Shown here in pieces: positions 1-64,000 of a DNA stretch of 64,000 nucleotides. The DNA is from Amoebophrya sp. A120 (Eukaryota; Protista; Dinoflagellata): contig CAJINV010000022.1 of the NCBI GenBank assembly GCA_905178155.1, forward strand, positions 248,001 through 312,000, given 5' to 3'. Below the pieces are notes generated by a model that was given only the letters and a program-made list of their open reading frames with translations, made no database searches and had not been told where the DNA came from. A program made the position numbers and the translations under genes. Every line of letters begins with the position of its first letter. Within the stretch, counting starts at the first letter, position 1.

Positions 1-135
1 GCATTGGAAAGCATGCTTAGATCCGAATTCCAGCCCATTTATGTAGTCCAGAAGATGCATGGCAAACTTCTGCACTTTTATTCCAGACCTAGACACATTT
101 GCACTTGATGCATTTCCTTCTCGCGGGAGTGTCCG

Positions 136-320
136 TATCACGAGCAAAAGTATTATCGCACTCGTGCGAATCGCAGTCGTGCATCACAGACGCAGCTTTG
201 GCTGGCTGCCTGAATCTGCCTCACAAATCCTGTCAATTTTGTTCTTGTTGTAAAAACTTTATAGATATATTTATGCAGTCGATACAACTTCGTTCTAGTG
301 CACTACTTTTGCATTGCATA
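136..320. mobile_element. Introner, family C (GCAAAAGTATCG-type TIR), diverged
   Basis: TATCACGAGCAAAAG...CTTTTGCATTGCATA, TSD GTCCG on both sides. Confidence 0.8.
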
Positions 321-399
321 GTCCGGTCTCCAGCTACAGGTCTCCACCTCGCTCTCGCCCTCGTCGCGCGCTGCAGCCGCACGTCCTTCTGCTGATGGA

Positions 400-703
400 T
401 ATCCCGTGTAAAAACGTTTCCTTCCGCCCAGAGTTGTCACGCAGATTTGCTGCTCCCACAGGAACATTTGCAATGCGCGCCCCGCCTATGTTGAGAGGCA
501 TTCTTAGTCGCGTTTTGGAATTTGTAATGCTGTATAGCAGGATCAGTTTCAGCAGATCCTGATGGCTTCGTGATGCGGCCTGCATTACACTACAGCAAGA
601 AAGGACATCTCCCAAAGTGCCGGGATGTCGATGTGTGTTGCAAAGCTAAAATTCCCATGATGATCTTGACGACTCAGCGGCGGGTACGTTTTTCCAAAGG
701 ATG
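400..703. mobile_element. Introner, family B (AAAAACGTCCCC-type TIR), decayed
   Basis: TATCCCGTGTAAAAACGT...ACGTTTTTCCAAAGGATG; interior resembles 37943-38224; TSD not clean. Confidence 0.65.
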
Positions 704-1776
704 AAGATTCAGGTCCTGCAAGGTCTCCAGAAGCAGAACCAACAACCTTCATGTGTATGCGAGCGTCAGGACCTACTAGGAAATCTAATCAGAATGGAAG
801 CGGTTTTTTGCAAGAGTTGTGTTGCGTGCTGAATGTGAAAAAATGCTACGACTTACTTCTCGCAAGTTGTAGTCATCTGTATTGGCAGAACAAGGATATG
901 CTTGCAGGTTGGGCCGCAATTGAAGCCGATGCAGCGGGGCGTGACGAGGTTCAGTTCTATCTCTATGTCCTGCCCGAGTTCTTTTCGTCACGCATATAAT
1001 TTGCATTCGCCCACCCGTCCTGCTCCCAGAACATGTCGCATGGGGGGGATAATCCTGTTGCCTCGTTCATCTGGTAGTTGTTTGACACTGGGGGCACCGG
1101 AGCATTCTGGGTTTGCGCCCAGCTTTCGTGGCCGCGCTCCGTGGCACCCACGACACGTGATTTCTTCGATGCAATATTAACGAGCGGCCCGTGTTGCAGA
1201 CTGTTTGCGCGTGTGGGGCCGGCCAGGCAGCGTGGGATGTGGTCCGGCAGTGTGTGAAACCGTTGGGCGGCCGCGCCACAGGTCGCACCTGCTATCGGCC
1301 TCCTGGCCCGATGTTGTCGGGGTCAGTGGCCTTGCGACGGAGCACGAGTTGTGGCCCCAACACTGATTGATGAGGGTGCTTGTCGATCACGCGCGCAATT
1401 ATCGCGATTGTGCCGCACCAGCTGACGAGCGCGCATCCAGACTGTGCCGCCCAACCTTTTTCATTACCACGGAGAAACTAGGACACAACCTGTCCTGGGG
1501 CTGGGCTGTGTTTACGCATTGCAAAAGAAAAAATATCCGGGTCTGGAATTAGGGTGCGCAGCTGGAAGTTGCGGGACTCCACCGAGGTCTGTATTGCATG
1601 AAGGGGATCAACATTGGCCCGCGGTTTTTTTGAAATCGTGTTGGAAGGCAGTTGTTGGTCCTCGCCATGCTCAATCGAAGACGAATGAACACGAAATAAG
1701 ACCCGAACAACTTGCGATGCGCCGTTCATGATCATGCGGTAGTACTGAGGAGTAAGTAGGTACTGAGGAGTAAGTA

Positions 1777-2843
1777 AAAGAAGCGGATGCGGACAGTAAT
1801 GCTGGGTGGCGCAGGAAAGCGCTGCATCTTCAGCATGACAGGAGGCAACTAGAAATGGGAAACAGCACGACAAATCGCCTGCAATGAAGGCCGCAGCTGC
1901 GTCTCATGGCCTTCTAGCAATACAAGGCGACTTGTGTTGTACTCAAATACAGCATCACAAATTTCCTTTTCGATATGGGGAGGCGGGGTGATTTTTCTTT
2001 GCGATAAAATCCTGATCGAGGGGCCTGGGCTGCAGCTCGAGCGGGCGGGTTATCAAATGCAAAAATGTCTGGGTCTGGAAGAATGCAACTTGTAATGCTG
2101 CGTTTTGATGTCTAAAAAATTTGTGTTGCATGAGCAGCAAAAGGATTCTAATTTTTGCTACGCGGAGAGGGCATTTGTAATGCGGAATATGCATCAAGAA
2201 TCTCTCAAAAAACCTGTGATGCTACGACATGCATCACAGACATCATGATGGCTCATGCAAACCGTGCATGACAAGGCTCAGAATCTTCCAGACCCAGATG
2301 ACACTTTTGCATTTGATACCGGTAGTAGTGCTGGCAGTGCTGGCACAACCACCTCCAACAGGACAGCAGTTGTACCCGAGTGGGCGAAGAAGAAAGGGGT
2401 ATTGCCGGGTGACGCCATCGTATGAACTGCAAAAGTATCGTACTAAGTAGTAGTAATTGCAATACAAATTAGCTCAGCTTGTTGACAAATGGGAATTTGT
2501 CATGCTGTTTTATCTTGGGATGGAGATTTGTAATGCATGATTGCGATTACTACGAGTGCGATACTTTTGCACAGGATACATCGTGGTTTGCAACGATTTC
2601 CAATGTGGCGACAGCACCAGTGGGCTGGAAAAACTACAGCAGCTGTTCAACACAACAACTTCCGACCCCACCGGCGCGTACGTGATTCTCCGACGGGAGG
2701 CCGGCTTTCCGGACGCTGTTTTGAGAACGGAAGTAAACCTGGATCGCCCCTTGCCCTATGAACTGCAAAAGTATCGTACTAGTATAAATCACATGACAAA
2801 TTTCCTCAGCATGAGAAATGAAATTTGTAATGCGGATTTAACT
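1777..2843 (+). repeat. Duplicate of 16141-17207 (three exons, two complete and two partial introners of the giant gene)
   Basis: Identical ORF translations at constant offset 14364; no difference seen by eye. Confidence 0.95.
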
Positions 2844-3294
2844 GCGGTGGCAGGATCCAGCGCCCCTAGGTCGGGGGCGCTCCTGCCTTAGCCGTATGGG
2901 ACCCCGTGGGCAGAAGTATCCACTCGCGCGCCGCGCCCGTTCTAGTTAGGGTCCATCTTCGCTTTTTCTTCTCTTCACCAATTCGACAGGTCAAGCAAAT
3001 CATTTCACGCAGTTCGCTCCGGCTACAGTGATCTACCTAAACTTCTATTTTGATTTTACATTGCAAGGTGGTGATAAGTTGAGACACTATTCACCAGCTA
3101 TTTACAAGCAGGAACATAGATAGTACGTTTAAACTACAGTTACTCGCTCGCCTAAAGTAGAAGCGAGCACCCGATTGATTTTACATTGCAACGTATAAAT
3201 GCATTACAAATTTCGATTTCCTCAGCATGAGAAATAGAATTTGTAATGCGGATTGTGGTTAAGAAGGAGATTTGTAATGCATGACTGGGATTGC
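2843..3294 (+). repeat. Near-identical duplicate of 21637-22079
   Basis: Colinear from TGCGGTGGCAGGATCC to GACTGGGATTGC with a few substitutions and small indels. Confidence 0.9.
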
Positions 3295-3330
3295 CGTTCA
3301 TGATCATGCGGTAGTACTGAGGAGTAAGTA

Positions 3331-4485
3331 TCTAGAACGGGCGTGCGCTCCGCGCCCGCCGGCCCGGCGACGAGGGGGTGCAAGGGGGAGCGAGGGAGAA
3401 AGAACCCCTAGGGGAAAGCCCACGGCCCAAATCCCACGGGGCATGCCCAAACTTTGCTAACACCACAGGCGGAAAGCAATGCCCACACACACACAGACAT
3501 CAAGGCCGCAGGGCGCGGAGGGTGGCAGGGGCATAAAACGCAGCCACCTCCCAGGCCTCCACAAACAGGGCGGCCGGAAGGCGTTCGCAGAACCTTTGCG
3601 AAGGCCCGGAAGGCTAACCACAGGAAACAGAGGCGGGCCACAGGAAACAGGGCGAAAAGGGGGCACGAACGGCCAAAAGACCAGATGAAACGGGGCTGGC
3701 GCAAGGCAAGACAAAGAGCACAGACAGGAGGGGCACTGCTGGCGATATGCTTGCTCTAAAAGCCAGAAAGCCGACAACAAGAGCAAGTGGGCCAAGACTT
3801 GCTTCGACCAAACGAAAGCCCTGAAAACGAAACTAATGCGCCGAAGCAGGGCACGGAGGCGAGGCGCAAACCAAAAAGCCCGGCAACCCAAAGGAAACGG
3901 GGCAAAAGTATGCAACGCCGTTGGGGCCGAAGAGGCCCCGCGGCGGCGAGCACGCGGGAGACGCAAGTCTGCAGAGTCACACGCGGAAGGGAAAGGCGAA
4001 AATTGGCGCCAAACCCCTCGCAACAGGGGGTGAATGACAAGGGGCGCCAAAATGCAGCACGACTTCGGCCCGGGGCAGCCAATCGGCAGCCGCCAGCCAG
4101 GCAACTAAGAGGGCTCGGCAAAGGAAGGCCGCAGCCCCAAGGCCCCTGACCGAGGCCCCTTGACAGGCGGCCCAGGCGAGCTTTTGCTGGTCTATTCCCT
4201 TCGGGGTTTCTCGCTCCGGCTGCGTTGGCGGGTTTTCTCACTAGTGTTTCCGCTTTCCCCAAAATCGGGTTTTTTGTCACTAGTGTCTCCACTAGTGGGC
4301 GCCTTCACTAGTGGCGCCTGTCACTAGTACCGGTCGCGGCTTTTTGTGACGCTAAAAACACTAGCAGGATTTCTACTAGTAGCCGTTTTTCTACTAGCAC
4401 AATTCTACTAGCAGCATTTCCACTAGCACCTCGCACCCCCGCGTCCGCCAAAATTTTTTGAATAGTATTATAGATAATTGTTGCT
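3331..4485. mobile_element. Unclassified GC-rich insert with possible Helitron-like end and ACTAG cluster
   Basis: Minus strand ends GGGCGCGGAGCGCACGCCCGTTCTAG (hairpin + CTAG); about 10 ACTAG motifs at 4240-4427. Confidence 0.35.
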
Positions 4486-4549
4486 ATCATGCGGTAGTAC
4501 TGAGGAGTAAGTAGTTGCTGGCTTTGTATGCGTGTCCGTGTCTGCCGCA

Positions 4550-5479
4550 TGTTGCAACTGCGGCAAGCTAGCTACTGCGTTTCAAGCGCGCTGACCTAGC
4601 TCGCTGAAGGTAGTCCCGAAATATCCCAGAACGGCGCTGCCGTTATACAGGCCAAAGCCGCGGCTCCAGAAGGTCCTTGGCTGGGAGGCTGTCTACTGAC
4701 ACTAGAGCAACCAGATTTCCGTCCGCGGAGGATCGGAATACTGCGGCTGGTCTTGCTGGGTTGCCCCTCAGCATCTCGGGCACATCTTACTCCTTGACGA
4801 AAGACCTTCAGCAAAGGACCTCCACAACCCGTGAAAAAAAGGCAAATTTTTGAGCAAATTAACCGACGACCTGGTGACAAATCTCGAAAATCGTGCATTT
4901 TGCACGGTATGGTGGACTCTGGGAGCCCAAAATCGGAACTGGTGACAAATGCCAGAAATTTTGCATTTTGCGCGGTATGGTGGACGATTGCGCACTGATC
5001 AAAAATTCTTGCAGCTGCAAGAATTTTTGGTCCGTGCGCAATCGTCCACCATACCTTGCAAAATGCAAGAATTTGCTGATTTGTCACCAGTAACAAATCT
5101 GGCTCGGAAACGTCCACCATACCGTGCAAAATGTAAAATTTCTGGGATTTGTCACCAGGTGGTCGTTAAATTTGCTTAAAATTTTGCTGTTTTTTTCTGG
5201 GTTCTGGAGGTCCTTTGCCGGAGGCCTTTAGTCAAGGAGTGCCAAGGGCCCGACATTCCCAGGAGCAACCCAACATCGCAAGCCGCACCATGCAGAGAGC
5301 CCCCCCAGCAAGGATCGAGCCCCTATGCGCCAGCAGCCAGCCTCCTCGCAACGGACCTTCTGGAGCCGCGTCTTCGGTCTGTACGACGGCAAAGCCATTC
5401 CGGGGCGCTTCTGGATTGCGTTCAACTACACGGGCCACCATGCTCGAAGTGTAATGCCTCGCGGGCCACATTTGCAACA
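4550..5479. repeat. 930-bp imperfect palindrome (foldback element)
   Basis: Perfect 30-bp centre CAAAAATTCTTGCAGCTGCAAGAATTTTTG (5000-5029); arms pair out to TGTTGCAA/TTGCAACA; each arm has two CTGGTGACAAAT...GGTATGGTGGAC subrepeats. Confidence 0.9.
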
Positions 5480-5755
5480 ACTGATCAATATGGGCATGTG
5501 TGGGATATCAGGAAAAAATCAAATTTTTTGGGTCGGAAAATGAATATGCCAAAACGGTGACGGTGACAAATTTTCCCTGAATACTTGCGATGCGCCGTTC
5601 ATGATCATGCGGTAGTACTGAAGAGTAAGTAGTTGCTTTGTTATGCAAGGCTCAGTGTGACATTGACTTTTTTCAGACCCGGACGACTTTGCAATGCATA
5701 GCGTTATTTATTCTGTGGCACTTATTTCGCGAACCAAACTGCTTCCTTTCGGTCG

Positions 5756-8339
5756 ATGGAAGATTTTCACCCACCTGACGCAGCCATACAGTGCTGCATT
5801 TGTCACGGAGATTTTCCGATTACTGAAGATGGACATCCATTGTGTGTAGGTGGAGACCACAGGGTGAATAAGGAGATCTGCAAGCACTGCTACGACACCT
5901 TCCTCGCGAGGAGCAGCTCCGGCCCACCTCCGTGTCCTCTATGCCGTCATATGACTTCGTGTGTTGCGCGGGTCTGGTTCTGCTGGAAAAGGGCAAAGTA
6001 TATTACGTAAGTACTATTCTACACGGCTTCTTGTTCATGTTGCTCGTCTTGGTGTTCTTGTCATGCTCTAGTACTAGCACGACGCCGACGTCGCCCACGC
6101 GGCCAGAGACTTCTACTGTGGAGGAGCGCCACAGCGCGACGCCCACGACCATTCTTTATTGCATGATAGTTGTCGTGCAGCCGAAAAGTAGAGTCATGAT
6201 GTACAAATTATTGTATGGTCGTATGAATATTATAAAAGCCAGCTTTATTTTTGATATGAGTCTCATGCGACCACGACACGGCGCTTGTACAAACACTGCT
6301 CAGCTACAGCTAGGAGCTGTGCATCGATTAACATCCTGTGGCGTCTTTTGCCGTGCGGAAAAAACTTACGGTGCTCGGCTGCACATCGAAGTGAAAGCGT
6401 CGTGATTTATTGCTAGGACACAGCTTGTTCCTTCCAGTGGAAAACCCACGTGAGTGCTTGCGCTCGATATTCCGGACTGACAGACCGGTCGTTAGCCCCG
6501 TTTACTACAACCGCGCGATAGAAATTGCGGGGGTGCGAGTCCTATCAAATGCAAATATGTTGTCTCTGCAGGTCGGGAGGACGAAGATTAATGCAGTGAT
6601 TCTTGTAGTTTTTCGCAGACTTTAGATTATTTGGAGGAAGGTATGGAATTTTTATGCATATCTCAGATCATGTTCACGAGCACTACATGAACATGATCAT
6701 GAGTACGCAATAAAGCTTTACCTGCTCATCCTCATGACGAGCCCGCTCCCGCATAATGCGAAGTGGTTTCTTGTATATTTTTCGGGAAACAAAGAGCGAG
6801 CATCTTTTGCTGACTAAGCAAGTACTACACAGCAGATTATTTATCTTGCCTCTTATTCCAGAGTGAAAACACGACCAGCAACACAAGTTGTTTGCGTCCT
6901 TGTCCTCGGCCCGCTGGACATAATATTTGCAATGCAAGCGTCCTCTTCAAGATGCGCTACGCGGCGCACAAAGCATGGCTAGCTCTACTAGATCCTGCTG
7001 GCCCAGATGGTGGAGGTGATGTGCCTGTTTTATCAGGCGCGATCCGTGGGTATGCAAACAAGTACGGTACGAATTACAAAACGATATGGAATCGCATCAG
7101 ACCCCAAGAACGCGGAACAGAAGAATCTATTGGCGCATACGAAAAACGTGTTTTTACATACGAAAAGCGTGTTTTTACACCAAAGCCGACGCGTGTGGAG
7201 GACCGCGGTCAGCAACTACACGCCTACGAGCGTGCTCTTGACGTTTTGGCCTTACTCTTTGGACCGGAAACGTCGGACCACCATCGCTTTTCGTTGAGCT
7301 CAATTACTAAGCCTAACGGTGCCTTCGCGTCTCATCACCCGTACACAGAAGAAGGTATTGAGAGTGCCGTGCAAAGCTACTATTGTAATAAGGGAAATCG
7401 TGACGAAGACGACGATCTCGAGCAAGCGGAAGAAGCGTTAAAATATTTTTATGAGGTAAAGAAGCTGGCGGAAAAGGAGCTCGAGCAAAACCATGCTGAG
7501 TTGAGGGACAAAATCCTGGATGCTATTGTTGAATGGCAGTGGGTATGGATTTCAAATATCGATCTGGGTCTGAGAGACGGATGCAATTTGTGATCATGGT
7601 CCTGCGACATCTCTGTATAAATCTGTTTCTGGAATCTGGTTCATTTGCATCCGTGCTAATATAAATAAAGAAACGCTGCCCACTTGATTTTTCTACGTAG
7701 CAGATAGCGAGTCTATCGATCTTCATCATGCGGGGTGGGAGAGGACATAATAATTGGGAAACCTTTCCAACACTTCCCTGTGAAGCTTCCCGTGCATTGA
7801 TTCATCTAAGCCACCAATCGCCATATCCCGCTCCAGAAGATGCATGGCAAACTCATCCAGCCCCCATCCGGGAGACCCAGAACGCATATTTGCAATCCAT
7901 AGTGGGCGACCCACACAAAGTTTTGCCGAACCGATGCACGAGTGCAAGGGTATCATGAGGAAAAGCCTCTCTCTATCGCAGGTAAAAGCGCTAACGTCAA
8001 CGGAATTTGTGACGCGGTAATGCATCAGAAATCAAGCCACTCGCCAAAATAAGTATTTGCATTGCGTCGCATGCACCACGGAGCGAGGTAATTGTAATGT
8101 ACCACTGCAATCTGTGAAAGGCGTTGACGTTACCGCTTTTTTGCTTGATCCACCCCTCCATCCTAAATTTAATGTGTTTATTACGCACGAAAAGGGCAGT
8201 AGTTTTGTCATCAGTCTCTGTAGATACAATTCGGGTTCTTGGTGGGCGGCGCGACAGAAAAAGCCTTGAAAGCAACTTGGTAAGCGAGGCCAACAAGAGC
8301 GCGCTTTATAATTGGACAGGGTATCATGATCAGGTGTAA
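5756..8339 (+). CDS. Multi-exon RING-finger-like protein; exon structure between 6007 and about 6415 uncertain
   Basis: Exon 1 CxxC..CxxxxH..CxxC..CPLCR; GTAAGT donor at 6007; ORFs 6410, 6892 and 8124 join in frame after removing introners at 6543, 7544 and 7974. Confidence 0.6.
6543..6938. mobile_element. Decayed family A introner
   Basis: TATCAAATGCAAATATG...ATATTTGCAATGCAAG; TSD AGTCC/CGTCC; removal gives GVRVLFKMRY. Confidence 0.65.
7544..7901. mobile_element. Decayed family A introner
   Basis: TATGGATTTCAAATAT..TCTGGGTCT...AGACCCAGA..ATATTTGCAATCCATA; TSD GTGGG. Confidence 0.8.
7974..8150. mobile_element. Decayed family O introner
   Basis: AAAAGCGCTAACGTCAACG / CGTTGACGTTACCGCTTTT inverted repeat; resembles 41887-42047; TSD degenerate. 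Confidence 0.6.
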
Positions 8340-8951
8340 TGCTGCATCTTTATTCATCTTCTAGCCTAGTAATATAGTAAAAGGTCTACGACGACCTATC
8401 ATAGTGAACGCCCGGAAGTGCTAGGCTTCCGGAATAGGCGAAACAAGTCAAGAAAGACGCGCTTTCGGTCTTTTCTTTCAAGGCAAGGGCAGCTGTTTGC
8501 GTAGAGTACAGTGTAGATCGAGAATCTTCACATCCCCTTTTGGGTACGGAGAGGGACGCCTTTCCACCCCCCAAATATGAGATCCTCCGATGTGAAATTT
8601 CAAAAAAAAACAGAAAAAAGGCTAGGGGCTTCATCTCGTAACTTATATATTTATTTCAACATACCGTCTCCTCGATTTAGATTTACATTTAATTATTTAT
8701 GCATCGAAACTAGGTAATTTTTTTTTGATTTGCTTGGAATTTCATCATATCTGAGGACGTCATAGCGATAGCGGCTTCACGCCCTCCCAGTGCCTGCGGG
8801 AGACGCGCGTGTCTGCGCCTCCTTACCGACGTCTCCCCGAAAAAGGGGCACTTCCCCCCGCCAGTGTGCCAGATGGTGCGACCTTGTCCGGCGAGGAGTG
8901 GAAGAAGTGGCAAAAAGAAGCGCGGGAGGCGTTCAGCTCCAAGCCCCTTCC

Positions 8952-9220
8952 TATGAAAGGGCACAGCTCGTGGCCCTCCTCGCTCTCATCTGTAGTACGG
9001 CATGACCATGAGCCCCAAGAACTACACATGCAACCATGATCCAACGGCAGATACTAATGTGGCTTCCGCTTGACAAAACTGCGCGCGGATTGTATGTAGT
9101 ACTTTCTGAAATTCCAATATTTGGCACGCAGACAGTGCCCTGCCTCAAGGTAGGATGTGGATTTGGTATTTTGCATATACAAATGAGAAGGATGGGGAGC
9201 TGTAGTTGTGCACTTTCATA
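8952..9220. mobile_element. Family G introner within a poorly defined gene or pseudogene (about 8809-9290)
   Basis: TATGAAAGGGCACAGCT...AGTTGTGCACTTTCATA; TSD CTTCC/CCTCC; joins ORFs 8809 and 9206 in frame. Confidence 0.75.
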
Positions 9221-9287
9221 CCTCCTTGCCCGTTCGAGGAGAAAACGGATGCGTTGGGCTCGTGGATGGAGATTTTAGGTGTCCCAA

Positions 9288-9609
9288 TATCAATTGCAAG
9301 CGTGTCCGGGAGATCTGAAAATGAACAAAGAGCGTACGCTCATTTGATGACATTGTCACGCTTGCGTGACGCTGACAGGATAAATGGGAATAAAAGTTGT
9401 AAAATCCATAAGTCTTTGGCTCCGACGTCTGGATGCGATAGCGATACAGAAACAGCCCCTCTCTCGCTAGAGCAACTTCTCACGCGGGTCAAGATGGGCT
9501 TAGCAGCTCAACAACTTGCACGCGTGGTGTCATGGAGGGAGCTGCTTACCATCCACACATGAGCATCAGCAAACATTTTTTTTAAGACCAGTCACGCTTC
9601 CACTTGATA
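9288..9609. mobile_element. Highly decayed family A introner
   Basis: TATCAATTGCAAGCGTGTCCGGG...AGACCAGTCACGCTTCCACTTGATA; TSD unclear. Confidence 0.45.
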
Positions 9610-10473
9610 CAAGAACAATCCTGCGGTGGTGGAAGCCTACATGGAGATGGGAAAGCGTTACACGAAAGCAATTGCGTATCGCGAGAAAAAGCTGTCTCGT
9701 CAGTCTCGTCAATTTATAATGCTGTCACCCCTTGCAGCACTTTTTTGTCATGCCCCAGGTGATGAACGAAAGGCGTCTTTCGTATGGGTTTTGTCTATCT
9801 AATGGTCTGTCGCGTCACAGATTTTGCGTGTCGTTCTGACCAAATTTGCAGGCGTGGAAGTAAGTGAAAAATCTGTGTGTCATACTGACCGAGCTGAGGA
9901 CTCCATGTCGGCGGATAGTAGGAGTTGTCAGGCCCGACGGACCCACTGTCGTGCACGATGTCCCTGGTGGCTTCGTGTCCTGCGGCTGGGCGTCGGGTCC
10001 TCCGGACGCTGAAATCTTCAACACGCAGCCTGTATAGAAGATGCAGCTGACCAAAATAAAATCACCTTTTTTTTATATGTTGAGTCTGCAAATAAAATGG
10101 TTCGGGAAGATTGTTGAGACAGTTGCTTTTTCTCACCACATCGCGAGGGATTTTCTTTTGGGCGAAGTCCGGCTGGTTCTTGAGGGAGTGAGAATGCCGC
10201 CCCCACATCGCCCTGGGAAGGCGCGGGATTGGCACGGTCAGATCTTGCCTGACCCAACGAATTGGAGCCGGCGGTAGTTCCGGAGGATGAATTCGAATGG
10301 GGTTCTTTGTGCATAGAAGTTGTAGAGCTCTCTTTCCTATTGTTGTCCTGCTTCTATTTCAATTTCAACACGGGATTATAGCTGAGTCATATAGTTCCTC
10401 CTCCTCCTCATATATACTAAGTAAGGCTCAGAGCCTTCCATGATCGCGAAGTTGGTACGAAGTAAGTATTGCC

Positions 10474-10750
10474 GATCCACTGCGAACATGTCTTAGTCTC
10501 GAAGAGTGTTGACACAGACTACATCTGCCAGGCATATTTTGCGTGACCACCTCTGGTGTCAGCGGTTTTTTGAGGGCGGGCGCGCAGTTGTAATGCCTGT
10601 GCCGCACCACGAAAAACAGAAACAAGTGCCCTCTTCTCCGTGTCAACAATTAAACCCCTCTTGCAGCTGGTCACGCAGTGCAAAAATTTTGTAGAATCCG
10701 ATGGCAGCGTCACGAGCTGTACTCTTCCAGACCCAAACATTTTTATGTTG
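10474..10750. mobile_element. Family A introner remnant
   Basis: ACATGTCTTAGTCTCGAAGAG...CTCTTCCAGACCCAAACAT; ends decayed. Confidence 0.55.
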
Positions 10751-11334
10751 CTTCCAGACAAAACGCCAGACGTTTCTAATCTATGTTGCGCAATATTAGC
10801 ATGATATCGTATTCTAGTGGACGCAATAGCAAGTGCTTAAGTTCTCTCTCTACTTCATTCCTATACGTAGTTCTCATTTTTTACCTTTGAAATTTGAAGT
10901 CGTTCTCTTCCCTGTGTTGTGTCACGGTCTTGTTTCCAGACAAAACGCCGGACATATTTGCAGGGCATATAAGGTTTTGCCGCCTGCTCATGAGTTTCTT
11001 ACTTTTGTTCAGATCGATCAATAGTATTTTTGTGGAACTGGAAGCAGAGCACTTTTACAATCATGGTAGACGCATTTTATAAAGTAATTATGATTATATA
11101 AGCAAGGGGGGTGGTTGGATCAGAAGGTGCTTAAGGGGGTCGGCGGATAAAACGCTTTGCAAAGGCCGTCCCTTGTTACAAAAGAAATTGTCGCAGCTGT
11201 GGCCGCGCATGTAATTGCCGCGCCCCCTTTGTGGCCCCACCTATCGGACCACTCTACAACATCGTGGCCGACGGCGCTCGCGGCCCGAAGCAAGCCGCCG
11301 CGAGTTCCGACACGACAGGCCGTGCGAAATTTGT

Positions 11335-11680
11335 CTTCTTCTTTATTTCGGCCCGAGCTTCGCCGGGGGCGTGGGTATTAAAGAGGGCCAGCCCCCCGAC
11401 GCGTGTAACCCTTGGGCCGTGACACTCCGGCGGCAGGAGAATCCCGGAAGAAAAAAAAAAACGCGGCGCCGCCGTTGTAGTAGCTTGCTAGCCCAGTAGG
11501 CAGGCGGAGGCGTTGCGAAAGACATAGCCGCCGCAGCCCCCCCCAATGCCTGCCATCAGTGCTTGCGGGCGAAAGTGAAAAACTTACCTTCTTCTTTATT
11601 TCGACCGGCCTGAGCTGCGCCGGGGGCCTGGGTATTGAAAAGGGCCAGCCCCCCTACGTGCGTAAGTCTTCGGCCATGAC
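11335..11680 (+). repeat. Two diverged direct repeats of about 90 bp
   Basis: CTTCTTTATTTCG...CGCCGGGGGC.TGGGTATT...AGGGCCAGCCCCC near 11338-11423 and 11591-11680. Confidence 0.7.
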
Positions 11681-13918
11681 TTTGGAGCGAAAAGGAAAGT
11701 GAAGCGCGCTGCCCTGCCAGACCTTCTGCAAGAGCGCAGGCGCAGGCCGGTTTGGGCATTGCAAGCGGCCTGCTTGTACGGGTCCAGTTTCTGTAAGCCC
11801 TGGCGCGCCCCATTCTGCGGCAGGGGGCGTGGAAATCTACTGTAGAACGGGGGTGGGCGCCTGGCTTTTGGATTCCCTCGTGGCCGTCAGGTGCCAGACA
11901 CTCCGGTGGCGCGAGTGCAAGAAAAGCCGAGAGGAATATTAAAGAAAAGAATGGCGGGGAGGGCTTTTCTCTCGTATGTTTGTCCGGCCCAACCCCTTAC
12001 AATTTTGTCTGGTGTGGGACATCAAAACCAGGAGGAACCGGCGCAACGATACCCCGTCGCTTTATTTGCAAGGCGGAAATCATGTTGCCCCCATCAAGTT
12101 TTGACTTTGTAAAGTGCCAGGGCGGCGCGCTTGTAAATTTTGTAAATTTATCTGCTGAGCAGGTTCTTACGTGCTCCTCTTGACATGAGCGGAGTGCTCC
12201 TCTTGACATGTGGGCGACAGCTACAGTCGGAGTGCTCCTCTTGACGTGGCGCGGCAGATGAGGCCGGCGCGATGAAAATACCTTCGCGACGAGTTGCGAG
12301 CCCTGACAGACTATGCTAAAGCAGCACGATCATCATGGAGGAAGAGGCTCTTGTTGGTGCAGCTACTCAAATGCAGCGTCGCGATCGTAAATTCCTCCAA
12401 AGCTATCGTCTTTGATGAAGATCCTCATCGTGCCATGATCGTAGTAGTAACAGCTCGCCTCCTGCTTGAGCTGCAGAGGTAGATGAGGCCAACACGTTCA
12501 TCGACGTGACTGTGGTGTGTCGTGTGTTCACCGAGGTGTCAACAGGCGCAAATCTGCTTGTAAAATGTTATGAGTGAGCTGGTGGACCGACGTCGTCGAG
12601 AGTGCCATGTGTCCGTGGAGAGGTCGTGTCAAAATCGAAAGCGCCTGTCCTGTGGCTTTCGGAGTTGTCTTCTCAAAAGGACTAAAAATGTGAATTAAAA
12701 TTAAGTCGTATAAAATACCGCGGCACAGCTATTGTGCCCCACCGTCGTTGCTGGTCTCATTTGCGCGTCGCGCTGCCTGCTTTGAGAAATGGGGAATTGA
12801 GAAATGAGCGAGCTGCCGATCGGGCTTCTTCGTCTGTCTGTGTAGTTGCGCGACCATGTGCGTCCAAGAAGTAGAAGCGTCCACGTTTTCGTTGTATTTT
12901 TTTCTTCCCTGCTCGTGCTGCCCAACAGTGAGTAGCAGTAGATCACTTTCCCAGCCATCAGCACATCACGTGAGGCTGTTGTGCAACATGTGGTGTTGCA
13001 TAGAATTACAATTTCAAATTGCAACAAGTGTTTCTACTTTATTAACAGCTTCTTCCTCATCTCACCACGCTCTCGAAGCAGCATGCCACCAGCACAAATC
13101 CCCGCCGCTTTGGAGTACTTACTGTAAAGGGGGGCACTACTTACTTGCAACTTGGCAGCACGATATATTTTCTTGACTGAACATGGTCCATCACGCCAGC
13201 AGTAGTAAGTAGTAGTCTGTGCTTACCAGTGGCAGGAGTGGCTCGTCCTGCAAAAAAAAGGAGCATGGGTGAGCTGTATAATTTTTTCTAACTTCGACCA
13301 CGACGTCGCCCTGAAGGGAGCGCCGGCGGGGCAGCTGCACTTTTGTCGTAGTGCCACGGCTGGCGGAGTACTTCTACGGGGAGATGATCAACGTCATGTG
13401 CTGTCAACCTCCGGCTCATCAACATCATATCCTCGAGACCACGGCGAAATACTAAAAATACGTACGCTGAACAGAGCTGCTCCTGCAACCAGGTCCTCAT
13501 CAACATCGATCACTTTCTTCGATCCCCGGCGGACAGTTGTTTCACCTCGTCTTTTTACAATAAGGAACACCAACTAAAACTTCTCTTCGCGAGTCGATCC
13601 TTTCGATGCTGTCGCGGACGAGGACAGCCTTCATGATCTTTGAAAGCCGAGTCAAGTATGTTGAAAATAAGAGCCGACGAGGACCACGAGCAGCCGATGT
13701 TGTGCAAGAACTATTTTTTGTGCGAGTAGAAGAGGCAGCCACAAGCTAGAAGTAGAAGGAGCGTTGTAGTTGCAATGATAATTACAACTACTAGCGGCGC
13801 CGTAGCCGAGGGCCACGCGCTCCTTTTTCCTGTCGTCGAATGATTATTGTGTCATCTTCAGCTTACTGGGCTCAAGCGTCGAGGACATCTTCATCAGGGT
13901 TCTTATAGAGCCATCGAG

Positions 13919-16900
13919 ATGGAGGACTTTAACGACCCCGTAAGACCGCTTCCTCCCGTAGCTGCTGTCGTCTCCGCCAGTCGGCTCAAGTACCTGCTGT
14001 CGGCCTCAGAAAACGTCGAAGATGAGGGGGACATTATCGATCCGAAAAATTATGCCACATCAACGACAGCACATGCACAACGACCTCCCCAACAACCACG
14101 AGAGTTCTTATTTTCCCGAGAAGTGCCAGCTGGCGAGGACAGTTGTAAAAATGCCCCTGTGCTAGGAGTCAGCATGACGAGCATCAACCTGATGCTCAAC
14201 GAAACCAACCTGAGTCGGCTCTTCGAGGATTCCAATCCGCTCGTCGCGGGCAACGAAGTTTCCAGTGAAGATGTTGACCACAACATCTTTGATCCCGAGG
14301 GCATGCTCGTCGACGACAACTGCAACTACAGTGTCGAGTCTAGTACTATCAACTGCAAATATGTCTGGGTCTGGAAACTTGTAATGCTGCGTTGGGAATA
14401 GTGAAGGCTCTGTAATGCACAGGCAAGCATGAGAAATATCTGCGCTTCTTTGTGTTGCGTTTTTCGCATGACAAGCTGCGTTTTTGCATGACATGCAAAG
14501 GGGTCTCTTCTTGGACACGCATCACAGACTTTTTGGTCATGCCAGACAAGCATGACAAGTCTCGCAATCTTCCAGACCCAGACATTTTTGCATGTGATAA
14601 GTACAACTCGGCGTAGTTCCTACTTGTACTTCCAGGAGGACCTGCAGTCATGCATGAAGATCCGACAAGTTGTATCCTGAGTAAAAACGTCCCCACACCA
14701 GAGTCAGGATGGGGATTTTGCAACACAAACCTAGGAGTTTTGGGTGTCACGCATGACAAATTGCGCTCCGCAGTGTAGTGCTGGTTAGCAAGTGCAGCCG
14801 CGTCACAGATTCATCTGCTCATCCTGTTCACAGCATCACAAATTCCAAAACACGACTGGCAATGGCTCTCATGGGGATGCGCATTACAAGTCTTCCTGTC
14901 TTTGCAAATCTGCATTACAACTCTGCTGTGGGTACGTTTTTACTCAGGATAAGTTGTAGACCGCTCAACAACATCTCCGTTCCTCTTCCTTCCCGCGACC
15001 CCCCAGGTGCCCCCGTTCCTCTACTGGCTCCTGGCGGCTATGAAGGACCCAAAACCCTACGGGGTCTACGGCTGGGGCCAAGCCACGATAGACAAGGAGG
15101 TGCTGGGCGCGGGCGGCGTTATGCATTGCAAAAGTATAATCGTACTAGTGCAAACTGCATGACAAATTTTGGCAAGAAGGAAAGTGGAATTTGTAATGCT
15201 GTTTCTCGCTAGGAAAAATATTTGTCATGCACATTTGCAAATAGTACGAGTACGATACTTTTGCACAGGATAGGCGTGTCTTCGGAGCAAAAATTTCTGG
15301 AATTGTTCGGCTTCACGCTGGATTGGACCCGGTTTCCGAAGATTTTCGTTTCCAAGACGCAAGTACGCATTGCAAAAGTATCGTACTACATATGCATTGC
15401 ATTACAAATTTCATCCTCAGCATGAGAAATAAAATCTGTAATGCGGGTCAACCTCAAGAAAAAAGATTTGTATATGCATGACTGCAATTACTATGAGCGC
15501 GATATTACTTTTGCAGTCCATAGCAAGCCCAGACCGCGAAGGGGCAGCCGACTCCCGCCACCCAGAACGGGGTGCGGGTGGGGGACCAGTTGATCATGAT
15601 AAACGGCAACCGATATCATTTGTAAAAACGTCCCCACCTCCCCAGAGTTGTAATGCAAATCTGCATGTTGAGAATGTTTCTCATGCCGAGACCCATGAGA
15701 AGCACTTTCTAGTCGTGTTTTGGGCTTTGTGATGCTAGAATCAGCATGATGCGCCAGATCTATGATGCTGCTGAGCAAGCTAGTAAACAGGATTACGCTA
15801 CGAGGGCAAGCCTGTCATGCGAAACAACCAAAGCTGGTGGATTTGTCTAGCAGATTGCCCAACTTGACTCTGGTGTGGGAACGTTTTTCCTCACAGTAAC
15901 CGAACCACGATGATTGCGACCTTTCCGGGCCGGCACGTCCACGACGCACTCCTTCAGCAGTTTGTCCAGCGGTCGGAGGCCGGCAAATCGCAGATCGCGA
16001 ATTGGATGTTCTTGTCCGGTGAAGCCAAGAAACAATACCTGCAAATCTATCAAAATGTAAAACTCCCCCTCCCCATACTGGAGCGGAGATTCGTGTAGCA
16101 TGATTTGTGACCACAAAACATGTTGTCATGCTAGAAGGCAAAAGAAGCGGATGCGGACAGTAATGCTGGGTGGCGCAGGAAAGCGCTGCATCTTCAGCAT
16201 GACAGGAGGCAACTAGAAATGGGAAACAGCACGACAAATCGCCTGCAATGAAGGCCGCAGCTGCGTCTCATGGCCTTCTAGCAATACAAGGCGACTTGTG
16301 TTGTACTCAAATACAGCATCACAAATTTCCTTTTCGATATGGGGAGGCGGGGTGATTTTTCTTTGCGATAAAATCCTGATCGAGGGGCCTGGGCTGCAGC
16401 TCGAGCGGGCGGGTTATCAAATGCAAAAATGTCTGGGTCTGGAAGAATGCAACTTGTAATGCTGCGTTTTGATGTCTAAAAAATTTGTGTTGCATGAGCA
16501 GCAAAAGGATTCTAATTTTTGCTACGCGGAGAGGGCATTTGTAATGCGGAATATGCATCAAGAATCTCTCAAAAAACCTGTGATGCTACGACATGCATCA
16601 CAGACATCATGATGGCTCATGCAAACCGTGCATGACAAGGCTCAGAATCTTCCAGACCCAGATGACACTTTTGCATTTGATACCGGTAGTAGTGCTGGCA
16701 GTGCTGGCACAACCACCTCCAACAGGACAGCAGTTGTACCCGAGTGGGCGAAGAAGAAAGGGGTATTGCCGGGTGACGCCATCGTATGAACTGCAAAAGT
16801 ATCGTACTAAGTAGTAGTAATTGCAATACAAATTAGCTCAGCTTGTTGACAAATGGGAATTTGTCATGCTGTTTTATCTTGGGATGGAGATTTGTAATGC

Positions 16901-19900
16901 ATGATTGCGATTACTACGAGTGCGATACTTTTGCACAGGATACATCGTGGTTTGCAACGATTTCCAATGTGGCGACAGCACCAGTGGGCTGGAAAAACTA
17001 CAGCAGCTGTTCAACACAACAACTTCCGACCCCACCGGCGCGTACGTGATTCTCCGACGGGAGGCCGGCTTTCCGGACGCTGTTTTGAGAACGGAAGTAA
17101 ACCTGGATCGCCCCTTGCCCTATGAACTGCAAAAGTATCGTACTAGTATAAATCACATGACAAATTTCCTCAGCATGAGAAATGAAATTTGTAATGCGGA
17201 TTTAACTTAACAGAAAAATTTGAAATGCATAAATGCGATTAATAGTGCGAGTTCTATACTTTTGCAGTTCATATGCCCGACGGCTGGATGACGGCAAGCG
17301 TTCCCATGCCTGCTGCAGCAATTATGGGAGTGTCAGGATCGAAATCGTCAAAGTTGAAATGACTTGTAATGCATAAAATGCATGACGTGAGGCGCGTGTG
17401 TTGCAGAGCAGGCAAGTAAGGCTGATTGTAAGCCTGTTTCAGGTTAGAGCTCGCGCTGCTAAGGTAGCATGAGAAAATCAGTCTTCTTTGCCTAAACAGC
17501 ATGACAAACTGGATTTAGGTGGCACCACCAACATTTGTCATGCGCCACTTGGAAACTGGGTTCCAACTGGCATCCAGTTTATGCATTGCAAATCATTTCA
17601 ACTTTGTCGATTTCGATCCTGACAGTTCCATAGCAATGATGTCGAGCGTAACCAAGGGGGAAGAAAGGCAGAGCACAAGCGGTGCTGGTAATATCTCGGC
17701 CTCCATGTCACCGGCGCAAATACAGAGCACGACGAACCCGAGCAACAAAATTTCCCCGTGGCTTTATTGGCTCCTCTCGGGCGTGCAGAAGATGGCCGAC
17801 TTCGCGCTCTACGGCTGGTCGCAAGCAACGATCGATGTGGAGTGCCTCAAGTCTTCGGGCGTTTTTTCCTCGGAGCAAAAAATGTTGGAGCTCTTCGGGT
17901 TTACGTTATGCATTGCAAATATGTCTTGGTCTGGATCTGGAAGGGTCCCAACTTGTCATGCTGTCTTTGGATTCTAAAAAAATTGTATAGCATGACGAGC
18001 AAGAGGACTCCAGTTGTTGCACTTCGGAGAAGGCATTTCTCATGCGGAGTAGGCATCAGGAAGCCGCGAAAAAACCTGTGATGCTAGGTCATGCATCACA
18101 GACATCATGGGTCAGGCAAAATGTGCATGACAAACGTTGGACTCTTCCAGACCCAGACATATTTGCAGTTGATATACGTTTGATTGCAGCAAATTTCCAA
18201 GAGTGTTCGTCTCCAAAACCCAGCCGAACACGTCGAAGGGGGCCGACACAAGGGCGACGCAGTACGGGGTCCAGGTTGGGGATCAGTTGCTGATGATAAA
18301 CGGGCAAAGGGTGACCATGGTCGCGTCTTGGCAGGGACGCCACTTCCACGACGCAATCATGGCCAACATCTTGCAACGCGTCACCGCGCAGAAGCCGCAG
18401 GTCGCGCACTGGCTGTTTTTGACTGGGGTAGGGAGGAAACAGTATTTGCAGATGCAGATCACGTATGAAATGCAAATATGTCTGGGTCTGGAAAGTTGGG
18501 ACTTGTAATGCTAGCTCTACATTACTGGAGGGAAATCTGTATTGCATAAGCAACAAAGGACGCAGCCACTTTTGTCATGCAGAAACGCAGTTTCTCATGC
18601 GGACTGCCTATGAGGAAGCATTCTGGAAAGTTGTCATTCTGTGCTGCATTCGGAAGTGTTTCCATCATCCACATTTTAGCATCACAGGTTTCCAGACCCA
18701 GACAGAGTTGCATTTGATATCACGCACAAGGATGAAGTCCAGCTGGACGTGAAGAAAACCGATTCCGGTCGCATCGTGAAATATCAACTGTAAAAATGTC
18801 TGGGTCTGGAAGAGTTCATGTTTGTCATGCTTGTCTGGCATGACTCTTAAATCTGTCATGCACGCTACCCAAGAGCTGCGCTTTTCTGTGATGCAGAAGC
18901 GCAGTTTGTCATGCAGAATAGGCAACACCTAGGAGCTCAGAAACTTGTCATGCTGAGCCAGCATTTGTAGCCTCATCATGAGACGCTACGCAGCATCACA
19001 AGTTCCCAGACCCAGACATTTTTACATTTGATATGAAAGATTCGCATTTTGGCGCTCGGATTTTGAGAAAAGACGACGAAATAGTGGCGGCGGGCGATTT
19101 TTTCTGCGGCGAAAGCGACAAGGAGGTATGGCGTCCTCAACTGTTACATTATCAACTGTTAAATGAATATGTGATGCAAGAATAGCAAAACTGAAAGCGG
19201 GAAGATTGTGCCTTTTGCATGACAGACTTGGCACAGATTCTCGGTCTGTTTGGGCCTTCCTGAATTTGTCATGCGCAGCAGCTTGATCGCGTCGAATCTG
19301 ATTCTTGGAGTTTTGCATGACAAATCATGTATACAGTTGAGAACGTAACGTCTGAGAACGCCATAGGAGGGGCTGGCGAAGTTGGAAAATCTGATGCTTT
19401 CATCGAACAACGGCGGGGAGGGCCAGTACGTGCTAGTCCGGCGAAAAGCCGGGTTTGAGGAAGAGGCTCTAGCCAACGAGCTGAAACTCGACCGCCCTCT
19501 GCCGGATGGGTGGCTCGCAACCGGAAACGTGCCGATGCCACCACCGGGATCAACAAATACTGCGGTGGTCCTCGCTTCCTCCTCTCCCACAGGAGGAGCA
19601 CAACAACTGCAAGACATCAGCCAGCTAGGTAAAAGTCAAGCCAGTGCAATTGCGGGTGCTGCGAAGATTCCGCCCTGGCTATCAAAAGGAAAAATCCCCC
19701 CTCCCCATATCGAAAAGGACTAAATTTTGTGATGCTGATTTGTGGTCACAAACAACCTCTGTCTTGCCTTTAGGGTAATGGGAGCAATGTGGCGCATTCC
19801 ACAGCCAGTCACAGTCTGTCATGCGCTTTCGACTACTGCAAACCTGTTTTTCGTGCCTTATTGCTAGCCTTCTGCACATTCGGACAGGCTTAGAAAATGC

Positions 19901-22900
19901 CGCCAAGCACTTTCTGCAAGACAGATCTGATTTGTGTACGCAAATCCAGCATCGCAAGCTTCTTTTTGATATGGGGAGGGGGGATAATTTTTCCTTACGA
20001 TATTGGCTTTACTGGCTCCTCTCCGGTGTGAAGGACATGGCGGGGTTTGAGCTTTACGGGTGGTCCCAGGCAACGATTGACGTGGAGTGCCTGAAGTCTT
20101 CGGGCGTTTACTTATCCTGTGCAAAAGTATCGTATTCGTAGTAATTGCAGTCATGCATTACAAATATCTTCCCTAAGCTAAATCCGCATGACGAATTTGA
20201 TCTCTCATGCTGAGGAAATTTGTAATGCATTTATACGAATGCGATACTTTTGTATTGCATATTACTCCTCCGAAAACAAGATGCTCGAGCTCTTTGGGTT
20301 TACCTTCGACTGCAGTAGATTTCCAAGAGTTTTTATCCGAGAAAAAAACGTTGTTATTGTAAATTTGTGATGCGCAACATGCAAGACGATTGCGTCTGTC
20401 ATGCTTGGCATGCGTCGTAGGGTCCATTAAAGGGCGTGCTCCCGTACTATCTGCGCATGACAGGTTGTTGCTGTCATGCCAGACAAATTTGTAATGCTGT
20501 TCCTCCAAAATTAATAGTTACACCGTACAATGTTTGTTTCTTGGATAGTTTTCGTCTCCAAGACGCAGGCCAAAACGGCGAAAGGGTCCGACACAAGAGC
20601 GACACAGTACGGGGTCCACGTTGGGTATCAAAGAAAAAAAGGTGTTTCTACCGCTACACATTTGCTCTTGGAGTTTCATCTGCATCGCAAATTTTCTGTG
20701 GCTGAGAGTAGAGAAAACGTGCAAGAAGATCTTAAGGGATGAAAATACGTAGGAAACAAAGCTCCCAGGCCTATACGGCATGACAGAGGTTGAGGTTGTC
20801 TCTATTGCTTGGTCTGCAACACAATGTCGTGTAACTGTCTGTAACACAACTTCTTTCACTGCATACGGGGGATCAGCTGTTGATGATCAACGGGCAAAGG
20901 GTGACCATGGTCGCGACTTTATCAAATGTAAAAATGTCTGGGTCTGGAAGATTAGAACTTGTCATGCTAAATCTGAATCGTGCGAAAATCTGTGTTGCGT
21001 GAGTACCAAAAGCTGTCCGCTTTTCACCAGGTTGAGAGGGAGTTTCTCATGCAGGAAGGGCATGATAGAGACCTCAAAGAATCTGTCATGCTGGGGCTCG
21101 CATTCCAGACCTCATGGGTCATGGAAAACCTGCGTCACAAATCTTGCATTCTTCCAGACCACCCAGACACTTTTGCATTTGATAGACTTGGCAGGGACGG
21201 CACTTTCACGATGCGGTGATGTCAAACATCTTGGAGCGTGTGATGGCGAAAAAGCCCCAGGTGGCGTACGAAAGTGCACAACTGCCCCTGCCCCTCATTT
21301 GTCATGCAAAATTCCGAATCCACACTTTGCCTGTTACCACAGATAATTGCATGACAGATTCCGGAATCCAAAACAGTACGTACAATCGATCCTCTAGAAA
21401 TTTGTCATGCAAAAGCTGCATTTTTTCCAGCGCGTGTGTTGCCGTTCCTGCAGCACAAATGAGGGGCAGGGGGAGTTGGGCACTCTCATATGACACACTG
21501 GCTGTTCTTGAACAGCAGTGGTAGGAAGCAATATTTTAAGAACTGCAAAAGTATCGTATTCGTATAAATGCATTGAAGTGAACCGGTACCCACGGGTGTT
21601 GACCGATCGACCTATTGCCAGCTAGGGGAGCACCCATGCGGTGGCAGGATCCAGCGCCCCTAGGTCGGGGGCGCTCCTGCCTTAGCCGTATGGGACCCCG
21701 TGGGCAGAAGTATCCACTCGCGCGCCGCGCCCGTTCTAGTTAGGGTCCATCTTCGATTTTTCTTCTCTTCACCAATTCGACAGGTCAAGCAAATCATTTC
21801 ACGCAGTTCGCTCCGGCTACAGTGATCTACCTAAACTTCTATTTTGATTTTACATTGCAAGGTGGTGATAAGTTGAGACACTATTCACCAGCTATTTACA
21901 AGCAGGAACATAGATAGTACGTTTAAACAGTTACTCGCTCGCCTAAAGTAGAAGCGAGCACCCGATTGATTTTACATTGCAACGTACAAATGCATTACAA
22001 ATTTCCTCAGCATGAGAAATAGAATTTGTAATGCGGATTGTGGTTAAGAAGGAGATTTGTAATGCATGACTGGGATTGCTACGAGTGCGATGCTTTTGCA
22101 TTTCATACATTTGCAGATGATGATCACGCACAAGTCGGAATTGCAGCTCGACGTGAAAAAATCGAAATGCAAAGTCACCGCGGATTCCCATTTCGGCGCC
22201 AGGATTTTGAAAAAAGACGACGAAATCGTTGCGGCAGCGGACTTCGTTTGCGGCGAAAACGATAAAGAGGGACTGGCGAAGCTGGAAAAACTCGTCGCGA
22301 ATAACGGGGCTGAAGGCCAATACGTGCTCGTTCGCCGGAAAGCCGGTTTTGAGGAGCAAACTTTGAAGGCCGAACTGAAACTCGACCGACCGCTGCCGGA
22401 TGGGTTATCCTGTGCAAAAGTATCGCACTCGTATGGCAATCATGCATTACAAATCTTTTCCTTAAGGGAAATCAGCATTACAAATTTTATCTCTCATGCT
22501 GAGGAAATTTGTAACGCATCTATGTATACGAGTGCGATACTTTTGCAATGCATATGGGTGGTTGCTCGGCAACGTGCCCCTACCGCCGGACTGGGAGAAA
22601 CAAGGGGGGAGTAGTAAACAAGGAGGAGGTCTTATCGCAAGAAAAAACTGTTTCACTGTGAACTTGTGATGCAGAGAACGAAGCACCAAAGTGTTTGTCT
22701 TGCTACACCTGCAAGACATTGGATCTTCAAGCGTGTTTTCCCTTGGAAAGCGCGCATGGCAAATTTTCCGTGTCATGTGTAACAAACTTGTGATGCAGAT
22801 CTTGCAAAACCACCACAGTGAAACAGTTTTTTCGTGGGATAGGACTGACATCCTCCACCTCGAACATAATTACCTCCGCAGCGGCGCAACAAGAACAGAA

Positions 22901-25900
22901 GCAGCCGCAGCAGTCTGGAGGCTCCACTTTAACTGCTAGTGCTTCTACTTCTTCCACCACCCCGCCGCCCTGGCTGTATTGGCTCCTCTCTGGTGCGAAA
23001 GACATGACCAATTTTGAGCTGTATGGCTGGTCACAAGCTAGCATCGACGTGGAGACCTTGAAATCCTCTGGCGTGTATTCCTCCGAAGCGAAAATGCTGG
23101 AGTTGTTCGGATTTACCTTCGACATCAGCAAATTTCCGAAGGTGTTCGTTTCCAAAACCCAGGCGAAAACGTCGAAAGGGACCGACACACGAGCCACGCA
23201 GTACGGGGTCCATGTGGGGGACCAATTACTGATGTTAAACGGACAGCGGGTGACCATGGTCGCGACCTGGCGGGGGCGGCATTTTCATGACTGTTTGATG
23301 GCAAACGTGTTAGAACGCGTCGAGGCGAAGAAGCCGCAGGTCGCGCACTGGCTTTTTCTGAACAAAAACGGACAGAAGCAATACCTCCAAATGCAGATCA
23401 CACACAAAGACGAGGTGCAGCTGGAGCTCGGTAGTATCCTGTGTAAAAACATCCCCACCCCAGAGTTGTAATGCAAAATGGCATGCCTAAAATGTTTCTC
23501 ATGCGCAGCTCCATGAGAGACATTTTCTCCTGCTATCTGGAAGCTTGTGATGCTGGAATCAGGATAAGGCAGTCGATTTGTCATGCGGCTGCACTACCTC
23601 AAACAGCACTACACTACGAGTCCAATAAACTTGTCATGCGAAACAGCCAAAACTTGTTGATTTGTGCAGCCAAAACCATATTGACTCGGGTGTGGGGCCG
23701 TTTTTACACAGGATAAGTAGTGGAGGTTCTTCTTCCAAAAGCACCAACTCGTTGAAAAGTACCAAAATCCAAAGAGATTCCCACTTTGGCGCTCGAATCT
23801 TGAAGAAAGACGACGAAATCGTGGCTGCGGGTGATTTATGCACTGCAAATATCCCTGGATGTCTGGAAGGATGCAAGGTTTGTCATGCTTGTCTGGCATG
23901 ACTGAAGAGTTTGTGATGCGTGTCCAAGAACAAGTAGAGACCCTTTTGCTTGTCATGCAAAAACGCAATTTGTCACGGGGAAAGCGCAACACAAAGTAGC
24001 ACAGATATTTCTCATGCTTCGCTGTCCATTACAGAGAATTCACTACTCACAACTCAGCATTACAAGTTTCCAGACCCAGATGAAATATTTGCATTTGATA
24101 TGATTTCTATTGCGGGGAAAACAACAAAGAAGGTTTGCAGAAATTGGAAAAACTCCTTCTCCAAGGAGGGTCGTCAACGTCATCTGGAGGGAGCGGAGGT
24201 GTGGGAACCTACATCCTGGTTCGGAGGAAAAAGGGTTTTGATATCCACAAAAAAACAACCATGATCTTCCCTATCCAATTTGTCATGCAGCCCATGTATG
24301 AAGTCCTGCTCCTGTGTTTGTCATGCATAAAATGCATTTGGTTTCGGATGGTTGTTTTTGCCTGGATATTTGAAAAAGAGGTTTTGAACTCCGAGGTCAA
24401 ACTGGACCGGCCGGTTCCGGAGGGGTGGTTGGCGTCGAATGTAGTTGTGCCATCAACTTCTTCTACCCCGGCAGCAGCTGCTGCTGCTGCTTCCGCAAAA
24501 GTTGTGAATGCCGGGGCGGCAACTGCAACAGCACAAGCGCCTCCAACCGGTGGCAGTAGTTCCCCCACAGCAGGTGGAGCAGCAGCATCAACATCAACTT
24601 CCCCCGCACCAACAGGGAAAGTGCTTTACACCCCCGACCAAGGTCCCAAAGTCACCCTCGTCGCGCCCACCAACGCCCTGCCGCCCGGAGCGAAGAAAAG
24701 TGGGAAAGCGGCGCCGTTTCTGTTCGCGTTGCTGATGAATTCCATGTCTTTGACCAAAGCCGGACTGGTCTACTGGGAGCAAACCACGATTGACAAAGAA
24801 GTGCTGTTCAACGGGGCACAGAACGGGTTAACGCCGAAGGAGCGCATATCGCACGAAAAAACTGTTTCACTGTGATGATTTTGCAAGATTTGCTTCACAA
24901 GTTTGTCCTACATCACAGAGAAAATTTGCCATGCGAGATTCCGAAGGGAAAACACAACTAAAAATCCATTGTCTTGCATGTGTAGCAAGACAAACACATG
25001 TGTGTTCCGTTCTATGCATCACAAGTTTACAGTGAAGCAGTTTTTTCTCACGATAGCGCATGGCGAAACTATTCGGCATGGAGCTGGACTGGACCCTGTT
25101 TCCCCTGTATCAACTGCAAAAGTGTCTGGGTCTGGAAGAGTCGGGGCTTGTCATGCACATTTTGCAGGATCCGCGAGGTCTGTGATGCTGGTGCTAGCAA
25201 CACAGATTTTTTGAGAGCCTTTTGATGCTAGTTACTCATGAGAAACGCCCTCTCCGCGTGCCAAGAGCCGAGTCCTCTTGCTGCTCATGCAACACAGATA
25301 TCTTTAGAATCCGCAGACAGCATCACAGGTTCCACTCTTCCAGACCCAGACACTTTTGCAGTTGATACCCTGGTAAAAGTGACGAAAGTGATCGGGAGTA
25401 AGCAGAACCCGACGCGGGCCTTCAATTGCGGGGTCGAAGTGAACGACTACTTGGTCATTGTCCACTACTATGCAATGCAAAAGTATCGTACTAGCTGTAG
25501 TAGCATACATTGCATGCGTGCATGACAAATATCTTTCTAAACCTGAAACAGCATTACATTTTACAAATTCCACTTCTGTTCTTGCCGACATTTGTGATGC
25601 AAGTTATACTTTACTAGTATGGTGCTTTTGCATTGCATAACTACCAACGCATGACGATGGTGATGCAGTGGAAGGGTGTCGACCCCAACGACGCGATCCT
25701 AAACGTGATCGGAAAAGAATACCAAGCCGCGGATATCCTGTGTAAAAACGTGCCCACCCCATAGTCAAGCTGGGACTCTGGCAAGACAAATCGAGCATCT
25801 TTGAGACTCACGCATGACAAGTTTGCCTACGCAGTGTAGTCGTGCCTGGCTAATTCAAACGCATCACAGAAGATCCAGTCTGTCATCCTGATTAGCGCAT

Positions 25901-28900
25901 GGCAGATTCCCAAGCGCCACTAGGTAATGCCTCTCATGGAGAGCCGCATGACACACATTCAGAGCATGCAGATCTGCATGACAGCTACGGGGTGGGGACG
26001 TTTTTACTCAGGATAGCGGAAAGTGGCGGAAAACTCGGGGAGAAAAAGATCGCGGCTTTCATCTTCTTGAAGCAGGCCGCTTATAAAGAGTACCTCCAGG
26101 TTTCCGGGATAGAAGACCTCGACTTGGGGATCACGATGCACGCGACAAACGGCGAGATCGTCGAAGCAGTAAAACCAAATTCCTGGGCGGGAAAGATCGG
26201 TTTGCAGAAAGGAGATGAAGTCACGGTTTTGAATATCATATGTAATAACGTCCCCACCCCATAGTCAACTTGGGATCTTAGCAACACAAATCAAGAAGTT
26301 TTCGGAGCCACGCATGACAAGTTGCAGTCCGTACTAGTGTAGTGCAGTTTAGCAAGTGCACCAGCATGACAAATCCATCTGCTCATCCCGCTTACAGCAT
26401 TACAAATTCCAAAACGCGATTAGAAATGCCTCTGCTCATGGAGATGCGCATTACAAATCTTCCTGTAATCGCAAATCGGCATGACAACTATGGCGTGGGG
26501 ACGTTTTTACTCAGGATATTGAATGATAAAGTGATTCCGGGAAAACAGAAGTATTACCAGCTCGTCGCTGAGCAGCTTTCGGTATCGCTGCAGGAAAAAA
26601 CTGTAGTTTCACTGGTGTAAACTTGTGATGCATAAAGAGGAGCACAGAAGTGATTTGTCTTGCTACACATGCAGCAAGAAAGTGGATGTTTAGCTGTGTC
26701 TTCCCTTAGGAAGCTTGCATGGCAAATTTTTTCTGTCATGTAGAGCGAACTTGTCATGCAAAACCTGCAAAATCCTTACAGTGAAGCACTTTTTTCGTAC
26801 GACATTCGGAGAAGGGCAGTAGGCCGATCGACCTGCTGTTCCGGAGAAAGGGAGGCTTTCCGGAGAAGGTCAAGAAAGAAAACGACGACGATTTATCCCG
26901 CCCTCTTCCGGACAAGTGGAAGCAGGCGCTGATGATGGGCAAGTCCGGGTCGGCGAAGCAATTGTTTCTGCCGGACAAAAACGCGAAGAGTTTCTCCATC
27001 GCCCGGAAGAAGGAGCGGATCGAGACGGGCGAAATTGCGCTAGATTCCTACGTATCAAATGCACAAATCAAATGTCTGGGTCTGGAAACTTGTGATGCAA
27101 GACAGTCAACAACAAACTCATTGTAATGCGCTACCAAGCATAACAAGTTTTTTCGTGCTTTTGTGCTGCGTATTTCGCATGAGAAACTGTGTTTTTGCAT
27201 GACAGGCGAGAGAGGATGTTTGTGGCCACGCTATACAGATTTAAGGGCCATGCCAGATCAGCATGACAAGTCTCGCAATCTTGTTCCAGGCCCACACATA
27301 TTCGCAATTCATACTACGTGGAAGGGTCGGAAGCCGGAAGCCAGCTAAAAATCCACGTCGGAGATGCGAGTCTTCTGAAGAAAGCGCCCGCTGCGCCATC
27401 GGTAGTGGCCGCTGGGGCGGCTACAGGGAAATTCCCTTCAGCAGTTACCAAAGCTGCCTGGAAGAAGAGTCTGAATAGATCGAGTCTGGAGGAGGACGAC
27501 GACGAGGAAGAATCCTCCGAGGAGGAGTCGTCAGAAGAGGAAGAAGATGCGGAGGAAGAGAACGGCGCAGAAAATGCATCCCAAGCGGCCGCCGCCGCAG
27601 CAGCATCCGGTACTAGTAGCTCATCGAAAAAAGTGAAAGGAAAAGCAGCTGCAATCACCATCTCTCCCCCGACAACCACAGTTGCGGCGGCTCCGGTCGT
27701 GCTAGAACCTGCAAAGGACCAGGCAAAAATGAAACCCGTTGTCCCTACCGCCGCCCCTGTGATCCAAATTATGCCCAGCGGGTTGACAAAGAAAAAGCAA
27801 TCTTCATCCGGTCCGACAGTGCAGGTGATGGCACCGGCTGCACCTCCAGGAGCCGCGAGTGTTCAACATCAAACCGGTACAGCAGCTGGAGCAGCCCCCT
27901 CTGAAAATAAACCAGACTATCCCCCCTTCCTCCCGGCCTTGCTTATGTCCTGCTCGGATGTCGGGTCCATGGGCGTGAAGGGTTGGTTCTATCGCAGCAA
28001 AAAACTGTTTCACCGTGTTAAACTTGTAATGCGGAAAATGTATCTGAGAAGGGTTTGTCTTGCTACACGTGCAAGACAGTGGAGCTTTCGCTGTGTTGTT
28101 CTTGAGGTGCAGCCTTGTATGGGAAATTTTCTCTGCTATGTAGTAGAACAAACCTGTGATGCAAAACTTGCAAAACCAAAATCCTTACAGAAGTGAAACA
28201 CTTTTTATTTCTTGCGATAGGTTCCACAGTAGAGTCAACGTCGACATTCTCCGCGATACGAAAATGTCTTCAGAAGAGAAATTTCTCCGGTTGTTTGGCT
28301 TCGTGTTGGATTGGACGAGGTTTCCGTTTGTCTACGTGTCGAGAGTCGAGCCCATGACCCCGATATGCAGGGCAAAAGTATCGTAGTCATTAGTAATTGC
28401 AGTGTTATGCGATTGCAAATCTTTCTCCTAAGGTCAGGCAGCATCTCATGCTGATAATGCAATTCATACTACTACGATCATGCTTTTGCAATTCATACCC
28501 GAGCAACCGGAACAAGTCTTCGGCGAACAAACACTGTGTCCTCGAAAATGGGGATCTGTTGATCATGGTAAACGAGGAGAAAGTGACCACCGTGCCGGAG
28601 TGGCTGAAGCTGCATGACCAGACGGACAAGAAGACCACCGATCCGCACCACGCGATTTTGAATAACATCGATCGAAAGCTGAAAGATTTGGAAAAGCAAG
28701 GCATGAAGGGCATGGCGCACTCCGCGGCGTTTGGTTTCTTGAACAAAATCTACATTCCCGCGTATCTACAAGTGACGGCCGGGGAAGTATTGCGAGGAAA
28801 ATTTCCCCCTCCCGCTCCCCATACTGTTGCAGCGGTATACTTCTAAAAATTTGTGATGCTGATTTGTGACGACAAATCCTGCCTCTTTTGCAAGAGGGCA

Positions 28901-31900
28901 AATCCAGAGAAAAATCCGCCGCATCTTTGTGCAGGTGGTTTGTAATGCTGCCACGCCTACATGTGCATGGCACTGGCAGGACTCTGCTATGCTAAACACC
29001 AACACCAGAACACCCCTACGCAGGCTGAGGCTCTGCCTGCAGTGCCTCACTGCAAGACAGAGCTGATTGGTGTACACAAATCCAGCAACAGAAATTTCCG
29101 TTTCAATATGGGGAGGGGGCTTTTTTCACTGTGATAGGAAGACTTCCGCAATCAGCAGCTCGGCGTGACTGCGATGCGCGACAACTCCATGCAGACCAGA
29201 ACGGTGACGGGTGTAGCGCCCGGGTCCTGGTTTGAGAAGCAGGGACTAACTGTCGGCGATATCATTGTCGCGGTGAACAATGAGTTGGTTCAAAACAACA
29301 AACCGCTCGTTGACACCACCCTCTCCGCTGCCGGGGTATGCAATAGTACAAATTTCCTGTACATGTAGTACAAAGGGCAACATCACAAATTTCACCAATT
29401 CGGGGGGGCGTAACACTTGTAATGCTAAACTAGGATCGAAGCCCAGTTTTGCCATGCAGAGACTGCATTTGTACGTCGTGTACGGGAAATTTACTGTGGA
29501 TACAGGGCCCGTCCTGCGCACTTTCTCATCTTCCGCCGCGACAGCGCGCCATTTTCGGAACATATGCAAAGGAAAAAGTGGCACAGTTACACATTGTGTT
29601 GCAAAGCATGCAAGACAGACGACCTCTGTCATGCGCACAATGCTTGCGAGTCTCGTTTCGTGTGTGTTTTATTTGCCTTGTGATCTCTGCATTATATGAT
29701 CAAGCGAGGCAAATTTGTGATGCTGAATTCACTACAAATGTGTAACTGTAACACTTTTTTCCTTGGATAGAACAGCACAGAGCGAAAGTGCAAACCGATT
29801 TGACGAGGCAGCTACCGGACCCGTGGGGGGTGTTTTTGCAAGACAAAGCGAAAAACGCCTCCACCTACAATCCACAATCGATCGACTACAAGCCCCTGCC
29901 ACCCCCACCGCCGAGTAAGGACAACCCAACCGGGAAAGCGCCGAAAAACTCCGCGGAGGGTTTCGCCTACGACTGGCAAAAGAGGTATGACACGATCGGA
30001 TCGCAGATTGGGAAGGAAAAAGTTGCCGAGTTGGACAACGAGGGGAATAAGTATCAAATGTAAAAGTGTCTGGGTCTGGAAGATTCTGACACTTGTCATG
30101 CACGTTTTGCATGAGCCATGATGTCTGTGATGCATCCCCTAGCAATACAGATTTTTTGAGGGCTTCTTGGTGCGTATTCCGCATGACAAATGCCTTCTCA
30201 GCGTAGCAAAAACTGCCTTTCTTTTGGTACTCATGCAATACAGTTTTTTTTAGAATCCAAATTCAGCATGACAAGTTGGATTCTTCCAGACCCAGACATT
30301 TTTACAGTTGATAATAAGATGGTCATAACGAAATTCGGGTCCGTCACACAAGCGGACGCGAAGCAGCCGCTATGCATTGCAAATATGTCTGGGTCTGGAA
30401 GAGTGTGATGCTGCTTGTGCATGACACAGAAGCTCTGGCATGCAAGTCCTAGCATCACAGGTTTTGAGCAGGCTTGTTTCGCCATGCCTAATCCGCATGA
30501 CAAATACCGCCTTTGTGTGACACGAAGTGAGCAGCTTTTGCGGTCCATGCATGACAGATTTTTGTCTGGTATGAAACGCGCATCAGAAGTTTACATGTTT
30601 GCAGAGCCAGACAGATTTGCATTTGATAGCCCCTTGCAAAGAACAACATGCTCGTTCCGAAACAGAATTCGAAGTTCATGCAGCTGCCTACGAAGCGGAA
30701 ATTTGACGCGGTGGCAACGAAGTCGGTGAGTGAGGAGAAGATGAAGAAGTACAAGGACTTTTTCGCCGAAAATGCGCTCGTGAAACTGCAACGGAAGATC
30801 CGGAAACTGCTGCGGAAAAAAGACGACGACGAGATCGAGAAACACATCTTGTACTTGCAACGGTGGGACGAATCTTTGACCGTCGAAGCAGCACGGGAAG
30901 TCGCGGAAGCGACGAAGCAATACAGATCCGCAATCGCGTCTTCCGCGTTTTCCTCTGCGAAAAAGATGGGCGTTGCGGAAGAGCGAGAGAAGAAGCGAAC
31001 TGCTTTGGCGAAGCGACAAGCAGCCAGCGGAAAAGGACCGGCGGCAGCTCTTTCGAGCAAACCCTTAACCCAAGACGAGATCAAGCGACTCGGGATTTCA
31101 AAGCGACTCTCCGGGAGACAGCTACTTATCAAATGCAAAAGTATCGCATTCGTATAAATGCAAGTCTTGCATTACAAATCTTTGTCTTAAGGTAAATCCG
31201 CATTACAAATTTCATTTCTCATGCTGAGAAAATTTGTAATGCATTTATACGAGTGCGATACTTTTGCAATTCATACTACTAGCGTCGAAAAGATTCAGGA
31301 ACGCGATGGATGCGGAGACGAAAATTTTCGTGATGAACACGGAGACCATGCTGGAGAAAGCGAAGGCAGTCGCTGACAACGTCATCAAGGACAAGCAGAA
31401 CAAGAATTTAAATCTACAATCCAACCTGCCACTCCAAAGGCAGCACTTGGCGAAACTCCACGAACAGATGGATTTGTTGGAGATGCAGAAACCGTTGACC
31501 GTGGTCGCGGTTTCCAAGCAGTCGAGAAATTTACTCCCGCCGCATCTCGAAGCGGCCAGGACCAAGGCGATGAAATACTTGAGGTCCGCGGTCTTATCCG
31601 CTTTAGTCGTTTTGAAAAACCTGTACCGCTTCCTTGCCGGCCCGAATTCTCTCTTCGTGCCGAGAACCACGCATGCTGGGGTGAAATCGCTGGTGTTGCA
31701 GATTTTGGTGAGTAAGAGAAACGGGGAGAAAATCGAGAGCGAAACCTTTGCGGAGTGCGATTACAGGTTGGAGATGCTGCAGAAAACGGTCACGGACTTG
31801 TCCGATCTGTTCACGAGTCCAATGGCGCAATCGGAGATCAAATCGGACAGGGACGTGATCAGCAACCGCCTGAACATGAGCGCTTTTCACGACACTTCCA

Positions 31901-34900
31901 TCACTTGGCTGTTCCGGGAGGCGGGGGATGAGATCCTACGGACGAAGCAGAAGCTGTTGGTGCTACGGTCGAAATTGGATGACTCCCCGGCGGGCAGGAA
32001 TAAAGCGAAGCGATTTGGGACGGTTGTGCCCGGGGAAATTGCGGACAGTCTGGGGGTATCAACTGAAAATATGTCTGGGTCTGAGAGGATGGAACTTGTC
32101 ATGCTACCTTTGGACTATACATAAAACCTGTATTGCATGAACAGCAAAAGAGGTTGTACAGTTTTTGCCACGCCGCGAAGGGGGCACGGGCACTTCTCAT
32201 GCGGTATGAGCATCAGAGAGCTCTCGCATAATGTGTGATGCTCGGGAATGCGTCACAGACTTCATGGGTCATGGAAAATATGCATGACAAACTTGGCCCT
32301 TTATTTCCAGACCCAGACATATTTGCAGTGCATAATGGGAAATGTTGCTGTCAAGGAAAATGAAGCTGAAGGACGTGAGGCAGTTTTTTGAGGAGTATGG
32401 GAGGGATGTGAAAGTATTTTTGTGGTTTAGGTATTTTTTTTCGTCGTGTGCATTTTAACTGTTTTCCATATACTTAATCCATTTCCTCTCTGAAGATTTT
32501 TTCCCTAGTGATGTGATGGTTTGCGATGCTTGATGCTGCTGCCACGTGACGGGCGATTGCGTTTTTCTTCATCAACAAATATGTACACTACACATAATCC
32601 ATCTTCATGTTCATGATCAGGTGAAAGCCGAGCGCCGACAGCTCCGAGCGGAGGAAGCTAGGAACACTGAGCCGATTTACGATTCCCTTCAGGAGGGATA
32701 CGACGACTTCTCTTCGGACGACCCAGACTCCGACCAGGAAGGCATGGGCGCGAAAGACCAGCCGGTTACCATGGATGATATGCATTGCACTTTTCTCAAA
32801 AATTGTAATTCTGCTATGATGAACTAGCTAATCAAGTAAGAGATTTCTTGTCAACATGCAGAAGTATTGATGCTATTGCTACTTCTAGTAGTACGGTACA
32901 AGAACTTTTGCAATGCATAAATGATATCCGGAAGCAAATCGAATTAGAAGACTCCCCGGACCGAGACGCGCAGGTGCTCGGGAAGATCATTGGCAATGCC
33001 GCGTGGTGGCAGAGTTTCGGAACAGCAAATCCGATATGGCGTTCTCAAACGTTACATTCTCAATTGTTACATAAATTTGTCATGCAAAAGCACCATCATC
33101 ATCCACGCGATCCAGCTGCTTCGCATGACAAATTTGCCTCGGGCTAAGCAGCACCTAAATCTGTGCGGAGTTTGTAATGCTAAATGTGCAGCCTCCCCCC
33201 TTTGACTTTTGCTATTCTTGCATTGCAAATTCGTGTAACAGTTGAGAATATAACGGTTGAGAACGCCATATCCGAATGAGAGGACTTTGAATCGGAGCAG
33301 AATCGGCGGGAAAACGCCGGACAATTTCGGCCTGTACGCAACACCGAACGAACCGAAGTATCAAACGGAGATTAAGCTGTCGGATTTGGAAACGGTGGCG
33401 TACCAGCGATCGCGGTTGAAGAAACAAACGCGGCCGGGGAACAGAACCGGGTTCCTGAAGGAGCAGATGGATCTGGCAAAGCCACCGGTTGTGATAGGCG
33501 GAGCTGGTGCTGCTGGGTTGAGTAAATCTGTGCAGTACCTGTTCTATGAAGATGAGGAGGAGGAAGTGGATGATGGTCGTCCTGCTGGTCTTTCGCTATC
33601 GCAGCCAGGAGAACAACAAGATAAGTCCTCTCCGCGTGTTTTTGAGCAGGAGGAAGAAGTCGACGACACCGCGAGTAAGATCCAATCCGAGGAAGGTAGC
33701 AGCGACGCAACCGAGCCAGTGCCGGATATGTTTGATGTTCTTGCGGAGGACGAGGAAGCAGCTCCACCAGCGTTTGAAGAGGTAGATGAGCAGCAACGGG
33801 AGCAGCTACAACAGCAGGAGCACCTCCGCCGGGATTACAACTGGGATAAAATAAATTTCGACCATGATGAAGATTCATCTGAAGGTGAAAGCAGCAGCGA
33901 CACCTCTCCCATGAAATGGAAGCTCGGGGAAAGTTTGGAGGGCTCGTTTGACGACGTGGCCGAGGAAGATGATCAAGATCAAGCGGGTTGGTCGCAAGCA
34001 CACAGCTCTTCATCTCTAGAAGATGATAGCGAAAACTTCCGCAAACACCTGAACGAAGACGCCGCCTTCGAGAGAGAAGTTCTAGCTGCAAGTAGACCTC
34101 CCCGGGTGGAGTTTGGCCGAGCATCGACGTATGTCCAAGAAGAAGATGCCGCTCTGTTGGAGGAGCAGGAGCAGCATCATTTTCAAGAGCAGATGCAGAA
34201 CAGCATCATTTTACAAGATGAATTTGAATATCCTCGCCGGCGTTACGGCCCGCCAGCGCCAAGGAGGACTGATGATCATCTCAGACATCTTCCAGGACGA
34301 GCGTCAATCACGGAAACAAAATTCTTCTTCGAAGGTTCGCACGAGGCCCCCGCAGTAGAAGATGATCCGTTGTCTTCAGATGGTGATAACGACGATAATT
34401 TTTCAACATCTCAACTTTCGGAGGCTTTTTGTTCTGATGCGGACTTGTCTGATGAAGACGAGGAGGACGATGAACTCCTGTCTGCGTCGTTGTCAATAGG
34501 CAGCAGGGCTGCTGCACGACCGGGAGGTCGACTGGGCAATGCAGATAGAAATCCCACCGCAACAAGAAATATCATGCGCTCCGTTTCGAACTCTACCAGC
34601 AACTACTCATCTCTCTCAAGACCACCTACGAAAAAGACGAGAAACAAATTGCTCCCCATACCATCTGTGTTGGCAATTCAGCATGGCAACTTTGGCGACT
34701 CTGCGTCTTCCTCGCCGTCGTCGTCTTCTTCGGTGGGCAGCTGTCAGCGTCGTGTGGCCGGGGGGAAGTGCGGTTATGATGAAGAAGATGTTGGCACCAG
34801 ATCCCTCGCAGCAGGCTCTTCCGACGGGGATTCGAATTCGTATTTCGGGAGGTCTCCCGTCAGCAGCACCCCAGCGTCCTCATCCTCCCTTCGGAATAAA

Positions 34901-37900
34901 AAGAGAAAAATCAGAGCGGATTTTTTGAACTCAGATCTCGAGGACGAGCCGGGTGAACAAGATGCTGGTGCACGGAGCAGTCCAGACGTCCGCTATTACC
35001 GCGCGGATTCCATGTCACCTCCTATCGGGAGTCGGCGCGCGAGGAATGTTGACAGCGACTGCTCGTCGAAGCAGCATGACGAAGGAGAGCTTCTACAGCC
35101 GAAGACCGAAGAACGCCATTTGTCTGCCCCACTGCAGCCTCCATTCATGGAAGGTACGCACGAGCGTAGCAACGTGAGTTCGAAGCAGTCGCAAACGTCT
35201 TCTAGAACGATTACGACCCGCATTAACACCGGGACGGCACTGCACGTGCACCAACGGGATCCTCAGCAGCTTCATCGGGAGCAGCGGCCTGTCCTGACGG
35301 GCTCTTCGGCGTCGTCCTCATCCTCTTCGAGTAACAGAGGCACGACGAGACCGGGTTCTTCAATGTCTTCGTGGCAACGAGAACGACGACGAGGGGAGGA
35401 ACTTTACAACCACTCATTGGCCGTCGGTGGAAGATCAGCAACAAGAACACAGGAGTTGTATTCTCAGCAGGTTGATGTCAAAAATAGCGTCCCGACAGCA
35501 TCTTCTTCTTCAACAGCCTCAGCGTCAGCCTCAGCCTCAGGCAGTCAACGACGCGTGGGCTGGAGCGTTTTGTCGAGTGGACACCTGCATTTGCCACAGC
35601 ATCATGGTGGACGAGGATCTGCAATGGGCACGGACCACCCCCGTCATAGAAGTCCTCTCCCAGCACCACATTCCGCAACAGCTGCGTCGAGTAGAAGCGC
35701 AGCGTCGAGAAGAACTACGAAGAAGCATCAAGACAAGGTCTTCCTTTTCGCGAGCGACGCTGTGCACAAACACGAAGAGGAATGGGAAGATTCAAGTGAT
35801 GACGACGATGATGGCGCGTTGGATTTCCACGCCCCGGCCGCAAAATTGCTGGACGAACACCACTACGCATTGCAAAAGTATCGTACTCGTAGTAATCGCA
35901 GTCATGCGTATACAAATCTCCTTCTTAGCATAAATCCGCATTACAAATTTCATTTTTCATGCTGAGGGAATTTGTCATGCTATTTCTACTAGTACGATGC
36001 TTTTGCATTCCATAACCACGCTGCGGCGACGAAAGCGGGTAGTAGTACAGTAGGAGGTGTAGTTCCCTCGACCTTAGTGCCCCAGCACGTCGCGGGGACC
36101 TCTAGTTCTGATGAGCTGGATTTGGACGGAGGAATTTCCACTTCTACTGTAGCGGCGAAAGCAAATGCGAAGAGTGGGGGCGCAGCTGTTGCTGTTGCAA
36201 CTTCTAAGCCAGCACAAGCACCAGCTTCCTCGTCAACAGCGCCGTCCACCGCTGCACAGTTACCACAGCCCCCCAGTACAAAGGCGGCGAAGCCTGGCGC
36301 ACCAGCAGTAGTACCACTACAACCACAAACAGCTCCGCCTGCTGCGAAGGTGATAGTCAAAGCTGGGACTGCAAAATTAGTCGCTTCTTCGTCCTCATCG
36401 GGTGACGAAGCGCTGGATTTTCACCCGATTTATCACACCAAAATGTGCAGCTGTCAACGACGTTAGGTAGATCTTGTCACAGGACGAGGTGGTAGTCACG
36501 CATGAGAAATTTTGCCTAGCGTCTGTGCTATGCAATACAAGTTTTAGCGTGTTAGTGTTTCGTTATTTCTGCATGCGCAACTGCAAGACAAATTTCGCTT
36601 GATTGAAATGTTAGCACCTTTTGGTATGATACGATTCCAAAAGCCAACGCGGCCGCCGCATTTCTGGATGAGCATCACGCCGCGGATATCCTGAGAAAAA
36701 ACGTACCCACACCAGAGTCAGGATGGGGATTTTGCAACGCAAACCTAGGGGTTTTGTGAGTCACGCATGACAAGTTGCACTCTGCAGTGTAGTGCAGGTT
36801 AGCAAGTGCAGCCGCATCACAGATTCATCTGCTCATCCTGTTCACAGCATCACAAATTCCAAAACACGATTGGAAATGGCTCTCATGCGGATGCGCACTA
36901 CAAGTCTTCCTGTCTTTGCAAATCTGCATTACAACTCTGGTGTGGGTACGTTTTTCCTCAGGATAGCGGAAAAAGCGGGGAGTACCGTGAAGCCGCACGA
37001 ACTAGTGGCGCAGCATGTAGCCGGGACCTCGAGTTCTGACGAATTGGATTTGGCGGTAGTCAACGCGAAGGCAAAAAGCAGCACGGGTGCAGCTGGAGGT
37101 GTTGTTTCATCAGCACCGTCGACTGTTGCAGCCCAGCCTCCGGCAGCAGGAGGAGGCGCTTCTGGAGGTGCGGCAAAACCTCCTCCTGCTTCGGGGGTAC
37201 GAGGTCCTGCAGTTGCGGCACCTCCAAAAGCTACGAAGGCTGAGGCAAAAGGAGCTCCGAACAAGGCCAAAGCACAAGCAGGGGCTATTGCAGCGGGAGC
37301 TGCAGGAGCTGTTGTGAAAACAACCGAACAAGGCGATCAAGAAGATGAGCCAACTTCTGACGATTTGGACTTCGAGAAGCTGGAAGAGGAGAAGAAAGAG
37401 GAGGACGCAGCGAAGGCGAAGGCGAAAGCCAAAACTGGTGCAGCCGCGCCACCAGCAGTTGTAGAACAAAGCTCTTCCTCTTCTGGGTCGTCGTCCGGCT
37501 CTTCCTCCACCACGGGAGATGAGGACGAAGAAACTTCTGCACCTGGTGCAGCCGCAGGATATCGAATGCAAATATGTCTGGGTCTGAAAGATGGCAACTT
37601 GTGATGCTGCATTTGGATTCCAGAAAAAATTGTATTGCATGACCAGCAAGTAGAGGAGTCGACTTTGTGCTACGCGGCGGAGAGGGCATTATTTTTCATG
37701 CACTTTACGCATCAGAAAGCCCTCAACAAAAAGTCTGTGATGCTAGGGCATGCATCACAGACATCATGGGTCATGCAAAATGTGCATGACCAGTCTTGCA
37801 TTCTTGCAGACCCAGACATCATATTTGCAATGCATACAGGAGCAGCAGACACAACTTCTGCCGCCGCCCGCCAAACCCTCCCTGACGCCGCGACTGCCCT

Positions 37901-40900
37901 CGACACGGTACCCGCTACGACCCCCGCACCGCCGTCCCCTTCTATCCTGAGTAAAAACGTCCCCACGCCAGAGTTGTAATGCAGATTTGCAAAGACAGGA
38001 AGACTTGTAATGCGCATCCCCATGACGAGAGCCATTTCCAATCGTGTATTGGAATTTGTGATGCTGTGAACACGATGAGCAGATGAATCTGTGACGCGGC
38101 TACACTTGCTAACCTGCACTACACTGCGGAGTGCAACTTGTCATGCGTGACTCCCAAAGCTCCTAGGTTTGTGTTGCAAAATCCCCATCCTGACTCTGGT
38201 GTGGGGACGTTTTTACTCAGGATACCTTCCTCCGGTCCGTTAAGTTCGCCGAAGTCTTCGCCCCCACCGGCAGCGCCGAAAGCTGTTGGCGGTAAGGCGG
38301 CCGCGATAGGGGCTAAGAACAAACCGGCTACGGCACATAAACACCACCACCACCACCACCATCATAAAAAACCTGGAGCAACTTCTTCTTCTGCCGTTTC
38401 TGGGAACAAGAAGTCGGCTTCTGCTGCACCAGTCGGAGGAGGACCTGTTCCAAAAGCCAAGCTGGTATCGGCGCCTGTGATAAAAAGCCAGCTGGTGGTC
38501 GTTGCACCTTCCACGTCGGGGGTACAACCAGCGAAGCAAAAGCAACCACCCGGCGCGAGTGTGAAATTCTCCGTGCCGGAAATAAAACAATACAGCATCT
38601 CGCCAACGAGTAATAGTTCTTCCCCACAAGGAGGTCAAGGTCAAGGAGCTCAACCCGCTGCGCAGCCGAAAACTACAACCCCGGTGCAACAGCAATCCAT
38701 TCTTGGCCAGAGTACCGCAGCCGCATCGGGGACAACCACGAAAGGCGTCGCAGCGGCTTCGGGAAAAACAGCAGCAGGGGAAGAATCTGCCTCTCTGCAG
38801 GAGCTCTCGGTTGTCGAAACTACAAATGCGCAACTGCAGGCCAAAGCTTCGCCACCCACAGCACAAGGCAAAGCCTCCTCAGCACCACCCGGCGTTCCTC
38901 TAACAAGTCCGCGGAGCCTGGGTGGCGTCAAGCCCTCGGGGCGGGTGACAAGCGCGGAAAATGAGAGTCAGAATCAGGCTGTTGAACTTATACCCCGCTC
39001 AGGTGTTACAATCTCAAGCGTTGCAATAGAATATGGAGATCTGTGATGCAAGAGTGCATGATCTGGCCAACTCTCATGAGATTGCGCATGACAAGTTCCA
39101 GAGCCCCAAACCCCACTACGATCTGGCAAAATTTGTATTGCAGAAAGTGGAACGCTCTGCAAGTCTGTCATGCTCATCAGGCAAGACAAATCTCAGGTTC
39201 TACTGTAACGTTTGAGATTGTAACAGCACCTGAGCGGGTTATAACACTGGATCAAAAGATCGATTTGTCCTCGTCTTCTGCGGAGGAGAGGAAGGTAGAG
39301 GCGGAAATCAAGAACCAGGTCGTTGTGAAACAACAAAGTACTAAACTATCTTCGGAACAACAATACGATGAGTCGAGCTCCTCTCCAGATGAGTTGGAAG
39401 ATACGAGTAAGAAAGAAGACAACAAAGCTGCAGCTGCTGGTGTAACATCTAGCTCCTCTGCTGTCAAGGCTGGTGCTGGAGCCGCTGTTGCAAGTACCAC
39501 CTCAGCAGGGGCGGGCACATCATCGGCCGCATTGATTGTGAAGCCCTCAGGCGCGTTACCATCATCGGTCATCGAGCCGGTCGGGGCTGCGTCCTCGGCC
39601 TCGTCGTCTGAAATAGAACCTCCAGCAGGATCTGGTACTAGTGCACCGAAACAGACCTCAACTAGACCTCCACAGATCTACCAGCCTAAACCAGTGATAT
39701 CGCAGTCCCCAGGTGGAGGTCGTGGTGACAAGAAACCGGATGTTGAACAGCCCCTAGTAACCGTAAGCGAGGCGAGGCTAGCCGCGGCGCGACAGGCCGC
39801 AAAGGAAGAGGAACGGAGGCAGTGGGGGCGGAAGATCGAGCAGGCCATTGCGCAGGCAAGGAAACAGTGCGCGATCCTTGCAATGGAGCGGCACGACGAA
39901 GTGAAGCGCGGCGGGGTGGTATGAGAATGCACAACTCGTCGTCCCCTCGTCCCCCTCAAATTTGTCATGCAAAATACCAAACCAACGCTGTGCCTTTTTG
40001 CATCGTCTGCATGACAAGCTTATTTTGTATTATCCCAAACAGCTGCACTAGTACCTGCCTGTGGTCGTGCGAATTTGTTATGCAAAAGCTGCACTCTTGC
40101 TGACGCTTGTATTGCTGTTTATGCGATACGAATGAGGGAGAGGGAAACAAGTTGTGCACTGTCATAGGTGATTGCCCTGCGCGCACTGGAGGTGGAAACG
40201 CACGCAGTGTGGAAAAAGAAGCTGAAGGAGCTGCGCTCCTACGCAGATTCGGTCGTAGGCCTCGAGGACACGAATCTGTTCCAGGGACTAAAATTGGACA
40301 AACAACAGCAGGACGCGCTGGAACAAGAAATTATGGAGCGGAATAAGCAGAAAAAGCTAAACGCAGAGAAGGACGCGGCGAAGGATGCTAGCAATAGTGC
40401 ACAACAAGCGCAGACAAATCAGAAATCGTCCTCATCATCCTCCAAAGTCGATCTCGAAGAAGCTATTGAAAAAGAGAAACAAAAATCTTCCTCCCAGTTG
40501 AAAGAGTTGCAAACCAAGTTTGACGCGCAGCAGGAATACATCCAGCAGGTGGAAAACATCGTGGAAGTTTTGCACAACGCCCGCCAGCACGATCAGGACC
40601 AGTATCAGGAGAAGGTGAAAGAGCTGAAGGTATCGCGAGGAAAAACGTCTCCACCCCAGAGTTGTAATGCTGATCTGCATTCTACTGAAAATGTTTTTCA
40701 TGCGGAGACCCATGAGAAGCTGTTTCTTTTGGTGTTGTGAGATTTTTGATGCTCAAATCCGCATGGTATGGTAGATCTTCTGTGACGCTTCTGCACTAGC
40801 TAAACGCACCTACATTGCGAGCCCAATTTTGTCATGCGCAACAGCCAAAGCCTGGTCATTTGTCTAGCAGAATCCCCATCTTGACTCTGGTGTGGGGACG

Positions 40901-43501
40901 CTTTTCCTCAGGATAGAAGGACCGACTGAATGAGGTCACGAAGCTTCTGGCGGAAGCGCGACAGCAATCAAAGGAAAAACAGACAACCATCGAAAAGTTG
41001 GAAAACTTCCTGACCGAAAAACAGCACTTAATCGAAAAGCTGCAAGACGATCTGAGGGAGGTGAAAACCGAGAAGAGAGAGATGGACGAGCGGTTGGAAA
41101 AGTTTAAGAAGCAACTACCGAAGGAGTTGGACGTGACTTATCGCAAGACAAGACTGTTTCACTGTAAACTTGTAATGCAGAAAATGCATCTCAGAAGTGT
41201 TGGCCTTGCTCCTGCGCATGCAATACTTACAGCGCATTTCTCGCCGTGTTTTTCTCTTGGAACCTCGCCTGGCAAAAATTTTTTTCTGTCATGTATGACT
41301 TGTGATGCAAAACTTGCAAAATCGTTGCAGTGAAACACTTTTTTCTCACGATATGACTGGGTCGTTGTTCAAGAAGCCGGAGAAGGAGATTGAGTACATC
41401 AGCAGCAAAATTTCCAATCTGCAGATGGAATTAGAATTAGCGGTGAAGAAGGACGAGAAGTCAAAAAATCTGTTAAAGTATCAAATGCAAAAGTGTCTGG
41501 GTCTTGAAGATTGCGAGATTTGTCATGCTTGTCTGGCATGACCAAAAAGTTTGCGATGCGTGTCACAGAAGAGACCCTTTTGCCTGTCATGCAAAGACGC
41601 AGTTTGTCATGCGAAACACGCAACACAAGGAAGCGCAGATATTTCTCATGCTTGGCGTGCACAAAAATGGTTTTTTACTTGTGAGATGTAAGCTGTTCCG
41701 AGTACGTGTAATTACAGAGCATTCGCTATTCCCAACGCAGCATTACAAGTTTCCAGACCCAGACATTTTTGCATTTGATATAAAGCGACTGCAGGACGAA
41801 CGGGAAACACTTTTCGAGAAGCTGCAGAAGCAGGAGGACCAGAACAAGCAGTACAAGAAAATTCTCGATGAGAGAAAGGAAAAACATATCACACCAGAAA
41901 GTGTTAATGATAACGGAATTTAGCATGCAGGCATGCACGAGAAATCATGCCCAAATTTGTATTGCATAGCATGCATGATAGCGAAAATTTGCCATGTATG
42001 AGTGCAATGCCCCAAAACCGTTAATGTTAACACTTTTTTGCTTGATAGAACACGAAAAATTGGCGGACAAGTACGAAGCCGAGTACCAGAAGATGAAGGT
42101 GAGGAATATGGATGTGTCAGGATTGAAATCGTCAAAGTTGAAATAGTTTGTCATGCATAAAACCGACACCAGTTGGCGGCCAGTTTTTAAGTGGCGCATG
42201 ACAAATTTAGGAAAAGCCTAAATCCAGTTTGTCATGCTGTCTGGGTAAGGAAGACGCTCTTTGTCATGCTACTTTAGCATCTCTTTTTTTACCCCTCAAC
42301 AGGCTTACAATCTGCCTCACTTGCCTACCTTGCAAGGCAGGCGCTTTGTGTGTTGCATTTTATGCATCACAAACTATTTCAACTTTGAAGATTTCAATCC
42401 TGACACTTCCATAAGGAGCGAAAGGGAAGTAGAAAAGCTCACGGAAGAGCGGGTACGCACGGAGAAACAGTTGCTGCTGCAAATCGACATGCTGGACCGG
42501 GAAGTGAAGCATCTACGGGAATGGAACGATAATTTGGCAAAGGGGATGACCGTGGGGGCAAGACCAAAATCGCCCGGTATGATGAATACGTCCTCATCTT
42601 CCAGTATAAAATTTTCTTTTCGACGGACGATTTCACTTGTTGTTGTCACTCTCTCATGGTCACGACGCGCTGGCCACAATAAAATCAACTGTCTGCTTGG
42701 TTCAAATTTCATGTCGTTTTCTTATTTTTCATCTAGAGATGAATTATCGTTCGACGTGCGGTTGTTGCTACGCGACGTCGACGCAGGAGCTTGTTGTAGC
42801 TGTACTAGTTATCACTCGATAGAGCTGGAAGGATCAGGTCAGAACTGTTCATGATTCATTTTATCATTTTCAAATCGAACCATCAGGTCCCGTGTCGGTT
42901 TCAAGGACCACCAAGGCTCATTATGGCAAAGCCTCTGACGTAGGCTCCCGCGGCGCGTCCTCCTCATCTGCTGCTGCACGAGGACCTCCAGATGGAGTAA
43001 ACGTGAAAGCGGCGAAAAAGGATCTGTCCCTGATAAACAAGAAAATCGATACTCTGATCGATCGGATCGGTGCTGCGGTCACTTCTTCATCGCCGGACCA
43101 GTCGCGGTCCCCTATGAAAGCCTCAGAACGGAAATCCTCAAAGTGGAAATAATTTGTGACGCATGAAATGCGACGCAAAAAAAACTGTATTGCAGAGGAC
43201 GCAATGGAGCCCCATTATTGTCCTTCTACGGGTTAAGAATTGGAGTGCTGATTGGCACGAGAGAAGGGCACCCCTTTGCGTTAACCTGCATGACAGACAT
43301 GCTTTGAGTGCCAGGGGGATTTGTCATGCGCCTCCTAGAGTTGGCGCTTCAACTGGAGTGGGTTTTTGCATTACAAACTATTTTCACTTTCTTGAGAATT
43401 TCCACCAGGAGCCTGAGGCTTTCATATCTCCGGCCCGCAACAGCCCGGCGCGACCACCGAGAACCAAAAGAGCGGGCGGCGTTGCCGAATACGGATTGTG
43501 A
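13919..43501 (+). CDS. Giant protein (about 5,017 aa, 60 exons): six repeats of paired PDZ-like domains, long S/A/E-rich low-complexity linker, C-terminal coiled coil
   Basis: Removing 57 introners (each plus one 5-nt TSD copy) and 2 GT-AG introns gives 15,054 nt, divisible by 3, in frame at each junction from ATG 13919 to TGA 43501; repeats carry LFGF...VFVSK...GDQLLMING and GLQKGDEVTVLND / GLTVGDIIVAVNN. Confidence 0.85.
14347..14599. mobile_element. Introner family A (TGTCTGGGTCTGGAA TIR)
   Basis: TAT..ATA, TSD AGTAC. Confidence 0.92.
14673..14951. mobile_element. Introner family B
   Basis: TATCCTGAGTAAAAACG TIR, TSD AGTTG. Confidence 0.92.
15120..15272. mobile_element. Introner family C
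   Basis: TSD GGCGT. Confidence 0.92.
15364..15522. mobile_element. Introner family C
   Basis: TAC..ATA, TSD GCAAG. Confidence 0.92.
15614..15898. mobile_element. Introner family B
   Basis: TAT..GTA, TSD ACCGA. Confidence 0.9.
16048..16370. mobile_element. Introner family F (CCCCTCCCCATA TIR)
   Basis: TSD AAATC. Confidence 0.9.
16415..16682. mobile_element. Introner family A
   Basis: TSD CGGGT/CCGGT. Confidence 0.9.
16785..16942. mobile_element. Introner family C
   Basis: TSD CATCG. Confidence 0.92.
17121..17273. mobile_element. Introner family C
   Basis: TSD TGCCC. Confidence 0.92.
17323..17632. mobile_element. Introner family E (GAAATCGTCAAAGTTGAAA TIR)
   Basis: TIR of about 40 bp, TSD GCAAT. 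Confidence 0.92.
17907..18174. mobile_element. Introner family A
   Basis: TSD TACGT. Confidence 0.92.
18464..18719. mobile_element. Introner family A
   Basis: TSD TCACG. Confidence 0.92.
18782..19033. mobile_element. Introner family A
   Basis: TSD TGAAA; close reverse complement of 46100-46351. Confidence 0.92.
19127..19365. mobile_element. Introner family H (TATGGCGTTCTCAA TIR)
   Basis: TSD GGAGG; inverse orientation to 33035-33270. Confidence 0.92.
19680..20002. mobile_element. Introner family F
   Basis: TSD CTGGC/TTGGC. Confidence 0.9.
20113..20261. mobile_element. Introner family C
   Basis: TSD TTACT. Confidence 0.92.
20334..20547. mobile_element. Introner family I
   Basis: TATCCGAGAAAAAAACGTTGT..ACAATGTTTGTTTCTTGGATA, TSD GTTTT. 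Confidence 0.9.
20626..20865. mobile_element. Introner family J, diverged
   Basis: TSD TTGGG/CGGGG; removal gives HVGDQ as in the paralogous repeat. Confidence 0.85.
20920..21184. mobile_element. Introner family A
   Basis: TSD GACTT. Confidence 0.92.
21267..21490. mobile_element. Introner family G (GTGCACAACT..CCCCTCATTTG TIR)
   Basis: TSD TGGCG/TGACA; removal gives QVAHW as in paralogues. Confidence 0.88.
21537..22107. mobile_element. Introner family C with nested insertion
   Basis: TAA..ATA, TSD TATTT/CATTT; 149 bp after removing the nested element and one copy of its TSD. Confidence 0.9.
21575..21982. mobile_element. 408-bp non-TIR insertion (retroposon-like) with 14-bp TSD
   Basis: Flanked by CGTATAAATGCATT / CGTACAAATGCATT; internal GC hairpin; TTGATTTTACATTGCAA at 21844 and 21966. 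Confidence 0.8.
22406..22554. mobile_element. Introner family C
   Basis: TSD TGGGT. Confidence 0.92.
22633..22841. mobile_element. Introner family D (AAAAAACTGTTTCACTG TIR)
   Basis: TSD GGTCT/GGACT. Confidence 0.9.
23435..23715. mobile_element. Introner family B
   Basis: TSD GGTAG/AGTAG. Confidence 0.9.
23837..24100. mobile_element. Introner family A
   Basis: TSD TGATT. Confidence 0.92.
24242..24368. mobile_element. Introner family K (127 bp)
   Basis: TATCCACAAAAAAACAACCAT..ATGGTTGTTTTTGCCTGGATA, TSD TTTGA; removal gives RRKKGFEKE like paralogues. Confidence 0.9.
24847..25055. mobile_element. Introner family D
   Basis: TSD GCGCA. Confidence 0.92.
25108..25367. mobile_element. Introner family A
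   Basis: TSD CCCTG. Confidence 0.92.
25469..25639. mobile_element. Introner family C
   Basis: TSD ACTAC. Confidence 0.92.
25734..26015. mobile_element. Introner family B
   Basis: TSD GCGGA. Confidence 0.92.
26234..26518. mobile_element. Introner family B
   Basis: TSD TTGAA. Confidence 0.92.
26583..26804. mobile_element. Introner family D
   Basis: TAT..ACA, TSD TTCGG. Confidence 0.9.
27053..27313. mobile_element. Introner family A
   Basis: TSD CTACG. Confidence 0.92.
27990..28219. mobile_element. Introner family D
   Basis: TSD GGTTC. Confidence 0.92.
28364..28497. mobile_element. Introner family C
   Basis: TSD CCCGA. Confidence 0.92.
28788..29136. mobile_element. Introner family F
   Basis: TSD GGAAG. 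Confidence 0.9.
29337..29502. mobile_element. Introner family L (AAATTTCCCGTAC TIR)
   Basis: TSD CGGGG/CAGGG; inverse orientation to 56361-56511. Confidence 0.88.
29563..29769. mobile_element. Introner family J
   Basis: GGAAAAAGTGGCACAGTTACACATT..AATGTGTAACTGTAACACTTTTTTCC, TSD GAACA. Confidence 0.9.
30052..30313. mobile_element. Introner family A
   Basis: TSD ATAAG. Confidence 0.92.
30371..30628. mobile_element. Introner family A
   Basis: TSD GCCGC/GCCCC. Confidence 0.9.
31127..31275. mobile_element. Introner family C
   Basis: TSD CTACT. Confidence 0.92.
32057..32334. mobile_element. Introner family A
   Basis: TSD GGGGG/ATGGG. Confidence 0.85.
32408..32620 (+). other. Canonical GT-AG intron
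   Basis: GTGAAAG...GATCAG; restores frame (GRD|VKAER). Confidence 0.75.
32779..32919. mobile_element. Introner family C, diverged
   Basis: TATGCATTGCA..TGCAATGCATA, TSD GATGA/AATGA. Confidence 0.85.
33035..33270. mobile_element. Introner family H
   Basis: TSD TCCGA. Confidence 0.92.
35864..36014. mobile_element. Introner family C
   Basis: TSD ACCAC. Confidence 0.92.
36431..36631. mobile_element. Introner family M
   Basis: TATCACACCAAAATGTGC..GCACCTTTTGGTATGATA, TSD CGATT. Confidence 0.9.
36687..36965. mobile_element. Introner family B
   Basis: TSD GCGGA; very similar to 14673-14951. Confidence 0.92.
37560..37836. mobile_element. Introner family A
   Basis: TSD CAGGA. Confidence 0.92.
37943..38224. 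mobile_element. Introner family B, inverse orientation to 36687
   Basis: TSD CCTTC. Confidence 0.92.
38989..39243. mobile_element. Introner family N
   Basis: TATACCCCGCTCAGGTGTTACAATCTCAA..TTGAGATTGTAACAGCACCTGAGCGGGTTATA, TSD GAACT/ACACT. Confidence 0.88.
39920..40166. mobile_element. Introner family G
   Basis: TSD GGTGG/GGTGA. Confidence 0.9.
40631..40915. mobile_element. Introner family B
   Basis: TSD GAAGG. Confidence 0.92.
41139..41353. mobile_element. Introner family D
   Basis: TSD TGACT. Confidence 0.92.
41479..41780. mobile_element. Introner family A
   Basis: TSD TAAAG. Confidence 0.92.
41887..42047. mobile_element. Introner family O
   Basis: AAAGTGTTAATGATAACGG..CCGTTAATGTTAACACTTT, TSD AAACA/GAACA. 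Confidence 0.88.
42107..42413. mobile_element. Introner family E
   Basis: TSD AGGAA/AGGAG. Confidence 0.9.
42604..42886 (+). other. Canonical GT-AG intron
   Basis: GTATAA...CATCAG; restores frame into ORF 42892. Confidence 0.7.
43113..43426. mobile_element. Introner, family E-like
   Basis: TATGAAAGCCTCAG..CTGAGGCTTTCATA, TSD TCCCC/TCTCC. Confidence 0.9.
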
Positions 43502-45319
43502 TAGTTGTAAGAACGGGCACGCCATACAACAGGAGTGCTTATTTCGGATATAATAATCTAACGCTTTTCGTTTTCAACTGAAAAATTCTCTTTTCGCCGG
43601 GCGGTGTCCTTTCCAAGAAATAATTAATGACGATAGAAGCAGATGGACCGCAAGATCATGTTGCAAGTACTAGTGATAGAGCATTCTTTTTTTTTTTTTG
43701 AAATTACAACGAATGAGCAAAGTTGATAAGGCTGTCTGTTTTTACAAGTCGTAGCGGGAACAGTGTGCTTCTGCTTTCTCTGTATGATTGAACATTGTCG
43801 TCAAGCAATTTGGGTTGTGTCAACCGAAATTTTCACGGTGTGAAGACAATCAACGACGAAGAAACGCGGGCGGTGTGAACACTGGCCATCTTGCATGTCA
43901 AGGAGAATCTAGGTGGGATTCAGTGTTTCTTAGTCGCAATCAATCTATGGTGAACTATCGTCACAGCCTGTGGGGAAAAATTTAGCGTTCCGAACAACAC
44001 ACAAATTTTGACGTCTCAGTCAAGGGGGTAAACATGAAAGTTCAAATTTATTCTAATCACCCTAAATTTATGAGAAATCCGATCAACCATCGTTGATCAT
44101 CACTAGCTTACAGTGTGGGTTTAGAATGAACTTCATTTTTGGTTCATTTGTATGAACATGCTGATTTCACTTTGGATCCAAATTTGAACGACAAATTTAG
44201 AGCCTGATTTCAATGAACATTCAATTTAGGTCGTAGGGAATTTGCTTGGCTTATGATCCTGGTGGATTTCATATCTTGCCTAACAGGTTGAGACTTGATG
44301 TTTCAAGTGAAAGTGCTTTTGTTTAAGATAAGTACAACAACTACAAATAGACCATATAAACAGATTTATTACAAGTGGAGCAAGACCAGATGAGCTGCGT
44401 TCGTTCCGATATTAGCTTTTGAAGATACAACAAGCAGCTGTTGATGTAGCCACGAAAACAAGTATCATCTTCTACGCAGAACTATTGCTCCAAGAGTACT
44501 TCTATCGGTGTACTAGCGCATCAACGTCGTGCTTGATATACACGAGGACAGCTGGTGCCGAAATATTGGTCCTCTACGCACGAGCCACCTGTGGTTTTCG
44601 TCAACTCGTCCTGGTGTTCTCTCGTGTTGTTGGTTGATGTTTCGTGAAGCCGCCTCAAGGCGAAGATGTCGTTTTCTTGTTTCCGAGTCGTATTGAGTAG
44701 CCGCCGGTAGAACGTTTCGCTTCAGGTGGTAGTACTAAGAACTAGCTCTGCGATTCATCCCCGAAAACGGCAATCAAGACGAGACTTCTATCTGATGAAC
44801 TACGCCGGCGATTACTTATTTGTCATCAAGTGAGATGTGGATAGCTCGTTGTTGTTGGTGGAAAAACATATAGTTTTTTCCCCGCCTTCTATTTATATTT
44901 GTACGGGCCTTTTACTTAGTTTGAGAATTTAGTATGCATCGTTCTTCTTCCAGTAAGTTTCAATTACAGCACACCACACCGCAGCCACCAGCACCAGCCG
45001 GAAATAGAATGTGTTAACAAATAGAAAAGCTCATAATGGAGATGCAGCTTGCTTCTGCAGCTCCGCTTTCATCCTTCTGATGAGGCCGAAAAGATGAGGA
45101 GCTACCGTCCTGCAGTTGTACAAGGTCTCGGGCAGCTTCTGGCCATAGTTCATCGTCCCGGGTCGGCTAGTACAACCTTCAAGGAGATCCTCTTCGCGGC
45201 CCCTATGAGGTGACGATCGCGAAGTACAAGTAGACCACGCAGCTTATTTGCATCTGGAATAGGACCACCAGCAGACATTCGCACCGGCCCGCCCCGGCAA
45301 GAAGAACTTGTTCCCCATC

Positions 45320-48300
45320 ATGCCGCCCCATCCAAAACAACAGGCAGCCAGGTCGACGTCGTCCGCGAAAATGAATGCGCACCAGGCAGCACACACGCGC
45401 GCGCCCAACGCCCAGCAGGCCCTCGGGAACCATCATACTCAAGGGACTCCATCCGGCACTGTGAAATCCGAGATGCAACTACTGCGGCCTCGGCAAGCGA
45501 GCGCTGTGTCAACATCTTCAGGGTCCTCTAGTACTGGGCTGAACGTGAAGCAAAAGGTGGCGCAGCAGCACCCTTTCTCGTCCTCTGCCGCACCGGGTTG
45601 CAGTTCTAGCACAACTGGCGGCTCGACGAATTATAGTTCATCAAATTCGTTGTCCGAGCATGCGCAGCGGCTCAAGCAGAGCTACGGCATATTACAATGA
45701 AAAATGCCCCCACCCCCGAACTTGGGAGCATTTGTATTGCAAACCTTTCCAAATGAAACATTCGCCCTCTTGCATCTATCAGCATCACAGATTTCCGATC
45801 AAAAATAGGAAAAATTTGCATTGCAAAAGATCCCAGCAAGAGCGGCGCTTGTCACGCAAGCGATGCGACACACACCTAGACTCTGCATCAGAAAGGTTCA
45901 TACTCCTTTCATGCATGACAAAAAGTTTTCATTTGGAGACTTTGCATCACAACTTTGGGGGCGGGGGCAATTTTCCTCGCGATACGGCACCGCGTCTTCT
46001 GCGGTTTATTTCCGTCCGCAGTCGCGCGGGGCGACCGCGACGACGTCTTCCGGGCACCAGCTGCACGGCGCAGCAGGAGGAGGTGGCGCGGGGCCCAGAT
46101 ACCAAATGTAAAAATGTCTGGGTCTGGAAACTTGTGATGCTGGGTGGCGTCTCATGATGAGGCTACAGATGCTGGCTCAGCATGACAAGTTTCTGAGCTC
46201 CTAGGTGTTGCCTATTCTGCATGACAAACTGCGCTTCTGCATCACAGAAAAACGGAGCTCTTGGGTATTGTGCATGACAGATTCAAGAGTCATGCCAGAC
46301 AAGCATGACAAACATGAATTCTTCCAGACCCAGACATTTTTACAGTTGATGCCAGAAGTACAAGTACAATAAAAAATCCAGCTACGTCCTCCGGCCCGCC
46401 GAAGGGCAGCACAAAAGCAGCGGCCAGGGGCGGCCGCGGCGGCGCACCTCCTGGCCGCAGTGCTGGAGGAGCGAGTTCATCTTCCCGTTCGGCATCCACG
46501 ATTATACACGGCGCGGCCTCTCCACCATCGTCCACCGTGGGGGCAGAACTACAAGCGTCGAGTAGTCAACATCTTCCAGGAGCGTTACAGCAACCTGCTT
46601 TCGGCATCAGTACTAGTAGCAGCAGCACCTCTTCTACTTCCAAGAAACCGGCACCGCTGGTGTTCAAAACCCGGATGAACAGCCAGCAACTGAGCTTAAA
46701 CAGTGCCGGGCCACGCACCACCAGCGGCTCGGGTTTGTTCTCGTCTGGTACTTCTTCGTCCGCAAATGCAGCTAAAGCAGGGACTTCTGCATCATCGAGC
46801 AGTAGATCAGCGGTTCTCGCTGGCACCACAACAGGTCGCGCAAAGATCAGCGCCGGGACCGGCAGCAGCACAGCTGCCGGCGCGGGAGGAGAGGACTTAG
46901 TTGACGTAGTTCCTGTGCCAATTGGGATGTTCAAAACAACAACAAACACAGCGAAGAAGAATAAAACCAGCGCGAGTGCGGCCGGTGGGGGTGCAGCTCA
47001 CCCTTTGTCGTCATCGTCGTCGTCAGGAAAGGTGAACAAAAGTTCTGCCAGTTGTAACGGAATTTTGAAAACCTCCAAAGCGTACTCAGTTCACGTGCCG
47101 TCGACTGCAGGAGCTGGAGCTCCTGTCGGGGGTCTTAAGAGCAGTGCTTCAACATCCAGCAGCGGAGATGTTGCGGGATCTCCTTCGCCTCCTTTAGCGC
47201 CGTCTGGCTCGTCTGAAGCAACGGGCCACAAATATGAACTGCAAATATGTCTGGGTCTGGGAGATTGCGAGATTTGTCATGCTAGTCTGGCATGACTCTA
47301 AACTCTGTACTGCGTGCCAACGAAGAGGTCCCGCCCTTGTCTGTCATGCAAAAACGCAGTTTCTCATTCGGAGTACGTAACTCCTAACCATGGAAAAACT
47401 TGTCATGCCGGGGAGCGCATTGCAGCGTGCTCAATATAATTTCCTTCCTTGCAACATCACAAGTTTTCAAACATCCAGGGATATTTGCAATGCATAAAAA
47501 CAAAACTTCGAGTACAATTTCCTCCACATACGGGACGGCGAGCAGCACAAAATTCAAACTGAAAAATGCCAGTTCATCAGCTCTCTCCTCCACAACACAA
47601 GCAGCAGCAGCTGCTGCAGTTTCCAAATCCCAACATGGTGTCACCAGCGGTGCAACTGTTTCGTCGGCGACGAGCATAGCTTCGAAAGCCTCCGAGGAAG
47701 CTAATCGTATGGCGGACCAATTTCGCAAGCAGGTGCAGAGCATTCTGGCGAACGGGCTGAGTGACTTAACGCTGCAGGAGACAAGCAAGCAAGGTGTGGA
47801 TGCCGGAGAAACCACGACCAATGCGGGTGGCACGACTTCCGACGACGCAAACAGCTGCTTTGGAGGAACCACGAGGGGCGGGAGCAGGCACGGCACGAAA
47901 CACGCCACTTCCCTGTCTTCGAAGATACAGGCACAGGCAGCTAGTGCTTTGGTCGTGGGGGAGCAGATGATGAACGCGAGAACAGCAGCCTCCGCTCCTG
48001 AGCAACTACTTCTGCTCGAAAAAATAACCTCAGCAGGTGGTGCTCCTGAAGCATCATCCTCCGCAAACTTTGAAAAGAAAATAGAAGATACTGGCCCTGC
48101 TACGACGCTGTTCAAATTTGAGCATTTTTCGGCGCAGAATGCCCCTGGTCAACAGCAAATGCAAGAAAAGTTCACGTTTTCCGGGCGACAAAGAGAAAGA
48201 ACCTCCTCGGATGTTGACGAGAACAAAATTTATTTTCCGACTGAATTCGACGCGGCTCGTCCTGCTGTCACAGGTGAAATAGAAAACCAGAAGCACCATC

Positions 48301-51300
48301 ATGCTGCTCCAGGTAACCAAACCACAGGATCGACCCCGTCGAACCTTCTTGCGGGGTTACTGGGCAACGTTCGTGACAGCTATAAGTTTGCGACATCTAC
48401 TACTTCGGGCGGACTAGGGGTGGAGCGGGCTGCTCTTGTCGGAGCTGGTACAACTAACGTCAATGACCGCAATGCTGCGTCTTCATTCTTGTCTGATGAT
48501 CAGCTGATGAACAACTCAAATTCGTCTTTCACCAACGCACGGCTGGTCGGAATCGATTCTATCGGGTTTTCGAAATCTATCTCCACCAGCACCCAGCAGA
48601 AAGTAGAGGTGACAGACGTCGAACAAGAAGAACCAGAAGCACATTTGGCGAACCTCTCGTCTGAAGTCCTGAACGGCAGCACAGTCGTCATCAACGGTGT
48701 CGATTTGAGCACGGGGCGCATCGCACCGCCACCCGAGCCGGTTGCTCTTTCAACAAATGATATATTTGCAGGAGGGAAGAAGCAGAATTTTTATGCGGAA
48801 AGTTGTACTGGGGCAGGCGTTCTTCTTAGCGAAGAACTACAGGTGGGAGACACGACGACCACAAGTAAAGGTGGAGCCAACATGTTTACTAGTGCACCAC
48901 CGGGGGATGCCGCCGCCGCGGGAGCGGGACCTTCGCATAATAATAATCTCAGCAACAATGTTGACAAGAGCATCCGGGTTTCTATTGACGATATCTCCTC
49001 CATTCGCGGCATGAAAACCTCGCTGTTGTCTCACAGCCTAGATTATGAACTGCAAATATGTCTGGGTCTGGAAGCTGCATGGAAGTTTGTCATTGCCATG
49101 CTCGGCTGGCATGACAGACTTCAACTTCTCACTCTGCGATGCATGAACAGAAAAAAAGGCCCATTGCCTGTCACGGAAAAGCGCCGCGGTTTGTAATGCG
49201 CAAAACGAAACACAAAGACAAAGCCCAGCTCAAAAACTTGTCATGCTTGGCTGCGTATTGCAGTGCTGCGCCCACCATTCACGTATTTGCATCACACCCA
49301 GACAGATTTGCAATGCAGTTAGATTTGGAGCGAAAAAACAGCAGTTCCTTCATCTCCCCACCGGTTTTCCGACCTCCCAGCAGGAATGGAAGTGTGAATC
49401 AGGGATACAAGAATTTGAATTCCTCCAATTCCAACTCTAGGGCGACCAAGCCGGGCTTCGCCTCTGTCGGGGCGAGACCGAGGGCGGGAGGCGGACCAGG
49501 GCCGTTAGGGACCACGTCGGCCACGGGGTCGAGTAGTAATAGCGCAGGAGGCGGTGCAAATACTCGGACGACTACGCCGGTTTTGTCTTCCTCTAGCTCC
49601 TATGCATTGCAAAAGTAACGTACTAGTATGAATTGCATTACAAATTTTCGCAAGAAGAAAAGGTGCATTTGTAATGCTGTTTTAGCTTTGGAGGAAGATT
49701 TGTCATGCATTTTTGCAATACGAGTACGATACTTTTGCACAGCATGGCTCCACTTCGAAACTACGCATTCGCCAGCCCCGAGTCGGAGGGGTTCCGATTG
49801 TAAGTCGGCAGGGGAGATCTTCTGGTGCGGCGACTAGTATTACACATGCCCCCGCAACATATTCATCTCAGCATTCTTCTTCTTCCAGAAATCTGCATCT
49901 GCCAGTGCGCATGGGGCGAACAAGCGGCGGGAGCAGTAGTACCATCCCAAGCAGCTCCGCACAGAAACTTCACTTAGCGGCGCCTGGTGCAGCACAAGCT
50001 GTTTCTACTTCCTCAGCCGATCACAACTCCAAAGCGGAGATGAGTTCGGCTAGTAAAGGTGTATCCGCTACGACCACGCCCTCGACAAAAGAGCCCACAG
50101 TGGGCAGCGGGCTGAGGGCAACTACACCAGGTGGATCCTCATCCTCTACCATGATGACAAGTGGGTTGCTGCTTGGTCTATCCACAGTACTATCGAATTT
50201 CCCGTACTCGACAACGTCTACAAGAAATTCCTGCGTTTCTGCATGGCACATAGACCTTTCTCTAATCTTGATCTATCCTATTCTAGATCGTATTCAGCAC
50301 GTTTTTAACAAGCGGTGCGTGTGACTGTGAGATTCGGGATCATGTTCATGAAGAATTATTCAAATTGTGATATTGTATGTGGACGGTAAATTTGCGTTGC
50401 ATATTGTGCAGGCAAGAAAAAATCAGAGAAGAACCTGATCACAACATCGTCTCTCGATTTCGGAAAACTCGCGACAGGTACGACGACCAGCTCTATTGAA
50501 ATAGAAGAATCCTGGCGGGTTATTTCTGCCAGTTTGGATACTGGTGATATGATCAGGAACAACCGGTATGGAGCTCTGAATATTGCGAGTGGAACTACAA
50601 TGCCAGGCAGTGCTGCGGCCTTCCACAATTATGCCGGCGTGAAGAAATCTTCCGCGACCTCGACCTCCGATTTGCTGCAGCAGTCTGTCATTTCCCATTC
50701 ACAAGACCGCGGGGGCTGCAGGTCCCCCCTGGACAGGTCGGGTTTTCAGCCGTCCTTTATCCCCATGGCACAGAGGAACATTCAAGCGATATCCTGTGAA
50801 AAAACATTCCCAAGAATATCCCATAGAAGTTGCCATGCCTGTTTGCAATTGCAGGAGCATTTGTAATGCGCATCCCCATGACGAGACGCACTTGCGAGCG
50901 TGTTTTGGAACTTGTGATGCTGTAGAAAGGATAAGAAGATCGATTTGCTATGCGGCTTCCGCCTTGCTAAACTGCGTTGTGTATATTACAGCCTGCAACC
51001 TGTCATGCATGACTCCCAAAGCTCCCAGCTTTGTGTTGCGAAATCCCCATTGGCAACTCTGGGGTGGGGACTTTTCTACATAGCATAAGCGAAAGTCGAC
51101 ACGGGCCTGAGCAATTCATCTAATATGTCGAATAGCAACACACCAACCCAAATCTTCAACACAAACAACAATCCGAGTAGAGCCACTGCCGCTGCATTTG
51201 TGTTCGGTGGAGCCGGGATAAAAATGAGCGGCGTTGGTGGTGCAAGTGGAAGTGCAACTGCAGGCCTCTCTGCACGAACGACTCTGAATATTAAACCTAA

Positions 51301-53717
51301 ATCCACCAAACTACTGCTGGGGGGCGACCCCAGTGCAAAAATAGGTGCAAAAACTTCAGCAATCGGGAACTGCTCTACTGGGCAGCAGCTCCCGCCAGGT
51401 GTTGTTTGTTCAACAAGCCTTCCGGAGGAGCCGTCTGGTGGCGGAGGGACCACGACGACTGTGAGGGCAACGACCTCTTCCGCGTCCGCCCCGGGAGCTC
51501 TTGCTAGTGACTTGATAGGCGCTGGTGGAGGCACTAGTACCAGTACAGGCACCCGAGCAGGAACTACTACGCCACATCAAGTGCAAGTCGCGGTCCCCGC
51601 TCCTATACACGTGAACCGGCCAGTCAGCCGCCGCGCTACCGCCAGCACGGCCTCGACCTCCGCCGCGCAGAGCCGCCGGTCGACTTCTACAACGAATCTC
51701 CGGGGAGGAGGCGGGGGAAGTGGTACTACAGCCACGGGGGGCTCTGTTGCCAACCTGCGCGCAGGAGGTGATCTTCTGGGAGCCTATGGATTGCAAAAAT
51801 GTACGGGTCTGGAAGATTGCAACTTGTAATGCTGTCTTTGGATTCCAAAAAAATCTGTATTGCATGAAGACCAGCAACAGGACTACAGTTTGTGTTACGC
51901 GGAGAGGGCATTTGTCATGCGGAATAGGCATTAGGAAGCCCTCTAAAAATCCGTGTTGCTAGATCATGCATTAGAGGCATCAATCATCATACAAAATACG
52001 CATGACAAGTCTGCATTCTTCCAGACCCAGACATTTTTGCACTTGATAGAGCAGGTGCTAGGCCAAACTCTTCCCGACCCAATAAAGCAGGCAGCAGTGC
52101 GAGCAGCGTCAACCTCTTACGTGGTGGTGGGGGCCACAATTTTACACCGTCCCACCCTTACCTGTCCACACAAGTTTACAAAGCGCGGAACAATACTACT
52201 AGCGGCACGACGCCCACGACGAGCTCGTCTTTGACGCCGAATTTGAAAAATAGACCCCAATCACAACGCACACTGCAGATGATGCAAGGTAGAGACCAAC
52301 ATCATCAGCAGAAAAAATTTCGCCCGACGTTCTCGGATAGGAGAAAGCCAAGTAGTGGCAGGGTCGTTGCATCTGGTACATCGACTTCTTCGCAACAAGC
52401 GAGGGGATTTTCACTCGATCGGGGAAACAACTTCAAAGGAAGCAATGGCGGTGCGCAGCTGAGAACTGGGGCGGGTGGTATAGGGAATTATAACTATGGC
52501 GCGATCAAGGGCGGAAACGTTGGACACGCGGCGCAGAGCAGAAATATTAATTTTCACAACAACTCTTCCACTACGCAACAAGATCAATATCTTCATCTCC
52601 AAGGAGCACAGACAAGCATGAGTGCTGAGATTTCGGCGAGTACGCGAAAGGTTCACCAGAACTTGTTTGAGGAAATAATCCGGCGGAACGCGACCTACGG
52701 GCAACTGCTGCAAAAAATCAAGCAAGCCTACGAGCAGGAACTGGACCGGAAGATGGCGATAGTATATGCATTGCAAAAATGTCTGGGTCTGGAAGAATGG
52801 AAGCTTGTGATGCGCATTTCAGAACACAGAAAAAATCTCTCATGCATAGACAGCATAAGTTGCCCACTTTCGGTCACCAAAATGAGGGATTTGTCATGCG
52901 GATTCGGCATTGCGGAAGCTTTTCGAAGTCTGTGATGCTAGAGCTTCCATGCCAGACCTTCTGTGTCATGCAAAAACAACATGACTCTCCCAGACCCAGA
53001 CATATTTGCGTTTGATAGAGTACCTGCTGGAGGAACTGGGGGCAAGGGTGGCGGGAAAGGTACTTCCTACGTATGTCGGAAGAACAAGCACAGATTGTTT
53101 TTATTTGGTCTGTGTATAGCAAAGTCAGTCACGTAGAACTAGGAGTATGGATGGTAACTAACTAACATCATGTTGAACATGAAGTCAAGATGTAGGTTCA
53201 CAACAACGGAATAAAACTTCGTCCAAAAAAATAATAACCCACAGCTCTTCACGACCAACACTTTCACCACCAGGACAGCACCCTGACCCGCGACTATCTT
53301 CTCGCGGAGCGGCGCAACGAGAACGCGAAACTAGAATTAGAGAAGCTCACGAATGACTTGAGGCAGGAAAGCGATAAGCTACAGAAATCGCAGAAGCTTT
53401 TCGAGTACACCCTCGACCAACTGCAGAGACGATCGCCGGCCCAGCGGTCGGAAAAATCCTTAGCGTTGCTCTCTTCCATCGAACCCAGCGGCATGAACGA
53501 ACTAGACACCGAGGACGGCCAGACCCCAGGTGGGCACATTCTTTTTTCCGAAAGCAACTATTTAAACAGCAAAATGGACAAGACCAACTCGGTCAACATG
53601 CTCTTCGACGCGTTAAACGGGATGGACAACAGCTTCTACTCTGCCGGAAATATCACGGGAACTTCGATTACGCGTTGCAAATATAATGATGATTTCTGGA
53701 CGTCTGGAGAGTTGTGA
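45320..53717 (+). CDS. Large S/T/G/A-rich low-complexity protein with C-terminal coiled coil, possibly TSNAXIP1-N-like; start uncertain
   Basis: Continuous frame after removing 8 introners and GT-AG introns 50161-50411 and 53071-53273; segment KVHQNLFEEIIRRNATYGQLLQKIKQAYE resembles TSNAXIP1_N from memory, needs an HMM check. Confidence 0.75.
45690..45984. mobile_element. Introner, family F-like
   Basis: AAAAATGCCCCCACCCCC..GGGGGCGGGGGCAATTTT, TSD CGGCA. Confidence 0.9.
46100..46351. mobile_element. Introner family A
   Basis: TAC..ATG, TSD CCAGA. Confidence 0.9.
47233..47496. mobile_element. Introner family A
   Basis: TAT..ATA; right ACAAA copy displaced by 3 nt; frame kept either way. Confidence 0.85.
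49044..49319. mobile_element. Introner family A
   Basis: TAT..AGT, TSD TAGAT. Confidence 0.88.
49601..49746. mobile_element. Introner family C
   Basis: TAT..ATG, TSD GCTCC. Confidence 0.9.
50790..51087. mobile_element. Introner family B
   Basis: TSD AGCGA. Confidence 0.9.
51785..52048. mobile_element. Introner family A
   Basis: TSD GAGCC/GAGCA. Confidence 0.9.
52765..53017. mobile_element. Introner family A
   Basis: TSD TAGTA/GAGTA. Confidence 0.9.
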
Positions 53718-53760
53718 AGATGCTCCTGATGTGTGGAAGTTGTAGATGAACTTGAAGAAC

Positions 53761-54655
53761 TATTGAAAGAAAAAACTGTGTTAGTGTAGGTGTTGGAAAA
53801 ATCACTACTTTTTTTGATATGCAAAACTAAAAAATTCTCAAGCTGCGGCGCAATCAACGACCTGGTATGTGTTGACGTTTATAAGGTGAATTTATATAGT
53901 CAAAACTAGCTACGGCTGCTGCGGTATATGTGAATAGTTAAGGAGGCAGGACTCCAAAAGTCCGAACGCGGAAAGTATAAGGAGGCCGAAAGTTCCAGAA
54001 CCCGCGCGCGAACGGCGTTGACTGCAATTCGGGCAGGGAAAACAGAAAAGTGAAAGTGTAGGCCACATTCCGGAAAAGGGAAAATGACGAGTGTAGCAGA
54101 GAAACTCTTCTCCTTGGGGGGGTCGAAAGGACGTCCAGAAATCGCACTACACTCGTTCGGATCTCTTTTCCAAGATGGCCATTTACAGTGATTCTTTTTT
54201 CTTTTTATAGGTGGGGATTAGGAAAGAGAAAATTGCCAGTGTAGCATTTTCATTATCGCGCTGGGGGGGTGGTCGGGGGGGGTCGAGAAAGTGCCTCGAT
54301 TTCAACGCGACCTGAAGAGTTGGCTTTGCGCTTACAATCATAAAATTATCTTTTCCGCCTCCAATTCTTCGGACTTTTCTCTTCTCAAAATGAAAACGCA
54401 ACAAGGGCCGGCATGGAGGAGTACTACGACGATGCCCAGCGGGTTTCGAAGCAGAAACATAAGCCCTGCCTCCTTAACTAGCTAAAGACAATTATTACCG
54501 AGGCAGCCGCTAGCTACTTGTATTCCAAGCACCACAACACAGGCAGCATTAAGAAAACCGGACTTGCCTGCTCTTGAAAAAATCTTGAGCCTCCGCTATT
54601 AAAAAATATCGCACTTTCTGAAATACCTACACTAACACAGTTTTTTCTTTCAATA
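53761..54655. mobile_element. 895-bp non-autonomous long-TIR DNA transposon with introner-type ends
   Basis: 31-bp perfect TIR TATTGAAAGAAAAAACTGTGTTAGTGTAGGT, patchy extension to about 190 bp, perfect TSD AGAAC. Confidence 0.9.
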
Positions 54656-54848
54656 AGAACACAGCACTTCCGAACTACGCACGGAAGCATGACACGCTTG
54701 CAGAATGCCTTCTATTACGCAGTTCTTGTCCGCATCATGAGCTCCTGCGCACAGAAAAATAAATGTAAGGCCAGCAACGTATTTACACAATTACAAGTTC
54801 CAACTTTATCCCAGAACCAGGCATAGAAATTTGCACTCCTGGATATCG

Positions 54849-57800
54849 ATGCTCGGGACGAACAACACGATCAACACAAACAACACCACGCTGCACAACA
54901 TCAACTCGAAGTTGGAAGTGCAGAAGGTGAAGGGCTCGAAGATAAAGCTGTCGACTAACACTAGCATCAGCAACAACGACAACTCAAGCAATAACTTAAT
55001 GCTGGCCGAGCCGACTCCGGCGATGCTCGATGAGAAACAGAAGGAGCTGTATGACAGTGCACAACTCCCCCTCCCCCTCATTTGTTTGTCATGAGCAGCA
55101 ATGCAAACACCAGCACACGTGGAGCCTCGGCATGACTGATGTAGTACTGTTTGGGCTTCAGAATCTGCCATGCAATAAACAGTGCCACGAGGCAGCGACT
55201 GGGTTTGGTGTTTTGCATGACAAATGAGGGGGAAGGGGAGTTGTACAAATTCATTAGCTGATGAAACAGCCAAGAAACGAGTTGGATGGGGGTCGTGTGG
55301 AAAATTTTGTCGGTGACAGGTAAAGATAAGTACTCATATTGCTTTTACTGCCGATGCAATGCTGGTCTAGCGCACTGTATGTCTATGGCAACGCAGACTG
55401 ACTGCAGTATATCCTTGCGGGTGATATTTTGCCGCATGGTGTCATGGGCTAATTTTTCTAAGCTGCGAATAGCATGCAGGAAAATGTTATGCAACATGGT
55501 ATGATAGACGACGTAAAATAGTGGTTTCAATACAAATGATCATGATTTCGCAGGAACGTTATAACGTTGTATGAAAAATCAATATAAACGACAAATACAC
55601 AGGGTCACGGCCCAAGTCATTCACGGTTCTCCGGAATTCAACATGCCGACTGTGCACCAAATAAACCACGACGGGGGAGCCTCTATGCATTGCAAAAGTA
55701 TCGTACTCGTACTAAAACTAATCGCGTTCCTGCATTACAAATTTCTTGCTCACGTTAAGTCCGCATTACAAATTTCATTTCTCATGCCGAGGAAATTTGT
55801 GATGCGCTTCGTGCTGGTAAGATAATTTTGCAGTGCATAGCCTCCATTTCGCAGCAAAACAGCGCAACGAAGAACAACAACAGGATGAATGTTCTCGCGA
55901 GTCCGAATTCGCAAGAGTCTTGCGAACTGCTGAACCAAGCGATACTGAGCTCGCCGGTTTCCGATTTGAGCTCAATCACGGGTGGGTGTGGTGCTGGTGC
56001 AGGTGGTGTCTCAGGACTGACGAACAACACACTGATATTAAACAACGGAGGAGGTGTAGGTGGTACTAGTGGGGCACAACTTTTATCCTCCTCGTCGGGA
56101 GTAATAAACAACAGCGGGAACAACAGCAGCTCGAGTCTTTTGATCCCAACGCTTTCAGAAGGTGGAGGGAATGGGATCCCACCTCCGCGAGAGCCGAACT
56201 CTACCATCGGAACGAATCAACAGCTGAATCGGACAAGCTCTTTGACGGCATTGCAGGGCAGCTTCATGCAGGAGGGACAAATTCCGATTGGTTTTGGTAG
56301 CCGGCCACAGGAGCAGCTGCAGGGAGCAGAAATAAACGTGTCTAGGGCGGGAGCAGACAGTATCCACAGTAAATTTCCCGTACACGTAGAAATGCGGTCT
56401 CTGCATGACAAAACTTGGCTTCGATCCTAGTTTAGCATGACAAGTTTTACGCTCCAAAATGGTGAAATTTGTGATGCATCTTGTACATATACGGGAGATT
56501 TGTATTCCATAGACAGCAACACAAATTCCGCGACTTTGAACTCGAATTTTAGTACGACGCCAAACATGTTGAACCTAACGCTGACGCCGAACATGCTGCG
56601 AAACGAAATCGGCAGGGGCAGTGCGGGAGTTGTTGGCACGACACTGTCGAACGGCATGACAGATACCTGCTACGGGGAAATGGACCAGATGATGGAAGTA
56701 CCCTGTGCAAAAGTATCGTACTCGTATTGCAATCATGCATGACAAATCCACCTTTTGTTAAGGTAAATCCGCATTACAAATTTAATTTCTCATGCTGAGA
56801 AAATTATTTGTAATGCATTTAGGCGAGTGCGATACTTTTGCAGTTCATAGGAAGCGTCGCACTACAAAAACCAGGGCACTAGGCCCTCTTCCTCGGTTCC
56901 TGCAGAGGAGCTTGTTCACAACGGTACTTCTACGAGGCACAACAAACTTGGAGCTGCCAAGAGGCTGCAGTCAACTCAACAACAAAGCGCCTCTACTTCC
57001 TCTGCGGTTGCAAGCGGACCGCCTGCTGCAATACCAATACAAATTCAGCAACAGCAGAATATTGCGACGCAGCAAGTTTTTTCGTCTGCAGGCGTAACAA
57101 TAAATCCTCGTGGTCCACCAGCACCGCCCGACATCGACAGTTCGCTGCGTACGTTGTCACCCTTGGAAACGCCGGAGAAAGTTTTGAGCTTGAATGCCAA
57201 GGCGCGAATGAAACTCGGTGTGGAAAACAAAGTGGATCGCTACGTCCAGGAACTGGAGATGGAGGACGAGGAAGCATCTTCGGAAAGCTGTGGTCCTCAC
57301 CACGGTGCTGGACGAGGACCTGCTGCGGTGTTAACAATCCCGAAGATCCAGGAGCCGCCCGAGGAGGCAGCAACTACTTCCGGGGCCAATCCCAATGCCA
57401 ACTGCGAGGATATGCATGGCAAAAGCATCGCACTAGTAGAAACCACATCACAAGTTTTTTCATTCGAGTACTAGAACAGAAATGCAATTTGTCATGCTAG
57501 TTCAGGTGGTAGAATCATGCATAACTACAAGTAGTACGAGAGCGATACTTTTGCAATGCATAGAGGAGCTGCGAGAGCAATACCACTACGCCTCGGGCTC
57601 GCCGTCGTTTCGCGAAGGTGCGACGGCACCGGTTTCCCGTACAATTTTTGAGATACTTGATTTATTTCCTGAAATTGTCAACATGCAGGACACGCAGCAT
57701 GATGATGATCGTCTTTGTTGTTGATTTTTCGCGCATTACAAAGTACTACTTAAGGTGCCAAAAGCCTTAAAAACTTACTCTGAAAAGCCTCCGAAGCCGA

Positions 57801-58867
57801 TTCTTCTGTTGAGGGTGGTCCGCGCTTCGAGCAGCGCGTCTTCCATCCAAAAATCAAGAGGCCGGACTTCATTCCAGTTCTTGATTTGAACAACCTTTCT
57901 GCCGAGGAGTCGAGTTACGAGAGCGACGAGGAGGAGGAGGAGGATCCAGAGGACCACGGCGATATGCATTGCAAAGGAACTCTCGTATTGCTAAGTAGAA
58001 ATTGCATTACAGATTTTCTCAGCATGAAAAATTGAATTTGTCATGCTGTTTTGCCTTCTTGTAAAGGAGATCATGTATATCTGCAATTTGTACTTCTAGT
58101 ACGAGTGTGGTACAACTTTTGCGCAGGATAGTCGATGCTGAGGGGGAACTCGACGACCAAAATCTCAGCGAGGCAACCATGGACAACGCGCCTATGTATC
58201 CACAGAAATAACGAAAAGTACGGGCATTCCCATCTTCCGTATAGTTTGCATGATCAATACAGACTCAGGCCCGGCTTCGTGGCCGCGTTTTGCATAGCAA
58301 ATAGGAAGATCAACTGGCGGATAAGAAAAGTTTTCTTGTGGATACGAAGGAAGAGGACGAGGATGACCTGGAAGAACTGGATCAAGGTGCTGGAACATCA
58401 AGCCTCTCACGTATGAGAGTGAACAGCCCCCCTTTTCCCGCCGTCCTCCCTCGTTTGTAAATGCAAAATACCAAATTCATAAACTATATCCTGCCTGTAA
58501 ACACTGTCAGCATGACGAATTTTGGAACCTCGTCCTCGAACAGTTGCACTCCAATCCTCCCGGCTCGGCAGCTTTATTGTGATTGTCACGCTTCATCAGC
58601 AATTGCCTGTGTTACTCCTGTGTGTGCCCTACATGATCACGACATGAGAGGGACCACGTCGAGAGGGAGCTGCAGCTGTTGTGCACTTTCATATCACGAC
58701 CAGCGCCTCCAGTTGTGGAGCTCGATCTCGGATCTAGCAGCGGCGACGCAGATAGTGGGCGTAATTATGACTACCAAGAAAACGAAAACCACGGACACTA
58801 CGCGAGCGAAGGCGAGATCGAAGAAGAAATTGAGGAGGACATTGAAGCGGAAGTAGAAGACGAATAA
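54849..58867 (+). CDS. Hypothetical N/S/G-rich protein with acidic C-terminus; start uncertain
   Basis: Continuous frame after removing 8 introners and GT-AG introns 55320-55602 and 57618-57787; ends EEEIEEDIEAEVEDE-stop. Confidence 0.72.
55050..55255. mobile_element. Introner family G
   Basis: TAT..ATT, TSD AGCTG. Confidence 0.9.
55684..55839. mobile_element. Introner family C
   Basis: TSD GCCTC. Confidence 0.92.
56361..56511. mobile_element. Introner family L
   Basis: TSD GACAG. Confidence 0.92.
56699..56849. mobile_element. Introner family C
   Basis: TAC..ATA, TSD GGAAG. Confidence 0.92.
57411..57562. mobile_element. Introner family C, diverged
   Basis: TSD GAGGA. Confidence 0.9.
57963..58130. 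mobile_element. Introner family C, diverged
   Basis: TSD GGCGA/GTCGA. Confidence 0.85.
58197..58344. mobile_element. Decayed introner, family K-like
   Basis: TATCCACAGAAA..TTTCTTGTGGATA, TSD CTATG/CGAAG; removal restores the acidic frame. Confidence 0.65.
58412..58693. mobile_element. Introner family G
   Basis: TSD TCACG. Confidence 0.9.
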
Positions 58868-60224
58868 AAAACCAAGTAAGTAGTAGATGATAAGTTGTCA
58901 CGACCTCCAGATGTTGAGCTAGGTTTTTTGTGAAATTGCCAAAGTAGGAAAATAAACCCCTCGTAGTAGACAGATCTGTCAGCAAAAAGTCAATAGAAAT
59001 AGTATTAAAACCCCACTATTATTTTTTTCGAATGAGTTTTTTTTTCTCTGTGTGTGAAGAGGAAGTCGGTGGAGACGAGAAAATAGATGGTAATGCTGAT
59101 CTACTTCCATGATTTTACTTGTATTTTCTACAGCCCGCGAGCTTCTACTTCAACTTCTGTGAAAACATGGCACCAGCATTATTCCTATTTCATCTTCATC
59201 AAAGTTTAGGCAGGTGCAAAACGAACTTCTACTCTAAGCAGTCGATGGCCAAAGCTTGCCCTGCTGCATAACGGTTTTCTTTTTCCACTTCCAAAAAAAT
59301 GTTTCTGAAGAATAATTTGTTTTTGTGTGTGTAGTGTAACAAGCAGGATATTTTTATTGAAGTTGGCAAAAGTGCTTTTATCAACAACGGCCTTACTTGT
59401 AGACCACGAGAAGGCGATATATTTCCTTCGTTAGAGATGAGTTCACAGAAAGGGACATGCTATTCCAAATATCGATAACCATAACCGATCAAAGTGTCGG
59501 GGTGATAAAAATGAAACCATGATTACGTAAGATTTTGGTAGAATTCATTGGTCGAATTGAAGCCGATCTCGCTACTATTGAATAGTAATGGAGGCACAAA
59601 ATCGATTTTCTGCTATTTTCTAGGAAGCTTTATTTTCCGGAAGTCGGAAAATCCGGACCGCAGCGATCTCCCGAGATCTTTCCGGAAGTCCAGATCTCTC
59701 CGGAAAATCGAATGTCCGGCAAGGTGCCGACGTTGTCCATAGGGTTGAGGGGCTGCAGAATCGATTTTGTGGCCGGTAGGGCTCGTTGCCCGTACCTCAT
59801 AGGGCGCGCGCTGGGACGGGGGTAGGTTGGTAAGGCATTGGCGTGGGAGACTGCATCCGCGAAGAAAGGGCGGACGCACAAAATCGATTTTGTGGGAGAT
59901 CCGCTAAAGCGCATAGCTGGATGGAAGCTCTCCCCCCTTGTCCGTCGGCCCGGCGGATTGCGTGGCGCACCGCCTCGATATTGAGCCACGCAGCCGCTCG
60001 ATTCGGTCGGACCTGGGAAGCTGCGAAATCGATTTTGTGTGGTCGGGCGATTGTGTGGCCTTCAACAGCGATTGCGCGACCCACAACGGCGAACCTGTGG
60101 CCAGCACAAAGCCGACCTTTTGGACGGCGCTGCGTTCTGGGGGAATGGAAAATCGATTTTGTGCAATCTGCGGGATTGCGCGTCTGGAGGAGGGGTTTTG
60201 TGCAATCCGCGCCTGCGGGATTCG

Positions 60225-61184
60225 ATTTTGACTTTGAGTGATTTTGTGTTCTGCCCTTTGTACATGACCAGTAGACAGAGCAAAGGCAAGACTCTCGAGA
60301 AATATTAACCACGCGACACATAGCGGAAAGCATCCGAGTTGGGTCGCGAATCTAAGGAACAACTTTACAACCAGAAGGAAGCTGACAACTAGAAGAGAAA
60401 CAAAAAAAAAAAAAAAGAAGAAGACGGAAGTGGCGGGCAGGGGCAAACGTGGAGGCCTGGCACAGGAGGAAGGCTGTATCGGAGGGGTAGAAGAAGAAGA
60501 GAAAAGCACTATGTGTATGACTTGAAAGGTTTTTGCTACGAATAAAGTTGCCACGCCGAGGAGTTTTCTGGATGACAGTGTACCTAGGGCGACTGTGGTT
60601 CAAAAAATGTAAATCTCGATCTGGGGCACACTTTAGGGGAATGCTTTCAACAAGACACACAAATCTGTAATGCAGACGTCAAATAAACTTGCACTCAAAA
60701 AACAAAACTGCGCTGCTCTTTTCCAGATCTTAGACGAAAATACTACTACAACAAATCGGCTGGGTCAAGGCAGAAGGAAAAGCGTCGACCTCTCGTACTA
60801 CGACATCGATCGCACAAAGAAAATTTGCTACAGTTCTGCAAGGGCCGTTTTTCGATAGTTTAAAAAGTGTTTTCGAATATTTAGCTCGTGGAAATTGTCA
60901 CACAAACTGCCAGGCGGGGTCATAGCGTGCGCTTAAAGAATTCACGGTAGGCACGGGTAGAATAGATACCACTCGAACCCGTTAGTTGACAGCTCTCGAG
61001 TACATGACCCAAAAGCTATGAGGTGCAAGATGGCAGTGATGATGATTTAGAGATTTGGAAAAAAGAAAAAAAAAAAAGCAACAAAACACACCACACGGCA
61101 GGAAGATTTTGACTTTGAGTGATTTTGTGTTCTGCCCTTTGTACATGACCAGTAGACAGAGCAAAGGCAAGACTCTCGAGAAAT
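60225..61184 (+). repeat. Direct repeat pair of about 80 bp (60225-60304, 61105-61184)
   Basis: GATTTTGACTTTGAGTGATTTTGTGTTCTGCCC...GACTCTCGAGAAATA occurs twice. Confidence 0.9.
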
Positions 61185-61188
61185 AATG

Positions 61189-61742
61189 CGCAATGCAAAA
61201 TCGATTTTGTGGAATGCAAAATCGATTTTGCGGCATTCGGTTTTGTGCAATGCAAAACCGTGATGTGGTTTTGTGCAATGCAAAATCGATTTTGTGCAAT
61301 GCAAAATCGATTTTGCGGGATTCGGTTTTGTGCAATGCAAAATTGATTTTGTGCAATCCGCGTCTGAGGGAATGCAAAATCTATTTTGTGCAATGCAAAA
61401 TCGGGACTCGGTTTTGTGCAATGCAAAATCGATCTTGTGCAATGCAAAATCGATTTTGTGCAATGCAAGATCGATTTTGCGGCATTCGGTTTTGTGCAAT
61501 GCAAAATCGATTTTGTGCAATGCAAAATCGGGCTTCGGTTTTGTGCAACGCAAAATCGATTTTTTGCAATGCAAAATCGATTTTGTGCAATGCAAAATCG
61601 GGCTTCGGTTTTGTGCAACGCAAAATCGATTTTGTGCAATGCAAAATCGATTTTGCGGGATTCGGTTTCGTGCAATGCAAAATCGATTTTATGCAATCCG
61701 CGTCTGCGGGAATGCAAAATCGATTTTGAGCAATGCAAAATT
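61189..61742. repeat. Tandem array, basic unit 21 bp, with palindromic core
   Basis: (GCAATGCAAAATCGATTTTGT)n with TTCGGTTTT variants; dispersed AATCGATTTT copies at 59600-60160. Confidence 0.92.
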
Positions 61743-62521
61743 CGGGAATCGGGAATCGCCCCCCTTAGGTTGGTTGGCTCTGGCCTCTACAGTTTCGCCG
61801 CGCCACCGGATTTTTTTTCGATTTTCTTGGCCGATAAAAAGTTGGTCCAAATCACTACCAATGCATACGCAGTCGCGAATACGATTTTCATCGCCAGGGT
61901 GGTTGCTGAAAACAAGGTTTTTGAGTCGTTTGAAAATCGGCGCCTTGATGAAAGAGAAATACTCCTGTCATAGTCATTCCGTCATAACTGTCGACGCATC
62001 AGAGTAGAAGTTGGTGGAGGTGGCAAGGTCACTATTGCTCGTCGTGGTCTGTGGTAATATTCTTGCAAAAATCGCGCGCGTCGTTTGTTGATACAGATAT
62101 CGCTTCTCGTCGACTACTTCGGTTTCGATGTTTTGGTAAAACTGCAAAAAATCGCCTTCAATTTTCTTACAAATCTTTTTCGTTTCTCTTCACTACTCGA
62201 CGTTGTGAGCAGGAGGTTTATTCTAGACTACTTTGTCAAGATGAGCAGTTTCATCGACTATTAGAAGAAGCAACTACTCAGGTTGATACTACGGAAGATT
62301 TTTTGAACGAGATTCTTTAAGTGAGTAAGTATGTGGTGAAGCTACGTCGACCAGCACCTCGTCAGAAAAAGAACGACCGAAAGGCTCGACATCAGGCCGG
62401 CTTGGTGTGATGAACACAACATCTTTATACGTGACAAACTAAGCGCAAAAATAAACAAGCCATGCTCGTGAATAGAGGCTTGGAGCAGTATCCGCCACCA
62501 GGAGGACCGGGGTCGACGTCC

Positions 62522-62590
62522 TATCAACTGCAAATATGCCTGGGTCTGGAAGGATCCAACTTGTGATGCTGTCTTTGGATTCTGATTACA
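62522..62590. mobile_element. Left end of a family A introner, interrupted; right end not in window
   Basis: TATCAACTGCAAATATGCCTGGGTCTGGAAGG..TTGTGATGCTGTCTTTGGATTCT followed by unrelated sequence. Confidence 0.8.
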
Positions 62591-62619
62591 AGACTAATAA
62601 TGATCATTAGCGCTATTCT

Positions 62620-64000
62620 GGGCCTCAGGCCCCCCCTCAGGCCCCCCCTTAGGCCCCCCCTCAGGCCCCCCCTCGACCCCTAAGGCCCCCCCTGAGGCCC
62701 CCCCTCAGGCCCCCCATGAGGCCAAAAAAGGCCCCCCCTAAGGCCCCCCCTGAGGCCCCCCCTGGGGCCCCCCCTTTTGCCCAAAGGGGGGGGGTTAGGC
62801 CCCCCCTTAGGCCCCCCCTTTTTTTCGTGTTCGCAGACGCCCAGAGCCAAAAAAGGCCCCCCCTAAGGCCCCCCCTGAGGCCCCCCCTAAGGCCCCCCCT
62901 GATGCCCAAGGGGGGTGGGTTGGGTCCCCCCCTTAGGCCCCCTCTTTTTTTCGCGAGCGTTCGCAGACGTCTGGCACAGAACATAAAGCCAGGCAGATCA
63001 TCGCCGACCATTTCTTTGACGCAGGCAGCGACCGAACAATCCCGGGCGGCGCCACGCGCTGTCTACCTTGGCTGGTCCGCCGGTTCTCATTCTGATTGCG
63101 GGCGGGGCCGCTTTGGTTTTGGACACAATAAACAAAGTCACGAAGTGAGTCCTTGGCTTTGGCTTCATATTTTGGCTACCGCCCCGGCTTTGTCCTTTGA
63201 TTTTAATTACTGGCGGGGCCGCTTCGGAATGCATGACACGCATGCCCTGTAGCCCTCCTGGACAATGCTATGCGCTGCGCAGTCGAAGGCGCCGGCAAGG
63301 CTCTTCGGAATGCTTTTCGTTTTCTACCGAAAAGCCGAACGGGATACGAGGCCCTTCCTGAGGCCCCTCTAAGACCCCCCCTTTGGCCAGTCCGGAAGGG
63401 CCCTCGCTCCCTCGGGCGTTCTGCCCTGACGGTTTGCTTGCTTTGCTTGGAGGCCCGCTAAGCGAGCCCCGGCGCCGGCAAATGCCCGAGCCTGAGGCCC
63501 CCCGGAAGGCCCCCCCGCTGGAACAGGAGCCCTGAGGCCCCCCGGAGGCCGCCCCGGAGGCCCCCCCCGGCAGAGGCCCCCCCGGAGGCCCCCCCTTTGG
63601 TCAGCCCGGAGGGGCCCTCCTGTCTTCTGCCCTGAAGCTTTGCTTGCTTTGCGTGAAGGCCCGCCGGGCGAGCCCCGGCGCCGGCCAATGCCCGAGCCTG
63701 TGGCCCTATTCATTGACAGCCCTGAGGCATCCCTGCGGCCCCCCCTACGGCCCCCCCCAATGGCCCCCCCTAAGGCCCCCCCTTTGGCCAGCCCGGAAGG
63801 GCCCTCGCTCCCTTGGGCCTTCTGCCCTGAAGTTTTGCTTGCTTTGCTTGAAGGCCTGCCAAGCGAGCCCCGGCGCCGGCACTCACATGCCCGAGCCGGA
63901 GGCCCCCCGCAAAGCCCCCCCGAACAGAAGCCCTGGGCCCCCCCCATGGCCGCCCCGGGGGCCCCCCCCCGAAGGCCCCCCCTGTGGTCAGCCCGGGAGG
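62620..64000. repeat. C-run minisatellite element (12-bp GGCCCCCCCT(A/C/G)A units with larger higher-order repeats)
   Basis: Dense arrays at 62620-62945 and 63350-64000; TTCTGCCCTGA..TTTGCTTGCTTTGC..GCGAGCCCCGGCGCCGGCA occurs three times, about 200 bp apart. Confidence 0.85.

Follow-up and report, generated by a model that had tools for sequence, protein, structure and literature searches.

Introner elements of Amoebophrya sp. A120 leave the transcript without GT-AG borders and are likely cut at one fixed register

The published introner elements of Amoebophrya number in the tens of thousands, and the window examined here, a stretch of 64,000 nucleotides from Amoebophrya sp. A120, bears on how they are removed. 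Inserts bounded by terminal inverted repeats (TIRs) and flanked by 5-nt direct repeats (DRs) populate positions 14347-58693, where a sequence scan counted 75 across two gene models, together with a nested 895-bp element; an earlier sequence-only reading had counted 73 in three genes. A strict form of the scan gave 47 matches, compared with 0-2 in each of 30 shuffles. That reading had also described TAY…RTA ends and a 5-nt direct repeat at every element. The ends hold for 69 of the 75 elements, the exceptions being one TAA start and the ends ATG (twice), ACA, AGT and ATT; direct repeats do flank the elements, but they are perfect at only 53 of 75. A position table of 150 ends revealed an inverted repeat that starts with TAT and continues with seven looser bases and at least three A, which matches the description in the available text of PMC7789003. 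The window elements form families of 19, 14, 9, 5 and 3 members and three pairs, occur in both orientations, and in 69 of 75 cases match other loci at 69-97%.

The element class is already known: the window elements belong to the introners described by Farhat et al. 2021 (PMC7789003). The available text of that paper describes RNA-validated A120 introners of ~240 nt whose inverted repeat begins with TAT, followed by seven looser bases and an A run; they carry direct repeats of 3-5 nt (5 bp in the legend to Fig. S19) and are mixed with canonical introns. The window elements share the TAT inverted repeat, the direct repeats, the mixing with canonical introns and the organism itself, window positions 6943-7539 matching an annotated protein of Amoebophrya sp. 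A120 at 100% identity. The same text gives no clear splice signature and does not place the border within the repeat. The present analysis confines the border to one register, measures the polarity of the ends and shows removal in both orientations; it is the single-register bound and the end polarity that are new, not the class.

The transposon-like origin and the identity with known introners, both asserted earlier, are supported. The elements have the features of MITEs, namely TIRs, a target-site duplication (TSD) of fixed length as deduced from the repeat, no coding capacity and both orientations. The motif CATNACAA lies 31-47 nt from each end and is common to unrelated element families. 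No transposase family was found among the 18 and 81 ORFs scanned, and neither the 895-bp element nor four longer TIR elements in the other loci, considered as candidate autonomous elements, contained a long ORF or a Pfam match. Rfam gave no match within the window, and the TIR pattern had none in viral contigs. At other loci, a detector that demanded at least 3/5 matching DR positions returned 319 elements, with a perfect DR in 254; 306 had enough flank and 188 of these lay above the strand threshold. Applied to the window, the detector recovers 54 of the 75 elements with zero false calls, and its bias toward intact ends is equal on both strands.

Deletion of each element plus one repeat copy restores the reading frame, as the sequence-only reading had held, and yields stop-free models of both genes (57 elements in gene 1, 18 in gene 2). 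Five GT-AG introns, not the six counted earlier, interrupt the same genes; two are documented by a transcript contig and three are predictions. Their donors begin with GTA in 5 of 5 cases.

Table 1 Positions of genes, introns and elements in the window (DR, direct repeat)
Feature	Position	Strand	Remarks
Upstream gene, outside the range of the earlier reading	114..10274	+	identical to annotated Amoebophrya sp. A120 protein; 11 exact blocks
Ten gaps of upstream gene	136-320, 400-703, 756-5788, 5950-6469, 6543-6938, 7544-7901, 7951-8770, 8952-9220, 9288-9609, 9677-10140		elements of same type as in genes 1 and 2
Gene 1 model	13919..43501	+	5010 aa, 57 elements, 2 GT-AG introns; stop-free after deleting element plus one DR copy
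Gene 1 elements 1-12	14347-14599, 14673-14951, 15120-15272, 15364-15522, 15614-15898, 16048-16370, 16415-16682, 16785-16942, 17121-17273, 17323-17632, 17907-18174, 18464-18719		
Gene 1 elements 13-24	18782-19033, 19127-19365, 19680-20002, 20113-20261, 20334-20547, 20626-20865, 20920-21184, 21267-21490, 21537-22107, 22406-22554, 22633-22841, 23435-23715		
Gene 1 elements 25-36	23837-24100, 24242-24368, 24847-25055, 25108-25367, 25469-25639, 25734-26015, 26234-26518, 26583-26804, 27053-27313, 27990-28219, 28364-28497, 28788-29136		
Gene 1 elements 37-48	29337-29502, 29563-29769, 30052-30313, 30371-30628, 31127-31275, 32057-32334, 32779-32919, 33035-33270, 35864-36014, 36431-36631, 36687-36965, 37560-37836		
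Gene 1 elements 49-57	37943-38224, 38989-39243, 39920-40166, 40631-40915, 41139-41353, 41479-41780, 41887-42047, 42107-42413, 43113-43426		all 57 within 14347..43426; last 31 inside spliced contig
Insert within element 21537-22107	21566..21996		bounded by a 9-nt direct repeat with copies 422 nt apart; TIR not seen
Element, DR GGTCT/GGACT	22633..22841	+	left letter at DR position 3 retained (piece starts 22845, run X3); GT-AG register one letter into DR exists, unused
Element, DR GCCGC/GCCCC	30371..30628	+	left letter at DR position 4 retained, so at least 4 left letters exonic; pieces start 30633 in X3 and X6
Element, DR GGTGG/GGTGA	39920..40166	+	right letter at position 5 retained, so at most 4 left letters exonic; GT-AG register fits too; joint 39914>40167, 4 letters fit either side
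Element, DR AGGAA/AGGAG	42107..42413	+	right letter at position 5 retained; no GT-AG register; joint 42101>42414, 4 letters fit either side
Canonical intron GTATTT…ATCAG, gene 1	32414..32620	+	piece offsets in runs X6 and X3
Canonical intron GTATGA…ATCAG, gene 1	42577..42886	+	joint 42575>42886
Gene 2 model	45320..58867	+	predicted: 2652 aa, 18 elements, 3 predicted GT-AG introns; stop-free; junction coverage nil in the runs
Gene 2 elements 1-9	45690-45984, 46100-46351, 47233-47496, 49044-49319, 49601-49746, 50179-50403, 50790-51087, 51785-52048, 52765-53017		
Gene 2 elements 10-18	53669-54845, 55050-55255, 55684-55839, 56361-56511, 56699-56849, 57411-57562, 57963-58130, 58197-58344, 58412-58693		all 18 within 45690..58693
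Nested element, 895 bp	53761..54655		34-nt near-perfect TIR, DR AGAAC; lies in element 53669-54845; no ORF resembling a transposase found
Predicted canonical intron GTATGT…ACCAG, gene 2	53071..53273	+	frame restoration, one of 11 options; coding-score search agrees
Predicted canonical intron GTAAAG…CACAG, gene 2	55320..55602	+	frame restoration, one of 8 options; coding-score search agrees
Predicted canonical intron GTACAA…AAAAG, gene 2	57639..57787	+	frame restoration, one of 10 options; coding-score search agrees; borders uncertain

Removal from the transcript was observed directly for gene 1. A spliced contig of 11,382 nt from run X3 matches 24402-43831 at 22 of 22 anchors, and its length equals the predicted spliced length. 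It lacks 31 elements, each together with 5 nt, as well as two GT-AG introns; because these introns are also missing, we treat the contig as a spliced transcript, the RNA nature of runs X3-X6 being our guess. The 8 element joints listed singly all skip the element plus 5 nt. Removal without GT-AG is seen across the 31 elements, almost none of which carries ordinary splice signals, and in both orientations, and the contig settles for gene 1 that element plus 5 nt is what is taken out. Frame alone would be no proof of this, since deletion of the element +2 or +8 nt likewise preserves the ORF (57/57 and 55/57 gene 1 sites) and an in-frame GT…AG pair lies within 30 nt at 55/57 sites. Retaining an element breaks the ORF at 56/57 gene 1 sites; the cell must therefore remove the elements. 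GT-AG is possible in any register at only 5 of the 75, in line with the earlier statement that most repeats are unable to supply it, and at the inferred register in 2/75 window and 6/188 other-loci elements. As a rule the elements lack the GT (or GC) donor and AG acceptor of canonical U2 introns and are not classed with them. The proposal that exactly one DR copy is lost, without GT-AG, is thus borne out at the 31 elements spanned; retention, cryptic GT-AG splicing and keeping of both or neither TSD copy, which had been named as outcomes that would speak against it, were not seen there.

Imperfect repeats allow the cut to be placed within the duplication. All 19 informative sites (11 from RNA, 6 through the annotated A120 protein and 2 through an ortholog; the gene 2 diagnostic sites 47233, 50179 and 58197 are not among them) admit one register, in which the transcript keeps four left-copy letters and one right-copy letter. 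If cuts were random, agreement on any one register would have a probability of 0.0014 for the 19 sites and 0.064 for the RNA sites alone. The lower bound of four left letters comes from 30371, 400 and position 1063 of another locus (L062:1063), and the upper bound from 39920, 42107, 5950 and L062:104; tight bounds that derive from annotation and orthology are indirect. At L062, one of four junction tests matched the A120 protein exactly, and the ortholog's residue at L062:104 was identified by visual inspection. Runs X3 and X6 are concordant at 30371 and 32057. A single fixed cutting register, N-UAU…AUA-NNNN, is likely for these introns. In the window, DR mismatches tended to be fewer at positions 3-4 (9, 9, 3, 2, 6; p=0.011, post hoc), but the 188 elements from other loci did not show this trend (13, 5, 7, 8, 9), and it was rejected.

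The two ends of the elements are constrained differently, and this polarity tracks the direction of transcription. Among 273 oriented elements, position 1 is changed 0 times at the 5' end vs 12 times at the 3' end (p=0.0004), and position 3 is changed 11 times at the 5' end vs once at the 3' end (p=0.006; ~0.09 when corrected for 16 positions); positions 4-16 have no asymmetry. U is found at +2 in 273/273 elements and A at −7 in 272/273. TAC starts, which create a C·A mismatch, number 9 vs a single GTA end with a U·G wobble, contrary to the expectation from stem pairing alone; the asymmetries at positions 1 and 3 go in opposite mutational directions. Of the 12 changes at position 1, seven give ATG; this retains a U·G pair and is also compatible with a stem model. 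As judged from sequence, the differing constraints resemble those on a spliceosomal donor and a branch adenosine.

We favor a reading, which we hold to be probable with restrained confidence, in which these non-autonomous, MITE-like A120 introners are cut at the fixed register N-UAU…AUA-NNNN by a relaxed U2-type spliceosome. In the first step, a cut-and-paste transposase would insert the element with a 5-bp target duplication, CATNACAA being a candidate binding site. The left TIR would then provide donor U+2 and A+3, as in the GUA donors of ordinary introns in the same genes, with a target base at +1. At −7, the A that opens the terminal AUA would serve as branch nucleotide or equivalent anchor, and the acceptor would be measured 4 nt past the element and not read as AG. 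One letter of the left copy and four of the right are taken in this scheme, and the mRNA would therefore be restored exactly in either orientation. The stem probably brings the ends together and may replace U1 snRNA: in A120, U2, U4, U5 and U6 were found and U1 was not, and U1 is present in a relative whose introns are canonical (PMC12005148). The top nine A120 motifs in Table S4 of PMC7789003, as available, all begin NT, and the top nine of strain A25, whose repeat starts TTA, all begin TT; U would therefore stand at +2 and A at +3 in both A120 and A25, although the aligner may have biased these motifs where junctions are ambiguous. A candidate fixed A at −8 in canonical introns, hinted at by four introns of the window, did not recur in noisy predictions (52 in all, of which 18 GTA…CAG introns were inspected) and was rejected; A stood at −7 in 3/18 and at −8 in 6/18, counted by eye. 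With no A fixed close to the acceptor in the predicted canonical introns, branching at −7 would be peculiar to the elements.

Some points weigh against this reading. No lariat, circle or linear excision product turned up; contigs are unable to reveal such molecules, and exon coverage was nil in the raw-read runs X9, X10 and X11. No preference was found for G at +1 (23/75 in the window; 60/188 at other loci) or for AG at the acceptor (3/75; 17/188), where a residual preference might show, and strong end pairing is the rule. If the fixed register is true, the 5' border lies one base before TAT, the 3' border four after ATA, and the predicted branch is the first A of ATA. Such a rule would correct the intron annotation of A120 and explain insertion anywhere without a change of protein. 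It is tempting to generalize that a U1-less spliceosome needs only U+2/A+3 and a TIR-supplied branch A from which it counts 4 nt to the acceptor, that any TAT-ended, 5-bp-duplicating element would thereby become a scarless intron wherever it inserts and in either orientation, and that strain A25 arrived at the N-U-A donor too, through another repeat; this we offer tentatively, as quite possible but short of probable.

The strongest rival, and the view of the sequence-only reading, is a spliceosome-independent pathway that recognizes the TIR stem, cuts 1 nt outside the 5' end and 4 nt outside the 3' end and ligates the exons, as proposed for Euglena. Ends pair in 69 of 74 folded elements, with a median end duplex of −30.3 kcal/mol vs −9.0 for controls, removal occurs in both orientations, and both +1 and the acceptor dinucleotide are free. 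In the available text of PMC12501133 and PMC11282704, euglenid nonconventional introns are likewise non-GT-AG, carry a TIR stem and TSD-like repeats, lie alongside conventional introns and have a staggered signature with the longer overhang at 3' (N3CDG…CHGN5-6); they need the inverted repeat, whose pairing was tested there by knock-in, and are reported to leave as circles. The motifs differ: in euglenids CDG/CHG stands at +4 and about −8 (PMC12501133, available text), whereas at the inferred register +4 is T in at least 261/273 Amoebophrya elements and never starts a conserved CDG. Against stem recognition, the arms hold no surplus of G·U over A·C pairs (window, 87 vs 88; other loci, 149 vs 145), although unequal ends of master elements could dilute this comparison; in 9 of 85 elements, including 26583 and 27053 within the spliced contig, end pairing does not surpass that of the top 5% of controls; and the ends are polar at positions 1 and 3, though a dedicated enzyme with base preferences could still produce this. 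Excision without GT-AG signals thus stands from the earlier reading, but its second, structure-guided pathway does not follow from stems without G·U excess and ends under different constraint. A relaxed spliceosome with an N-U-A donor and a candidate branch A fits better than a purely hairpin-guided second pathway, which is still a strong rival even if we lean against it.

Far less probable is real removal in a register that varies by site, through repeat-guided joining anywhere in the 5-nt duplication. The 53 of 75 perfect repeats conceal the register, the legend to Fig. 3 in the available text of PMC7789003 calls splice sites variable relative to the hairpin, and the RNA sites alone leave agreement at 0.064; set against this, all 19 informative sites admit one register, with X3 and X6 in agreement. 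A shade less probable again is excision from DNA in some life stage, as for ciliate IESs, with transcription from cleaned DNA. TIR and repeat anatomy would suit it, and the DNA evidence is one DNA-type run, X1, which may be the window's own source sample and so not independent. All 8 listed X1 pieces nevertheless cross exon-element borders with no differences at a depth of 39-47, two of them spanning whole elements; element plus 5 nt is skipped by 0 among the 15 X1 joints listed (2898 more are in the run); and such excision does not predict an end polarity that follows transcription. Least probable of all are reverse-transcriptase template switching, for which a hairpin with a short repeat is the usual substrate, and cryptic GT-AG splicing, for which in-frame pairs lie within 30 nt at 55/57 sites, given that a kept element breaks the ORF at 56/57 sites, that a single contig lacks all 31 elements with exact offsets, and that the available GT-AG at 22633 goes unused.

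Other introns derived from transposable elements offer further comparisons, each drawn from the available text of the sources. MITE-derived introns of the tunicate Fritillaria borealis also have TIRs and TSDs and are mostly non-GT-AG, and an adapted U2-type spliceosome handles them (PMC13326754, PMC11282704). They have preferred AG-AC/AG-AT ends and a conserved U1, whereas A120 leaves both +1 and the acceptor unconstrained and yielded no U1. Introners of Micromonas, Aureococcus, Symbiodinium and Florenciella (PMC9860276, PMC12130899) share the TSD/TIR anatomy of non-autonomous DNA transposons, and, as here, insertion and splicing of one TSD copy leave mRNA length unchanged; they carry or co-opt GT/GC and AG, supplied by the element or the TSD, in contrast to the rarity of such borders in the window (5/75 possible, 2/75 at the inferred register).

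An exon of gene 1 used as a query found no homolog among proteins of up to 2000 aa. Its N-terminal repeats have a weak PDZ-like score (E=0.016, below the cut-off), and gene 2 has a weak TSNAXIP1_N match (E=8.6e-05, below the cut-off). The gene 1 protein has internal repeats at its N-terminus, a long low-complexity middle and a coiled-coil end.

An initial scan, which required TAY…RTA ends together with a terminal inverted repeat (TIR) and an exact direct repeat (DR) of 5 nt, yielded approximately 50 elements; relaxed scans and frame repair brought the total to 75, which span 14347–58693 and have a median length of 252 nt. By the strict criterion, 47 matches occurred in the range covered by the sequence-only reading, compared with 0–2 per shuffle in 30 shuffles. 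That reading had counted 73 elements and six GT-AG introns, figures that we correct to 75 and five in the gene models. Its description of every gap as having TAY…RTA ends and a 5-nt repeat applies to most elements rather than to all, since such ends are present in 69/75 and a perfect DR in 53/75. GT-AG is possible in any register at only 5/75. The beginning of gene 1 (14990–24420) comprises about four copies of a unit of ~250 amino acids with a weak PDZ-like score. Elements occupy differing positions in each copy, which indicates that insertion postdates duplication.

An exon upstream of gene 1 is 100% identical to P0001, an annotated protein assigned to Amoebophrya sp. A120 by its source. P0001 aligns in 11 exact blocks with 114–10274, and the gaps hold ten further elements. 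The available text of PMC7789003 describes A120 introner elements that end in TAT, seven looser bases and a run of A, with repeats of 3–5 nt. The ends of the window elements are alike, and the elements therefore belong to this known class. The same text reports validation of A120 introns by RNA-seq, reports no clear splice signature, leaves the border position unknown and states that U1 was not found in A120.

The reading frame alone cannot reveal how the elements are removed, because deletion of an element plus 2 or 8 nt likewise preserves the frame and an in-frame GT…AG lies near 55/57 gene 1 sites. Run X3, which we presume to be RNA, provided a contig of 11,382 nt that equals the predicted length of spliced 24402–43831, with agreement at 22/22 anchors. 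This contig covers 31 elements and two GT-AG introns; the latter are also absent from it, which indicates that it is spliced. Each of eight singly listed element joints omits the element plus 5 nt, and the remaining joints were fixed through segment sums. Thus, the proposal that an element is excised with one repeat copy holds for gene 1. The DNA-type run X1 retains the elements: 8/8 listed pieces span exon-element borders with zero differences. Within families, elements of either orientation are found (6/13, 7/7, 4/5 and 4/1); two families are represented in both orientations within the X3 contig. In the raw RNA run X9, ~170 reads match only the start of the element at 20920–21006 and have foreign flanks; they probably come from a different transcript that has kept a related element.

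Sites at which the DR copies are not identical indicate how many letters of the left copy the transcript retains (k). Joints are reported at the leftmost possible position, as judged from perfect-DR cases.

Gene models and cut register at sites in the window
Feature	Position	Content or register	Basis
Gene 1 model	13919–43501	5010 aa, 57 elements	each element + 5 nt deleted
Gene 2 model	45320–58867	2652 aa, 18 elements	each element + 5 nt deleted
Sites	21537, 23435, 32779, 41887	k≥1	RNA
Sites	32057, 38989	k≥2	RNA
Sites	22633, 43113	k≥3	RNA
Site	30371	k≥4	RNA, runs X3 and X6
Sites	39920, 42107	k≤4	RNA
Site	400	k≥4	annotated protein P0001
Site	5950	k 2–4	annotated protein P0001
Site	9288	k≥3	annotated protein P0001
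Sites	756, 7951, 8952	k≥2	annotated protein P0001

Four P0001 sites carry no register information. Comparison of a gene of a related strain (metagenome locus L062) with its A120 ortholog favors k≥4 and k≤4 at one site each. A value of k=4 is compatible with 19/19 informative sites (RNA, P0001 and ortholog). If k were random at each site, agreement on one value would arise by chance with a probability of 0.064 for the RNA sites alone, 0.003 with annotation added and 0.0014 with all sites. At 22633, a cut at k=1 would give GT-AG borders, but this register is left unused. At k=4, the intron would read N-TAT…ATA-NNNN. In the available portion of PMC7789003, Table S4 lists nine predominant A120 motifs with T second in all and nine A25 motifs that are all TT; aligner bias could contribute to these motifs.

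The TIR pattern matched 177 stretches in metagenome contigs, and 174/174 retrieved loci lie on contigs JACKZZ01. Matches in these loci (69–97% identity) exist for 69/75 window elements. Among 319 elements detected there, 188 were oriented by a codon model that, when checked on the 75 window elements, gave 62 right calls, 1 wrong and 12 without a call. Because elements insert both ways, their ends should decay symmetrically absent an effect of transcription direction. In the pool of 273 elements (75 + 10 + 188), the first T shows 0 changes at the 5' end versus 12 at the mirror position, and the third position shows 11 at the 5' end versus 1 at the 3' end; changes at positions 4–16 are symmetric. 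The polarity runs the same way in the window and in independent loci. These unequal changes therefore mark U+2 and A−7 as the constrained bases in the inferred intron. Stem pairing alone predicts that GTA (U·G) is better tolerated than TAC (C·A), whereas they occur 1 and 9 times, respectively; along the arms, G·U mismatches are as frequent as A·C mismatches. All five canonical introns have GTA donors. Neither G at +1 nor an AG acceptor is preferred in the window elements or in the oriented JACKZZ01 elements.

We consider it somewhat more probable than otherwise that a relaxed U2-type spliceosome removes the elements. It would read N-U-A as the donor, branch or anchor at A−7, and place the acceptor by counting a 4-nt spacer, with assistance from the stem. 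No excision product was observed among the contigs and reads examined. Such a spliceosome has precedent because, in the accessible text, tunicates apply one to non-GT/AG introns (PMC13326754) and a relative with canonical introns possesses U1 (PMC12005148). A distinctly less probable alternative is a separate pathway in which the stem guides cutting and ligation, as has been proposed for Euglena; the nonconventional introns of Euglena, as described in parts of PMC12501133 and PMC11282704, resemble the A120 elements in their staggered signature. Variable register, DNA excision and artefact jointly take the small probability that remains. The elements are genuine and of a known class, the second, structure-guided pathway claimed in the sequence-only reading is unproven, and the proposed fixed register offers a sharp test. 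We found no statement of a fixed register, end polarity or a sub-terminal motif in the accessible, mostly open-access literature on Amoebophrya introners and splicing, Fritillaria and Syndiniales (compared: PMC7789003, without figures, PMC11282704, PMC12501133, PMC12130899, PMC9860276, PMC13326754, PMC11453091 and PMC12005148).

The sub-terminal motif CATNACAA/TTGTNATG has 157 copies in 18.6 kb of elements versus one in 26.3 kb outside. It is present in 66/75 elements, mostly 31–47 nt from the ends, and is common to families that are otherwise dissimilar, making it a candidate transposase binding site. No transposase was found among ORFs scanned in the window and JACKZZ01 loci. Copia-type integrases generate 5-bp duplications, and such a source would fit the A120 elements. 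A120 TIR elements with Copia/Gypsy-related ORFs are described in the available part of PMC12130899. In locus L062, a 378-aa ORF without elements (1841–2974, minus strand) separates two genes that contain elements, and a long direct repeat flanks it near 1830–1885 and 3555–3607; it has no Pfam match at E 1e-4, and its YIGST motif is reminiscent of GIY-YIG nucleases.

Several elements are nested or unusual. An 895-bp element (53761–54655) that has a near-perfect TIR of 34 nt and a 5-nt repeat of its own is nested in the element at 53669–54845; the JACKZZ01 loci examined contain no relative of it, and it has no coding match. The insert at 21566–21996, within the element at 21537–22107, lies between direct repeats of 9 nt, lacks a TIR and is a mobile sequence of a different kind. 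The gap at 7951–8770 has two TAT starts (7951 and 7974); in the predicted fold its 3' end pairs with the inner TAT, whereas the annotated protein requires the outer as donor, and the gap may represent one element nested in another. Perfect 5-nt repeats bound several longer elements (L033:632–1465, L037:4314–4770, L069:571–1051 and L070:3862–4492) that appear to hold internal insertions, and some of these lie beside short runs of tandem CAT or GAAT. A 5.0-kb element of the introner type (756–5788; TAT…ATA, DR ATGTG/CAGTG) accounts for one gap in the upstream gene. It contains a 1068-nt copy identical to 16140–17207 and a 352-nt stretch that is 98.9% like a portion of the insert at 21577–21985, set apart by four copies of one linker of 35–60 nt (near 1715, 3293, 4486 and 5588), as well as a long imperfect inverted repeat of ~740 nt (4646–5383). 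The copies reflect either genomic DNA that was captured recently or an artefact of the assembly. Near the window end, tandem arrays occupy 61180–61750 and 62600–64000; the unit of one is 21–28 nt long and similar to the TIR interior, and the other is a C-rich repeat that starts inside the element beginning at 62522.

Follow-up and report, generated by a model that had tools for sequence, protein, structure and literature searches.

Short non-coding elements in the genes of the dinoflagellate Amoebophrya sp. A120 share an internal nonamer, TTGTNATGC, which recurs in fixed slots across families with unlike TIRs. On the sequence evidence presented below, these slots are probably the DNA binding site of one mobilising protein, most plausibly a DDE transposase of the integrase type. 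The analysis covered a stretch of 64,000 nucleotides of one contig (hereafter the window) and 163 outside loci from another assembly. The latter were picked through the TIR of family A, which is consequently over-represented (216 of 478 full-length copies).

Elements, ends and families

The window contains 77 curated non-coding elements of 110-350 bp with TAT...ATA ends and a 5-bp target duplication. Among the 478 full-length copies from the window and the outside loci, 424 had both TAT and ATA and 341 were flanked by a perfect 5-bp duplication; duplications of 3, 4 and 6-8 bp were perfect in 9, 3 and 0 copies, respectively. No strong base preference was seen within the 5-bp duplication. The ends have the inverted-repeat layout known from A120, with TAT, about seven variable bases and an A-run, the latter being weaker in families E, H, H2 and G. 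The elements also have the traits of MITEs: they are short, carry TIRs and a TSD, occur in many copies and lack coding capacity, with stops in all three frames in 207 of 248 oriented copies. Lengths modulo 3 gave no sign of selection (163/158/157). Three family TIR patterns had no match in viral_contigs, and blastn of the outside loci returned solely element-derived sequences among the matches listed.

De novo element detection yielded 29 false positives in a 240-kb reversed control, and 41 singletons were dropped for this reason. Also dropped were a window candidate at 9677-10140, two duplicated copies (2051, 2421) and, from the spacing tests only, a nested element at 21537; 114 partial matches were left out of the copy set. 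The original prediction had counted about 15 families. The window gave 11 multi-copy groups and 4 singletons, and alignable consensus stretches collapsed the 14 families of the enlarged set (window and outside loci) into only about eight deep groups. Families D (22633) and I (20334), formerly held to be separate, fell into one cluster; the elements at 20626 and 29563 also cluster with family D. Some alignment match was found in 40 of 91 family pairs, at 63-75% identity over part of the length (B-J, 64% over 152; D-N, 66% over 156; G-H-H2, 64-69%; E-F, 63%). Judging from these consensus alignments, the families are old relatives. The possibility that they are recent derivatives of one ancestor, which had been set against the prediction, held for the shared ancestry but not for its date, which is deep rather than recent. 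Coordinates are collected in Table 1.

Table 1. Elements and host features in the window, with positions counted from its first letter
Feature	Position	Strand	Remarks
Family A introner	14347..14599	.	sites +33, +64 forward; 120, 140, 173, 204 reverse; 19 copies in window
Family A, further copies	16415, 17907, 18464, 18782, 20920, 23837, 25108, 27053, 30052, 30371, 32057, 37560, 41479, 46100, 47233, 49044, 51785, 52765		
Family B introner	31127..31275	.	15 copies, ~150 bp; without inward site near either end
Family C introner	37943..38224	+	polar array of six same-strand sites (32, 63, 114, 147, 196, 227); 10 window copies
Family C, reverse copy	26234..26518	-	six antisense sites, no sense site (best score 2.9); exact removal
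Family C, forward copy	40631..40915	+	five sense sites, no antisense site; exact removal, 290 = 285+5
Family D introner	22633..22841	.	first site +32; also 20334, 24847, 26583, 27990, 41139
Family E introner	17323..17632	.	also 42107, 43113; inward sites 42 from both ends
Family F introner	19680..20002	.	also 16048, 28788; related 45690
Family G introner	21267..21490	.	also 39920, 55050, 58412, 8952; inward sites 33 from both ends
Family H introner	33035..33270	.	also 19127; related 38989; inward sites 43 from both ends
Family M introner	24242..24368	.	two same-strand sites
Family J introner	29337..29502	.	also 56361; old relative of family B
Family K introner	41887..42047	.	also 36431, 7974; exact removal, 166 = 161+5
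Decayed element	28364..28497	.	best internal score 8.2, none exceeding 9; one of seven elements whose summed length matches the gap exactly
Decayed element	32779..32919	.	without internal site (top score 5.7); lost in a gap that equals the summed lengths exactly
Element with unequal duplication copies	39920..40166	+	copies differ at position 5; contig has the 3' copy there
Element with unequal duplication copies	30371..30628	+	mismatch at position 4; contig resumes at 30633 and so keeps the 5' copy there
Canonical GT-AG intron	32414..32620	+	207 nt, without motif
Canonical GT-AG intron	42577..42886	+	310 nt, without motif
Host gene	13900..43500 (limits approximate)	+	
Two further host genes	44990..58870 (limits approximate)	+	hold the remaining elements

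Confinement of the nonamer to the elements

The strict word (T/C)TGT(A/C/G)ATGC matched 217 times in the window, 204 times in elements (18,783 bp), twice in exons (24,355 bp) and 11 times elsewhere, which bears out the earlier claim that elements carry several copies and exons are largely free of it. The 77 curated elements accounted for 197 strict matches against a Markov-1 expectation of 2.8 (maximum 7 in 100 simulations); 69 of them had at least one match and 61 at least two. Neither of two GT-AG introns had a match, nor did any of three intergenic stretches. Since the word had been picked on this window, it was tested on the outside loci (each at least 1.5 kb long, overlapping loci counted as they stand), where 1,104 matches fell in 105.8 kb of family matches (10.4/kb) vs 72 in the 382 kb outside them (0.19/kb). 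EM refinement with the word as seed yielded the matrix aaaT(T/C)TGT(C/A/G)(A/T)TGCa, which tolerates variants. A 21-bp satellite at ~61190-61750 also scores on this matrix.

Geometry of the sites

The first inward-facing sites named in the original prediction were recovered at +33 (14347), +32 (22633), +33 (21267), +32 (20334), +42 (17323), +43 (33035), +39 (24242) and +48 (19680), as were its 31-bp pairs (14379/14410, 22444/22475, 31169/31200) and its 18-bp pair (20471/20489). Consensus maps of the 14 families showed two to seven conserved slots each. Slots were about 90% conserved and the intervening spacers were near random, with the 32-bp spacers only slightly alike across families (0.38 vs 0.30 when shuffled). 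A same-strand pair 31-33 bp apart was present in 12 of the 14 families; random layouts gave a mean of 2.1 and a maximum of 7 in 2,000, and a best-window null over the 14 families reached at most 9 in 400 runs. The site nearest the end faced inward at 18 of 28 family ends, at distances of 32-34 (6 ends), 40-44 (10 ends) or 55 bp (2 ends). These 18 offsets gave R = 0.83 with a best period of 10.75-11, and the end phase with one end taken for each of 12 families gave R = 0.89 (0 of 5,000 in the null).

Because some families are old relatives, the pair and end-phase tests were repeated on the deep groups. The same-strand pair was found in six to eight of the eight groups (median 7), compared with six in 49 and seven in 2 of 1,500 runs of the best-window null, and the end phase reached R = 0.92 (p = 0.003, seven deep groups). 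Both geometric patterns survive the collapse, although, given the shared ancestry, the geometry may be partly inherited. Within family A, the right end was bimodal, with the site at 33 bp in 50 copies, at 41-42 bp in 93 and at 34-40 bp in 18, i.e., a jump of one turn. Offsets were equal at both ends in families G, E, H and F2. Inward sites within 60 bp were present at 80 of 152 window ends; near the ends they were missing from families B and J and were found at one end only in C and D.

Helical phasing, as originally proposed, is well supported relative to the ends, where offsets move in one-turn steps, but tests for a smooth 10.5-bp comb from site to site gave no support for it as such. The sites instead keep a fixed grammar of set distances (31-33, 16-18, 33-34 and 46-50 bp), whose commonest unit is three turns. 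Opposite-strand distances clustered at 15-18, 33-34 and 46-50 bp. Same-strand spacings of 18 bp (five cases) and of 48-49 bp (family C) lie off the helical phase, and spacings of 21 and 42 bp were missing. An orientation-blind lattice of 15-15.75 bp (R 0.47-0.57) fitted as well as a helical model (R 0.42), and Rayleigh tests restricted to the window, in which each family was represented by a single copy, gave weak results (p 0.03-0.26).

Exact removal from RNA-like contigs and probable position of the cut

Contigs from runs labelled "RNA?" were taken as spliced RNA because they also skip the two GT-AG introns and because contigs of run X1 read into elements. The raw reads of run X9 covered 4 of 30 bins. 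All 40 bridged elements were removed, each together with exactly one duplication copy. Eleven direct joints each lost the element length plus 5, and five longer gaps, comprising 29 elements, matched the exact length sums, one of them after allowing for a 207-nt GT-AG intron. For example, the family B element at 31127..31275 was removed as 154 nt, including one duplication copy, with the contig pieces 30633-31121 and 31276-32053 being contiguous. Excising the elements with 5 bp from the host gene at 13900..43500 leaves a frame that is open over 2738 codons between 13900 and 32420 and over 2274 codons from 32621 onward. The exons of this gene that were scanned matched no Pfam family.

Elements with unequal duplication copies located the cut. 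When the copies differed at positions 1-3 (eight elements), the contigs carried the 5' copy. The mismatch at position 4 of element 30371 also left the 5' copy, so that the cut lies no earlier than position 4, and the mismatches at position 5 of 39920 and 42107-42413 left the 3' copy, so that it lies no later than position 4. A single rule fits all of these, with three elements bearing on positions 4 and 5: the intron is N-TAT...ATA-NNNN. The GT, CT, AT and TT donors in Table S4 of PMC7789003 agree with this rule. All 239 donor ends kept the first T of TAT intact, compared with a broken T in 8 of the 239 acceptor ends (two-sided sign test, 0.008). No preference for G was seen at donor position +5 (38 vs 51, p = 0.20).

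Orientation and decay of the motif

Transcript orientation at the loci was assigned with an ORF heuristic, which in the window made 61 plus calls and 0 minus calls, with 9 unknown. Elements occur in both orientations within genes (A, 57/41; B, 18/24; C, 9/10), and only family D leans to one side (17 vs 5, uncorrected). Family C carries all its sites on one strand, so that its reverse copies offer the RNA no sense site and its forward copies no antisense site. Elements without a sense site (25734, 26234), without an antisense site (23435, 40631) or with neither in strong form (28364, 32779) were nonetheless removed exactly.

Decay was measured in families A-H (438 copies with up to three duplication mismatches), with duplication mismatch, which amounted to 7.7% per site over two copies, as the clock. 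Compared with five agreeing nearest neighbours, motif positions differed in 4.0% and other interior positions in 8.8%, the motif being lower in all eight families. Over successive classes of duplication mismatch (321, 79 and 38 copies), differences rose to 3.4, 5.0 and 7.0% in the motif and to 7.7, 10.9 and 13.2% at other interior positions; those in TAT were 0.9, 0.3 and 0.5%, figures that are lowered by end calling, which favours TAT. Differences in the motif rose 0.56 times as much as those elsewhere (95% CI 0.28-1.10), compatible with neutrality or with a weak or residual host constraint. Sense and antisense sites decayed alike (145/3670 vs 125/3398, p = 0.58). The motif is conserved along the spreading lineages and erodes in old copies. 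The original prediction had suggested asking whether it outlasts flanking sequence in old copies; it shows fewer differences than the rest of the interior and decays in older copies. Neutral decay, which had been named as evidence against a shared code, was seen in part. Decay in old copies does not sink the idea of a binding site because it is expected of a site needed for jumping and not by the host.

Comparison with known systems

The elements match the published features of Amoebophrya A120 introners. As described in PMC7789003 and PMC12130899, these have inverted repeats of TAT, seven variable bases and an A-run, short direct repeats, a length of about 240 nt and NT donors. The repeats found here are 5 bp, within the 3-5 nt of that class, the elements are likewise removed from RNA-like contigs with non-canonical borders, and the lengths of families published as "TIR DNA, Unknown", about 149, 209, 260, 278, 305 and 319 bp, match families of this study (PMC7789003; PMC12130899). 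The portions of these publications drawn on here describe the ends only; they state neither a shared internal motif nor a rule for its spacing, and neither a uniform 5-bp duplication nor one rule for the cut; the reviews PMC11282704 and PMC11453091, in the sections drawn on, also describe introner ends only. A120 family 38 has a 5-bp TSD, TA/TA termini, TIRs and integrase-like homology, but differs in being about 810 bp long with ORFs; the likeness is drawn from its published description, taken in part (PMC12130899). IS3EU/GingerRoot elements share the TA..TA termini and have an integrase-related DDE enzyme; their usual TSD (PMC10045372) is 6 bp, a length at which 0 of our 478 copies were perfect, compared with 341 at 5 bp. 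Ginger2/TDD elements are integrase-like, and TDD-4/5 have 5-bp TSDs, so that the 4-5-bp TSD of the group agrees with ours; their termini are TGTNR (PMC2836005), compared with TAT here, and Ginger2 prefers RTATAY targets, a preference that is missing here. Neither of these two groups was retained as a classification.

Terminal and subterminal signals of other transposons were also compared. Transib/RAG signals terminate in CAC and have spacers that differ in length between their two ends, neither of which fits the TAT ends and the equal offsets of families G, E, H and F2. Elements of the hAT5 type have a 5-bp TSD, YA..TR ends, subterminal repeats and a hAT transposase; the TSD and the TA..TA ends fit, and no hAT protein was present in the ORFs scanned. 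The signal spacers of V(D)J/Transib and the subterminal repeats of hAT/CACTA follow a similar logic, with offsets one helical turn apart. In Tn7, spaced weak internal sites give specificity, and a short end word is combined with internal sites whose spacing matters (PMC9308760). Unlike in all of these, the sites described here fill the whole 110-320-bp element in both orientations, are common to families with unlike TIRs and follow no unequal-end rule (33/33, 42/42 and 43/43 families), and the elements double as introns.

A candidate mechanism and its alternatives

An integrase-type enzyme is suggested by the 5-bp duplication, the TA ends and the published family 38 with its integrase-like homology. 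Protomers bound to the sites would share one helix face relative to the cut end and would assemble a paired-end complex. Specificity would come from the internal array and TAT, not from the family-specific TIR, and one enzyme would thereby serve many unlike TIR families. After insertion, the host would likely need the ends only: the intron would begin one base before TAT and end four bases past ATA, so that the exon would be restored exactly. Families B and J have spread despite lacking inward sites, an observation that counts against this mechanism. No transposase Pfam family was detected in the 90 ORFs scanned (231 listed), and no autonomous partner was found in the approximately 0.6 Mb examined; five longer TIR pairs span 457-1104 bp, and the three inspected resemble family copies with an insertion. 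The portions of PMC7789003 drawn on report no transposase in A120.

The original prediction of one shared trans-acting factor was left open to a transposase, a chromatin protein or a splicing adaptor. Conserved slots, fixed geometry across unlike TIRs and end offsets in one-turn steps argue for a DNA-level reader, and a splicing adaptor or a general chromatin protein is disfavoured, which leaves a transposition factor. A role of the word as an RNA signal, either a protein site or an internal stem guiding a modified spliceosome to non-canonical introns, would account for the exact removal of every element bridged by RNA; U1 snRNA is reported missing (PMC7789003), opposite-strand copies could pair, and the motif may erode at less than the neutral rate. 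Yet polar family C is found about equally in its two orientations, its sites are unable to pair with each other, all six elements that lack sense, antisense or any strong sites are removed, decay is equal on both strands, and one-turn end offsets are a property of DNA. Insertion in both orientations, removal of site-poor copies and loss of the word with age, against a donor-end T that stays intact, make a splicing signal unlikely, and we regard this RNA-level reading as a whole as highly improbable. A chromatin or chromosome-architecture site kept by the host after insertion would be dense, phased and strand-independent, as the motif is, and the satellite scoring on the motif matrix would fit it. 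Decay with age, absence from other non-coding DNA and a geometry tied to the element ends speak against such a site, to which we give very little credence.

The word could also be a leftover, without function, of a unit that was repeated in a single element ancestral to all families, as the alignable consensus stretches and the slight likeness of the 32-bp spacers would allow. This account is largely refuted already by slots conserved amid near-random spacers, by motif positions that differ half as often as the rest of the interior in every family tested and by one-turn offset steps even inside one family, and we hold it to be very unlikely. Finally, the word may be read by a host DNA-bending cofactor in an HMG-box or IHF/Fis-like role, with the catalytic enzyme reading only TAT and the A-run at positions 11-14. 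The same data all fit this role, which would be at the DNA level, phased and needed for spread only, and a host factor would account for sharing across unlike TIRs and for sites at a distance from the ends. On its reverse strand the word contains ACAAA, which we take to resemble HMG-box sites. However, canonical introns, exons and intergenic DNA all lack the motif, which is unlike the site of a general host factor, and a variant of the word stands at position 4 of several TIR ends, as it would if both were read by one protein. We consider the cofactor unlikely, although sequence cannot separate it from the mobilising enzyme.

With the mobilising enzyme as the reader of the word, a wider proposal can be made, which we advance tentatively, as possible but short of probable. 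The elements would form an unclassified eukaryotic system in which a universal internal nonamer with helical rules (sites 32.5, 43 or 54 bp in from the cut, with pairs at 32 bp), and not the TIR, sets specificity. One enzyme, which may be domesticated or act in trans, as no autonomous copy is known, would spread tens of thousands of introns with unlike TIRs, and the 5-bp staggered cut and the TAT end would create the N-TAT ... ATA-NNNN splice geometry that restores each exon exactly.

Significance

In the portions of PMC7789003 drawn on, both the movement and the splicing of introners are left open and no unifying motif is found. Our literature search, PMC7789003 figures, long supplement cells and subscription papers aside, returned no report of an internal word or spacing code. 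Introners are known, and the internal code appears new in the literature as searched. A shared nonamer with measurable geometry provides a bait for pull-down and a signature with which to look for the autonomous element. It also suggests that many apparent families may be one system. Two codes would be separated within a single element: an internal one for mobility, which decays, and a terminal one for splicing, which is kept.

Repeats, duplicated segments and protein domains

The satellite, the split family B introner, the composite duplication and other features recorded in the host DNA are listed below.

Repeats, duplications and domain matches in the window and in two loci of another assembly (L013, L021)
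Location	Feature	Details
1776-3294	Composite segment	Introners kept in place; bordered by a short repeat occurring at 1733, 3305, 4488 and 5606
1776-2843	Exact copy of 16140-17207 (1068 bp)	Adjoins a near copy of 21637-22079 within the composite
4850-5200	Imperfect long palindrome	Other repeat type, without TAT ends
21537-22107	Family B copy	Interrupted within a motif site by a ~420-bp insertion
52006-52932	Pfam TSNAXIP1_N, weak match	Second host gene; E 8.6e-5, below curated cut-off
61190-61750	Satellite	Unit ~21 bp, including a word also found in some TIR ends
62523-62590	Isolated family A left end	GC-rich tandem repeat region next
L013:690-4790	DNA ligase N-terminus	With DRMBL domain
L021:1-1083	C-5 cytosine methylase domain

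At a score threshold of >7.5, the matrix seeded on the nonamer (T/C)TGT(A/C/G)ATGC matched the satellite 15 times on the plus strand and 18 times on the minus strand. The insertion splitting the family B copy is flanked by a direct repeat of roughly 14 bp and ends in a repeated tail; it resembles a retroposed fragment. For the composite segment there are two possible readings: capture during break repair by the truncated tail of a retroelement, and an artefact of assembly.

Insertion-rich indels in element copies

Across all family copies of the non-coding elements, in the window and in the 163 loci outside it (L001-L163), copy-specific insertions numbered 404 versus 68 deletions, with the same picture in both sets. 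Indel sizes peaked at 3 nt (n=183) and 6 nt (n=45), and exact tandem duplication accounted for only 37 of the 183 3-nt events. Intron length modulo 3 was evenly distributed. Copy-specific indels per element copy increased with age, graded by mismatch between the two 5-bp duplication copies, from 0.31 to 0.63 and then 0.72. This pattern suggests a mutational bias toward 3-nt insertions, which might contribute to this lineage's fast, low-complexity protein evolution.
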